Source: Verrucomicrobiota bacterium (GTDB taxonomy: Bacteria > Verrucomicrobiota > Verrucomicrobiia > Limisphaerales > CANJXF01). Taken from it: DNA of 40,819 nucleotides. The notes under the pieces were generated by a model that saw nothing but the letters and a program-made list of their open reading frames with translations, was not told where the DNA came from and searched no databases. Position numbers and translations under genes: made by a program. Position 1 is the first letter of the stretch; the number at the start of each line of letters is the position of its first letter. The DNA lies in assembly GCA_038214755.1 (NCBI GenBank), contig JBBQRQ010000043.1, forward strand, positions 1 to 40,819, in the 5' to 3' direction. Of the stretch, positions 1-40,819 are shown piece by piece.

Positions 1-138
1 TTGGAAAACCGGCAAAAGCCAGTGATCCACCCTCAAAGAGTCGTCGTGAAATTGAAATCGAAAAAAGCTATGACCGCAAAAGAACGCCCGTTTTATATGG
101 GGAAAATTGCTGTCAGCCAAAACTTAACCGGACAGTAG
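1..138 (+). CDS. possible 3' end of a gene entering from outside the window
   Basis: Frame 1 is open for 45 codons from base 1 to TAG at 136-138 (LENRQKPVIHPQRVV...NLTGQ*); no recognisable motif. Confidence 0.3.
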   Translation: MENRQKPVIHPQRVVVKLKSKKAMTAKERPFYMGKIAVSQNLTGQ

Positions 139-337
139 TGAAAAATTTTAGGAACTCAAGGAACAGTGCGCGATTGTAACCCTCGGCCATTGCATCAGCG
201 ACTTCTGTCAAAACCCAAGCCGTTGTCACACGCGGATTAGGCAATCGACGACTGAGGGCTGTGGCGGGGTTGTGAGCGGAATCCGAAGGATTGAGAATGG
301 CCAAAAAGAAAAACGTGTCGGCGAAGACCGCTTTCAT
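113..337 (-). pseudogene. truncated PIN/VapC toxin
   Basis: N-terminus MKAVFADTFFFLA...VTTAWVLTEVAD is typical of PIN toxins, but the ORF stops at 74 aa and I found no C-terminal SLTDC/LTxD segment in the other minus frames; ATGA overlap with the upstream antitoxin. Confidence 0.75.
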
Positions 338-546
338 TTTTTGGGGAGGCCGTAAAGATAATGATCGTGATTTTTGGCAAGGTCGGAAGGAAGCCCTTTC
401 ACGCGCGCGGCGATTTGCTCCAAAGCATCCGTGAATTCGTCTGCGTCCGAACGCAGCGGCTTAACCTCTACAACCATTCCTTCAGGCAAATGAACATCGG
501 GCGGCAGAACGATTGCGCCCTTCGAGATTTTGCCCACATAAGTCAT
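334..546 (-). CDS. putative antitoxin partner of the PIN toxin
   Basis: 70 aa, MTYVGKISKGAIVLPP...LPSDLAKNHDHYLYGLPKK; this C-terminal motif is typical of small partners upstream of PIN toxins. Confidence 0.75.
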   Translation of the reverse strand: MTYVGKISKGAIVLPPDVHLPEGMVVEVKPLRSDADEFTDALEQIAARVKGLPSDLAKNHDHYLYGLPKK

Positions 547-626
547 GGGCGTTAAACTGCGCTTTTCTAAGATGCGCCGCAACTTTCTTTTTGCGGCAAT
601 GACTTCTTGTTTCGTCAGAAACGGGA

Positions 627-869
627 TTACCCTTCGCGGCTGCGTTCGGCAATCAAGTCAGCGATCGGGTCGTCACCGGGCTTCAAATATTTTCGTCCTG
701 CTCCACGAAGGCTGGCGGCCAGAGCCGCGCGATCCTGCACTCGCAATTTGACTACACCTTTTTCGTCCGTTGGAAACCATTCCACCAAGCTGCCTGCTTT
801 GATACCCGCCGCCGCAGCGATGGATTCAGGGACGGTTAACTGATGCGGATCGGTCACGGTTGTTGTCAT
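627..869 (-). CDS. AbrB/MazE/SpoVT-like DNA-binding protein (orphan antitoxin)
   Basis: QLTVPESIAAAAGIKAGSLVEW swapped-hairpin pattern; C-terminal IADLIAER typical of VapB-type proteins; no coupled toxin follows. Confidence 0.7.
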   Translation of the reverse strand: MTTTVTDPHQLTVPESIAAAAGIKAGSLVEWFPTDEKGVVKLRVQDRAALAASLRGAGRKYLKPGDDPIADLIAERSREG

Positions 870-899
870 CGGATTAGTTTATGGTTTGGAAATGAATTT

Positions 900-1110
900 T
901 CAAGCAGTCTGCGAAATCAGTTTGACGCGCTTCACGAAACTTGAAGTTCCGCCATCCTGCGCGTGGAAGGAATGACGTCACTCGACAAGTCCTTGAACAA
1001 GTCGCGCAGATATTCCTCCAAGTCCGCCAGTGATTCGCCCTGCGTCAGGTCATCAGGATATTCCTCCAGATGATCGAGCCATGCGTCGCCATCCTGCCAA
1101 TTGAAGTTCT
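900..1110 (-). pseudogene. hicB-like antitoxin lacking its start codon, plus hicA N-terminal remnant
   Basis: Minus frame reads WQDGDAWLDHLEEYPDDLTQGESLADLEEYLRDLFKDLSSDVIPSTRRMAELQVS* (stop at 932) with no in-frame start after the vapC stop; GTGA-overlapping stub MKRVKLISQTA* at 935-900. Confidence 0.75.
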
Positions 1111-1150
1111 GCGCGGCTGAAAAACGGAAGAAATTTTTCCGATGATTTTT

Positions 1151-1537
1151 TTACCAAAGCGTTTTAACCCATGCGCCGCCACGGATGGGGGCGTCGCTGG
1201 TAATCAGGGTGAGGCGGTGGATTTGGGCGGTGGCGACGATGAGTTGATCGGCGGGATCATTATGGAAATTTTTCAGTTTCGTCGAGGCGACGGCGATTTC
1301 GGGGGTGATGGGCAGGACCTGCACGGAATCGGGCAACGCGGCTTGAATCCATTCCAAGACGGGCCGGTCGAGTTGCAGTTTTCCTTTCTCAACTTTCTTG
1401 GCGATTTCCCAAAGGCTGATGGCGCAGAGTCCTACGATGACAGCGGGTTCGGCCAAAGCGGCGGCGGCGCGGGGGGAGAGTTTTGCGGGATTGCTGGCCG
1501 ACCAAATCCAGACGGCTGTGTCGATCACGTATTTCAT
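1151..1537 (-). CDS. PIN-domain VapC toxin
   Basis: VIDTAVWIW, ISLWEIA, FHNDPADQLIVATA, LITSD; acidic PIN residues intact. Confidence 0.92.
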   Translation of the reverse strand: MKYVIDTAVWIWSASNPAKLSPRAAAALAEPAVIVGLCAISLWEIAKKVEKGKLQLDRPVLEWIQAALPDSVQVLPITPEIAVASTKLKNFHNDPADQLIVATAQIHRLTLITSDAPIRGGAWVKTLW

Positions 1538-1749
1538 CGGGCCACTTCCCAGATTTCTTCCGTGGGCGATTCGGCATCACCCCGCACAGAGCCGAGTAAG
1601 CAGCCCAGCAAAGGATTTCCGGCAGCGCGTTTCATCAAAAAAACAAAGTCTTGGCCGGCGGCGTCGTGGATGAAAACGGTTTTTCCTTCTGAGGCGATGC
1701 GCTTCATTTTTTTGAATTCACGTTGAAAAGAGCGGGTAGTGGTTTTCAT
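1534..1749 (-). CDS. Phd/YefM-like antitoxin
   Basis: 71 aa MKTTTRSFQREF...GKTVFI; ATGA overlap with vapC. Confidence 0.75.
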   Translation of the reverse strand: MKTTTRSFQREFKKMKRIASEGKTVFIHDAAGQDFVFLMKRAAGNPLLGCLLGSVRGDAESPTEEIWEVAR

Positions 1750-1785
1750 GTCAAACAACGTGTCAGACACATCTGCGGCGGTCAA
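1750..1785 (-). promoter_or_regulatory. putative promoter and operator of the vapBC pair
   Basis: TTGACC-N17-CACGTT, 7 nt before ATG; palindrome GTGTC-T-GACAC at 1760-1770. Confidence 0.45.
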
Positions 1786-1832
1786 ATTTGATTTTTTTTC
1801 AACAAATCCAGCGCGTATTTGGTGGATTTACT

Positions 1833-2082
1833 TCAGCCATGTTCCTGAAGATGATCGCCGCGTTTCATGCAAGCAGTAGTTCCGCAGTTTCCGCTTTCGG
1901 ATCGAGACGAAAAACTTCCTCCCGTTCGGTTTCCAAAATGAGCGGAATGGCTTCCCGCAGATTGGCGAGACATTCTTCCTTCGTTGCGCCCTGCCCATTT
2001 GTGCCGGGGACTTCGAGACAAGTCGCCCAGAAACCTACTCGTCCGGCTCGCCACGGTGAACGATCGCTGTGAATTGCTTCAT
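1833..2082 (-). pseudogene. frameshifted hicB plus hicA remnant
   Basis: ATG at 2082 gives MKQFTAIVHRGEPDE*, continuing after a 1-nt shift as GFWATCLEVPGTNGQGATKEECLANLREAI...LLLA* (1865); ATGA-coupled stub MKRGDHLQEHG* at 1868-1833. Confidence 0.8.
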
Positions 2083-2156
2083 GTGAATATTTGTAATCTC
2101 TTTGGCGAAGAATGGAATTTTTTTCTTTGTTCTGCCGAAGCCTTCCCGTGCGAGAT

Positions 2157-2618
2157 TCATAATCCGGCAACAACCTCATGCCAATCAATCCCCAGTTCTC
2201 GCGTAACATCGATCAAACAATCAATGTTCCATTGTTCGAGCGCGTTGGCTGCGTTTCGGAGGCAACTTTCAACTTCCCATCCGACAATATTTTCAAATTC
2301 GGCGACAGAGATTTTTTTTCGGGAGCAAAACGCTTTAATTTTCTGGGCGACATCCGAAATAGAAAATCCTGCCATCCTGTCATCACAAAATAAATCGCGC
2401 GGATGAATATCAAGAATTTTGCAGATCTCGACAATTTGATTGAGTGAATAGCAATACGTGAGTTCATCATCAAAGGCTTCGATGTCGTGGTAGCTTGCCC
2501 TGTTTTCTACGACAGATTCCATTTGGGCAGCCGCTTCATGTTCAGACCAATTTTTCCGTTCACGCGCCTTGCGCAATTTATCGCGGTAATTGGTTGCTGC
2601 GATTCGCTGTTCCGCCAA
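2157..2618 (-). CDS. XRE-like helix-turn-helix protein, possibly two HTH units
   Basis: KLRKARERKNWSEHEAAAQM...QIVEICKILDIHPRDLF, then a second similar unit (KKISVAEFENIVGW...IDVTRELGIDW); TTG start. Confidence 0.6.
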   Translation of the reverse strand: MAEQRIAATNYRDKLRKARERKNWSEHEAAAQMESVVENRASYHDIEAFDDELTYCYSLNQIVEICKILDIHPRDLFCDDRMAGFSISDVAQKIKAFCSRKKISVAEFENIVGWEVESCLRNAANALEQWNIDCLIDVTRELGIDWHEVVAGL

Positions 2619-2633
2619 ATCTCTTCGTCTTTG

Positions 2634-3656
2634 TTATTCATTGGATTGTTGAATCTGCCTCGTTATTTCAAACGCCAGATCAAGCGCGTGTTTGGCCGAT
2701 TCACCGCTGACTTTGGGAGTTTGTTGCGCCTGAACGCACTCGACGAAGTGTTGCAGTTCCAGTTTCAGCGGCTCGTCTTTTTCAATCGGCACTGGCTCGC
2801 GCACGATTCGTTTGCCGCCGAATTCGCTGACGATGGTTGAATCGCGTGCGGCCAAAAGCTTTTTGAGCAGCGACGATTCTTCTTCGTCGTCGCGGGCGAT
2901 GCGATAGATGAAACCTTCCTGCGCGCGGTAATCGAGCGAGACGTAACTGGTCATCGCGCCACCGCTGAAGACGCGGATTTTTCTCATGCGCTCCGGGCTG
3001 ACGCGGCTCGCGGTGAGATTGGCGACGCAACCATTGGCGAAACGAATGCGCGCATTGGCGATGTCTTCGGATTTGCTGAGAACCGGAATTCCAACGGCAT
3101 CGACATTTGTCACGGGCGATTTCACGAACGCGAGCACGACATCCAAATCGTGAATCATCAAATCGAGCACGACGCCGATGTCGGTCGAGCGGGCAGGGTA
3201 GGGCGAGAGGCGATGCGTTTCGATAAAGCGCGGTTCGGTCGCGACGTTTTCAAGATATTTGAAAACGGGATTGAAACGTTCGATATGGCCGACTTGCAGC
3301 ACGCACTTGTTTTGTTGCGCGAGTTGGATGAGTTCCGCCGCCTGTGAGGAATTGTCAGTCATCGGTTTTTCGACGAGCAAATGTTTGCGTTGTTGGAGCA
3401 AAGTTTTCGCGAGAGTGAAATGAGTTGCGGTGGGCGTGACGATGTTCAGCGCGTTACTGGCGGCAGAAATTTCTTCGATGGAATTGAACGCACGCACAGA
3501 AAATTTTTCCGCAATCTTCCGCCCACTTTCGGGAACGACATCGTAAACGCCGACGAATTCAACTTTTTTTGCGGCTGCAAGTTCCGCGTAGATACGCGCG
3601 TGTTCTTTTCCGAGCGAGCCGGTTCCGAGCACTGCGACTTTCAACAGCGATGACAT
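2634..3656 (-). CDS. Gfo/Idh/MocA family oxidoreductase
   Basis: VAVLGTGSLGKEHAR, LLVEKPM, VGHIERFNP, DLMIHDLD motifs. Confidence 0.93.
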   Translation of the reverse strand: MSSLLKVAVLGTGSLGKEHARIYAELAAAKKVEFVGVYDVVPESGRKIAEKFSVRAFNSIEEISAASNALNIVTPTATHFTLAKTLLQQRKHLLVEKPMTDNSSQAAELIQLAQQNKCVLQVGHIERFNPVFKYLENVATEPRFIETHRLSPYPARSTDIGVVLDLMIHDLDVVLAFVKSPVTNVDAVGIPVLSKSEDIANARIRFANGCVANLTASRVSPERMRKIRVFSGGAMTSYVSLDYRAQEGFIYRIARDDEEESSLLKKLLAARDSTIVSEFGGKRIVREPVPIEKDEPLKLELQHFVECVQAQQTPKVSGESAKHALDLAFEITRQIQQSNE

Positions 3657-3670
3657 GAAATAGGTATGAG

Positions 3671-3701
3671 GTTCAAAGTCCGAAGTTCAAAGTTCAAAGT
3701 T
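3671..3701. repeat. heptamer tandem repeat (AAGTTCA-like, about 4 units)
   Basis: gttcaaagtccgaagttcaaagttcaaagtt. Confidence 0.7.
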
Positions 3702-3704
3702 GTC

Positions 3705-3874
3705 GGGTAGCATCTGCCTCCGGCGGGTGCGAGTTCATCTTCATTCGATGTTCAGGGTTCGATGTTGGATGTTCGATGTTGCTGAGTTGAAGCAAACATC
3801 GAACAACGGACATTGAACATCCAACATCGAATTGGAAAAAAAGTTTTCGCACCCGCCGGAGGCAGATGCTACCC
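3705..3874. repeat. REP doublet (family A) enclosing inverted heptamer arrays
   Basis: GGGTAGCATCTGCCTCCGGCGGGTGCGA (3705-3732) and its exact reverse complement (3847-3874); inside are TTCGATG-like array 3743-3780 and its complement 3795-3832. Confidence 0.9.
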
Positions 3875-3929
3875 CGGAAACGCCCGGAAACGCTTGAACC
3901 GATTCAAATCCTTCGCCTAGATTCGTCCC

Positions 3930-4577
3930 GTGGAAATTCTCAGTTACGCCATCACCGCGCTCGCCGCGTATTTACTCGGATCGATTCCCACCGGCTACCT
4001 CGTCGCGAAAGCGAAAGGGATCGATATTCGCAGTGTTGGCAGTGGCAATATCGGGGCGACGAATGTTTTCCGCATGCTTGGCAAAGGCGCGGGAATTTTT
4101 GTTCTGCTTGTGGACGCGCTCAAAGGTTTTGTCGCTTGTCATTTGGGAATTTGGGTGGCGCATCATAATTTTCCTCCTGACTCACTTGGTGGAAGGGATG
4201 AAATATTAGCAGTTCTCGCCGGAGTCGCCGCAATTGTCGGCCATAACTACACCTGTTTTCTAAAGTTCAAAGGCGGCAAAGGCATCGCGACTACTGCTGG
4301 CGTTTTAATGGCGCTTGCGCCCCGCGCTTTGCTCGTTGTTCTCGCCCTATTTATTTTGGTTGCCGTTTCGAGCCGCTACATCTCGCTCGCATCTATCGTA
4401 GCGGCGTTTTGCTTGCCGTTGGCGGTTTGGTTTTTGCACGGCAGCCCGACGATGATTGTCATCACCGCATTCCTCGGAGCACTCGCCATTTACAAACACC
4501 AAGCGAACATAAAACGTTTGCTCAATGGAACGGAAAATCGTTTTGGCAAAAAGAAAATCGTGGGAGAACCGAAATGA
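3930..4577 (+). CDS. plsY: glycerol-3-phosphate acyltransferase
   Basis: YLLGSIPTG, DIRSVGSGNIGATNVFR, GHNY...FKGGKGIAT, HQANIKRLLNGTE. Confidence 0.96.
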   Translation: MEILSYAITALAAYLLGSIPTGYLVAKAKGIDIRSVGSGNIGATNVFRMLGKGAGIFVLLVDALKGFVACHLGIWVAHHNFPPDSLGGRDEILAVLAGVAAIVGHNYTCFLKFKGGKGIATTAGVLMALAPRALLVVLALFILVAVSSRYISLASIVAAFCLPLAVWFLHGSPTMIVITAFLGALAIYKHQANIKRLLNGTENRFGKKKIVGEPK

Positions 4578-5554
4578 AAATCGCCGTGATCGGGGCGGGT
4601 GCGTGGGGAACGGCGTTGTCCAACCTGCTTTGTGAAAATAAAAACGAAGTGACGCTTTGGGGACACGACAAAGTGCATCTGGAGACAATTCAGAAAACAC
4701 GCCGCAACGAAAGTTATTTGCCGGCAATCGATTTGTCGCGCGAGTTGGATTTTGAAACTGATTTGTCCAAAGCGGTTGAGGACAGCGAATGCGTTGTCAT
4801 CGCAGTTCCGTCGAAATTTTTTCGGGAAGTTACCAGCCAATTGCCACGCTACGATGGAATCGCGGTCAGCGTGACGAAAGGAATCGAATATGAAACCGGC
4901 TTGACCATGTCGGGTGTTTTGCGGGGAACGATATCGCGTGCGAAACGAGTCGCGCTTTCCGGTCCTACACTCGCGCTCGAAGTGGCGCAGAGAATTCCCG
5001 CTGCCATCGTTGCCGCGAGCGACGACCCACATGCTGCTCTAACTGCGCAAAATCTTTTTCTGCGTCCGACCTTTCGCGTTTACACGAGCAGCGATTTGCT
5101 TGGCGTGGAATTGGGGGGCGCATTGAAAAACGTGATCGCGATTGCGGCGGGAATGTCGGATGGCCTCGGCTTCGGCGACAATGCGAAAGCGGCGCTGGTG
5201 ACACGCGCGATTGTGGAAATCCGGCGGCTCGGTATGGCGTGCGGCGCGAATGCGGAAACTTTTTCCGGCTTGAGCGGAATTGGTGATTTGACTGTGACTT
5301 GTTTTTCCAAACTCAGTCGCAATCGCGGTTTTGGTGAGCGACTCGGGCGCGGAGAAACGGTGGAAAATATTTTAGCAAACACGGCGAGCATTGCCGAAGG
5401 CTATCCGACGGCGCGTTCTGCGTTTCAACTCGCCAAAAAGCTCAAAGTAGAAACGCCCATCATCGACGAAGTTTACGCGATGCTTTACGAAGGAAAACCA
5501 ATCCGCGAAGCAGTGCATGATTTGATGTCGCGCGATACGAAGTCCGAGAACTGA
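4574..5554 (+). CDS. gpsA: NAD(P)H-dependent glycerol-3-phosphate dehydrogenase
   Basis: IGAGAWGTAL, VELGGALKNVIAIAAG, GDNAKAAL, GDLTVTC...SRNR; ATGA overlap with plsY. Confidence 0.96.
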   Translation: MKIAVIGAGAWGTALSNLLCENKNEVTLWGHDKVHLETIQKTRRNESYLPAIDLSRELDFETDLSKAVEDSECVVIAVPSKFFREVTSQLPRYDGIAVSVTKGIEYETGLTMSGVLRGTISRAKRVALSGPTLALEVAQRIPAAIVAASDDPHAALTAQNLFLRPTFRVYTSSDLLGVELGGALKNVIAIAAGMSDGLGFGDNAKAALVTRAIVEIRRLGMACGANAETFSGLSGIGDLTVTCFSKLSRNRGFGERLGRGETVENILANTASIAEGYPTARSAFQLAKKLKVETPIIDEVYAMLYEGKPIREAVHDLMSRDTKSEN

Positions 5555-5571
5555 TTGAGCAATCGTTTGGA

Positions 5572-6441
5572 TTATTTACGAGGCGTTTCCCGGGTTATGG
5601 AAGCGTCGACAGTCAATTTGATTGAACTTCCATCTGGAGAAATTTGAGGAACTACTTCCACTTTCGGACCGAACTGATATTTCTGATTATCGATCGTCCT
5701 TTCGTCGGTCACGCTTACTTGTGCCTGACGGCCATTTGCAGTCGTGATGCGCGGCGCTGAAAGAGTGTCTATTCCAGCGCCATTGGTGAGGTTTTTCAAG
5801 AGCAGTTCGGATTGGTCTTTAGTGAGGGTGAGTTGCGCAGAACTTTGATTGCCATCCGACACCACGTTTTTTAAACCGAGACTTTGCAATAATTCTTCCG
5901 GCACTTCTACAAATCGGGTTTGGAGATCGATCTGTGCAGTGCCCGCTTTTTCCCGGGCTTGCTCGACTGTAATTTCCTTGCCCGTTTCATCGATGAGCGT
6001 TGGTTCGATCAAAAGGAAAGTTCTCCTGCCATCAGGCGTGGGCCAACCTCCTGTCACGAGAGTTTGCCGGGGAGAAAGTTCCGCTTCGACATTGGCTATA
6101 GAAATTTCGACGGGAGACGCGACTGCGGGAGAGGTCGATTGCTCGCGAGGTTTAGGAATTGCGGCCTGCGCTTTGAGTTGTTGCCGTAATCGCGAAGTTT
6201 CTCCTCTTAATCGCAGCAATTCAGAATGATCTTCCCGTAACCTGGCAAGCTCGACGGAATCCATTTCAGTTTTCGAGAGTCGCGCGTTTTCGGAGCGCAA
6301 CTGTTCTATGTCGGCGGCAATGGCGCGTAGGCTCAGATTATCTTTTTGCAAATGCCCGATTCTTTCGCGCTGCCAAAAAACGATCACCAAAGCCACGGTG
6401 ATCAGTCCGAGCAGAAACAGGCGAAGTTTTTTCATAATCAC
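5572..6441 (-). CDS. membrane-anchored coiled-coil protein with secretin-like C-terminal segment
   Basis: N-terminal hydrophobic helix, coiled coil (ELLRLRGETSRLRQQL), then IDLQTRFVEV...LSAPRITTANGRQAQV...GPKVEVVPQI. Confidence 0.6.
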   Translation of the reverse strand: MIMKKLRLFLLGLITVALVIVFWQRERIGHLQKDNLSLRAIAADIEQLRSENARLSKTEMDSVELARLREDHSELLRLRGETSRLRQQLKAQAAIPKPREQSTSPAVASPVEISIANVEAELSPRQTLVTGGWPTPDGRRTFLLIEPTLIDETGKEITVEQAREKAGTAQIDLQTRFVEVPEELLQSLGLKNVVSDGNQSSAQLTLTKDQSELLLKNLTNGAGIDTLSAPRITTANGRQAQVSVTDERTIDNQKYQFGPKVEVVPQISPDGSSIKLTVDASITRETPRK

Positions 6442-7040
6442 AATTCTTCTTTGATCAATTTTAACAATGCCGAATATTCCTCGACCGCTTTAAATTGTGG
6501 AAATTGTTTTTGGATATTTTCCGGCGCATGAAAAAGAAAGCCGACATTGGCCTCAATTAACATCGCGGTGTCGTTGAAAGAATCGCCCGCAGAAATGACG
6601 TGATAATTTAGCAGCTTCAGCGCGGCGACGGCTTTTTGCTTTTGCTCAGGTGTGCGGATTTTGTAATCGACGATGCGATCATTCTCGACGACCAACTTGT
6701 GACAAAGCAGTGTCGGCCAGCCGAGTTGGCGCATGAGCGGTTTGGCAAACTCTTCAAACGTATCCGAGAGAATGATGACTTGGGTCAGCGTGCGAAGCTC
6801 ATCGAGAAACTCTTTCGCGCCGGTAAATGGTTTCAACGTGCCGATGACATTTTGGATGTCCGACAATTTCAGATTGTTTTCCGACAGAATTTTCAGGCGA
6901 CCGCGCATCAGCAAGTCGTAATCCGGTTCGTCGCGCGTGGTGCGACGCAGCGCGGGGATACCGGTTTTCTCCGCGACGGCGATCCAAATTTCGGGAACCA
7001 ACACGCCTTCCAAATCCAAAGTGACGATGGATTGTTTCAC
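6438..7040 (-). CDS. thrH: phosphoserine phosphatase / homoserine phosphotransferase (HAD family)
   Basis: LDLEGVLVPEIWI, TTRDEPDYD, ILSDTF, GDSFNDTAML. Confidence 0.93.
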   Translation of the reverse strand: MKQSIVTLDLEGVLVPEIWIAVAEKTGIPALRRTTRDEPDYDLLMRGRLKILSENNLKLSDIQNVIGTLKPFTGAKEFLDELRTLTQVIILSDTFEEFAKPLMRQLGWPTLLCHKLVVENDRIVDYKIRTPEQKQKAVAALKLLNYHVISAGDSFNDTAMLIEANVGFLFHAPENIQKQFPQFKAVEEYSALLKLIKEEL

Positions 7041-7127
7041 GGCGCGAATAATTTCAGGAAAGTTTTTGAGTGTCGAGGGAATCGGATTCGGTTTTTTTAT
7101 TTGCAGCCTTGAAGCCAGAAACGAAAT

Positions 7128-7454
7128 TCAATTCATTTCAAGCAACGTAGCGAGGGCGTCGTGTATTTGGTCCATTTCCGTGGAGGTTGCCTCACCCAGT
7201 TTGCGGATGAATCGTTCTTTGGCAGCCGCTTTGATTTGGTCCACCACTGCGACGCTAGGTTTGCCACTGCTACGAATCGCGATGAGCAGCGGAAATTCCG
7301 TTCGATTATGTGCGGTGGAAAGCGGAACGACAATCAGCGTGCGACGAAGCCGATTGAACGGCTCTCCTGAAAGGATGATGGCTGGCCGCGTCTTTTTGAT
7401 TTCTGAGCCGAGCGAAGGGTCGAAGTTGACCAGCCAGAGTTCGCCCTGCTTCAT
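7128..7454 (-). CDS. PemK/MazF family toxin
   Basis: GELWLVNFDPSLGSEIKKTRPAIILS...VVPLST...DQIKA. Confidence 0.93.
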   Translation of the reverse strand: MKQGELWLVNFDPSLGSEIKKTRPAIILSGEPFNRLRRTLIVVPLSTAHNRTEFPLLIAIRSSGKPSVAVVDQIKAAAKERFIRKLGEATSTEMDQIHDALATLLEMN

Positions 7455-7666
7455 GCTTCGTGGTCGTCAAATTTTTCCCACTCAGCCATCTCTCGTTGCA
7501 AAACGTGAAGATGATTGACGCGACGACAAACGGCCTCGAGCGATTCTGGCGAAGGCCGCAATCTTTTGCGCAGGAGATCCGTTACCACGGCGGAACGGTT
7601 TCCCGCCGGGACAGTTTTGCGGAAGCGATGACCCACTTCGTCCGGTAAGGTAAACGTCATTTTCAC
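7451..7666 (-). CDS. ribbon-helix-helix antitoxin
   Basis: MTFTLPDEV...GNRSAVVTDLLR; ATGA overlap with the toxin. Confidence 0.8.
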   Translation of the reverse strand: MKMTFTLPDEVGHRFRKTVPAGNRSAVVTDLLRKRLRPSPESLEAVCRRVNHLHVLQREMAEWEKFDDHEA

Positions 7667-7762
7667 TCCGGCAATATGGGGGCGGCGAAATGAAACTCAA
7701 TTAAAAAGCCGCGTGTTGTTTTCAAAGCTCGCTCGTTGAATCGGTCCCTGAAGCAACGTGAA

Positions 7763-8020
7763 TCATTTCCGATCAGCCTTTTCAACTCGGGTAATTTTCA
7801 CTTCTTTAACGGCGTGATCAGCCCAAAAGGTGAGCGCAAAATCTCCGACAATCTTGATTTGAACTTCCCGGCCCACTTCGTCCTTTTCTTCGTAATCGCC
7901 TTTTCGGTTCGGGTCATGCGCTAGGTCTTCGAGAAAAGCCAAAATCTTCTGGCGCTGGCTGGGTCTGGGCCGATCCAGTTGAAGAATTTCAATGGAGATT
8001 AAGACCTTGTAAGGCGGCAA
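7763..8020 (-). CDS. RelE/ParE-like toxin (divergent)
   Basis: 85 aa, YKVLIS...KILAFLEDLAHDP...IVGDFALTFWADHAVKEVKI; 3 bp downstream of a small partner gene. Confidence 0.65.
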   Translation of the reverse strand: MPPYKVLISIEILQLDRPRPSQRQKILAFLEDLAHDPNRKGDYEEKDEVGREVQIKIVGDFALTFWADHAVKEVKITRVEKADRK

Positions 8021-8023
8021 AAC

Positions 8024-8218
8024 TCAGTCTTTCCATTTTTCCCGCAGTTCATCCAGGGAAAGCCAATGCGAAGGATGGTTGTCATCCATGCGGGCGGCGA
8101 TTTCACGACGGATATCTGGATCGCGCTGATGCCGAAGATGAACTAAAAATGCGGCCAAATAGTCCTGATGTTCACCAGGCATTTCGGCCAACTCGCTTTT
8201 CATCGTCTCCAAATCCAT
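8024..8218 (-). CDS. putative antitoxin (addiction-module-like)
   Basis: 64 aa MDLETMKSELAEM...WLSLDELREKW, directly upstream of the RelE-like gene. Confidence 0.65.
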   Translation of the reverse strand: MDLETMKSELAEMPGEHQDYLAAFLVHLRHQRDPDIRREIAARMDDNHPSHWLSLDELREKWKD

Positions 8219-8270
8219 GTGAAAACAATTAGCGGATCGAAAAGGCCTTGTCCAGCCAGCCGTTTTCTTG

Positions 8271-8439
8271 GGGTGTGATTTAAACTGGCGGTCAGAACAA
8301 GAGCGCCAGAGGGCTGGCGCACTCCAAGACGCTTCGCGCCATTCATGCACCATCGAAATTCGCGCGAGCGTCTTGGAGTGCGGCGGCCCTCCGCCGCTTT
8401 TAACAGCACCGGTAGTGACCGCCACTTGAAATCACACCC
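8271..8439. mobile_element. MITE with 24-bp TIRs and 9-bp target duplication, carrying a REP doublet
   Basis: TIRs GGGTGTGATTT(AAAC/CAAG)TGGCGGTCA; direct repeat GTTTTCTTG at 8262-8270 and 8440-8448; internal CACTCCAAGACGCT...AGCGTCTTGGAGTG doublet at 8299-8401. Confidence 0.85.
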
Positions 8440-8479
8440 GTTTTCTTGACGGCGGAATTTGTTGTTACAAACTGGAACA

Positions 8480-9184
8480 ATGGAACAACCGCTCCCGTCA
8501 CTCACGCCCGGAACTCTTTATCTGGTGGCGACGCCGATTGGGAATTTGGAGGACATCACCCTGCGTGCGTTGCGGATTTTGAAAGAGTGCGATGTGGTCG
8601 CGGCAGAAGACACGCGGCATTCGGGCCAACTGCTGAAACATTTTGGAATTTCAAAACCGATGTTGAGTTATTTCCAATTCAACGAGGCCAGACGCACCGA
8701 GGAAATTATAGAGCGATTGCGGCGCGGCGAAAAAATCGCGCTCGTCACGGATGCGGGAAGTCCTGGCATCAGCGATCCCGGTGAGCGTGTCGTGAAAGCG
8801 GCTTTGCAAAATGGTTTTCGGGTGGAGGCGATCCCCGGCGCGTGCGCGTTGATCGCCGCACTGACGGCGAGTGGATTGGCGACGGACGAATTTCATTTCA
8901 TTGGATTTCTTCCGCACAAATCCGGTCAACGCCGGAAACAACTTGAAGCGCTCAAAAGTTTTTCCGGCACGCTGATTCTTTACGAGTCTCCCTATCGAAT
9001 CGAAAAAATTTTGACCGAACTGTGCGAAATTTTTCCAGATCGAACGGTCGTGCTGGCGCGCGAACTGACGAAAAAGTTTGAAGAATTCTTGCGGGGAAAG
9101 CCGGATGAACTTTTGGAGCTGCTCAAAACGAAATCGGTCAAAGGTGAGTTTGTCGTTTTGGTGAGCGGTGGAAATCAGCCGTAA
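8480..9184 (+). CDS. rsmI: 16S rRNA C1402 2'-O-methyltransferase
   Basis: LYLVATPIGNLEDITLRA, AAEDTR, DAGSPGISDPG, YESPYR, ARELTKKFEE. Confidence 0.96.
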   Translation: MEQPLPSLTPGTLYLVATPIGNLEDITLRALRILKECDVVAAEDTRHSGQLLKHFGISKPMLSYFQFNEARRTEEIIERLRRGEKIALVTDAGSPGISDPGERVVKAALQNGFRVEAIPGACALIAALTASGLATDEFHFIGFLPHKSGQRRKQLEALKSFSGTLILYESPYRIEKILTELCEIFPDRTVVLARELTKKFEEFLRGKPDELLELLKTKSVKGEFVVLVSGGNQP

Positions 9185-9202
9185 ATTCTGTGGAGAAGGT
9201 TG

Positions 9203-9329
9203 CTCGCCCTAACCCTCTCCCCCGAGGAGAGGGGACCGGAATCATAGGCTCGATCAGTCATTCAGTAGCGAAAATTTTCCAAGGCTGAATAACTTTCTCC
9301 CTCTCCTCGGAGGAGAGGGCCGGGGTGAG
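9203..9329. repeat. inverted palindromic repeat pair (CCCTCTCC...GGAGAGGG family)
   Basis: ctcgccctaaccctctcccccgaggagagggga and tccctctcctcggaggagagggccggggtgag; related single arm at 17541-17575. Confidence 0.8.
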
Positions 9330-9367
9330 GTCGAGCGTTTCTTCGTACTGAATGGTCCCGGCTTAGG

Positions 9368-9468
9368 ATTTCATAGCCGCCGAGGTGAGAAGGTGGAAAT
9401 TCCTCGTTCAAAGGATGTCACCGCAAGCCGGAGGAAATCCGCCTCCTCACTGTCGGCGGCTACGAAAT
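9368..9468. repeat. REP doublet (GTAGCCGCCGA family)
   Basis: atttcatagccgccgaggtgagaaggtgga ... tccgcctcctcactgtcggcggctacgaaat; sister copy at 32531-32605. Confidence 0.8.
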
Positions 9469-9480
9469 TTGAAAAACGAA

Positions 9481-10980
9481 TTACGCCAAAATCTCTTTGA
9501 CGACTTTTCCATGCACGTCGGTCAGCCGGAAACGGCGTCCTTGAAATTTGTAAGTCAGCCGCTCGTGATCGATGCCGAGCAGGTGCAACATGGTCGCGTG
9601 AAAATCGTGAACGTGGACGCCATCCTTCGCGATGTTGTAACCGAATTCATCCGTCTCGCCAAAAACCGTTCCCGCCTTTACTCCGCCGCCGGCCATCCAG
9701 ATTGAAAAGCAGCGCGGATGATGATCACGTCCGTAATCGGTCGCCGTCAGTTTTCCCTGCGAATAATTGGTGCGACCAAACTCGCCGCCCCAAACCACGA
9801 GCGTGTCTTCCAGCATCCCGCGCTGTTTCAAATCCTGGATGAGCGCGGCGGACGCCTGATCGGTTTCGCGGCATTGGGTGCGCATTCCGCCGGGCACATT
9901 GCCGTGATGGTCCCAGCCCTGATGATAAAGCTGAATGAATTTTACGCCGCGTTCAGCGAGCCGCCGGGCTTGCAAACAATTCGCGGCAAACGTCCCCGGC
10001 TTCCGGGAGTCGGCTCCATAAAGTTCGAAAATGTGATCAGGTTCACTCGAAACATCGACCACGTCGGGAACGGAAGTTTGCATCCGAAACGCCATTTCGT
10101 ATTGGCTGATGCGCGAATGGATTTCGGCGTCGCCTAGGTTTTGCTCGGCAGCAATGTGCAATTCGTTCAGTCGATCCAATTGCAAACGTCGCGATGTCGC
10201 GCTGATGCCATCGGGATTGCTCAAGTAGAGAACCGGGTCTTTGCCGGAACGAAATTGCACGCCTTGATAACGCGACGGCAAAAAACCGCTGCCCCACAAA
10301 CGCGCGTAAAGTGGTTGATCGACTTTGCCCGGCGTGATGAGAACGACAAAGGCCGGAAGATTCTCGTTGTCGTTGCCCAGCCCATAACTCAGCCACGCGC
10401 CCATGCTCGGGCGACCGGAAAGTTGCGAGCCGGTTTGCAGAAAAGTAATTGCCGGATCGTGATTGATCGCCTCGGTGAACATTGAGCGCACGATGCATAA
10501 ATCATCGGCAATCTTGGCGGTGTGAGGAAGAAGTTCGCTCATCCATGCGCCGGATTTTCCGTGCTGTTGAAATTTAAAAATCGAACCCGCCATTGGGAGC
10601 GACGACTGGTTGCCGCTCATGCCAGTGAGACGTTGTCCCATGCGAACGGAATCGGGAAGCTGTTGGCCATTGCGCTCGTTGAGCAACGGTTTATAATCGA
10701 AGGTCTCCAATTGCGAAGGGCCGCCCGCCATGAACAAATAAATAACTCGTTTCACTTTCGGCGGAAAATGAGGCGCGCCGAGAATTCCCTGTCCGGGAGA
10801 ACTTGCGAGAGCACGAACGGGATTAATTAAATTCGCGAGCGCAATTCCACCCAAGCCCATACCGAAACGATTGAGGAACGCGCGACGATTCATTCCATTG
10901 AGTGGCATCGGTCCGGTGCAAAGTGGAAGGCGGGATACGGGATCCGAGATGCGGGATTCGGGATGGGGGAAACGGTTCAT
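9481..10980 (-). CDS. DUF1501 family protein (Tat-like N-terminus)
   Basis: [57 protein letters not shown]; the first ~29 aa are partly repeat-derived, so the start may be later. Confidence 0.9.
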
Positions 10981-11384
10981 TTCGGGCTCATGTGTTGTTC
11001 TTCAACTGCTTGAATAAACCTATTCAATTTTCCACCGAGTCGATTAAGCAAATCCATCAATCGAAGATACAAAGTCTCGTCCTGCAATGATTGGCAGTCT
11101 TTCAGCGTCTCGATGTGATCAATGGTTTCGTCGCAAGAAGCGTGGGCGAAAACCAAAAAACGAATGTATTCCTGTTTATATCGTCGTCGTCCGAAACCTT
11201 CCACGATGTTTGATCTGATAGACTTCACGGAGCGCCGCACCTGGCTTCCTGTCTCGAACATCTCGAATTTCGGCAGCGCAGTGAGCGTCATGGCGTGAAC
11301 CTCCTTCGTGGCCTCTCGAGCCAGTTTCCAAATTTCTAAATCTCGGTATGTCATATCTCGAATCTCGAATCCCGCATCTCGAAT
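10931..11384. repeat. inverted heptamer arrays flanking the four-helix-bundle gene
   Basis: CGGGATN-like array 10931-10964 and complementary array 11355-11384; perfect 16-bp IR CGAGATGCGGGATTCG at 10945-10960 and 11366-11381. Confidence 0.88.
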
Positions 11385-11387
11385 CAT
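10977..11387 (-). CDS. four helix bundle protein (23S rRNA IVP / S23 / bAvd-like family)
   Basis: [10 protein letters not shown]...[51 protein letters not shown]; alternative start at 11354. Confidence 0.92.
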
Positions 11388-14300
11388 CTCTCCATCACAA
11401 ACTCGTCATGGTTCATCAACGTGTTTATCAGAACGGTCATGGCGGCAACTTCATCTTCCGGAAGTTTTGTGTCGCGCGAATGTTCGCCGGTCGCCAGATA
11501 TTTTTTGGCCGCTTCCCCATCCGTCGTGAAAATTTCCAATTGCTCCTGATAAAGTTGGCGGAGAATTTCTCGTTCGCGCGCTTGCGGAATTCGGCCAATC
11601 ACCAGACGGAAAACGTTTTCGATGCAGCTATTAAGGTCGTCCGTTTTTTCCCGCAGAATTTTTTCGGCCAGCACCCGGCCAGCCTCGATAAATTGCGGAT
11701 CGTTCAACAGCACCAACGCTTGCAGCGGTGTCGTGGTTGGCTCGCGCCTCGCCGTGCAAACTTCGCGAGACATCGCATCGAACGTCAGCATCGACGGCGG
11801 GGGCGCGGTGCGCCGCCAAAAAGTATAAAGGCTGCGCCGATAAAGTTTCTCGCCTTTGTCCTGCGCGTAGGTCTTGCCGGTGCCGGATTGCTCCCAAAGT
11901 CCAGCGGGCTGATATGGCTTCACACTCGGTCCGCCGATTTTCGGCGAAAGCAATCCGCTCGTGGCCAGCGCCGCATCGCGAATTTCTTCGGCTTGCAAAC
12001 GATGTTTCGGCCCGCGCGCGAGCAAACGGTTGTCGGGATCAGCGGCGACTAATTCCGGCGGCGCAACCGATGACTGCCGATACGTGGCTGACGTGACGAT
12101 CAGTTCATGCAATTTTTTTACGTTCCAACCGCTCTCGACAAAATTTTTCGCCAGCCAATCGAGAAGTTCCGGATGCGTCGGCAATTGTCCCTGGCTGCCG
12201 AAATCTTCCGGCGTCGCCACCAGCCCGCGACCGAAGTGCATTTTCCAAATCCGGTTTACCACCACCCGCGCAGTGAGCGGATTGCGCGGATCAACCAACC
12301 ATCGTGCGAGGCCCAGCCGATTTTTCGGATACTTTTTTGGAAAAGGAAAAATGCCTTCCGGCGTTCCGGATTCGACCGCGTCACCCGGCGCATCGTAAGC
12401 GCCGCGTTTCAAGACGAAGGTGGGACGGTGCGCCGTCATTTCTTTCATCACCATGATCTCGCGGATGTCATTGACGAAATTGTTTTCTGCGTCGCGCAGT
12501 TTTTTCAATTCGGCCAGCCCGTTTTGATATTCGGGATCAACGCGATTGAGAAAAAGCGAGAAGAGATCTTTGTTTTCATTCGGTGGGGCGAGGCTCCGCC
12601 GAGCCTTGTCCGTCGCGGCAGGCGACGCGAGTGAAACAAACCTCTTATTCGTCTGTGAATGGATACTTGCTCTGCTCCCCTGGCTTCGCTCGAAATTTTG
12701 CTCGACGGAGTCTCGCCCTACCACTTCTTGCCCCACTACTTTTTTGAAATGTGCTTTCACCTCAAAGCCCGTCAAACAGCGATCAAAAACCTCGAACTCA
12801 TCGATCAATCCATTTTTGAATCCGGAATCGCGGAAACGGGCCGCGAGTGTGAGCGGAATATTTCCAACATCCGCGTCGCCCCACTCGGAGCGATACAAAA
12901 TATCTTTAAATAAATTGTCGCGGATAATTTCGATCTCGGCTATTTGGCCATTGAGAAAAATTTTCAAACCCGCCGCGCGGCTCGAGCCATCGTAAGTAAT
13001 CGCAAGATGCGTCCATTCATTTTGCGGAAGCGATTCCTTCGCACGAATCGAAATCGCGTTTCCCGGCCAGAAATGAATCAGGGCAAAATTTGGTTTTGCA
13101 TCTTCCAAAATTAACTGGTAGCCACGGCTGCCGGCGTCTGTCCAGGAACGCGAATGATGAAAGATCACGGCGCGTTTTTGTTTCTCGGTGGGCTTGAGCC
13201 AGAGCGCAAATGAAAACGGATCAGTGCGTTTGAAATCGCCGATGCCTTTGCTAACGACGGAATTTTCGCCATCAAATTTCAAAGCGTTGCCGATACGACC
13301 TTCGACTTGTTTCGGATTTTCAACGAGTGACGCTTGAATCTTTCCATACACATCCGGCGTCTTGCCGTCCGCGATTTGCTCAAAAGAAAAGTGAGCGACA
13401 GGATGATCGGTATATTGGAGGAGACCTGTCGGAAGCGAATTATCGTGGGTAGCATCTGCCTCCGGCGGGTGCGTGAAGACAGTCTTCGTTTTCTTAAGAC
13501 CCGAAGCGATTTCGCACCCGCCGGAGGCAGATGCTACCCGGAGTTTGTCTTCCCATCGCGCGAAATTTTCTTTCGCCGACTTTTCGACGCGCTTCAATTT
13601 CATTTCCTGTTCGGAAATTTGCTTTTTCAGCGCCGCGTGTTTTTCCTTCTCCCCATTTTTGTAGAGCAAAAGAGTCGGCGAAGGCGTGGCGTGAGTGAAG
13701 TGCGAGTAAAGTCCCGACTCGTCGATGTTGTTGAAGAAGGCGGAGAGCCGATAATAATCCTTCTGTTTGATCGGGTCGTATTTGTGATCGTGACAGCGCG
13801 CGCATTCGAGGGTCAGACCGAGAAACGCCGTGCCGAAAGTGTGAACGCGATCCGAAACATATTCATTGCGAAATTCTTCTTCGATGCTCCCGCCTTCGTT
13901 CGTCTGGCGATGCAAGCGGTTAAAAGCGGTCGCCAAAATTTGTTCATCCGTTGCGTCCGGAAATAAATCCCCGGCGATTTGCCAGAGGATAAATTTATTG
14001 TAGGAAAGATTTTTGTTGAATGCGCCAATCACCCAATCGCGCCAGGCCGACATATCGCGGTCCACGTCGGATTGATAACCGTACGTGTCGGCGTAACGGG
14101 CGAGGTCGAGCCAATCATTGGCCATGTGTTCGCCGTAAGCGGTCGATGCGAGAAATTGTTCCACCAATTTTTTGTAGGCATGGGGCGAAGTGTCTTTGAG
14201 AAAATCGTCAACCTGTTTGAGCGATGGCGGCAAGCCGGTCAAATCAAACGCTAGTCGGCGAATCAAAGTTTCTTTAGTGGCTTGGGGAACGGGCTGAAGG

Positions 14301-14953
14301 TTTTCTCTCTGCAATCGCGCGAGCACAAATCGATCAATGGAATTTTGCGCCCAATCATTTTTTATTTTCGGCACGGAAATTTTCTTCGGCGCGAGAAAGG
14401 CCCAATGCGTTTTGTATTCTGCGCCTTCCTCAATCCATTTGCGAATCAGCGCGATTTCCTCTGAACTTATCTTTAAATTGCTATCAGGCGGGGGCATTTG
14501 TTCATCAGGATCGACGGAAAGGAGGCGGCGAACGAGTTCGCTCTTTTCCGGTTTGCCCGGGACGATGGCGCGGAGTTCCGATTTTTTACCACGAGCGGCG
14601 AGCGCGCCTTCCGCCGTGTCCAACCGCATATCCGCTTTGCGCGTTTTCGGGTCGGGCCCGTGACATTTGAAACAGCGGTCCGAAAGAATCGGGCGAATTT
14701 GAAAATTGAAATCGACTCTCTCAGACGCTGGACGTTCCGTCGCTTTGGCAGCAAGGCTGGTGATGCCTAAAATAATTAAAGCTCTGTAGAGCACGATGGA
14801 GTTTAACCCCACACTTGAGCGGCGAAAAATGAAAATGTTGAAACGACCGCTCTTCTCAAACCTGGTTGCAATGCGGCGGCCCGTCTCAGGGCGTGGGAAC
14901 CCAGCCTCTTCCTGGAATGTATTCGCGGCTGCCGGAATTGGATTTGCAGCCAC
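11384..14953 (-). CDS. planctomycete cytochrome c / DUF1549 / LamG / DUF1553 multidomain protein
   Basis: [14 protein letters not shown] (CxxCH), [21 protein letters not shown], LamG-like [33 protein letters not shown]; true start probably nearer 14794. Confidence 0.9.
12582..12722. repeat. REP doublet (family B) in-frame inside the DUF1553 gene
   Basis: GGTGGGGCGAGGCTCCGCCGAGC ... GCTCGACGGAGTCTCGCCCTACC, 141 bp; largely intergenic sister at 33079-33165. Confidence 0.88.
13447..13539. repeat. REP doublet (family A) in-frame inside the DUF1553 gene
   Basis: GGGTAGCATCTGCCTCCGGCGGGTGCG ... CGCACCCGCCGGAGGCAGATGCTACCC, 93 bp; arms identical to the intergenic copy at 3705-3874. Confidence 0.92.
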
Positions 14954-15064
14954 TCCATAAAGTCGTGCCCAAAAGGGCGACCAGCGCCAGAAGATAAATT
15001 TTTTTCATCTTTCAATCTATTCCGATTTGTCATGTCGGCAACCTTGTTGCAAACTAATCGGCAG

Positions 15065-15625
15065 ATGGCTGAGATTCCAAAGTATCTCAAGGGGCAACTC
15101 CTGCTGGACGGCGGGAAACTCAACGGATCGTTTTTCCATCGCACGGTTGTCTTAATCTGCGAACACAATTCCGAAGGCGCGCTGGGACTTATCCTCAATC
15201 GCTCCAGTGGAAATAAAGTTGGGGAAATGATCGTGGCGGATTTGTCCGAAACTTTGAAAGAACAATTGCTGTATCTGGGCGGCCCGGTGCAACCGGCAGC
15301 GCTCAGTTTTTTGCACAGTGAGGATTTCCTTCCTGACGCCAACGTGTTGCCGAATTTGAGCGTGAGCCATTCACTGGAAGATCTCGTCGATCTGGGTGAA
15401 TCGTTTTCCAGCAGCCAAAAGGTAAAAATTTTTGCGGGTTATTCGGGATGGACTTCGGGCCAGCTTGAGGAGGAGATGGAACGAGGGGCGTGGCTAACTT
15501 ATCCCGCGTCGCTCGATCTGATTTTCAAAACGGAGCCAGGTGAACTTTGGAAAAATATTCTGGATAAAAAAGGTTGGGAGTTTCGCCTGACGGCGCAAAG
15601 CCCGGAGGATTTGTCGTGGAATTGA
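15065..15625 (+). CDS. YqgE/AlgH (UPF0301) family protein
   Basis: FHRTVVLICEHNSEGALGLILNR, YLGGPV, FAGYSGWTSGQLEEE...W. Confidence 0.93.
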   Translation: MAEIPKYLKGQLLLDGGKLNGSFFHRTVVLICEHNSEGALGLILNRSSGNKVGEMIVADLSETLKEQLLYLGGPVQPAALSFLHSEDFLPDANVLPNLSVSHSLEDLVDLGESFSSSQKVKIFAGYSGWTSGQLEEEMERGAWLTYPASLDLIFKTEPGELWKNILDKKGWEFRLTAQSPEDLSWN

Positions 15626-15745
15626 GGGCGAGCGATATCAACGCAACGACGCCAGGAAACAAAGACGCCAAGGTCAGGACTGACAACTTTGCGCCGAACT
15701 GGATTTGAACTCGTCGAAAGGTTTTCCAGCCCTTGCCTCTTCGCG

Positions 15746-16621
15746 TTAAGCCGATTTCCGCAAAGATTTCAGCGCCAGCCACCACGTGAAAATTGTGATG
15801 GCCGCTAAGAGAATCACGCAGAATAAGTTTGTCGTTCTTCCTCGAAACATCCTCGGCGCGAAATGCAAAATGAAACCGAGAATTGCGCCAAAGAAAAATC
15901 CGCCGACATGCGCGATGATGTCGGTTCCCTCCGAAAACCCCATCAACACCAAAACAAGAAAGGCTGCTGCTGCTCCGCGCCGAATTAAATAAGTGCCGCG
16001 CGTCTGTTTCCACGCCGCGATCCCTTCCACGCCCAGCAAGCCAAGCGCGCCCATGATCATTCCAGACGCGCCCAAGCCCCGATGCGGATCGGGATAAAAA
16101 ATGTATCCGGCAAAATTTCCACCTGCTCCTGCGACATACGCAGCGAGCAACGCCACGCCCGCTCCGTAACGCGCCATTGCCATTCCAAAAAGTAAAAATC
16201 CCGTCGTGACATTGGCGATGAGGTGGGCCGCATCGGCGTGGAGGGTGACCGCCGTAAACAATCTCCACCATTCTCCTGCGGAGACCGCATTATTGTCATT
16301 TATTCCCAGAGTCCTGAGCGAAGAGTTGGGGGCCTCGCTCAAAATGAAAAATGCCACGAACAAAAGACAGGGACCGATTCCGCCCCAATGAAAAATCAAA
16401 CCAGTGCCGGGAAACTTTTGCCGCCAGTTCCAGCCGCGATTCTCGCGTTGATACAAATCGATTGCGGCGAGAGCGCGCTGGTAATCACTTTCCGCGACCA
16501 GCAATCTCCAGCTTGCTTCATGGGTAATTTCCGTTTCGATTTCCTGACTGGCGAGGACCAGGCTCCAATCCATCACTTGCCGTTTGGTGCGAGCGGGGAT
16601 TTCCCTGAGCAATGGTTCCAT
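15746..16621 (-). CDS. rhomboid family intramembrane serine protease
   Basis: GEWWRLFTAVTLHADAAHLIAN, GASG catalytic Ser, AHVGG catalytic His; start uncertain. Confidence 0.92.
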   Translation of the reverse strand: MEPLLREIPARTKRQVMDWSLVLASQEIETEITHEASWRLLVAESDYQRALAAIDLYQRENRGWNWRQKFPGTGLIFHWGGIGPCLLFVAFFILSEAPNSSLRTLGINDNNAVSAGEWWRLFTAVTLHADAAHLIANVTTGFLLFGMAMARYGAGVALLAAYVAGAGGNFAGYIFYPDPHRGLGASGMIMGALGLLGVEGIAAWKQTRGTYLIRRGAAAAFLVLVLMGFSEGTDIIAHVGGFFFGAILGFILHFAPRMFRGRTTNLFCVILLAAITIFTWWLALKSLRKSA

Positions 16622-16788
16622 GTTGTCCGAATTTATTTCGCTGTTATCTTTTGGCGTCCGGCAGTGATACCAGACTATGTCTTTAGCGAACATAGATAAC
16701 GGCAGTGAGTTCTCCGGCCCTTTTGCTCTCCAAATTTCTTCTCCACGGGCGGCACGGGATTTGCAGCGTTTTTTCGATTGCAACTACT

Positions 16789-17502
16789 ATGAAAATGATC
16801 CGACCTAATTGCAGGATTCAATTCACGGCGGAAGATATTGTGTTTATTACTCGCGTTTTAGGAGTGAAAACGAACAGTTCCGAGTCATTGGTTATGCTGT
16901 TGACTGAGCCGGAGACGCGCGACTTGATTCTTGATGACGAGGGGCTGTTTCGCGCATTGCTCGAAGAAACGGGCTGCCTGCGAGTGTCCGATCATTTTTA
17001 TTTTTACGTTCTGGTCCGTCACGTTTTGCGCGACGCCAGAATTGAAGACCGATCCGTCGCGGATTACGTCGCGGAAATTCTGACCGAATACTCTCGCAGC
17101 GGACAAAGTCTTTGCGTCATTCCGGGGCAAACCAATCCGCTCGATTATTTTTTTGAGATGCTGGGCGCGCTCCGCACGGCGGACGAGCGAACCAGTTTTT
17201 TGCTTCGCGCGCACATTGGCAATCATTCTCTCTTTCTTTCCGGCGTGTTTCCGGAGCGAATCCGTTTTCGCTCCGAGTCAAAAGGCTTTCCAGATTTGAA
17301 ATATTATCAGGAAGTGGGGAGAGCGAATTTCAAGGTGGCCAGTAATCATCGCCTCGCGCGGAAGTACGAACTCGCGCCAATTTTTTCTTTGCTGTCGGAA
17401 AATTTCGAGTCGGCGCGACGTGCTTTAAATGATTTGGCCGAACGCATTTTTTCGCTCGGAGATAACGACCGTTTCGTCCAGGCGCTCTTGCGGCAAAATT
17501 GA
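16789..17502 (+). CDS. conserved hypothetical protein
   Basis: 237-aa ORF with natural composition (FYFYVLVRHVL, HIGNHSLFLSGVFPE); function not recognised. Confidence 0.75.
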   Translation: MKMIRPNCRIQFTAEDIVFITRVLGVKTNSSESLVMLLTEPETRDLILDDEGLFRALLEETGCLRVSDHFYFYVLVRHVLRDARIEDRSVADYVAEILTEYSRSGQSLCVIPGQTNPLDYFFEMLGALRTADERTSFLLRAHIGNHSLFLSGVFPERIRFRSESKGFPDLKYYQEVGRANFKVASNHRLARKYELAPIFSLLSENFESARRALNDLAERIFSLGDNDRFVQALLRQN

Positions 17503-17760
17503 GATTCGCGGCCGTCCTATTCAGTAAAGAAGATTGTTCGCCCTCACCCTAAACCCTCTCCCCCGAGGAGAGGGAAAAGCCATCGGTGCTTGGCGGACAA
17601 CCCGCGACCAATTTGGAGTAAAGACCGAAGGCGGCCAAAAACTGGGAGAAGAAAACCAACTGGCCCAGCGGGGTGACCGGGGGCAGAGGATCCCATTCCA
17701 CACGCCGGTGGCGAGCGCGTTGGTGAAAGGCTCAAGGATGTCTCAACCGATAAGAATGAA

Positions 17761-17980
17761 TTGGCTCCTCGACGTTTTCAGTGGAATGACCTGCATTATT
17801 GTTCGCTGCTATTACTTGGTGACGCGGGCAAAAGCGGTGGAGGGCCACCGCACTCCAAGACGCTATCGCGCTGTTTAGGCCTCCTCGAAATTCGCGTGAG
17901 CGTCTTGGAGTGCGGTGGCCCTCCACCGCTTTCAGGGGGGACAACCGACTCCTATTCCACTGAAAATGTCGAAGATCCAA
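17761..17980. repeat. nested inverted repeat: imperfect 27-bp outer IR around a perfect 34-bp REP doublet
   Basis: outer ttggctcctcgacgttttcagtggaat / attccactgaaaatgtcgaagatccaa; inner AAAGCGGTGGAGGGCCACCGCACTCCAAGACGCT at 17831-17864 with complement at 17899-17932. Confidence 0.85.
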
Positions 17981-18177
17981 CTGCTGTGATGAACGGCAAG
18001 GGCGGACTCCCCTTGGCTTTATTGGCGCGACGAATGATATCGTTTGGGTGGGGCAACGCTTCACTCAAAAGAAATAGCTACGGTCAACGACGTATTTCCA
18101 ACGAGAGGCCATGACCTCTCTTCTGTGGGAGTTAAGTCGCATGCCCAAGTCTGCTCGAGGCCGAACCAGGAAATTAT

Positions 18178-19629
18178 TCAAGCCGCCGCCGTTTTTGCCG
18201 CGGCCAAATCATCACGACGTTGCGCCATTGATTTGAAAAATTCGTAACCTTCGCGCAAACGCCGAACGCAAACGTCTTTGTCTTCCAGCATGGTCTTGAC
18301 GATGCGGAGAATTGGTTTCGGACGCAGATAGTAGCGGCGATAAAATTTTTCCACCGACTCGAAAATTTCTTCCTTGCTGAGTCCAGGATATTCCAGCGCG
18401 CTTTGTTGGAAGCCATCGTTATGGACGATGTCGCTTTTGTCTTTCTTGGCGAACCAACCATTTTGCCGGGCCATTTCGTAAAGCTCCGTTCCGGGATAAG
18501 GCGCGGCGAGAGAAACTTGAATGCTGAATACGTCGAGGTCCATCGCGTACCGCACGGTTTGTTCAATGGTCTCTTTGGTTTCAACGGGCAAACCGAGAAT
18601 GAATGTGCCGTGAATGATCACGCCAAGTTCTTTGCAGGCTTTGGTGAATTGCTTGGCCTCCTCGAGATTGATTCCCTTTTTGATGCGATTGAGAATGTCT
18701 TGATTTCCCGATTCGTAGCCGACGAGGAACAAGCGCAAGCCGCAATCTTTCATCAGCTTGATCGTTTCGTAATTTACATTCGCGCGGCTGTTACAACTCC
18801 AGGTCATGCCGAGCGGTTTCAACTTTTGCGCGATCTCTCGCGCGCGCGGCAAATTCGCGGTAAACGTGTCGTCGTCGAAGAAAAATTCTTCCACTTGTGG
18901 AAAAAGTTTTTTCGCGTGAGCCATTTCCGCAGCCACGTTGTCGGCCGAACGAACGCGATATTTATGTCCGCCAATCGTCTGGGGCCACAAACAGAAACTG
19001 CATTGCGCCGGGCAACCGCGACCGGTGTAGAGCGAGAGATAGGGATCTTTGAGGTAGCCGATGGAATATTTCTCGATGGTCAAATCGCGTTTATAGACAT
19101 CGCTCACCCACGGCAAGACATCCATGTCTTGAATCAAAGCGCGCTCTTTGTTGTGCACGATTTTTCCATCTTTCCAAAATGAAAGTCCATCCACTTCCGC
19201 GAGCGGTTTTCCATCCGCCACTTCTTTGCAGGTGAAATCGAATTCTTTGCGACCAACCCAATCAATTGACGGTGAAGCTTTGAGAGTTTCCGTCGGCATC
19301 ACTGCGGCATGCGCGCCGACGAAACCAATCGTCGTGGCGGGCTTCTGCGATTTGATGGCCTCGGCGACTTTGCAATCGTTTTTCAACGAAGGCGTGGAGG
19401 TGTTGATGATGACGTGATCAAAATTTTTCGCTTCGGCCAAACAGGTTTTGACGTCGATGTCGTGCGGCGGGCAATCCATCAATTTGCTGTTGGGCACGAG
19501 CGCGGCCGGTTGCGCGAGCCACGTCGGATACCAGAACGAGCGAATCTCGCGCTTGGCCTGATAGCGCGCGCCCGCCCCGCCGTCGAAACCGTCGAAACTT
19601 GGAGGTGAAAGAAAAAGTGTTTTGCTCAT
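18178..19629 (-). CDS. hpnJ: hopanoid biosynthesis-associated radical SAM protein
   Basis: TLFLSPPSFDGFDGGAGARYQAKREIRSFWYPTWLAQPAALVP; GRGCPAQCSFCLWPQT (CxxxCxxC). Confidence 0.93.
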   Translation of the reverse strand: MSKTLFLSPPSFDGFDGGAGARYQAKREIRSFWYPTWLAQPAALVPNSKLMDCPPHDIDVKTCLAEAKNFDHVIINTSTPSLKNDCKVAEAIKSQKPATTIGFVGAHAAVMPTETLKASPSIDWVGRKEFDFTCKEVADGKPLAEVDGLSFWKDGKIVHNKERALIQDMDVLPWVSDVYKRDLTIEKYSIGYLKDPYLSLYTGRGCPAQCSFCLWPQTIGGHKYRVRSADNVAAEMAHAKKLFPQVEEFFFDDDTFTANLPRAREIAQKLKPLGMTWSCNSRANVNYETIKLMKDCGLRLFLVGYESGNQDILNRIKKGINLEEAKQFTKACKELGVIIHGTFILGLPVETKETIEQTVRYAMDLDVFSIQVSLAAPYPGTELYEMARQNGWFAKKDKSDIVHNDGFQQSALEYPGLSKEEIFESVEKFYRRYYLRPKPILRIVKTMLEDKDVCVRRLREGYEFFKSMAQRRDDLAAAKTAAA

Positions 19630-19633
19630 AAAT

Positions 19634-20047
19634 TTATTTTTTCGGAAAATATTCAGGCAAGCTGCGGCGAATTAATTCCAGCATCTCACCCATTTGTTCG
19701 CGCAGATTTTCGTAATCGTCGCCCAAGTCTGTTGTGTCCGAACCCGGATAATGTTGCGCGAAAAAATCCTCGGTTAGATCAGCGGCAAACCGCTCGAATG
19801 ATTTGAATCTGTCATCAAGTTTTCCAGCTTCACGAATTAAGCGGCTAAGATCGTGGGTCTTGACCAATTCCCAACCTCTCGCAATTAAATAGCCTTTTAG
19901 AAAACGCTCCGCCGCCTCTTGCAAAGTTTCAATTCCACTAGCCGTCAGTCCTTCCGTTCGCCAAAGAATATCCGCTGCCCGCAACCGCTCATCAGCGAAA
20001 GCAAACCAGTCTGAAGGCGATTTTTCGCTAGTTTTTTTACGCAACAT
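19634..20047 (-). CDS. HEPN domain protein
   Basis: DWFAFADERLRAA, LQEAAERFLKGYL, KTHDLSRL, HYPG. Confidence 0.88.
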   Translation of the reverse strand: MLRKKTSEKSPSDWFAFADERLRAADILWRTEGLTASGIETLQEAAERFLKGYLIARGWELVKTHDLSRLIREAGKLDDRFKSFERFAADLTEDFFAQHYPGSDTTDLGDDYENLREQMGEMLELIRRSLPEYFPKK

Positions 20048-20429
20048 ACAACTCCACTCCCTTGGAGAAAATATCCTCAAAGATGAAGCTGTGCTGCGCC
20101 AGTTTTTGCTCAACCTGTTCCGGAGTTTTTGAGAGTAGAGTGAACGAAAGAGGCGGGGCGGGCACTTCGTAAAACGCCATCCGAATTTCCACATTACTTT
20201 TTTTTTCGGAAGAAATGTTTTTCCGGACGATCAGCAAATCAACATCACTATGTTGGGTTGGTTGCCCGTAAGCCTGGCTGCCAAACAGAATAATTTTCTG
20301 AGGATGAAACTTTTCCACAATTACTTGCAAATAAGGCTCCAGTTGACTCGCAATTTTGTGAACGGGATAACGCGCGTCGCGCAAAGCGGGAAAATGGATG
20401 GTTTCGGAAATCATCAGGAGTCCATTCAT
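20037..20429 (-). CDS. minimal nucleotidyltransferase (MNT)
   Basis: KIILFGSQAYGQPTQHSDVDLLIV (GS-x10-DxD); overlaps the HEPN gene. Confidence 0.9.
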   Translation of the reverse strand: MNGLLMISETIHFPALRDARYPVHKIASQLEPYLQVIVEKFHPQKIILFGSQAYGQPTQHSDVDLLIVRKNISSEKKSNVEIRMAFYEVPAPPLSFTLLSKTPEQVEQKLAQHSFIFEDIFSKGVELYVA

Positions 20430-20635
20430 GCGTAGGCAAGCCGCCCTTTTGGTTCGGGAATTTCGCGCCCCAACTCTTTGGCCGTTTCAATCCATTCTCC
20501 AATGACAACGTCGATGTTCTGCAAAGCTTCTTCTCGCGTCCTGCCGTTCGCCATGCCACCGGGCAGTTCCGGCACCTCGACCAGAAACGCTTTGTCGCGC
20601 TCGCTCCAATACCTGATGAGTTCGTATTTAGTCAT
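20426..20635 (-). CDS. HicB family antitoxin
   Basis: YWSERDKAFLVEVPELPGGMANGRTREEAL...GREIPEPKGRL. Confidence 0.9.
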   Translation of the reverse strand: MTKYELIRYWSERDKAFLVEVPELPGGMANGRTREEALQNIDVVIGEWIETAKELGREIPEPKGRLAYA

Positions 20636-20883
20636 TCGTCTCCGAGAGTTCGTATTTCAAAATCAAATCCCGAACCTGTGCCACTTGATAATTTTTTGCG
20701 ACCTTTCCTCTGGGTTGAACGTTAATAATTTCTTAATTCCATCCAACGTAAAATGTGATGGCTGCCTTTCACACGCTCACGAAAGTCCAGCCTCCGACGC
20801 AAATGGCACAAATCATCGAAAGGAATGTTCGCGTCAGATTCTCCCAATAAAAATTTCTGACGCAGCCTGGCCCATTTTCCCAA
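20628..20883 (-). pseudogene. HicA toxin with two frameshifts
   Basis: TTG start GKWARLRQKFLLGESDANIPFDDLCHL...RVKGSHHI; after two 1-nt shifts it reads TLDGI/EIINVQPRGKVAKNYQVAQVRDLILKYEL. Confidence 0.82.
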
Positions 20884-20885
20884 TT

Positions 20886-22289
20886 CTAACTTTTCTTCAT
20901 GGAAATTTTCGCCAGCAGTTCGTCGCGCTGGGCCGTGTCCCCGCTGCCGCAACTTCCAGCCGCTTCGTGCGAGTGACTTTCTTCTTTCCGCGAAAAAACC
21001 GATTGCGCTCCATTCATAGCCGCCCGCGGAGAATTGATCGCCGCCTTTGCTTCGGCCAAATGACCTTTGCCGATGGAAGTGCCGTTGAAAGCAAACACGT
21101 CGCGCCCTTTGTAATACGGCTTCGGTTTTGCGCCGAAGTTGTATTTCATATTTTTGAAAGTATCGCTGAGCTTCGGGCTGAGCGCGCCGCTCGGATCATA
21201 GCCACAATGCACCATGCAATTTTCGCAGCGCGGATCGCGGGCGACGCCATCCACCACGCCATATTTTTCCCAATCCACTTTTTCTAACATTTCGTCGTAG
21301 CGCGGATAATGTCCGTCGGTCATCAAGTAACACGGCGCTTTCCATCCTTTGACGTTGCGGGTGGGAATGGCCCAGGCGGTGCAAGTGAGTTCGCGTTTGC
21401 CGGCGAGAAACTCCTGATAAACCGGCGTGCCGAAAATGGTGAAGCGTTCGCCCCACTCCTGAATTTTCGCAAATTTTTGCCGCGTCATTTTGCGAGTCAG
21501 GAAAAAATTTTCCGGCTGTTTGCCGAGGCGCGAGACCATGTCTTTTTTCGCCGCGTCGTATTCGTAGCCCGGAGAAATCGTGTGGCCGTCCACTTCCATC
21601 GCGGAGAAATACTCGAACATCTCCTCGATTTCTTTCACGTCCGTCTCTTTGTAAACGGTCGTGTTGGTCGCGACTTGATAGCCGAGAATTTTCGCCATCT
21701 TGATGGCATCGACGCATTCTTTGAAAACCCCTTCGCGTTCGACAATCAAATCGTGCGTGTATTCCAGTCCGTCGATATGAACATTCCAATACATCCATTT
21801 TGTCGGGGCGATAGTGGGGCGGGCATCCTGCCTGCCTTTGCGAATCGTCTCGGCATCTTTTTCGGAAATTAATTTTTCAGAAAGCAGCTTTGAAATTTTC
21901 GGCTCGATTTCCGGAGAATAAATTTTCGCCAGGTAATCGCGCATTTTTTTCCGCATGAACATTCCGTTGGTGCAGACGTAAACGATGCGGCCTTGCTCCA
22001 AAATTCCCGCGATGAGTTCTTCAATCTTTGGATAGATCAGCGGCTCGCCTCCGCAAATCGAAACCATCGGCGCATCGCATTCCGTCGCGGAAGCCAAACA
22101 ATCTTCGAGCGACATCATGTCTTTCAAGCTGGTGGAATACTCACGAATGCGCCCGCAACCGGTGCAGGTCAAATTGCAGGTGTGCAATGGTTCGAGTTGC
22201 AAAACGAGCGCGAACTTTGGCGTTCGGCGGATTTTATGTTTGATGATATGACGGGCGATTTTCGCCGTCAGCCCTAGTGGGAATCGCAT
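20886..22289 (-). CDS. hpnH: adenosylhopane-forming radical SAM protein
   Basis: LVLQLEPLHTCNLTCTGCGRI, APMVSICGGEPL, CTAWAIPTRN, DPRCENCMVHCGYD. Confidence 0.88.
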   Translation of the reverse strand: MRFPLGLTAKIARHIIKHKIRRTPKFALVLQLEPLHTCNLTCTGCGRIREYSTSLKDMMSLEDCLASATECDAPMVSICGGEPLIYPKIEELIAGILEQGRIVYVCTNGMFMRKKMRDYLAKIYSPEIEPKISKLLSEKLISEKDAETIRKGRQDARPTIAPTKWMYWNVHIDGLEYTHDLIVEREGVFKECVDAIKMAKILGYQVATNTTVYKETDVKEIEEMFEYFSAMEVDGHTISPGYEYDAAKKDMVSRLGKQPENFFLTRKMTRQKFAKIQEWGERFTIFGTPVYQEFLAGKRELTCTAWAIPTRNVKGWKAPCYLMTDGHYPRYDEMLEKVDWEKYGVVDGVARDPRCENCMVHCGYDPSGALSPKLSDTFKNMKYNFGAKPKPYYKGRDVFAFNGTSIGKGHLAEAKAAINSPRAAMNGAQSVFSRKEESHSHEAAGSCGSGDTAQRDELLAKISMKKS

Positions 22290-22292
22290 AAT

Positions 22293-22529
22293 TTAATTGG
22301 CTTGTGCCAGTTCGTTGGCAGACTCCGGTGGTGAAATGGGCGGAGGGGTTTGTTCTGACGGGGCTTTGTTTTGCACAAGTCCAGGCAGGAAGAAACTCAA
22401 TGGCGAAACACTGCGAGAGGCGTTGATGCCGCTGCAACCCGCGCCCAATAAAATGATGGCAGCGAGAACTGCCAGCCGCGGAAGAATCCAATTCAATTTC
22501 ACAGTGGCGAATATAAAAGAGGTCAACAT
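22293..22529 (-). CDS. small putative lipoprotein
   Basis: Hydrophobic stretch ending in LGAGC lipobox, then SVSPLSFFLPGL; 3 bp upstream of hpnH. Confidence 0.6.
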   Translation of the reverse strand: MLTSFIFATVKLNWILPRLAVLAAIILLGAGCSGINASRSVSPLSFFLPGLVQNKAPSEQTPPPISPPESANELAQAN

Positions 22530-22701
22530 GATAGCAACTTTTAATTGTCCCTCGCCAAAGAACAGCACGTATCCTGGAAGCGCCTCCAACGGGATGGAGT
22601 CGGCCATAGTAGCGCAGTGCGTCTCGCCTGCGCCTCTCGCCCCTTTCTCCCTGCGCAGGCGCTACGCGCTCCACTACTTTGGGATATTCGCCCGATGCAG
22701 C

Positions 22702-23523
22702 TTGAGGAACAATGTCCCGCTTTTTCCCGTCCAGCTAATACGGATTTTCCGTCCCCGACTGATTGTTTACCTGAATGTCCTGGCACTTTTTGCCGCCATT
22801 TTTGTGGCAAAAGGAAAAAGCGTCGAAGAATCTCTTTTCGCCACCCGCGCAAAAAAAAACTTCGCGCTGGCCCAAACCCATTTCGAGGCGGAGCCGACGA
22901 ATTCGGAAGCGGCCTTGAAATTGGGACAGGCAGCTTTCGACTGGGCTGAGTTCGCGGCCGACCACAAGCAGCGCCAGGAACTGGCCGATCAAGGGATCGA
23001 GGCCTGTCGCCAGGTGATTGCCGGGCGGCCCAACTCCGTTGCGGGCCATTATTATCTGGGCATGAATCTCGGACAGCTCGCGCGCACGAAAAAATTGGGC
23101 GCTTTGAAACTGGTTACCGAAATGGAGTTGGAATTTAAAATCGCGCGGGACTTGGATGAAAATTTTGATTTCGCGGGACCGGACCGCAATTTGGGACTGC
23201 TTTACTTTGAAGCACCCGGCTGGCCGACCAGCATCGGTAATCGCAGCAAAGCGCGGAACCATTTGCAACGAACCGTTTTTCTCAAGCCGAATTATCTCGA
23301 AAACCATCTGGCCTTACTCGAGGCGTTTTTGAAATGGGGAGATAAAAATGGGGCCGAACGCGAAATGAAATCAATCCGGGAACTCTGGCCGGCGGCAAAA
23401 AAGGAGTTGTCGGGCGAGCAATGGGAATCCAGTTGGTGGGATTGGAACCAGCGCTGGGAGAAAGCGAAAAACAAGTTTGCCGAGTTGAACAAACTATATA
23501 AATCACCTCGCATCCGGGAATAA
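22702..23523 (+). CDS. TPR-like (TatT-like) exported protein
   Basis: Helical repeats (GHYYLGMNLGQLA, AGPDRNLGLLYFEAPGWPTSIG); start uncertain, and the first ~135 codons of the track ORF overlap an opposite-strand gene. Confidence 0.7.
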   Translation: MRNNVPLFPVQLIRIFRPRLIVYLNVLALFAAIFVAKGKSVEESLFATRAKKNFALAQTHFEAEPTNSEAALKLGQAAFDWAEFAADHKQRQELADQGIEACRQVIAGRPNSVAGHYYLGMNLGQLARTKKLGALKLVTEMELEFKIARDLDENFDFAGPDRNLGLLYFEAPGWPTSIGNRSKARNHLQRTVFLKPNYLENHLALLEAFLKWGDKNGAEREMKSIRELWPAAKKELSGEQWESSWWDWNQRWEKAKNKFAELNKLYKSPRIRE

Positions 23524-23531
23524 CTTTGCCT

Positions 23532-23942
23532 ATGAAAACTTTTCTCTCCCGGTTTATTTCTTTGTTAAGAAGTGGCGTCCGGCGCATTTCAATTTTGCTT
23601 TTGTTGAGCGGCCTGTTCTGGTGCGGATGCGCCAGAATGAAATCCTGGGTTCCGCATTTTTCGAAAAAAGAGAAACCAACTCCCGCGCGCGCAACCAAGC
23701 CGGTGGCAACTCCCCTTATTTATGACTTGGGAAAAATCGCGAGGGTGGACGCCAACGCGCGTTACGTGGTGATGACTTTTCCTCTGGGCGGTGCTCCTGC
23801 AATGGATCAGCGGCTCAATGTGTATCGCAACGGGTTGAAAGTGGCGGAAGTCAAAGTGACCGGCCCGCAACGCGACAATAATACCGTGGCCGATATTATT
23901 TTGGGGCAGCCGCAAGTGAACGACGAAGTGAGGGCGGATTGA
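23532..23942 (+). CDS. putative lipoprotein
   Basis: LLLLSGLFWCGC signal; C-terminal beta-rich domain (LNVYRNGLKVAEVKVTGP). Confidence 0.7.
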   Translation: MKTFLSRFISLLRSGVRRISILLLLSGLFWCGCARMKSWVPHFSKKEKPTPARATKPVATPLIYDLGKIARVDANARYVVMTFPLGGAPAMDQRLNVYRNGLKVAEVKVTGPQRDNNTVADIILGQPQVNDEVRAD

Positions 23943-23947
23943 TTCTA

Positions 23948-24110
23948 AAATCCGAAATCCGAAATCCGAGAGCCGAAAGAAATCCGAGAGCCGAAAGCCG
24001 GGAACTCCGCGGAACTGGGCGGGCGGCAAAACAATTTTCTGGGGCGCTGGCGAGTCGTTTCGGATTTCGGACTTCTTTCGGATTTCGGGGATTCGGATTT
24101 CGGATTTCGG
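23948..24110. repeat. inverted heptamer arrays without an internal gene
   Basis: AAATCCG-like array 23948-24004 and CGGATTT-like array 24058-24110, between convergent genes. Confidence 0.88.
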
Positions 24111-24111
24111 T

Positions 24112-24417
24112 CTAAGTGGCTTTGGCGGTTTTGGCCGCAGGTTTTTTTCGATAGGGCGAAGAAAGGTTGAAATAAATTCCACAAAGCGGACGCCCATTTT
24201 CCGTCTGGCTGAGAATAATCGTGATCTGTTTATCGAGCGCGATGCCGTGGCGCAGGTTGGTCCCTCGGCTCAAGTAAGCTTTGATCGCTTTGTCCACCAG
24301 CCGCTCCAGCGCTTCGCCGCATTCCTCGGGAGTCTTGTCGAGGCATACGACATATTTTTCAAAATTCCTGACCGCTTCGGAAATTTCCTGCGTGAACATT
24401 TCAACTGTCAAATCCAT
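24112..24417 (-). CDS. hypothetical protein
   Basis: 101-aa ORF with plausible promoter TTTACA...TAATTT just before ATG. Confidence 0.7.
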   Translation of the reverse strand: MDLTVEMFTQEISEAVRNFEKYVVCLDKTPEECGEALERLVDKAIKAYLSRGTNLRHGIALDKQITIILSQTENGRPLCGIYFNLSSPYRKKPAAKTAKAT

Positions 24418-24471
24418 GGGGCAAAATTAAAACCCCATCCCTCAGATGTAAATTCATTATCACATCAGGGA

Positions 24472-24675
24472 GGGTGTGATTAAAAGTGGGTGAGGTTGGA
24501 ACCGATCTTATTTTGGACTGCGGGGACACGTCCCCGCTTTGACTGCACGGTGGAAAAGCCGGAAAGGTTCTTCATTTTGCGCACTTGCTCCACCGCGGAA
24601 CGTGCAGGAAAAGCGGCGTCATGCCGCCGCAGTCCAAGAAACCAAATCCAGCCTCACCCGCTTTTAATCACACCC
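24472..24675. mobile_element. MITE with ~29-bp TIRs and 9-bp target duplication, carrying a REP doublet
   Basis: TIRs GGGTGTGATTAAAAGTGGGTGAGGTTGGA / TCCAGCCTCACCCGCTTTTAATCACACCC; direct repeat CATCAGGGA at 24463-24471 and 24676-24684; inner TTGGACTGCGG...CCGCAGTCCAA at 24513-24637. Confidence 0.88.
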
Positions 24676-24752
24676 CATCAGGGAAGCTTCAAGACAGAGC
24701 GTTGCCAACGGGATAGGTCTTGCCGCTGCCGTTCGTCGCGTGGGTGCTAAAC

Positions 24753-26321
24753 CTATGAAAGCGAAGCTGTCGCACTACCGCCAAATTTGATTCCTTGCGC
24801 GAGCGGCAACTCCTTCGAGTAATTGATCGTGACGGTCTGCCGCCGCATGTAATTTTTCCAGGAATCACTTCCGCTCTCGCGCCCGCCGCCGGTTTCTTTC
24901 TCGCCGCCAAACGCGCCGCCGATCTCCGCGCCGCTCGTGCCGATGTTCACGTTGGCAATTCCGCAATCACTGCCACGGCCCGATAAAAACAATTCCGCTT
25001 CGCGCAGTTCATTCGTGAAGATCGCGGAACTGAGTCCTTGCGGAACTGAATTGTGCGCGGCAATGGCTTCTTCCAACTTGCAATAAGGAATCAAATATAA
25101 AATCGGCGCGAACGTTTCTTCGTGAACAATTTTGAAGGTCGCTTTGGCCGTGGCGATACAGGGAGTGACGTAGCCACCGCCCGGATAATTCGCGCCGCGC
25201 AATCTTTCTCCGCCATATAAAATTTTTCCACCCTCGCGTTGAAGTTGTTTGAGCGCAACTTGCATTTGTGCAACTGCGCCTGAATCAATCAGCGGCCCCA
25301 TCAGAGTTTTCGAGTCGAGTGGATTTCCGATTTGAACTTGTTTGTAGGCGGCGAGCAAACGGTTCGTCAGGTCGGCTTGAATCGATTCGTGAACAAAAAC
25401 GCGCCGCGTGGAAGTGCAGCGTTGTCCGGCCGTTCCAACTGCGCCGAACAAAATTGCTGGAGTTGCCAAATCTAAATCTGCACTGGGCGCGACGATGATT
25501 CCATTGTTGCCGCCAAGTTCGAGCAACGTTTTTCCCATGCGACGAATCACGGCCTCGCCGACCGCGCGTCCCATTTTTGTCGAGCCAGTAGCGGAGATGA
25601 GCGGAACTCTTTTGTCGTTGGCCAGACGTTCGCCCACACTTTTTCTATCGCCAATCGCGAGCGAGAAAATCGCCGGATCAATTTTGTTGGCGCGACAAAC
25701 TTTCTCCGCAATTTTAATTGTCGCGATGGCGGTGAGTGGAGTTTTTTCGGAAGGTTTCCATAGAGTTGAATCACCGCACACCGCGGCGAGCACGCTGTTC
25801 CACGCCCAGACCGCCACGGGAAAATTGAACGCGCTGATGATGCCCACGACACCCAGCGGCTGCCACTGTTCCATCATGCGATGCTGCGGACGTTCCGACG
25901 CGATGGTCAGCCCGTAAAGTTGGCGCGAAAGCCCGACCGCGAAATCGCAAATGTCGATCATCTCCTGAACTTCGCCTTCGCCTTCGGCTAAAATTTTTCC
26001 AGTTTCGAGCGTGACAAGTTTTCCCAAATCTTTTTTCGCGGCGCGCAGAGCATTTCCAAATTGGCGAATCACTTCACCGCGTTTTGGCGCGGGAATATTT
26101 CGCCAGTTTTCAAAAGCGGCTTGGGCGCTTTGAATGGTTTTTTCGTAGTCGGCCGCAGTGGCGGTGCGGACGCGCGCCAAAACTTTTCCATCGATGGGTG
26201 AAATACTTTTTAGAAGTGGTCCGCTGCCGAGCCACTCGCCGCAAAAGACGCCGGGATTATTTTCTCTGAGGCCGAGTTTTTTCAGGAGAGCGGCAATGGA
26301 TTTCTTATCTTTGGTTTTCAT
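24753..26321 (-). CDS. aldehyde dehydrogenase, ALDH7 / piperideine-6-carboxylate dehydrogenase type
   Basis: GEVQEMIDICDFAVGLSRQLYG, ISAFNFPVAVWAWN, LELGGNN, GQRCTS, GAEIGGAFGGEKETGGGRESGSD. Confidence 0.93.
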   Translation of the reverse strand: MKTKDKKSIAALLKKLGLRENNPGVFCGEWLGSGPLLKSISPIDGKVLARVRTATAADYEKTIQSAQAAFENWRNIPAPKRGEVIRQFGNALRAAKKDLGKLVTLETGKILAEGEGEVQEMIDICDFAVGLSRQLYGLTIASERPQHRMMEQWQPLGVVGIISAFNFPVAVWAWNSVLAAVCGDSTLWKPSEKTPLTAIATIKIAEKVCRANKIDPAIFSLAIGDRKSVGERLANDKRVPLISATGSTKMGRAVGEAVIRRMGKTLLELGGNNGIIVAPSADLDLATPAILFGAVGTAGQRCTSTRRVFVHESIQADLTNRLLAAYKQVQIGNPLDSKTLMGPLIDSGAVAQMQVALKQLQREGGKILYGGERLRGANYPGGGYVTPCIATAKATFKIVHEETFAPILYLIPYCKLEEAIAAHNSVPQGLSSAIFTNELREAELFLSGRGSDCGIANVNIGTSGAEIGGAFGGEKETGGGRESGSDSWKNYMRRQTVTINYSKELPLAQGIKFGGSATASLS

Positions 26322-26378
26322 TTTTTTCCAAGAAGTTGTTTAACCGCGAATAGACACGAGCGCGGCGAAGCCGCAGCA

Positions 26379-26451
26379 ACGGAGCGCCGGTTTGCAAACC
26401 GGCTTAACCTCGCCGCATTGATGCAAAGCCGGTTGCAAACCGGCGCTCCGT
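26379..26451. repeat. REP doublet (GGAGCGCCGG family)
   Basis: acggagcgccggtttgcaaaccggctt ... aagccggttgcaaaccggcgctccgt. Confidence 0.85.
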
Positions 26452-26461
26452 CCATTCGTGT

Positions 26462-27823
26462 TCATTGGTGTGCGTTCGTGGTTTCACTTTGCGTGAGCGG
26501 CTGGCCATACGGCAATTCATCCGGCACTTCGCAGAATTCACCGACCGCTTTCCACAGTTTTGAAAAATCTTTGTTCACATCGCCGGACAAACAATCCGTC
26601 ACATCTCCGGCGAGTTCGGGATATTGGTCCGTCAATTTGCGGAAGCTGAAATTGGGATCGTAAAACGCATAAACGAGCTTGCGCATGTTTTCGATTCCTT
26701 CACGCATGTAGCGGCCGTATTCGCCGAAGCGCGCGGGAGAAAAATCATTTTCGCGAATGGCGTCGGAAACAATTTCCCCAGCCCTCACGCCACTTTTCAG
26801 AGCGAGCATGACGCCGGAAGAAAAAACCGGATCGAGAAAACTGAGCGCGTCCCCAACGAGCAGCAAACCTTCGCTGGCGCAATGATGCGAATGAAATGAA
26901 AATTCATTGGTAACAAAAAATTTCCCGACCTGCTTTCCCTCGGCGAGATATTTTTTGATCCAAAGATTTTGCTCCACTTCGCGCGCGAAGATTTGCGCCA
27001 AATCCTTCACGCCTCCGCGCGTCAGATATTTCCCCTCCGCCACCACGCCCACGCTGACCATGTCGTTGTGTTGCGGGATGTACCAGAACCAGCCTTTTTC
27101 GGGGACGAACGCCACGGTGGTCGCGCCTTCATCAATTCCTTTGTCGCGTTTTGCGCCTTTGTAATAAGTCCAGACGGCGACTTTTTTTAAATATGGATCG
27201 GGCAATCGCCAGCCGTTGCGGACCGCGGCGAAAGATTCTTTGCCCGAGCAATCGAGCGTGATCGGCGCGAAAAATTCCTGGATTGCGCCAGATTTATTTT
27301 TTACGCGAACGCCAACACAACGTGTTGCCGAGATTCTCTCGGCAGAATCGGGGTTTTGCGCGGCATGACTTGAGGAACTTTTCTGCCGAGAGGATCTCGG
27401 CAGCACATTCTCGCGTAGCAATTCCATCACTTTCATTTCTTCGCGAACGACGGCTCCTTTTTCACGAGCGTTGTTCAAGAGTATTTCGTCGAATTCCGAA
27501 CGAAGCACCTGCCAGGTCTGCGCGACATCTTTTTCGTAGCGCGTTTCAAAATAAAATGGCTGCGATGCTTTTCCCGAAGGCGAGACGAATTGAACACTGT
27601 ATTTTTTTGTGAACCGTGACTTCCGCATTTTCTCAATTAGTCCGAGTCGTTGCAGGGGAAAAAAAGTAAAGGGCAAAAGCGATTCGCCAATGTGGTAGCG
27701 CGGAAATTTTTCCCGCTCCAACACAAGAACGCGATGGCCTTGTTCGGCGAGAATGGCGGCGGACGACGCGCCCGCCGGGCCGCCGCCAATGACGATTGCG
27801 TCGAATTTGTTTTCTTTGGTCAT
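26462..27823 (-). CDS. flavin-dependent halogenase-like oxidoreductase
   Basis: GGGPAG, FPRYHIGESL, conserved Lys in FTKKYS, GWFWYIP (WxWxIP), FLDPVFSSGV (FxxPxxSxG). Confidence 0.85.
   Translation of the reverse strand: MTKENKFDAIVIGGGPAGASSAAILAEQGHRVLVLEREKFPRYHIGESLLPFTFFPLQRLGLIEKMRKSRFTKKYSVQFVSPSGKASQPFYFETRYEKDVAQTWQVLRSEFDEILLNNAREKGAVVREEMKVMELLRENVLPRSSRQKSSSSHAAQNPDSAERISATRCVGVRVKNKSGAIQEFFAPITLDCSGKESFAAVRNGWRLPDPYLKKVAVWTYYKGAKRDKGIDEGATTVAFVPEKGWFWYIPQHNDMVSVGVVAEGKYLTRGGVKDLAQIFAREVEQNLWIKKYLAEGKQVGKFFVTNEFSFHSHHCASEGLLLVGDALSFLDPVFSSGVMLALKSGVRAGEIVSDAIRENDFSPARFGEYGRYMREGIENMRKLVYAFYDPNFSFRKLTDQYPELAGDVTDCLSGDVNKDFSKLWKAVGEFCEVPDELPYGQPLTQSETTNAHQ
27322..27406. repeat. palindromic doublet (family C) in-frame inside the halogenase-like gene
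   Basis: GTGTTGCCGAGATTCTCTCGGCAGAA ... TTCTGCCGAGAGGATCTCGGCAGCAC. Confidence 0.85.
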
Positions 27824-27830
27824 TGCTGAA

Positions 27831-27860
27831 TTCGCACCCGCCGGAGGCAGATGTTACCCG
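27831..27860. repeat. single REP arm (family A)
   Basis: ttcgcacccgccggaggcagatgttacccg fills most of a 37-bp intergenic gap. Confidence 0.85.
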
Positions 27861-28439
27861 TCAGGGCGGCAAAATTTCGACGATCTCGGCGAGCGGCCTG
27901 TCCCAGTTATCCACGAGGTTGTTGCGGCGGCCATAGAGGGCATGGGTGCCATTTAATTTCAGCGCGCGATTCATGAAGTCGTCCGAAGTGACGGCGAGAA
28001 AAGTTCGCGGTCGGCTGGAATGAGCGACGTTGAACTGCTTCAAGATTTGGCCGAGCGGACGTTGTTCTTTGAGAATCTCTTTTTGGGCTTCAGCAGAAAA
28101 TAAATCCAAAACGATTTTGATCGCGCCGAATTCAACCGGCTTTTTCGCGCCGCTTGAAAGGAGAACCACTTCGCGAAAATATTCATTCTCATGCGTGTGC
28201 CGCGCCAGCAGTTGGATGTGGATGCTGTCGCCGTGAAATGCTTCCAGACGCGAAGTCATATCGCCTTCATGCACGAGGAGGGATTGGTAAGGCTCCGGGA
28301 TTTCGGTGGGTTCGACGCGGCCGATAACGGGCAAGGGATCGCCGCGCTGCTGATAAAATTCATCGAGCGGATAAACGTCGGAGTAAATCGCGCGCGGGGC
28401 AAAGGCTTGAACTTCTGATTTTTTTTGTGAGTTAGGCAT
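27861..28439 (-). CDS. chorismate lyase-like (UbiC/UTRA fold) protein
   Basis: LLVHEGDMTSRLEAF, YFREVVL, VEFGAI, RPLGQIL, YGRR...LAEIVEILP pattern. Confidence 0.65.
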   Translation of the reverse strand: MPNSQKKSEVQAFAPRAIYSDVYPLDEFYQQRGDPLPVIGRVEPTEIPEPYQSLLVHEGDMTSRLEAFHGDSIHIQLLARHTHENEYFREVVLLSSGAKKPVEFGAIKIVLDLFSAEAQKEILKEQRPLGQILKQFNVAHSSRPRTFLAVTSDDFMNRALKLNGTHALYGRRNNLVDNWDRPLAEIVEILPP

Positions 28440-28450
28440 ATCGGAGACTT

Positions 28451-28663
28451 TCAGGTTTTAGCCAGGGCTGCTTTGCGATGTTGCGGCGAAGTGCGGCCCC
28501 AGTAACCGGGTTTAGTTTTTTTCCCTTCAAAGGAAACCACTTTGCGCCCGAAGGATTTTTCCAACTCCTTCAAATGAGCGACATAGTTGTCCAGATTGCC
28601 ATTGTGTTCAGCGAGCAACTCTTCCCGGTTGCGCCAGACTTCTTCAAGGATTTCGTCTTTCAT
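28451..28663 (-). CDS. small partner (putative antitoxin) of the PIN toxin
   Basis: MKDEILEEVWRNREELLAEHNGNL; 5 bp downstream of the PIN gene. Confidence 0.7.
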   Translation of the reverse strand: MKDEILEEVWRNREELLAEHNGNLDNYVAHLKELEKSFGRKVVSFEGKKTKPGYWGRTSPQHRKAALAKT

Positions 28664-28668
28664 AGCTT

Positions 28669-29139
28669 TCAAGTTAATTCCTGTGGCGTGCAAATGATAG
28701 GGCAACGATAGCCGGACTGTTCGCACAGTGCTTCTACCTTGGGCAGAATCTGCGCGTTATTAATATGTGTGCAATTCCAAGTGAGCAGAAAATCCATCTG
28801 GTGGCATGTCGCGACAGCGATATGCAGCGCATCGATCTGCTTCTTTTCTGGCAAGCTCATCTTGCGCGCCAAGGTCTTGGCTAACACCAGAACCGGCGGA
28901 GTAATATCGAGAGCAGGAATTCCGACCAATTCCTTCAGCCTCGCTTTCGCAGAATCTGCGTCGCCACGCTTGGCTTCATCTTCAACTGCTGCCGAGATGA
29001 ACAATTTGTATTTAAAGCGTTGCGTCGCCCACCATTCGCGAGTGATTTGCTGTTTGGCAGCGGTAACGAGGTGAGCACTACGTCGAGCCGTAAGATAACT
29101 AGGAATCGTCGTTTCAAGATAGACGCTGGCTTTGCCCAT
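28669..29139 (-). CDS. PIN-domain VapC-like toxin
   Basis: VYLETTIPSYL, ISAAVEDEA, DALHIAVA, DFLLTWNCTHINNA, ICTPQEL. Confidence 0.9.
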   Translation of the reverse strand: MGKASVYLETTIPSYLTARRSAHLVTAAKQQITREWWATQRFKYKLFISAAVEDEAKRGDADSAKARLKELVGIPALDITPPVLVLAKTLARKMSLPEKKQIDALHIAVATCHQMDFLLTWNCTHINNAQILPKVEALCEQSGYRCPIICTPQELT

Positions 29140-29145
29140 AAACCT

Positions 29146-30684
29146 CTACGCGTACCGAGCATTTTTGTGTTGTGGCAGAAAAAATTCGTGGAGCAAACGA
29201 TCGACTTGCAAAAGGCCGTCGCGATTCAGTCTGATGATGTCGCCTTCCACTTTTCCGAAACCCCAATCGTGCAGAGTTTGGAGCGGGACAGCGAAACGTT
29301 CGCGAGGATCGACGCCGAATTTCTTCTGAAAATAACCGCAACTCACGTGGCCCAGTTTGAGTTGCAGGACGAATTCGCGGATGAGTTTTTCATCATCAGT
29401 CGGAGTGAGTGCGCGGTAAATCGGCAATTCGCCTTGCGTGATTTTTGTCACGTAAGTCTCGAAGTCGTGATGGTTTTGATAATGCGTGCCGCTGAAATGG
29501 CCGAAGCTCGCCACGCCAAGCGACAGCAAATCCGCGCCCGCCCAAAGTTTGTCGCGATAAATAAATTGGGTGGGTGGCACGGGCGACCCGCCCGTCCCGC
29601 TCGGCGACCCGCCGAGCGGAACACCGGAAGGCGTCGAAGATAAAAGGACTCCCGTATTCAGTTGTGACGTCCCGCTCGTTTCGTCCGGCGAGTCGCCGGA
29701 CGAGACAGGCAAGTGGCCTGTGCTACCCATGTTTTTGCTTCCCGACCTCACCGCCGTGTAAGCGCTGGCGACGGTGTAGCCGACTTTTTCCAATTCGCTG
29801 AACGCGTAATTGACCCACGCGCGTTTGGTGTCCCAATCGGCCACGGGCGCGACGAGTTTTCCCTCGGCTTTCATCTGCTGATAAATCGTGGTGTTGTAGG
29901 GAATTTCCATTTCATAAATCGTCACGCTGTCGGCAGAAAGCTCGATGGTTTTGGCAACGCAGTCGCGCCAGTTTTCCGCGGTCTCCTCCACCATGCCGGC
30001 GATGAGATCAATGTTGATTTGGGGAAAACCAATTTCGCGGGCGTAGTTGTAAGCGCGATAAACTTCCTTGGAACGATGGGCGCGCCCATTGATTTCCAAA
30101 ATATGATCGGAAAAATTTTCGATGCCGAGCGAGAGTCGCGTCACACCCATTTCGCGAATCGCTTTCAACTTGTGATCGGTGAGCGTGCCCGGTTCGCACT
30201 CGAAGGTGACTTCCTCGACGCCATCCCACGAGATGAGTTTTTTCATTCCGTCGGTGAGATGTTTGAGTTGATCGACGGACAAATACGAAGGCGTGCCGCC
30301 GCCGAAATAAACGAAGTTCGCCGTGCGCCCGCCGATGACCGGTTTCTTCGCATAAATGGAAAGCTCCTTCAACGCGGCGTCCATGTAGGCGCGAATCGCG
30401 ACGGAATCTTTGTCGGTGTAAACTTTGAAATAACAGAAATGGCAACGCTTCCGGCAAAACGGGATGTGGAGGTAAATGCCGAGGGGCGGAGTTGAGGGTT
30501 GAGAGTTGAGGGTTGAGAGATAATTGTGCGTTGGCGGTTTTTCGAGCGCGGCCAAAATGTCCGGGACGAATTCCGGTTTCCAAAAAGAGAAAGGCGGATA
30601 GTTGGAAACGAAATAGTTCCCGACGGTCGTTTCCTTTTTCATCGGCGGCTCAGTCGTCTGCGAAATGGGAAGCGTGGTGTTCAT
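29146..30684 (-). CDS. HemN-like (coproporphyrinogen III oxidase family) radical SAM protein
   Basis: YLHIPFCRKRCHFCYF, YFGGGTPS, TFECEPGT, INIDLIAG; contains two repeat-derived insertions. Confidence 0.9.
   Translation of the reverse strand: MNTTLPISQTTEPPMKKETTVGNYFVSNYPPFSFWKPEFVPDILAALEKPPTHNYLSTLNSQPSTPPLGIYLHIPFCRKRCHFCYFKVYTDKDSVAIRAYMDAALKELSIYAKKPVIGGRTANFVYFGGGTPSYLSVDQLKHLTDGMKKLISWDGVEEVTFECEPGTLTDHKLKAIREMGVTRLSLGIENFSDHILEINGRAHRSKEVYRAYNYAREIGFPQINIDLIAGMVEETAENWRDCVAKTIELSADSVTIYEMEIPYNTTIYQQMKAEGKLVAPVADWDTKRAWVNYAFSELEKVGYTVASAYTAVRSGSKNMGSTGHLPVSSGDSPDETSGTSQLNTGVLLSSTPSGVPLGGSPSGTGGSPVPPTQFIYRDKLWAGADLLSLGVASFGHFSGTHYQNHHDFETYVTKITQGELPIYRALTPTDDEKLIREFVLQLKLGHVSCGYFQKKFGVDPRERFAVPLQTLHDWGFGKVEGDIIRLNRDGLLQVDRLLHEFFLPQHKNARYA
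29571..29729. repeat. REP doublet (family D) in-frame inside the HemN-like gene
   Basis: TGGGTGGCACGGGCGACCCGCCCGT ... ACAGGCAAGTGGCCTGTGCTACCCA, plus inner hairpins ccgctcggcgacccgccgagcgg and tcgtccggcgagtcgccggacga. Confidence 0.88.
30491..30518. repeat. heptamer tandem repeat inside the HemN-like gene
   Basis: GTTGAGG GTTGAGA GTTGAGG GTTGAGA, read as LSTLNSQPST. Confidence 0.85.
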
Positions 30685-30753
30685 CGAGTAGAAAGTTTAT
30701 ACCGGCTGCCGTGGTGTGTAAACAGATCGTCTCCGGATGAAAACGTCGAAAGA

Positions 30754-32286
30754 TTATTCCGCCTTTGCCTCCGTCCGAGCCGCCAAATCCGCCAGCATCA
30801 CGGCGAGTCCGTCCGCGTGCGTTCGTCCATCGCTGCCGTTGTAAGCATTTAACATGATTGAAAAAACCAGATGCTCTCCGGCTTTCGAGGTGACGTAGCC
30901 GGAAATGGAATTCACGTAACGGATCGTTCCGGTTTTCGCGTGAAGATTTTTTTCGGCAGAAGTTCCTTTGAAACGGTTTCGCAAAGTTCCATCCACGCCG
31001 GCAACGGGCAGCGAATCGTAAAATGTTTCGGCGTAGCGATGGTGGCGCATGTATTTCAAAAGCTGGACGGACGCGGCCGGTTTCACGAGGCAACCGCGGG
31101 AAAGCCCGGAACCTTCTTCCATCAGCACGGCGCCGCGTTCGATGCCGGCTTCGGCGCAAAACTTTTTCAATTCCGCTAAACCAAGATCGTCGGAATTCAT
31201 TTTGTTTCCCGGAGCGCGAAATTTTTCTCCGACTTGCAGCAAGAGCAAGTGCGCATACAAGTTTTGCGACGGCTTCATCATGTTTTTCAAAATCTCGGAC
31301 ATCGGTCGCGATTCGATGAATGCCACTTCGGTCAGTTTAGAGAAATCAAGCGGCGCGATTTCGCGGTCGAGCCAGTTCACCGTTTTTAATTTCCCGGAGA
31401 TTTTGATGCCGCGTTTTGCCAGCGCGTCGCGCAACGTGGTGATGAACCACAGCGGCGCGTTGTAAACCGCCACCGCATCATCGACGCCAGCGCTCCCCAA
31501 CGGCAAACTTCCCTGCACGTAAACGACGTTTCGGTCGATAGGACGATAAATCTCCACGCCGCTCTTGCCGCCTTTCTCCACCGTCTTCGCGCGGTTTTCG
31601 AATGTCAGATATTTCGTTTCCGGCTTCGTAATTATTTTCACTGGCTCGCCGATTTTTTCGCCCGGCTTGAAATTCAAATCAACGGTATTCTCCTGCAACG
31701 TCAGCGCCGAAACTTCCGCCCCATAATAAAATTGTAAATCATCCACGCTCCAGCCCACGCCGAAGCGCGAGCCGCGAAAAAAACTTTCGTCGCCAATCAA
31801 ATCGCCGGAAATATTTTTGATGCCGGCTTTTGCAACCGCGTCGGCGAGTTGAGCGATGGCTTTCTGGTAATCGCCATCGTTGAAACGATGCGAGAAGGAT
31901 GGATCGCCGCGGCCAAAAATTATCAAGTCGCCGGACAAAGTTCCCGACGCGTCAGGTTTGCCATTGGCGTAAAAGGAAGTGCGAATTTTGTAATCGGGTC
32001 CGAAGCGATCCAAAGCGAGCGCGCCGGTGTACATTTTTCCATTGGAAGCGGGCTTCAAAAGTTTCGTGGCGTTTTGCTCGAAAATTATTTTGCCCGTGTC
32101 GAGGGATTCGACTTTGACGCCGAGCATCGCAGCGGAAAAACGCGAATGCGTGGCAACGGTTTTTAGTCGTGTTTGAAAATCAGCGAGTGTTTCCGATTTG
32201 TTTGCTGCGCTCGTCTGCGCAGAAACGCCAGTGGTAAAGAGAGAGATGGCGAGAAAGCTAACGCTGATGCGTGAAATGAGTTTCAT
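30754..32286 (-). CDS. dacB: D-alanyl-D-alanine carboxypeptidase/endopeptidase (PBP4, peptidase S13)
   Basis: Signal peptide; PASNGK (SxxK), SQN (SxN), AKTGT (KTG), EGSGLSR. Confidence 0.93.
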   Translation of the reverse strand: MKLISRISVSFLAISLFTTGVSAQTSAANKSETLADFQTRLKTVATHSRFSAAMLGVKVESLDTGKIIFEQNATKLLKPASNGKMYTGALALDRFGPDYKIRTSFYANGKPDASGTLSGDLIIFGRGDPSFSHRFNDGDYQKAIAQLADAVAKAGIKNISGDLIGDESFFRGSRFGVGWSVDDLQFYYGAEVSALTLQENTVDLNFKPGEKIGEPVKIITKPETKYLTFENRAKTVEKGGKSGVEIYRPIDRNVVYVQGSLPLGSAGVDDAVAVYNAPLWFITTLRDALAKRGIKISGKLKTVNWLDREIAPLDFSKLTEVAFIESRPMSEILKNMMKPSQNLYAHLLLLQVGEKFRAPGNKMNSDDLGLAELKKFCAEAGIERGAVLMEEGSGLSRGCLVKPAASVQLLKYMRHHRYAETFYDSLPVAGVDGTLRNRFKGTSAEKNLHAKTGTIRYVNSISGYVTSKAGEHLVFSIMLNAYNGSDGRTHADGLAVMLADLAARTEAKAE

Positions 32287-32406
32287 GACGAGTTTGGATT
32301 AAAACCTTGGAGCGAAATTATAATTCCGCCAACTGATTGAAAGGTTTTTGTCTGAGAACCGTTTGCCGCGAATGCATCTGGATACCACTCCCAATCGAAT
32401 CAGATC

Positions 32407-32605
32407 TAGTGGAGTAGGTTTCCAGCCTGTCTGCGCGGGCATCTTGCCCGTGAGTCCTGGGGCTGGAAGGCCGATGGCAGACAAGATGTCTGCCCCACTA
32501 CTTTGGTGGTTGTGTCAGGATGCGCCCGGTTGTAGCCGCCGAAGGAATGAGGCGGACTGCCGCGCGCAACAGAACGGAGACCGCTTCCTCACGTCGGCGG
32601 CTACA
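32407..32605. repeat. two adjacent REP doublets
   Basis: tagtggagtaggtttccagcctgtctgc...gcagacaagatgtctgccccacta (32407-32500); tgtagccgccga...tcggcggctaca (32531-32605). Confidence 0.8.
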
Positions 32606-32611
32606 TTTGGG

Positions 32612-33046
32612 CTATGGCCGCGTCATTTGAAACGTGCCGTGATCGTATTTGCATTGGTAGGTCGAAAAGAAATTCGTCGCGCTCGCCCTTCCTTCGTAAC
32701 GATACAAACCGCCCGCCCACCACGGCAATTTGGCAGCGCCGCTGAAAGTAAAAACATGGTTGGTCGTCGCTCCGTTCAAAGTCACGGTTGATTTAAAATG
32801 CAAAAGTTTTTTGTAAGTCGAATCGAAGCGGGCACGATAACTTTGTTCGGACATTTTTTCGACGAGGCAAAATAGTTTGCCGGAATGGCCGCTCGGCTCG
32901 CTCGTCCAGGTTCCTTCCCAGGCGCCTTGAATATCTGATGGCGCGGAAAGCGCGGCCGCTTTTTTCCAGTCGCGATGAAATGTAGAACAACTGCACAACA
33001 TCAACAGAGCGCCGACTGAAACGATCTGAGCCATTTTAAAATTCAT
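32612..33046 (-). CDS. putative lipoprotein
   Basis: ALLMLCSC lipobox-like motif; GAWEGTWTSEPSGHSGKL beta-rich domain. Confidence 0.7.
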   Translation of the reverse strand: MNFKMAQIVSVGALLMLCSCSTFHRDWKKAAALSAPSDIQGAWEGTWTSEPSGHSGKLFCLVEKMSEQSYRARFDSTYKKLLHFKSTVTLNGATTNHVFTFSGAAKLPWWAGGLYRYEGRASATNFFSTYQCKYDHGTFQMTRP

Positions 33047-33078
33047 AAAAATATTTACCAAGGATGTCCTGAATGAAC

Positions 33079-33165
33079 GGTAGAGCGAGACTCCCGTCGA
33101 GATCTGATATTCTCCTCTCATCATCCCAAAGTTTGAAATGAAGCTCGACGGAGTATCGCTCTACC
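33079..33165. repeat. REP doublet (family B)
   Basis: GGTAGAGCGAGACTCCCGTCGAG ... CTCGACGGAGTATCGCTCTACC. Confidence 0.85.
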
Positions 33166-33940
33166 CATTCTGTTCATTTCTGTCCTTGCTGGCCGCCTTG
33201 TTCTCCTCGTTCCATTTTTCTCTTTCGATCGTTAATTGCGAGCGCCGCGGATTTCTCGGGTTGTCAAAATCAGCTTCGCGAATATCGCCTGTGGTTTCTC
33301 CTCCGGATTTCGTTGATTCATTTTCCTCAGTGGCAATAAAGTTTTGTTGTTCAAGGCGCATCACTTTGCGGCCGAACTCCAACAAAATCGCGCACGGTTC
33401 CAAACAGGGAATCCGACTTTTTTCTTCAGGCGAATCTGGCGGCAATCCCTTGATGGACCACAGTCGTTGTTTCAAACAAAATTTTTTGTGGCAACAAGCG
33501 CGAATCATCGGCGCGGCTTGCTCGTCGGTCAGCATCGTCGTGATGCGATACATCCCAGTCTGTCGATTCGTGAAATGGCGATAATTCGTGGGAGCCGCAC
33601 TGGAAAACTTCACGGCAAACCAATCCGCGATTGCGCCCGGGTAAATCTGATTGAGTGCGAACTCCAAACTCGTTTCATCCAAGATTTTTATGCACCAGCC
33701 CGTTTGCAGATTCGGCGCGGATTTCAACGGGCGAAATGCGCCGTTCGCGGTGAATTGCGTCAGCGGGCGAATTTCCTTTTCAGCAATCAGCCGCAAATTT
33801 TCAGGAGCGCAATTGCGGTCCTCGACGTGGCGAAGTTCAAAACTCTCACCGCTGCGCCGAATCAAAACTTGCGCGAGAACCAGTTCCGTTTTGATTTCGG
33901 CGACGAACGCGCGGAAGGCTGGATTCTCAATCGCGTTCAC
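33161..33940 (-). CDS. DR2241-family putative Fe-S protein
   Basis: GAFRPLKSAPNLQTGW, IYPGAIADW, RQTGMYR, CC-x4-CLK and IPCLEPC cysteine motifs. Confidence 0.75.
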   Translation of the reverse strand: MNAIENPAFRAFVAEIKTELVLAQVLIRRSGESFELRHVEDRNCAPENLRLIAEKEIRPLTQFTANGAFRPLKSAPNLQTGWCIKILDETSLEFALNQIYPGAIADWFAVKFSSAAPTNYRHFTNRQTGMYRITTMLTDEQAAPMIRACCHKKFCLKQRLWSIKGLPPDSPEEKSRIPCLEPCAILLEFGRKVMRLEQQNFIATEENESTKSGGETTGDIREADFDNPRNPRRSQLTIEREKWNEENKAASKDRNEQNG

Positions 33941-33965
33941 GGTTTTGAAAATGCTCCCGGAAAAC

Positions 33966-35288
33966 TTATCCGTTTTTGTTTTGCTCTTTCACAGTTTCGC
34001 TGGCGATTTTCCACTCGGAATCTTGTTTGAGGTAAACCGTCTGGCTCGGAAACGCGAAGCTCAAATCTTCTTCGTCAAAACGTTTTTTCACCGCCAGGTT
34101 CAGCTCCTGCATTCCGAGAAGTTGTTCGCGAGCGTTGGTCGATTTCCACCAGTGAGTCACCTGAATGTTCAGAGCGGAGTCGGCGAATTTATTGAAGGCG
34201 ATCAACACGTCGTGAGTTTGCGGATGCGCTTTGTAAACCTCTTCGAGAATCGCCACTGCGCGCCGCAGTTTTTCGGCGGGAGTGTCGTAGGCCAAGCCGA
34301 TGTTCGTCTGCGATTTGATATTCGGACGACTCGTGATGTTGGTGATGGTGGCGTTGCCCATCGTTTTGTTGGGAACGGTGATGAGATGCCCGTCGAGATT
34401 GCGCACGCGCGTGCTGCGCAAACCGATGGATTCCACCGTCCCCTCGACTTCGGTCAGTTTGATGGTGTCGCCGATGCGAAAGGGTTTATCGACGAAGACA
34501 ACGACTGCGCCAAAAAAATTCGAGAGGGTGTCCTGCGCCGCCAACCCAATGGCGAGGCCGCCGATGGAAAGCGAGGTGATGATCGCTTTGATGTCTTGAT
34601 GAAAAACATTTTCGCAAACGAAAAGGAACGCGACGATCAGCACGAAAACTTTCAAGCTTTTGCGGACGACGGGGAAAAGCTGTTCATCGAATGCCTTGTC
34701 GTCGCCGGAGGAAACTTTGATTTTCCAATAACCAACCGAAAGATCGACGGCTTTCAAAATGACGTAAACAAAAGCGCTGACGACGACGAGGTTGAGTCCT
34801 CTGGAAAAAAACTTTTGCACGCCCGACGGCCAGGAGAAGACGCTCAAGCCGATGTTCAAAAAAATGACAAAGGAAACAATTTTGACCGGGCCGTTCAATA
34901 AATCGAGAAAGAGATCATCGAATTTGGTCTTGGTCTTTTCGGCCCATTTTTTCAGCCAGATGCGGGTGAGAAAATCGAAAAATTTGGAAACGTAAAACGC
35001 GAGGACGATGTAAATAAAGGAGGCGAGATATTTCCAGCGCGGCTGTCCGCCCGCGAGTTCGGGTTGAAGAATTTTGACGCGATCCAAGCCAAAAGAGAGA
35101 ACGGTTTCGTTCTTTTGCAAAACACCGGGAAGATCGATCAAAGAACTTTTTTCTTTGGAGTTTTTTTCCACAACAACCGCGGGGTTGGTCGATTTGGTTT
35201 CCTGCGCGTAGCCCCAGAGGCTCCAGAACAAAATCAAAAACAAAACAACGAGGGTTCCACGGAAAAGCGTTTCGAACTTCAGTTTCAT
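33966..35288 (-). CDS. small-conductance mechanosensitive channel (MscS family)
   Basis: GGLAIGLAAQDTLSNFFG, DKPFRIGD, GTVESIGLRSTRVR, FAFPSQT. Confidence 0.93.
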   Translation of the reverse strand: MKLKFETLFRGTLVVLFLILFWSLWGYAQETKSTNPAVVVEKNSKEKSSLIDLPGVLQKNETVLSFGLDRVKILQPELAGGQPRWKYLASFIYIVLAFYVSKFFDFLTRIWLKKWAEKTKTKFDDLFLDLLNGPVKIVSFVIFLNIGLSVFSWPSGVQKFFSRGLNLVVVSAFVYVILKAVDLSVGYWKIKVSSGDDKAFDEQLFPVVRKSLKVFVLIVAFLFVCENVFHQDIKAIITSLSIGGLAIGLAAQDTLSNFFGAVVVFVDKPFRIGDTIKLTEVEGTVESIGLRSTRVRNLDGHLITVPNKTMGNATITNITSRPNIKSQTNIGLAYDTPAEKLRRAVAILEEVYKAHPQTHDVLIAFNKFADSALNIQVTHWWKSTNAREQLLGMQELNLAVKKRFDEEDLSFAFPSQTVYLKQDSEWKIASETVKEQNKNG

Positions 35289-35342
35289 ATCGAGCCAATT
35301 TGCTTGAACAGAAATTGAGGTTTATCGCAAAAGAAAAAAACG

Positions 35343-35552
35343 TCAACCGCCCGCGACGATTTTGACAATCTCAAGTTTGTCACCGTCCGCCAGTTGGCGC
35401 GTCGAGAATTCGGAAGGGGCAACGGCTTCGCCATTGTGTTCCACGACGACGCTGCGCGGGAGAAGGTTTTGGGCGAGGAGAAAATCTTTAAGAGAACACG
35501 GAAACGTCGCCTCGATTTGTTTTCCGTTCGCAGTGACGAAAGACTTGTTCAC
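35343..35552 (-). CDS. thiS: sulfur carrier protein
   Basis: 69 aa, VVVEHNGEAV...DGDKLEIVKIVAGG with C-terminal GG; near thiH. Confidence 0.92.
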   Translation of the reverse strand: MNKSFVTANGKQIEATFPCSLKDFLLAQNLLPRSVVVEHNGEAVAPSEFSTRQLADGDKLEIVKIVAGG

Positions 35553-35625
35553 GAAAATAATTGTCGAAGTCGTTATGTGTGCCGATCCAAATCCATCGAT
35601 GGTATCGCTGAAAAGGTTAAAGTTT

Positions 35626-36470
35626 TTATCGAAGATCGTTGAATTTTTTCAGGTCTTGCGCCGCACTCTTCTCTCCATTGTCGGCTGATTTTTTCAACCA
35701 GAAAAGCGCCAGACGCCGGTTCTTTTTCACGCCGTCGCCGTCACGATAGCACAAACCCAAACAATATTGCGCGTAAGGATCTTTCTTCAAAGCTCGTCGA
35801 TAATGCTTGACCGCCTTGTTGATTTTTTTTTTACGCCAACACCGTCATGGAAACACATGCCGACGTAAGTGTTCGCCTCAGGGTTTCCGTACCACGCAGC
35901 TTTCCAAAACCATTCAAAGGCGCGACGAGAATTTGTCTTAACGCCGCGTGCCCACCAATAGGAGTGGCCAATCCAAAACATCGATCGGACATGATTTTGA
36001 GTTGCCGCCTTCCGAAACCATTTTAATGATTGGCGATAATCTTTTCTTACTCCATCTCCGAACTGATACGACAAACCAAGATTCGATAATGCATTTACCT
36101 GTCCTTGTGCAGCCGCTTTTCGATACCAATAGATTGCTTTCTGTCTATCTCGTTTGAAATGTTCGCCGTAAAAATATTGATAGCCGATGCTGACCTGCGC
36201 ATCAGCATTTCCTTGTTCCACAGCATTCAAAAGAAGTTTGATTCCTAATTTCAAATTCCGCCGAACGCCGTGGCCATCTCGATAACATTCCGCCAGTAGG
36301 TTGTGTCCTGCCGGATTTCCTAACTCAGCGGAGCGTCGATACCATTTCACTTCCTGCTGAAAATCTTTTGGCCGTTCAAATGCGTAACTTTGGGCGAGTT
36401 CAAGAGCCGCGTCGGAATTTTTTTCAGCGATAGCCCGTAAGCGCTTTCGTTTTTGTTGAATCGGAATCAT
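35626..36470 (-). pseudogene. Sel1-repeat protein interrupted by a frameshift in an A10 tract
   Basis: Several Sel1 repeats (WYRKAAAQG, LGLSYQFGDGV); after GTA AAA AAA AAA the repeat continues in the -1 frame (INKAVKHYRRA...AQYCLGLCYRDGDGVKKN...DLR*, stop at 35626). Confidence 0.8.
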
Positions 36471-36552
36471 CTGTAAAATCAGGCTATCAACGCCGCATGG
36501 CACACTTTCCAAACTGGTTAATCGCCGAATTGGCGGGGTCGTTCTCCCTCCC

Positions 36553-36915
36553 TCACGCGGCGGCTTCGAGAATCGCTTCGGGATGAAGCGCGGCGACTCG
36601 CAAAAGAATGCGGGCCGCGCCGGTAGGTTTGCGACGGCCCTGTTCCCAATTGTGCAGCGTCTTGACGCTGATGCCCAGGAGCGCGGCAAATTTGCTCTGT
36701 GAAAGATTCAGCTTGGCGCGCGTGGAAGTTACGTTGTCTTCCCGCGCCATTCGTTGTTTGCGCCGATATTTTTCCGGGTCAATCTGTCGGCGGATTATTT
36801 TACCCTCCTTGCCGCGCGTGACTTTCCAGACCCGACTGGGAGCCGCTTCCCCTCGCCGCACCGCTCCAGCCTGACGAATCGCTTCGGACAGTTCATCGAA
36901 TCGATCTTTGTTCAT
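36553..36915 (-). CDS. HigA-like HTH antitoxin
   Basis: LSQSKFAALLGISVKTLHNWEQGRRKPTGAARILL. Confidence 0.92.
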   Translation of the reverse strand: MNKDRFDELSEAIRQAGAVRRGEAAPSRVWKVTRGKEGKIIRRQIDPEKYRRKQRMAREDNVTSTRAKLNLSQSKFAALLGISVKTLHNWEQGRRKPTGAARILLRVAALHPEAILEAAA

Positions 36916-37229
36916 AGCAAATACTCCTCTACCAGTTGTTTCAGTTTTTGGATTTCCCTCGCGCTTAAGTTCTCCTTCTCATTTTTGGCATAGATATCGA
37001 GCAAAAGAATTTTGTCCCGGTTCATTAACCAATAATAAATCACGCGCGCACCGCCGCGTTTGCCATGACCTTTGGCGGCGCAACGGATTTTCCGCAGCCC
37101 GCCGGATTTTGGAATCACCTTTCCCGCGTCGGGCCTCACCATCAGCAACACTTGGAATTGGGCATAGTCTTCATCCGAAAGCAACGCAGCCAGCCGCTTG
37201 CTGAAGGGTGCGAATTCCTCAAATTCCAT
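36912..37229 (-). CDS. RelE/HigB family toxin
   Basis: PDAGKVIPKSGGLRKIR...GKRGGARVIYY...LLDIYAKNEKENL. Confidence 0.93.
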   Translation of the reverse strand: MEFEEFAPFSKRLAALLSDEDYAQFQVLLMVRPDAGKVIPKSGGLRKIRCAAKGHGKRGGARVIYYWLMNRDKILLLDIYAKNEKENLSAREIQKLKQLVEEYLL

Positions 37230-37236
37230 TGAAAGA

Positions 37237-37264
37237 ATAATACGTCAGTGGCGTAGGGTGTCAA
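37237..37264 (-). promoter_or_regulatory. higBA promoter with operator palindrome
   Basis: TTGACA-N16-TATTAT, 7 nt before ATG; near-perfect palindrome TACGCCA-C-TGACGTA at 37241-37255. Confidence 0.7.
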
Positions 37265-37318
37265 TTTTCTGTTTCACGCTCCCCTCGCGCGAAGAAAAAT
37301 TAAAATTTTCGTCGCCAG

Positions 37319-38521
37319 TTACACCGTCAACCCAGCGTCCCAATCTTTCCAGACCGGTTCGTAGCCGAGCTGGCGGATTCGTTCGGCGACTTTTTCGGGA
37401 GAACGTTCGTCGGCGATTTCAAATTGGCCCGTGGCGTTTGTCGCGTGGCCATTCGTCGTCGCCCATTCGCTGGAACCGGCGGCGAGTTCAACGATTTTTC
37501 CGCGCACGGTCTGATGAATTTTTTCTTTCCCTGCGCCAGTGTAGCCGCCGGGTTCGGTGTGGCTGCCCGCGCTCATCATCGTGATGCCGAGCGGAATCAG
37601 CGCGTCACGCAGCCTGGCGGGTTCGCGCGTGGAGAGCACCAGGCCAATATCTGGAAACGTCAGGCGAAACGCGCAGATCAATTGCACAAGTTCGCGATCA
37701 CCCAGAGTCGTGAGAGGTTGAAATTCCCCCGCGCACGGACGCAACCGCGGCAAGGAAATTGTCACCTGCGCTTTCCAACAATTGCGCAATAAATAATCGG
37801 CGTGCGCGGCGAGGGCCAATGCCTCCAATCGCCAATCGCTCAAGCCGAAAAGCGCCCCGATTCCGAGGCGGCGAAAACCGGCGGCATAAGCGCGTTCGGC
37901 AGTTTCCAGTCGCCAATCGAAATTACGTTTCGGTCCGGCAGTATGCAGTTCGCTATAAATTTTTCGGTCGTAAGTTTCCTGGTAAACGATTAGCCCATCC
38001 GCTCCCGCCTCGACGAGCGGACGATATTCCACCGTTTCCATCGGTCCGACTTCGAGCGAGATGCTGGGAATTTCCTCGCGCAACGCAGCGACGCATTCAG
38101 CCATGTAACCGCTGGAAACAAACTTCGGATGTTCGCCCGCGACGAGGAGAATGTTGCGAAAGCCCTGCTCCTTCAAAGCGCGCGCCTCGCGGAGAACTTC
38201 TTCGACGGAAAGCGTGACGCGGAGAATCGCGTTGTCGCGGGAAAATCCGCAGTAGGAACAATTGTTGATGCACTCGTTGGAAAGATAGAGTGGCGCGAAA
38301 AGGCGAATGACCTTGCCGAAACGTTGTTGGGTCAATTGTTGGGAGCGGCGGGAAAGGTTTTCCAGAAATCCAGAGGCGACCGGTGAAATCAAAGCGGCGA
38401 AATCGTCCAGGGAAAATTTCTGTTTCGCTGCGGAATCGCGAACGGCGGACCGGCTCGCGCTCGCCGAACGCCTCAACCCTGAGTCCAGCGGCAAACGATT
38501 GAATTCCGAGACGAAGCTCAC
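37319..38521 (-). CDS. thiH: 2-iminoacetate synthase (tyrosine lyase, radical SAM)
   Basis: LFAPLYLSNECINNCSYCGF, YQETY, LSTRE, SAGSHTEPGGY, PVWKDWD; GTG start chosen. Confidence 0.94.
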   Translation of the reverse strand: MSFVSEFNRLPLDSGLRRSASASRSAVRDSAAKQKFSLDDFAALISPVASGFLENLSRRSQQLTQQRFGKVIRLFAPLYLSNECINNCSYCGFSRDNAILRVTLSVEEVLREARALKEQGFRNILLVAGEHPKFVSSGYMAECVAALREEIPSISLEVGPMETVEYRPLVEAGADGLIVYQETYDRKIYSELHTAGPKRNFDWRLETAERAYAAGFRRLGIGALFGLSDWRLEALALAAHADYLLRNCWKAQVTISLPRLRPCAGEFQPLTTLGDRELVQLICAFRLTFPDIGLVLSTREPARLRDALIPLGITMMSAGSHTEPGGYTGAGKEKIHQTVRGKIVELAAGSSEWATTNGHATNATGQFEIADERSPEKVAERIRQLGYEPVWKDWDAGLTV

Positions 38522-38544
38522 GAGAGAAAACCAAACAGGTGTTC

Positions 38545-39114
38545 TTATTTGGCTGAGCCAAAAATTTGGCCCACCTTGCACTTGAATCCCGGCAAAACTT
38601 TTCCGCCAGTCAACACGTCGTTCGGGCGCGTGAGGGATTCGATACTGTCCTCAGCATAAATGTGGACCTGCTGCTTGGGCCAATTGATCAGCCAGGCCAG
38701 CCGCGCGCCGTGCTCAAAATAATGATCGAGCTTGCGATTGATCTGCGTCATGCGGTCACTCGGAGACAGGACTTCGACCACCAGATCGGGAGCGCCATAA
38801 AGAAATTTGTCCGGCGCAATCAGAATTTTTTTCAACCGCGCTTTGCTGACGAATGAAATGTCGGGACTCAACAGCAATTCATCCGAGAGACGAAAACCCA
38901 TGCTGGAACCGAGAACATTTCCAAGTTCATGCTCCTCGACATATTTGAATACCAATGACCCTAATCGGACACAAAGCATTGCATGATTTGTGCTACCCGG
39001 ATTCTTAATCAATTCCCCATCCAGCAGTTCGCGTTTGTAGCCGTCCTTGGGAAGGGCTTCCAACTCTTCGTCCGTCCAAATCTTTTTTCTCGTTGAAAGT
39101 GTGGCGGTTGCCAT
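38545..39114 (-). CDS. Uma2/DUF820 family endonuclease-like protein
   Basis: RELLDGELI, SPDISFV, APDLVVEVLSPSD, VLPGF. Confidence 0.92.
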   Translation of the reverse strand: MATATLSTRKKIWTDEELEALPKDGYKRELLDGELIKNPGSTNHAMLCVRLGSLVFKYVEEHELGNVLGSSMGFRLSDELLLSPDISFVSKARLKKILIAPDKFLYGAPDLVVEVLSPSDRMTQINRKLDHYFEHGARLAWLINWPKQQVHIYAEDSIESLTRPNDVLTGGKVLPGFKCKVGQIFGSAK

Positions 39115-39151
39115 AAGAGCAAGCTATCAGAAAACGCATTAGGGTCAAACT

Positions 39152-40678
39152 TTAGCGCAGCACAAACTGCCGATGCTTCGCAAAAATTCCGCGCAACGAA
39201 ACAGACATTTCATCCTGCAACGTTTGTAGCTCGCGATAAATTTTTACGTTCTCTGTTTTTGGCTCCGCCGTTTCGCTCCGATTCAATTCCACAAACTGAT
39301 CCGTGATTTCATTGATGGAAATTTTTTCGCCACGTTGCAATCGCCAGCACCAGAGCGCTTGCAAGGCCGCGCCATACGCCGCGCCTTCGCTCACTTTCAA
39401 CGTCACGACCTCTGCGTTGAAAATGTCCGCCATGATTTGCCGCCACACTTTCGACTTTGCGCCGCCGCCCGTCGCGCGAATTTGTTTGCACCCACAGCCC
39501 AGTTCGGCGAGTCGGCGCAATCCGTAGTTCATTCCCATCGTCGCGCCTTCTATCGAGGCGCGGGCGAAGTGCGCGGCCTCAAATGTTTTCCCGTTCACGC
39601 CGAACCAAACGCCGGTGCCATCGGAAACATTCGGCGTGCGTTCGCCTTCAAAATAAGGCAGCAGCAGCAAACCATTCGATCCGGCTGGAATTTTTTTCGC
39701 CTCCTGCTCGTAACGTTCGTGCGTCCACTTGAAATCCGCGCGCAACATTTCCGTGGCGACAGTGACGTTCATCGTGCAGAGCAACGGCAGCCAGCGATTG
39801 GTCGAATCACAAAACGCCGCGATCTCCCCTTGCGGATCGATGACGGGTTTTTCGGAACAGGCGTAAATTGTTCCGCTCGTGCCGAAACTCGCAGTCACGA
39901 CTCCGGCCCGCGTGTTGCCGGTGCCGATGGCACCCATCATGTTGTCGCCGCCGCCAGCGCTGACCAAAATGTTGGCGGGCAAGCCAAGTTCAGTCGCGGT
40001 CGTTGCTTGTAGAAATCCCGCCGGTTGATCGCTCGAAATCAGCGGGGGCAATTTTTCCGCGAGCGAAAAATCAATCGTGTTCAACGCCGCTTCCGACCAT
40101 TTGCGTTTCTTCACGTCGAGCAACGCGGTGCCACTCGCGTCGCCGAATTCCATTTTCTTTTCGCCGGTCAACCAGAAATTCAAATAGTCGTGCGGCAAAA
40201 GAACCGTCGCGAGTTTTGCGAAATTTTTCGGCTCATGATTTTTCAGCCACAGAATTTTCGGGGCAGTGAACCCCGGCAAAATCGAGTTGCCCACCGCGCG
40301 AATCGCCGCTTTTTGTCCGCCAAGCTTTTCGGTGATTTCCTCGCACTCTGCCGCGGTCGAAGTGTCGTTCCACAATTTTGCAGGGCGAATGACCTCGCCG
40401 TTTTTGTCGAGCGGAACGAAACCGTGTTGTTGCCCGCTTACGCCGATGGCTTTGACTTCGCTGGCCGAAGCCTTTGCATTTTTCAACGCCGCGCGAATCG
40501 CATTGGCCGTCGCATCGCGCCACGCGTGCGGATGTTGTTCCTTCGCGCCCGTCGGTAGATTGGGAATCAATCCGTATTTCTGCGCGGACTCCGCCAGGAC
40601 TTTCCCGTTGCGGGCGTCCACCACCAAAACTTTGGTGGACTGGGTTCCGCTGTCGATCCCAAGCAAAAGCGTTCTCAT
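39152..40678 (-). CDS. xylB: xylulokinase (FGGY family)
   Basis: LGIDSGTQSTK, IGVSGQQHG, GGGDNMMGAIG, PYFEGERTPN, TGGGAKS. Confidence 0.92.
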   Translation of the reverse strand: MRTLLLGIDSGTQSTKVLVVDARNGKVLAESAQKYGLIPNLPTGAKEQHPHAWRDATANAIRAALKNAKASASEVKAIGVSGQQHGFVPLDKNGEVIRPAKLWNDTSTAAECEEITEKLGGQKAAIRAVGNSILPGFTAPKILWLKNHEPKNFAKLATVLLPHDYLNFWLTGEKKMEFGDASGTALLDVKKRKWSEAALNTIDFSLAEKLPPLISSDQPAGFLQATTATELGLPANILVSAGGGDNMMGAIGTGNTRAGVVTASFGTSGTIYACSEKPVIDPQGEIAAFCDSTNRWLPLLCTMNVTVATEMLRADFKWTHERYEQEAKKIPAGSNGLLLLPYFEGERTPNVSDGTGVWFGVNGKTFEAAHFARASIEGATMGMNYGLRRLAELGCGCKQIRATGGGAKSKVWRQIMADIFNAEVVTLKVSEGAAYGAALQALWCWRLQRGEKISINEITDQFVELNRSETAEPKTENVKIYRELQTLQDEMSVSLRGIFAKHRQFVLR

Positions 40679-40732
40679 AAATTGATAATTATCACGAAGG
40701 CCAAACTCGCCCAGAGAAATTTCCACAGGATA

Positions 40733-40797
40733 GGAGCGCGGACGGTGTCGTCCGCGAGGGGGATTTTGAAACACGCGGACGAGGACGTCCCCGCGCC
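40733..40797. repeat. REP doublet (GGAGCGCGGAC family)
   Basis: ggagcgcggacggtgtcgtccgcg ... cgcggacgaggacgtccccgcgcc. Confidence 0.75.
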
Positions 40798-40819
40798 GTT
40801 ATTTTTTTGAAGGGTGGGT

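What the first reader, a model, noticed from the sequence alone, without database searches (positions are those of the whole stretch)
10931..11387. Four-helix-bundle gene framed by inverted heptamer arrays and inserted into an operon
Seen: the gene sits between the DUF1553 and DUF1501 genes with ATGA overlaps at both ends. It is flanked by complementary heptamer arrays with a perfect 16-bp IR, and these arrays are translated as N-terminal extensions ([11 protein letters not shown] and [12 protein letters not shown]). Known: DUF1553 and DUF1501 genes are usually adjacent, and this family includes 23S rRNA intervening-sequence proteins and is related to bAvd of diversity-generating retroelements. 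Inference: the arrays could pair into a stem that loops out the gene in mRNA or ssDNA, making this a small mobile or intervening cassette with no recognised recombinase.
Basis: partly seen in the sequence, partly recalled or inferred. Interest (0 to 1): 0.8.

Follow-up and report, generated by a model that had tools for sequence, protein, structure and literature searches.

The report
Repeat-armed four-helix-bundle gene cassette
A small gene of the "ribosomal-RNA intervening sequence protein" family sits between two operon genes inside mirror-image runs of a 7-base repeat, is present or absent at this spot in relatives, and its protein likely recognises its own repeat through one residue that changes along with one repeat base, which would tie a large unexplained protein family to unexplained bacterial repeats.

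Summary
Observation confirmed. A PF05635/TIGR02436 gene (10977-11387, minus strand) lies between DUF1553 and DUF1501 genes. It has ATGA overlaps and inverted GATNCGR arrays with a perfect 16-bp core.

The layout is general: 128 of 138 homologous loci have inverted arms against 5 of 98 controls, and paralogues in this genome use other units. This scan has reported the class before on other DNA (328 notes).

The junction is empty in five relatives (two keep one-unit scars) and filled in four other loci, so this copy is most likely an old insertion lost repeatedly. Another junction holds a different cassette in a relative.

The mRNA stem is physically possible, but I found no sign that it is selected: G·U 205 vs A·C 227 (terminator control 9 vs 1), and no unit-order matching between arms. 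Instead, residue 71 tracks unit base 6 (His-G 104/106; Glu-C 7/7 in three clades), with exceptions and few independent contrasts.

Best reading: a self-recognising, promoterless cassette whose arms are binding sites for its own Avd-like protein. The mobilising enzyme, the nucleic acid bound and any RNA processing are untested.

The parts
11384..14953 (-). Host gene upstream: PSCyt1-DUF1549-LamG-DUF1553; its TGA stop overlaps the first ATG of the cassette (true start not determined)
11384..11387 (-). ATGA stop/start overlap; corresponds to the single ATGA of the empty allele
11355..11385 (-). 5' arm: four GATNCGR units plus GAT, ending directly before the second ATG
10977..11354 (-). Four-helix-bundle gene (PF05635/TIGR02436), 125 aa; extendable in frame to the ATG at 11387
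11142..11144 (-). His71 codon; the residue tracks base 6 of the repeat unit across homologues
10977..10980 (-). ATGA overlap of the cassette stop and the likely DUF1501 start (inside the predicted loop)
10930..10964 (-). 3' arm: five complementary units (35 nt), in frame inside the DUF1501 5' end in this genome
9481..10980 (-). Host gene downstream: DUF1501; alternative in-frame ATGs at 10908 and 10893

Best explanation
This is an optional gene cassette, a four-helix-bundle gene between two inverted heptamer arrays at a stop/start junction, and its protein likely binds its own repeat units base-specifically as a predicted Avd-like ring, which would make the arms recognition sites rather than a selected mRNA stem. 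SHOWN: the anatomy; the patchy presence; a different cassette and a deletion derivative at one junction in relatives; the fold; the statistical link between residue 71 and unit base 6. INFERRED: (1) it has no promoter of its own and rides on the operon's transcript and translational coupling, with stop-free arms keeping it harmless; (2) protomers read one unit each through the helix-3 face around residues 71/75/78; (3) the protein-arm complex is the mobile unit, moved at low rate by an unidentified host or trans-acting enzyme, and gene-less heptamer hairpins are its derivatives, as REPINs are to RAYT genes; (4) this copy entered the junction long ago and was lost imprecisely in at least two sister lineages. 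Whether DNA or RNA is bound is open; the strand symmetry leans to DNA or to a duplex.
For: Arms around homologues: 128 of 138 vs 5 of 98 controls. Both arms share one degenerate consensus GAT[G>A>T]CG[G>A], and unit order matches no better than shuffled (0.602 vs 0.597). G·U 205 vs A·C 227; gene-less hairpins 100 vs 94; terminator control 9 vs 1. Residue 71 is His in 103 of 106 G-unit and 0 of 25 C/T-unit loci; the next-best column has 14 errors against 3 (15 labels set by hand). With automatic labels on 166 rows: His-G 104/106, Glu-C 7/7 in three separate clades, Leu-T 17/19. Positions 71, 75 and 78 share one helix face. Fold: 2GSC Z 19.9, 2RLD 17.2, Avd 14.1-14.5. Avd holds flipped-out RNA bases in crevices between protomers (10.1101/2023.10.23.563531, section 8). 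Turnover: at the RND junction G008 is empty, G003 has a different cassette and G005 its internal deletion. Scars: G002 keeps a 5' unit at the stop (background 1 of 4301 genes) and G007 a 3' unit (25 of 4301). The GATNCGR array is essentially private to this locus in G000.
Against: No binding or mobility was measured. Only 2 independent contrasts lie on strongly supported branches. In the branch-level test residue 71 ranks third of 125, at z 2.4, behind positions 78 and 48. In the blind set, His went with A in 2 of 3 called loci, Arg went with T twice, and two uncalled loci (Phe, Tyr) show G by eye; the 28 of 28 non-His/non-G result is largely inheritance. One arm-matching test was nominally positive (position 4, own vs swapped 0.665 vs 0.61, p 0.007, kin not independent). 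No general target duplication: 12 of 137 vs 6 of 136 controls, with two clear cases. No RVT_1 was found in the 97%-complete genome, and none of 17 Y1 transposase hits has such arrays. The commonest gene-less family here (147 arrays) had no matching gene among the 11 own hits or the 23 relatives' loci read. The protein's net charge is only +2.
Confidence: 0.5

Rival explanations
1. mRNA intervening sequence: the arms pair in the operon transcript and RNase III cuts the stem, as for the 23S rRNA IVS, releasing the gene's RNA and splitting or tuning the polycistron.
For: A 24-bp stem is predicted in both MFE and centroid structures (duplex -43 kcal/mol). The Coxiella IVS has heptamer repeats at its RNase III site (PMC4990558, passages). 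Same protein family.
Against: No G·U bias and no unit-order matching; the antisense strand folds as well. Here the likely DUF1501 start lies inside the loop, so cutting would remove it. Arm placement relative to reading frames varies among relatives.
Confidence: 0.22
2. Domesticated translational regulator: the ring binds the 5' arm in mRNA, represses its own translation and gates coupling to the next gene; mobility is incidental.
For: The arms hug the upstream stop (22 of 35 measured within -2 to +9 nt) and often end just before a start codon. MacGregor proposed translational control for TAACTGA arrays ending near start codons (PMC4679880, abstract and passages). The gene shows more third-position than first- or second-position changes against L042-L044 and L122.
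Against: Close relatives lack it at the same junctions; host genes are functionally unrelated; the unit is private to this locus in G000.
Confidence: 0.15
3. No recognition: the arrays are slippage-grown ends of a passively inherited insert, and the residue-base link is shared ancestry.
For: Few independent contrasts and several exceptions; arm copy number ranges from 2 to 16.
Against: Glu71-C arises in three separate clades. Within the His-G clade about five unit switches coincide with loss of His71 and one does not (read from the tree). Both arms switch unit together.
Confidence: 0.13

Closest known systems
ORF-bearing intervening sequence (IVS) of 23S rRNA, e.g. Coxiella burnetii S23p IVS (PMC4990558; passages read)
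   Same: Same protein family, about 450 nt, terminal inverted repeats, tandem heptamers just upstream of the ORF, patchy distribution
   Different: Here it sits in a protein-coding operon at a stop/start junction, both arms are heptamer arrays, no sense-strand pairing bias was found, and RNase III cleavage is untested
Avd of diversity-generating retroelements (10.1101/2023.10.23.563531; passages and section 8 read)
   Same: Same fold (Z 14.1-14.5, 10-12% identity); precedent for base-specific contacts between protomers
   Different: No reverse transcriptase, template repeat or variable repeat nearby; no RVT_1 found in G000
RAYT genes with REP/REPIN elements (recalled, not read here)
   Same: A gene flanked by inverted repeats, with many gene-less hairpins elsewhere in the genome
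   Different: The cargo is not an HUH transposase, the repeats are tandem heptamers, and 0 of 17 Y1_Tnp hits carry these arrays
Intergenic heptamer arrays: TAACTGA of Beggiatoaceae (PMC4679880; abstract and passages read); cyanobacterial STRR (recalled)
   Same: Arrays of 2-6 or more heptamers next to start codons, origin unexplained
   Different: A term search of that paper found no mention of intervening sequences, S23 or 23S, and it reports one inverted set

Membership tests
PF05635 / TIGR02436 four-helix-bundle protein | Profile score above curated cut-off | tested here: met
   87.7 vs 33.8 bits; 87.5 vs 24
PF05635 / TIGR02436 four-helix-bundle protein | Four-helix fold as in Xcc0516 | tested here: met
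   pLDDT 94 model; 2GSC Z 19.9, rmsd 1.2 over 115 residues
PF05635 / TIGR02436 four-helix-bundle protein | Homopentamer | not tested
   The complex predictor was not available; 2GSC and 2RLD each list five chains
23S rRNA intervening sequence | Located inside an rRNA gene | tested here: not met
   Lies between two protein genes; no credible Rfam match in 10700-11600
23S rRNA intervening sequence | Terminal inverted repeats able to form a stem of about 25 bp | tested here: met
23S rRNA intervening sequence | Excision by RNase III | not testable with these tools
   No RNA run was listed
Diversity-generating retroelement | Reverse transcriptase with TR/VR next to avd | tested here: not met
   Neighbours are DUF1553 and DUF1501; no RVT_1 found in G000
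Insertion sequence / MITE | Transposase or recombinase encoded by the element | tested here: not met
   The only ORF is PF05635
Insertion sequence / MITE | Target-site duplication | tested here: inconclusive
   ATGA..ATGA bounds L042 and L043, GTGA..ATGA bounds L044 and L122; longer duplications 12 of 137 vs 6 of 136 controls, one clear 29-nt case in L290
RAYT/REPIN | Y1 HUH transposase flanked by the repeats | tested here: not met
   0 of 17 Y1_Tnp hits have period-7/8 arrays within 250 nt

The most novel reading that the evidence does not exclude
PF05635 proteins are sequence-specific, ring-shaped readers of tandem heptamers with a simple residue-to-base code (His71-G, Glu71-C, Leu/Gln71-T). 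Each gene carries its own cognate sites as inverted arms and moves as a transposase-free element into stop/start junctions, seeding the hundreds of gene-less heptamer hairpins seen in bacterial genomes.
Probability: 0.3. Interest if true: 0.85.

Novelty: new variant of a known kind. Interest (0 to 1): 0.62.

Why it matters
PF05635 is a very large family of unknown function (2638 hits for this one query), and bacterial heptamer arrays have no known partner or origin. The pairing gives both a direct test: one 125-residue protein, one 7-base unit and one residue predicted to switch specificity. If it holds, it explains a common class of repeats, suggests where the DGR accessory protein Avd and the rRNA intervening sequences came from, and offers a possibly reprogrammable repeat-binding ring. 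This locus is one more member of a class the scan has already flagged many times. What it adds is the controlled negative on mRNA-stem selection, the scars of loss and a named candidate residue.

Tried and rejected
RNA evidence: no RNA holder listed. The one DNA run, possibly the source, has a single contig across the cassette and no joint skipping it; contigs drop rare forms, so this says nothing on excision. Viral contigs: no relative. Five units per arm as a pentamer signature: modes are 4-5 with a range of 2-16, not diagnostic. General target-site duplication: not found. Arg71-G: failed in L247 and L248. Co-orientation with neighbours by a crude long-ORF test: 39 of 76 same strand on both sides, inconclusive because shadow ORFs confound it. 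Recent arrival: rejected for this copy, since cassette identity to L042-L044 (72-77%) matches host-gene identity (76-79%). The paper on the free Avd structure was not held, so residue 71 could not be mapped on Avd's binding residues; the bioRxiv supplement (Fig. S14) that names them is closed. Literature searches found no paper linking this family to heptamer arms outside rRNA; one search was swamped by irrelevant hits, and subscription journals are not covered.

Full report
OBSERVATION. The ORF at 10977-11387 (minus strand) encodes a PF05635/TIGR02436 protein. It overlaps the DUF1553 gene's stop and the DUF1501 gene's first ATG by ATGA. Four GATNCGR units precede the second Met (11354). Five complementary units lie at 10964-10930, in frame in the DUF1501 5' end. 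The arms form a 24-nt inverted pair at 92% with a perfect 16-bp core. One contig of a public DNA run, possibly the source, spans the cassette without differences. The AlphaFold model (pLDDT 94) matches Xcc0516 (Z 19.9), BT_0352 (17.2) and Avd (14.1-14.5).

GENERALITY. The genome has 11 PF05635 hits. By a fixed test, 10 of 11 have an array on at least one side and 6 on both, against 61 and 2 of 400 control genes and 0 of 17 Y1 transposase hits. Different paralogue groups use different units. The genome holds 504 period-7 arrays against 10 after shuffling. Of 293 inverted array pairs (not deduplicated), 229 have loops under 150 nt and so no room for a gene. The GATNCGR unit of this cassette occurs essentially only here. 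I fetched 160 homologous loci (the best 80 of 200 and 80 of 401). After adding the window and dropping loci with short flanks and duplicates, 138 remained, and 128 have inverted arms against 5 of 98 control windows. They span several phyla and unrelated junctions. The scan has noted this class 328 times; those notes are leads, not support.

HISTORY AT THIS SITE. Of 30 DUF1501 loci examined, only the window's own carried the gene. In the orthologous clade, G007, G002, G021, G036 and G029 are empty; G030 has another upstream neighbour; G003 and G009 are cut by contig ends. The closest homologues, L042-L044 and L122, sit at the same junction. Filled alleles fall in two well-supported clades with empties between them. 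Cassette identity to those loci (72-77%) equals host-gene identity (76-79%). G002 keeps a 5' unit at the stop (background 1 of 4301 genes) and G007 a 3' unit (25 of 4301). I infer an old insertion lost imprecisely at least twice. Independent arrivals are not excluded, and the branching among L042-L044 differs between cassette and host trees, a weak hint of exchange. In L042-L044 a further ATG follows the 3' arm; in the window it has decayed and the cassette's own ATGA probably serves. So the arm-encoded peptides are incidental: the arrays are stop-free in all frames and fall in different frames or between genes in relatives.

TURNOVER ELSEWHERE. I checked four other cassette junctions in the family. 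None of my nine paralogue queries hit in 7, 9 and 9 relatives at three of them (6, 8 and 8 without the unpublished G009, on which no claim rests); several carry unrelated gene-less hairpins. At the RND junction G008 is empty with one ATGA, G003 carries a different cassette with other arms, and G005 has an internal deletion of that cassette. Related cassettes at 61-68% identity sit at different junctions. No general target duplication was seen (12 of 137 vs 6 of 136), though L290 has a 29-nt duplication of the downstream gene start. No reverse transcriptase was found in G000.

IS THE STEM SELECTED IN mRNA? The stem is predicted to form, but the signs expected of a selected RNA stem are missing. 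Sense-strand mismatches are G·U 205 vs A·C 227; gene-less hairpins give 100 vs 94; terminator-like hairpins, a small positive control of 46, give 9 vs 1. In 65 cassettes, unit order matches no better than shuffled (0.602 vs 0.597). Own versus swapped arms was positive only at position 4 (p 0.007, kin not independent), and composition tests were not significant. Both arms follow the same degenerate consensus. Some relatives have local hairpins at one end. This fits arrays of binding sites better than a conserved loop-out. It does not exclude an RNA duplex or RNase III cleavage, which is shown for the Coxiella IVS at its first heptamer (PMC4990558, passages).

DOES THE PROTEIN READ THE UNIT? Residue 71 is His in 103 of 106 loci with G at unit base 6 and in 0 of 25 with C/T; 7 loci with other units were set aside and 15 labels were set by hand. 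With automatic labels on 166 rows: His-G 104/106, Glu-C 7/7 in three clades, Leu-T 17/19, Gln-T 9/13, Tyr-A 3/4. Positions 71, 75 and 78 share a helix face. Against: only 2 independent contrasts lie on strong branches; the branch-level rank is third of 125 at z 2.4; and in 31 new loci His went with A twice and G once, Arg with T twice, and two uncalled Phe/Tyr loci show G by eye. It is a strong lead, not a proven code. Avd gives a precedent: all five protomers contact a stem-loop and flipped bases enter crevices between them (10.1101/2023.10.23.563531, section 8). Its supplement naming the residues was closed.

MECHANISM AND VERDICT. The most likely reading (0.5) is a promoterless, self-recognising cassette whose inverted arrays are sites for its own ring-shaped protein, tolerated at stop/start junctions, moved rarely by an unknown enzyme and decaying into gene-less hairpins. 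Rivals are an RNase III-processed mRNA intervening sequence (0.22), a domesticated translational regulator (0.15) and passive co-inheritance (0.13). The protein is a member of PF05635. The element is not an rRNA IVS, DGR, IS or RAYT by their defining features, but is built like the first and distributed like the last (RAYT/REPIN and STRR are recalled, not read here). Searches of the open library found no description of this layout outside rRNA. MacGregor's TAACTGA paper (abstract and passages) describes similar arrays without this gene. New variant of a known kind; interest 0.62.

Noticed in passing
G000:C22:39112-39693: A GxxExxY (PF13366) gene with 8-mer ACAGAGGC hairpins at its ends; the other two PF13366 genes (C14, C4) have similar 9-10-mer arrays by eye. 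A second protein family seems to use the same layout.
   Followed up: partly
L290 (G005:C19), around the PF05635 gene: The cassette is flanked by a 29-nt duplication of the start of the downstream gene, which looks like cas1 (name recalled, not tested).
   Followed up: partly
L295 (G003:C20:268-582): A PF05635 cassette appears to replace the middle of an integron-integrase-like gene (recognised by eye).
   Followed up: no
L288 (G007:C333): A 25-nt stretch of the 3' arm is duplicated upstream, as if the gene landed in an existing gene-less hairpin.
   Followed up: no
L204-L208, junction upstream of the aroA-like gene: Relatives carry different gene-less hairpins or an unrelated insert at the junction where G000 has a PF05635 cassette; a possible hot spot.
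   Followed up: partly
L299, L308, L309: PF05635 cassettes with AAATCGT arms in relatives, while G000 has 46 AAATCGT-family arrays and no such gene among its 11 hits.
   Followed up: no
window 7128-8425: A PemK/MazF toxin gene (7128-7454) with a small upstream ORF, and two further small ORFs (7763-8020, 8024-8425) with no family hit that look like another toxin-antitoxin pair.
   Followed up: no
window 12600-12750 and 13400-13500: The DUF1553 gene seems to contain low-complexity inserts (e.g. [14 protein letters not shown]..., [14 protein letters not shown]...) that may be in-frame palindromic elements.
   Followed up: no
G000:C6:29418-29627: A longer PF05635 paralogue carries complementary GTGGAC/GTCCAC repeats inside its own coding sequence instead of at its ends.
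   Followed up: no

Follow-up and report, generated by a model that had tools for sequence, protein, structure and literature searches.

In-frame GTAG-type REP doublets in protein genes of a Limisphaerales bacterium and the re-use of the same protein loops among its relatives

Four palindromic doublets (A to D) lie within protein-coding genes on a 40,819-nucleotide stretch of DNA from a Verrucomicrobiota bacterium of the Limisphaerales (contig JBBQRQ010000043.1, in full; hereafter the window), raising the question of what they are and how they came to occupy the interior of genes. The organism is a sediment bacterium with a 5.1-Mb, unreduced genome (G000), represented by a metagenome-assembled, 97% complete assembly of 175 contigs. 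The original prediction, made from the letters of the window, held that the doublets interrupt coding sequences without breaking the frame, and that families A and B also have copies outside or at the edge of genes. Both points were borne out: all four elements are found at the expected positions in open frames, and two further copies of B and one of A are present elsewhere in the window (Table 1).

Table 1. Host genes and repeat elements in the window
Feature	Position	Strand	Description
Host gene 1	11384..14953	-	PSCyt1-PSCyt2(DUF1549)-LamG-PSD1(DUF1553) protein; 1189-aa ORF; holds inserts A and B
Element A	12582..12722	-	141 nt; aa 744-791 of 1189-aa ORF; GTAG/GTGG-tagged REP doublet, long spacer
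Element B	13447..13539	-	93 nt; aa 472-503; GTAG/GTAG-tagged REP doublet
Host gene 2	26462..27823	-	Flavin-dependent halogenase-like / FAD monooxygenase; 453 aa; holds insert C
Element C	27322..27406	-	85 nt; aa 140-168; GTGC/GTGT-tagged REP doublet; net +27 aa
Host gene 3	29146..30684	-	HemN/HemW-like radical SAM protein; 512 aa; holds insert D and heptamer array
Element D	29571..29729	-	159 nt; aa 319-372; GTAG/GTGG-tagged compound REP doublet; net +54 aa
7-nt tandem array	30489..30519	-	Adds 11 aa in frame to the HemN-like protein, at its other variable loop
Intergenic family-B doublet	3704..3874	.	Encloses inverted heptamer array 3743-3832
Single family-B REP	27828..27860	.	In 37-nt gap upstream of halogenase-like gene
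Full family-A doublet	33080..33165	.	At gene end; CTAC end = TAG stop of ORF 33161-33940

Each doublet consists of inverted REPs around a variable spacer, with a total length of 85-159 nt and an MFE of -41 to -94 kcal/mol. Folding z-scores, computed from 100 dinucleotide shuffles with short flanks included, were -2.4 for A (252-nt span), -8.4 for B, -4.9 for C and -5.7 for D. The 27-nt arms of B are 100% complementary, the stem of C reaches 27319-27409, and full-length relatives of D are found at C2, C60 and C108 of G000. Element A sits in frame between the LamG and PSD1 domains. Single-arm loci number 10 for A, 196 for B (the commonest family), 17 for C and 14 for D genome-wide, and 40-53% of the arms of A, C and D fall within genes. 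The four families had been called unrelated, but A, B and D all start GTAG/GTGG and C starts GTGC/GTGT, which is more degenerate than the tag variants quoted in the GTAG REP literature. Although its 85 nt are not a multiple of three, element C adds a net 27 codons owing to the loss of host bases. On sequence evidence, A-D are confirmed as REP doublets (REPIN-like) of the GTAG superfamily that are read in frame inside three genes. They are not the full set of inserts, as the heptamer array in the HemN-like gene, a fifth repeat-derived insert, had been missed; this array is common to the genus in decayed form.

Pfam domains in the host proteins are PSCyt1/PSCyt2/LamG/PSD1 (DUF1553), Trp_halogenase/FAD, and radical SAM plus HemN_C, respectively, and the HemN/HemW-like protein scores below all NCBIfam cut-offs. 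The gene caller places the start of host gene 1 at 14812, and its orthologues, drawn from the large DUF1553 family, were chosen by best hits. Alignment supported the view that the elements are insertions relative to orthologues, with gaps at D in 23/23 other-family genomes (a loop of 6-7 aa, versus 61 aa here) and at C in 24/28 distant rows (10-11 aa, versus 37 aa here). Across 81 HemN-like rows, insertions of at least 2 aa are confined to two regions of the 420-column alignment. In AlphaFold models with confident cores, pLDDT falls below 50 at residues 316-366 of the HemN-like protein and at 147-150 and 155-164 of the halogenase-like protein, where C occupies a turn between beta strands 131-139 and 167-175. 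The suggestion that the inserts lie in protein loops thus held for both that were modelled, and C and D are predicted to form low-confidence, floppy loops.

A genome-wide census, built on 89 seed groups of 18-mers seen at least 12 times, identified 132 REP and 56 heptamer elements that lie inside genes without breaking the frame, spread over 150 of the 3901 genes predicted; these counts are a lower bound because elements A and C were missed, and a few of the internal hits are REPs flanking RAYTs embedded in genes. The coding versus intergenic count proposed with the original prediction came to 132 deep inside genes against 1097 intergenic, with 157 more at gene ends (1442 REP elements in all). 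Genes with two or more elements are more frequent than expected (29 vs 9.2; maximum of 20 in 5000 draws), while clustering of host genes as neighbours is not significant (17 vs 11.6; null maximum 24). Conserved genes for replication, repair and translation are common among the hosts, and the insert-bearing alaS, pheS, gatB, fmt, smc, dnaX, ispG, aroA, ybeY, acnA and prpD each give a single tblastn hit (E<=1e-30). Tolerance of coding REP insertion therefore extends genome-wide and includes single-copy essential genes. The companion idea, that this lineage selects for the inserts, found no support; copies in genes show more decay than intergenic ones (relative score p=4e-5).

Doublets make up 68/132 of the coding versus 768/1097 of the intergenic REPs. 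An open frame runs through 93 REPs that have coding sequence to either side; a further 55 include one that clearly breaks up a protein, and by eye the remainder read as gene boundaries. Only 33% of the frames of the 768 intergenic doublets are stop-free. Internal doublets encode differing peptides in two phases and both orientations, their GTAG start falling at codon position 1 in 15 cases and position 2 in 17; its absence from position 3 carries no evidential weight because an open frame is required.

We then compared eight insert-bearing genes across relatives. Over 3383 core columns, their alignments contain 23 loops of variable length, and 33/34 hairpin inserts fall at the nine loops filled in G000, which represent 9/23 of the variable loops, or 9/16 of those ever taking at least 10 aa; the genes were chosen for having a G000 insert. 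Sister species carry different families in one loop, as young, near-perfect hairpins that form 2-6 arm clusters per site at eight sites by single-linkage clustering (a procedure that merged three HemN inserts, giving two clusters by script vs four by eye). Junctions at the same loop shift by several codons between species, heptamer arrays occupy the same loops as well (DusB, IspG), and some close relatives have empty or degenerate loops. Of 17 G000 sites tested, three (RsmA, Fmt, YbeY) have no filled counterpart outside G000.

A single clade of filled alleles was rejected for the halogenase (p-AU 6e-34), the second loop of IspG (1e-137), RecG (3e-5) and ArgD (5e-7), although for the genus on its own a single clade of the three filled ArgD alleles was not rejected (p=0.07). 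First gains at the same loop are seen in distant families with empty relatives between them. As judged from these trees, the filled alleles are independent gains and not one clade. Nor are the empty alleles excision products, because filled ArgD, AroA, IspG and halogenase alleles have lost host codons; at coding loops, insertion is seen with loss of host bases and without visible target duplication. In sister species rich in REPs, between 3/7 and 6/9 of the re-used loops are occupied, versus a rough neutral estimate of ~0.3% from intergenic density, an excess inflated by shared ancestry and by the choice of sites; this occupancy, being so far above the estimate, indicates that tolerance alone may not suffice. 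For these analyses, truncated rows (L011, L027, L028, L057) were left out of one comparison, G040, G002, G006 and G020 were left out of individual single-gene trees, the concatenated tree was built without aroA, three halogenase rows from the genus that fell outside its clade were counted as paralogues in the occupancy count, and G007 (17 short contigs) served only as BLAST background. Among X1 contigs, from a DNA run that is possibly the source sample, there was no clean empty-allele joint at A-D; the listed joints are repeat-to-repeat, at 90% likeness.

RAYT transposases are candidates for the source of this traffic. G000 contains 17 Y1_Tnp hits and 12 NF047646 matches, corresponding to at least 12 RAYT-like loci, some of them embedded in host genes. 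One RAYT (NF047646; G000:C88:19423-19836), inside PriA, is surrounded by three 27-nt, 100% copies of family B, and other RAYTs are flanked by other REP families. Within 900 nt of 19 loci in the 97%-complete assembly, no RAYT flanked by A, C or D was found except for one family-A arm ~760 nt from the C64 RAYT. The two genus members with zero and one RAYT matches have 0/7 and 0/8 loops filled by hairpins. Across 19 genomes, whose kinship makes them non-independent, the relation of RAYT count to loop occupancy was weak and not significant (rho 0.41, p=0.08).

Inteins and self-splicing introns offer a parallel, since there too different elements are found repeatedly at one position in conserved genes. 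The present inserts differ in occupying variable loops instead of conserved motifs, in the loss of host codons, and in having no splicing domain or catalytic RNA (Rfam, the only library used, gave zero matches in the window). Coding insertion had been thought a Rickettsia speciality and REPs normally intergenic, but in-frame REPs have already been reported in Verrucomicrobiota: in-frame GTAG REPs are described most abundantly for Opitutus terrae, of the same phylum, with 70 intragenic entries in supplement 3 part 1 of the portion of Di Nocera et al. 2013 (PMC3733652) covered here. The intragenic GTAG-tagged REPs and dimers described in that portion, above all GTAG-17/18/19 of O. terrae, have much in common with those seen here: the GTAG/GTGG tag, in-frame singles and dimers, repair and housekeeping hosts, and multiple families in a genome and inserts in a gene; the GTAG-19 peptides GTGVPPV, TGGTPVP and HGRDARAT resemble element D and G005 inserts. 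G000 differs in having about twice as many coding REPs (>=132 vs 70 rows), many more families, and heptamer arrays. In the same sections, recB of two Xanthomonas species is the sole reported case of same-site inserts and sites otherwise differ, whereas in the present genomes one loop is as a rule re-used by different families; their table also places three families at aa 552-651 of ASPIC/UnbV paralogues, uncommented in the section covered.

REPIN-RAYT systems share inverted doublets, variable spacers, a 5′ tetranucleotide tag and RAYTs flanked by their own REPs, and the sections consulted describe REPINs 'almost exclusively in extragenic space' and single-copy RAYTs (PMC3116915; bioRxiv 10.1101/2021.07.10.451892; PMC3686654; PMC8266576); G000, in contrast, has nearly a tenth of its REPs (132/1442) deep in genes and multiple RAYT-like loci. 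Rickettsia palindromic elements are likewise in-frame palindromic inserts in unrelated genes (PMC10969869, in part). By the published descriptions they can be set apart, as RPE-1 is ~150 bp with a conserved peptide (PMC10969869; PMC3733652) and RPE-4 and RPE-6 are CGTC-type (PMC3733652, sections covered), versus a GTAG-type tag, unconserved peptides and an unreduced genome here.

These observations are best accommodated, with a probability we put at roughly 65%, by neutral spread of GTAG REP doublets by RAYTs that repeatedly hit a few tolerant loops. The many RAYT (HUH/Y1) transposases of the genome would spread doublets of the superfamily, insertion usually replacing a few host bases, and those copies would survive in genes that keep the frame, contain no stop and fall in a length-tolerant loop. 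Surviving inserts would be translated as disordered, roughly neutral loops. With few such loops per protein and heavy traffic (dozens of seed groups, >1400 elements), lineages would be hit independently, and same-loop re-use probably reflects this combination. A ratchet may also operate, in that an expanded loop without its original codons cannot revert and presents a larger neutral target, allowing later families to overwrite earlier ones. A more directed process, in which a resident doublet or remnant is the preferred RAYT substrate and is swapped for an active family at dedicated slots, would account for the young hairpins of different families in one loop, the concentration of inserts at G000 loops and the excess of multi-element genes; in the cited parts, TnpA-REP cleaves both REP sides and joins strands in vitro (PMC8266576), and partial REP-class replacement after an 'orthoswitch' is proposed (PMC3686654). 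We nevertheless consider it rather doubtful: junctions lie several codons apart in the same loop, first gains in distant families need no resident REP, heptamer arrays are another kind of repeat in the same loops, and the choice of genes favours G000 sites. As a tentative possibility only slightly better placed, a limited set of Limisphaerales loops may be exchangeable slots at which RAYTs repeatedly excise the repeat in place, along with neighbouring codons, and install a doublet of the active family.

Positive selection, for example through effects of mRNA hairpins on stability or translation, or through RAYT handles on repair and housekeeping genes, is quite unlikely. The conserved functions of many hosts (as also in the covered sections of PMC3733652) and the strength of hairpins in many alleles would fit it, but coding copies decay more than intergenic ones, the peptide is different in every species, close relatives thrive with these loops empty or degenerate, and hosts are long (median 675 vs 286 codons), as random targeting predicts. 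Decay of the host genes, which the original prediction named as grounds for its own rejection, or assembly artefacts might be suspected in a metagenome-assembled genome; this reading is already largely refuted and very improbable, given intact frames, 78-87% identity of the HemN-like and halogenase-like proteins to genus orthologues, invariant radical SAM cysteines (C77, C81, C84), filling of the same loops in independent genomes and of essential single-copy genes, and an X1 contig that covers 26424-30518 with zero differences, though X1 may be the source sample. The strong, closed stems had also invited the speculation that hairpins are removed at the RNA level to give proteins without inserts. 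If removal were efficient, ~8/9 of intragenic elements would break the frame, and about one does so versus the 93 that are open; taking out C (85 or 91 nt) shifts the frame, host codons lost at insertion stay lost, and Rfam is silent in the window. We regard such processing as exceedingly improbable.

What appears new is the filling of the same loops by different repeat families in relatives, often with replacement of host codons, which we did not find in print; in a search mostly of openly readable papers, only PMC3733652, in the sections noted, touched on same-loop re-use. How RAYTs spread REPs in vivo is treated as an open question in the cited part of PMC8266576, and the REPIN-RAYT literature searched yielded no experimental demonstration of insertion or replacement junctions in vivo. 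Intergenic sites vary too much to yield clean before and after alleles, and coding loops supply both. The insert set shows where essential enzymes (AroA, IspG, ArgD, DusB, RecG, RecQ, GatB, PheS and SMC) have loops able to accommodate a further 15-55 residues, and REPs have supplied new protein sequence to ~4% of genes in this organism. If the loops do prove to be exchangeable slots, more than 100 proteins would carry a species-specific loop of 15-55 residues at fixed positions, many of them in essential enzymes, and the empty alleles in relatives would provide an in vivo record of RAYT insertion and replacement junctions.

The original prediction of palindromic doublets inserted in frame into protein genes held for all four elements, which lie within open frames of three minus-strand genes. 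Folding with short flanks gave z-scores of −2.4 (A), −8.4 (B), −4.9 (C) and −5.7 (D) against 100 dinucleotide shuffles. The elements had been called unrelated; they do fall into four separate families, but their 5′ tags (GTAG or GTGG in A, B and D, GTGC/GTGT in C) make these families of one element type. Single arms occur at 10 (A), 196 (B), 17 (C) and 14 (D) loci of the 5.1-Mb genome (G000).

The feature is real and belongs to a class already known, that of GTAG REP doublets read in frame. In the sections of PMC3733652 drawn on here, intragenic GTAG REPs and dimers are described, most numerous in Opitutus terrae (at least 70 intragenic rows in supplement 3, part 1), neutral placement in linkers or loops is proposed, and same-site inserts concern recB only; the G000 elements are of the same kind but on a larger scale. 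REPINs are treated as almost exclusively extragenic in the parts used of PMC3116915, bioRxiv 10.1101/2021.07.10.451892 and PMC3686654. Among further sources, each drawn on in part, PMC8266576 covers the in vitro chemistry of the REP-RAYT system and PMC10969869 Rickettsia palindromic elements, and the portion of PMC6006769 used makes no mention of Verrucomicrobia. A literature search found no paper on systematic loop re-use by different REP families; serial loop colonisation with codon replacement, as a comparative pattern, is apparently undescribed.

Features in the window and elsewhere in G000 (C, contig)
Feature	Position	Strand	Context
Element A	12582-12722	minus	open frame of PSCyt/LamG/PSD1 (DUF1553) gene
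Element B	13447-13539	minus	same gene
Element C	27322-27406	minus	open frame of flavin halogenase-like gene
Element D	29571-29729	minus	open frame of HemN-like radical SAM gene
Heptamer arrays	30489-30519; 3743-3832; 23949-24113		window
136-aa ORF	10977-11387		between DUF1553 and DUF1501 genes, 4-nt overlap with each
Small genes, presumably toxin-antitoxin-like or nuclease-like	1151-1785; 7128-7454; 19634-20635; 28451-29139; 36553-37229; 38545-39114		interrupting window operons
RAYT in PriA	C88:17590-20586		domain with flanking REPs, in frame
RAYT in DinG-like helicase	C64:9580-12468		domain with flanking REPs, in frame
RAYT in 1439-aa protein	C33:13409-17728		domain with flanking REPs, in frame
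DUF1553 paralogue	C85:6898-9393		different REP doublet
thrS-like stretch (assumed label)	C42:18393-38745		one long copy plus partial copies

Judged by sequence, the window elements belong to the REP-RAYT system. G000 has 17 Y1_Tnp and 12 NF047646 profile matches; the RAYT (HUH/Y1 transposase) domain within PriA is flanked by family B arms, identical at 27 of 27 positions, and further RAYTs are flanked by other REP families. No cognate RAYT for A, C or D was found among 19 loci checked. Entire RAYT domains are read in frame within three host proteins, and RAYT matches in many relatives are likewise surrounded by long open frames.

Over-represented 18-mers (89 seed groups) were used to seed an HMM search, which returned 1442 REP-type elements and 183 heptamer arrays (1625 in total). 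Against 3901 genes from a custom dicodon caller (81% coding), 132 REPs and 56 arrays were internal, that is, in frame and at least 50 codons from both gene ends, in 150 genes; 1097 REPs were intergenic. These counts are a lower bound, as the seeds missed elements A and C. Annotation of 20 of the 150 hosts, picked as likely housekeeping genes, gave RecQ, RsmA, AcnA, SMC, IspG, AroA, RecG, AlaS, DnaE, UvrA, YbeY, DusB, PrpD, ArgD, aldehyde dehydrogenase, DnaX, Fmt, PheS, GatB and PriA; 11 of 14 host genes tested had a single tblastn match in the genome. Two or more elements were carried by 29 genes (9.2 expected by length), and decay was greater in coding than in intergenic copies. The arrays, 7-nt tandem repeats often in inverted pairs, are a second in-frame insert class and occupy REP-used loops in DusB, IspG, PheS and the HemN-like protein. 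Heptamer-like repeats also stand at each end of the 136-aa ORF, which we take to resemble a four-helix-bundle cassette. We assume PIN, PemK, HEPN/nucleotidyltransferase, RelE/HigA and Uma2 types among the small genes.

Alignment with orthologues from 40 related genomes identified the elements as insertions. The HemN-like loop has 61 aa in G000 and 6-7 aa in all 23 genomes of other families; the halogenase loop has 37 aa, against 10-11 in 24 of 28 other rows. For the DUF1553 gene, a member of a highly paralogous family, the nearest homologues (60-74% identity, N-terminal match) include insert-free versions at sites A and B. AlphaFold models of the HemN-like and halogenase-like proteins have confident cores (pTM 0.79 and 0.87), with pLDDT below 50 at inserts C and D; in its model C sits in a turn joining two strands.

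The same loops are filled by other repeats in relatives. In the HemN-like protein, all five spanning genus or family relatives carry an insert: hairpins with arms unlike D in the published genomes G002, G005 and G007, a D-like hairpin in G009 and a short remnant in G001. The halogenase loop holds other families in G007, G009 and distant G034 and a decayed element in G002; it is empty in G008. Site B has family B in G003, another family in G007 and a weak third in G021 (z −1.7), and site A has two further hairpins, in G003 and G007. A further 12 genes with 13 G000 sites were compared with relatives (20 for six of the genes, 5 for the other six); a different repeat was present in at least one relative at 10 sites (AroA, two in IspG, ArgD, DusB, RecG, GatB, PheS, RecQ and SMC), and three (RsmA, Fmt, YbeY) were filled in G000 only. 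Across eight broadly sampled genes, all chosen for having a G000 insert, nine G000 loops take 33 of the relatives' 34 hairpin inserts (10 aa or longer, z ≤ −3), or 30 of 31 without G009; three of the 33 and the single insert elsewhere are heptamer-derived, and a REP-like RsmA insert at another loop fell short of the z cut-off and is uncounted. Arm clustering gave 2-6 families per site. G009 is unpublished, and the conclusion stands without the claims that mention it.

G000 and G013, of different families (AroA 70% identical), share a near-identical aroA-loop doublet including its spacer (L145, L148); the junctions differ in position by two codons, and copies elsewhere in G000, on contigs C1 and C93, have a similar spacer. 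AroA also has three hypervariable segments, AT-rich and non-hairpin, in L145-L165 (in G000 at about aa 260-350); they add up to +47 aa, vary between almost all genomes and adjoin conserved sequence, and REPs do not account for them. The doublet of the DUF1553 paralogue lies 84 aa past CxxCHxHK and element B 88 aa past it, so that loop re-use among paralogues is possible. In L311, the HemN-like orthologue of another Verrucomicrobiota genome, the first variable loop, which in the window gene holds the heptamer array, is extended by a REP-and-heptamer-like insert of +55 aa.

Removal of the hairpins from RNA, raised earlier as a speculative alternative, appears unlikely. Only a third of intergenic-doublet frames are stop-free, which would leave roughly one random insertion in nine open, whereas 93 of the 148 REPs whose flanks are both strongly coding are open in frame, which points to a filter acting on translation through the element. 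By eye, the remaining 55 are ordinary gene boundaries, bar one in the duplicated thrS-like stretch, whose copies are 86-95% identical and include one broken at a REP. Host codons kept in empty relatives are often missing from filled alleles (about 5-7 in ArgD, the entire 10-aa loop in IspG), and empty alleles are therefore not excision products. In tree tests the filled alleles of halogenase, IspG, RecG and ArgD did not group as a single clade, although for ArgD the three genus alleles are not separable (p=0.07). On these grounds some gains are independent.

Eight genes contain 23 length-variable loops in 3383 columns, and the HemN-like protein two variable regions in 81 rows that in part come from genomes counted before; tolerant sites are, by these alignments, scarce, and their scarcity would account for insert position. 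Young elements of different families occupy from 3/7 to 6/9 loops in REP-rich sister species, and 0/7 and 0/8 in two RAYT-poor species. Such high occupancy suggests that loops already holding an insert are overwritten too. A filled loop may simply offer a larger neutral target for later insertion, or RAYT cleavage at the resident REP may actively lead to its overwriting.
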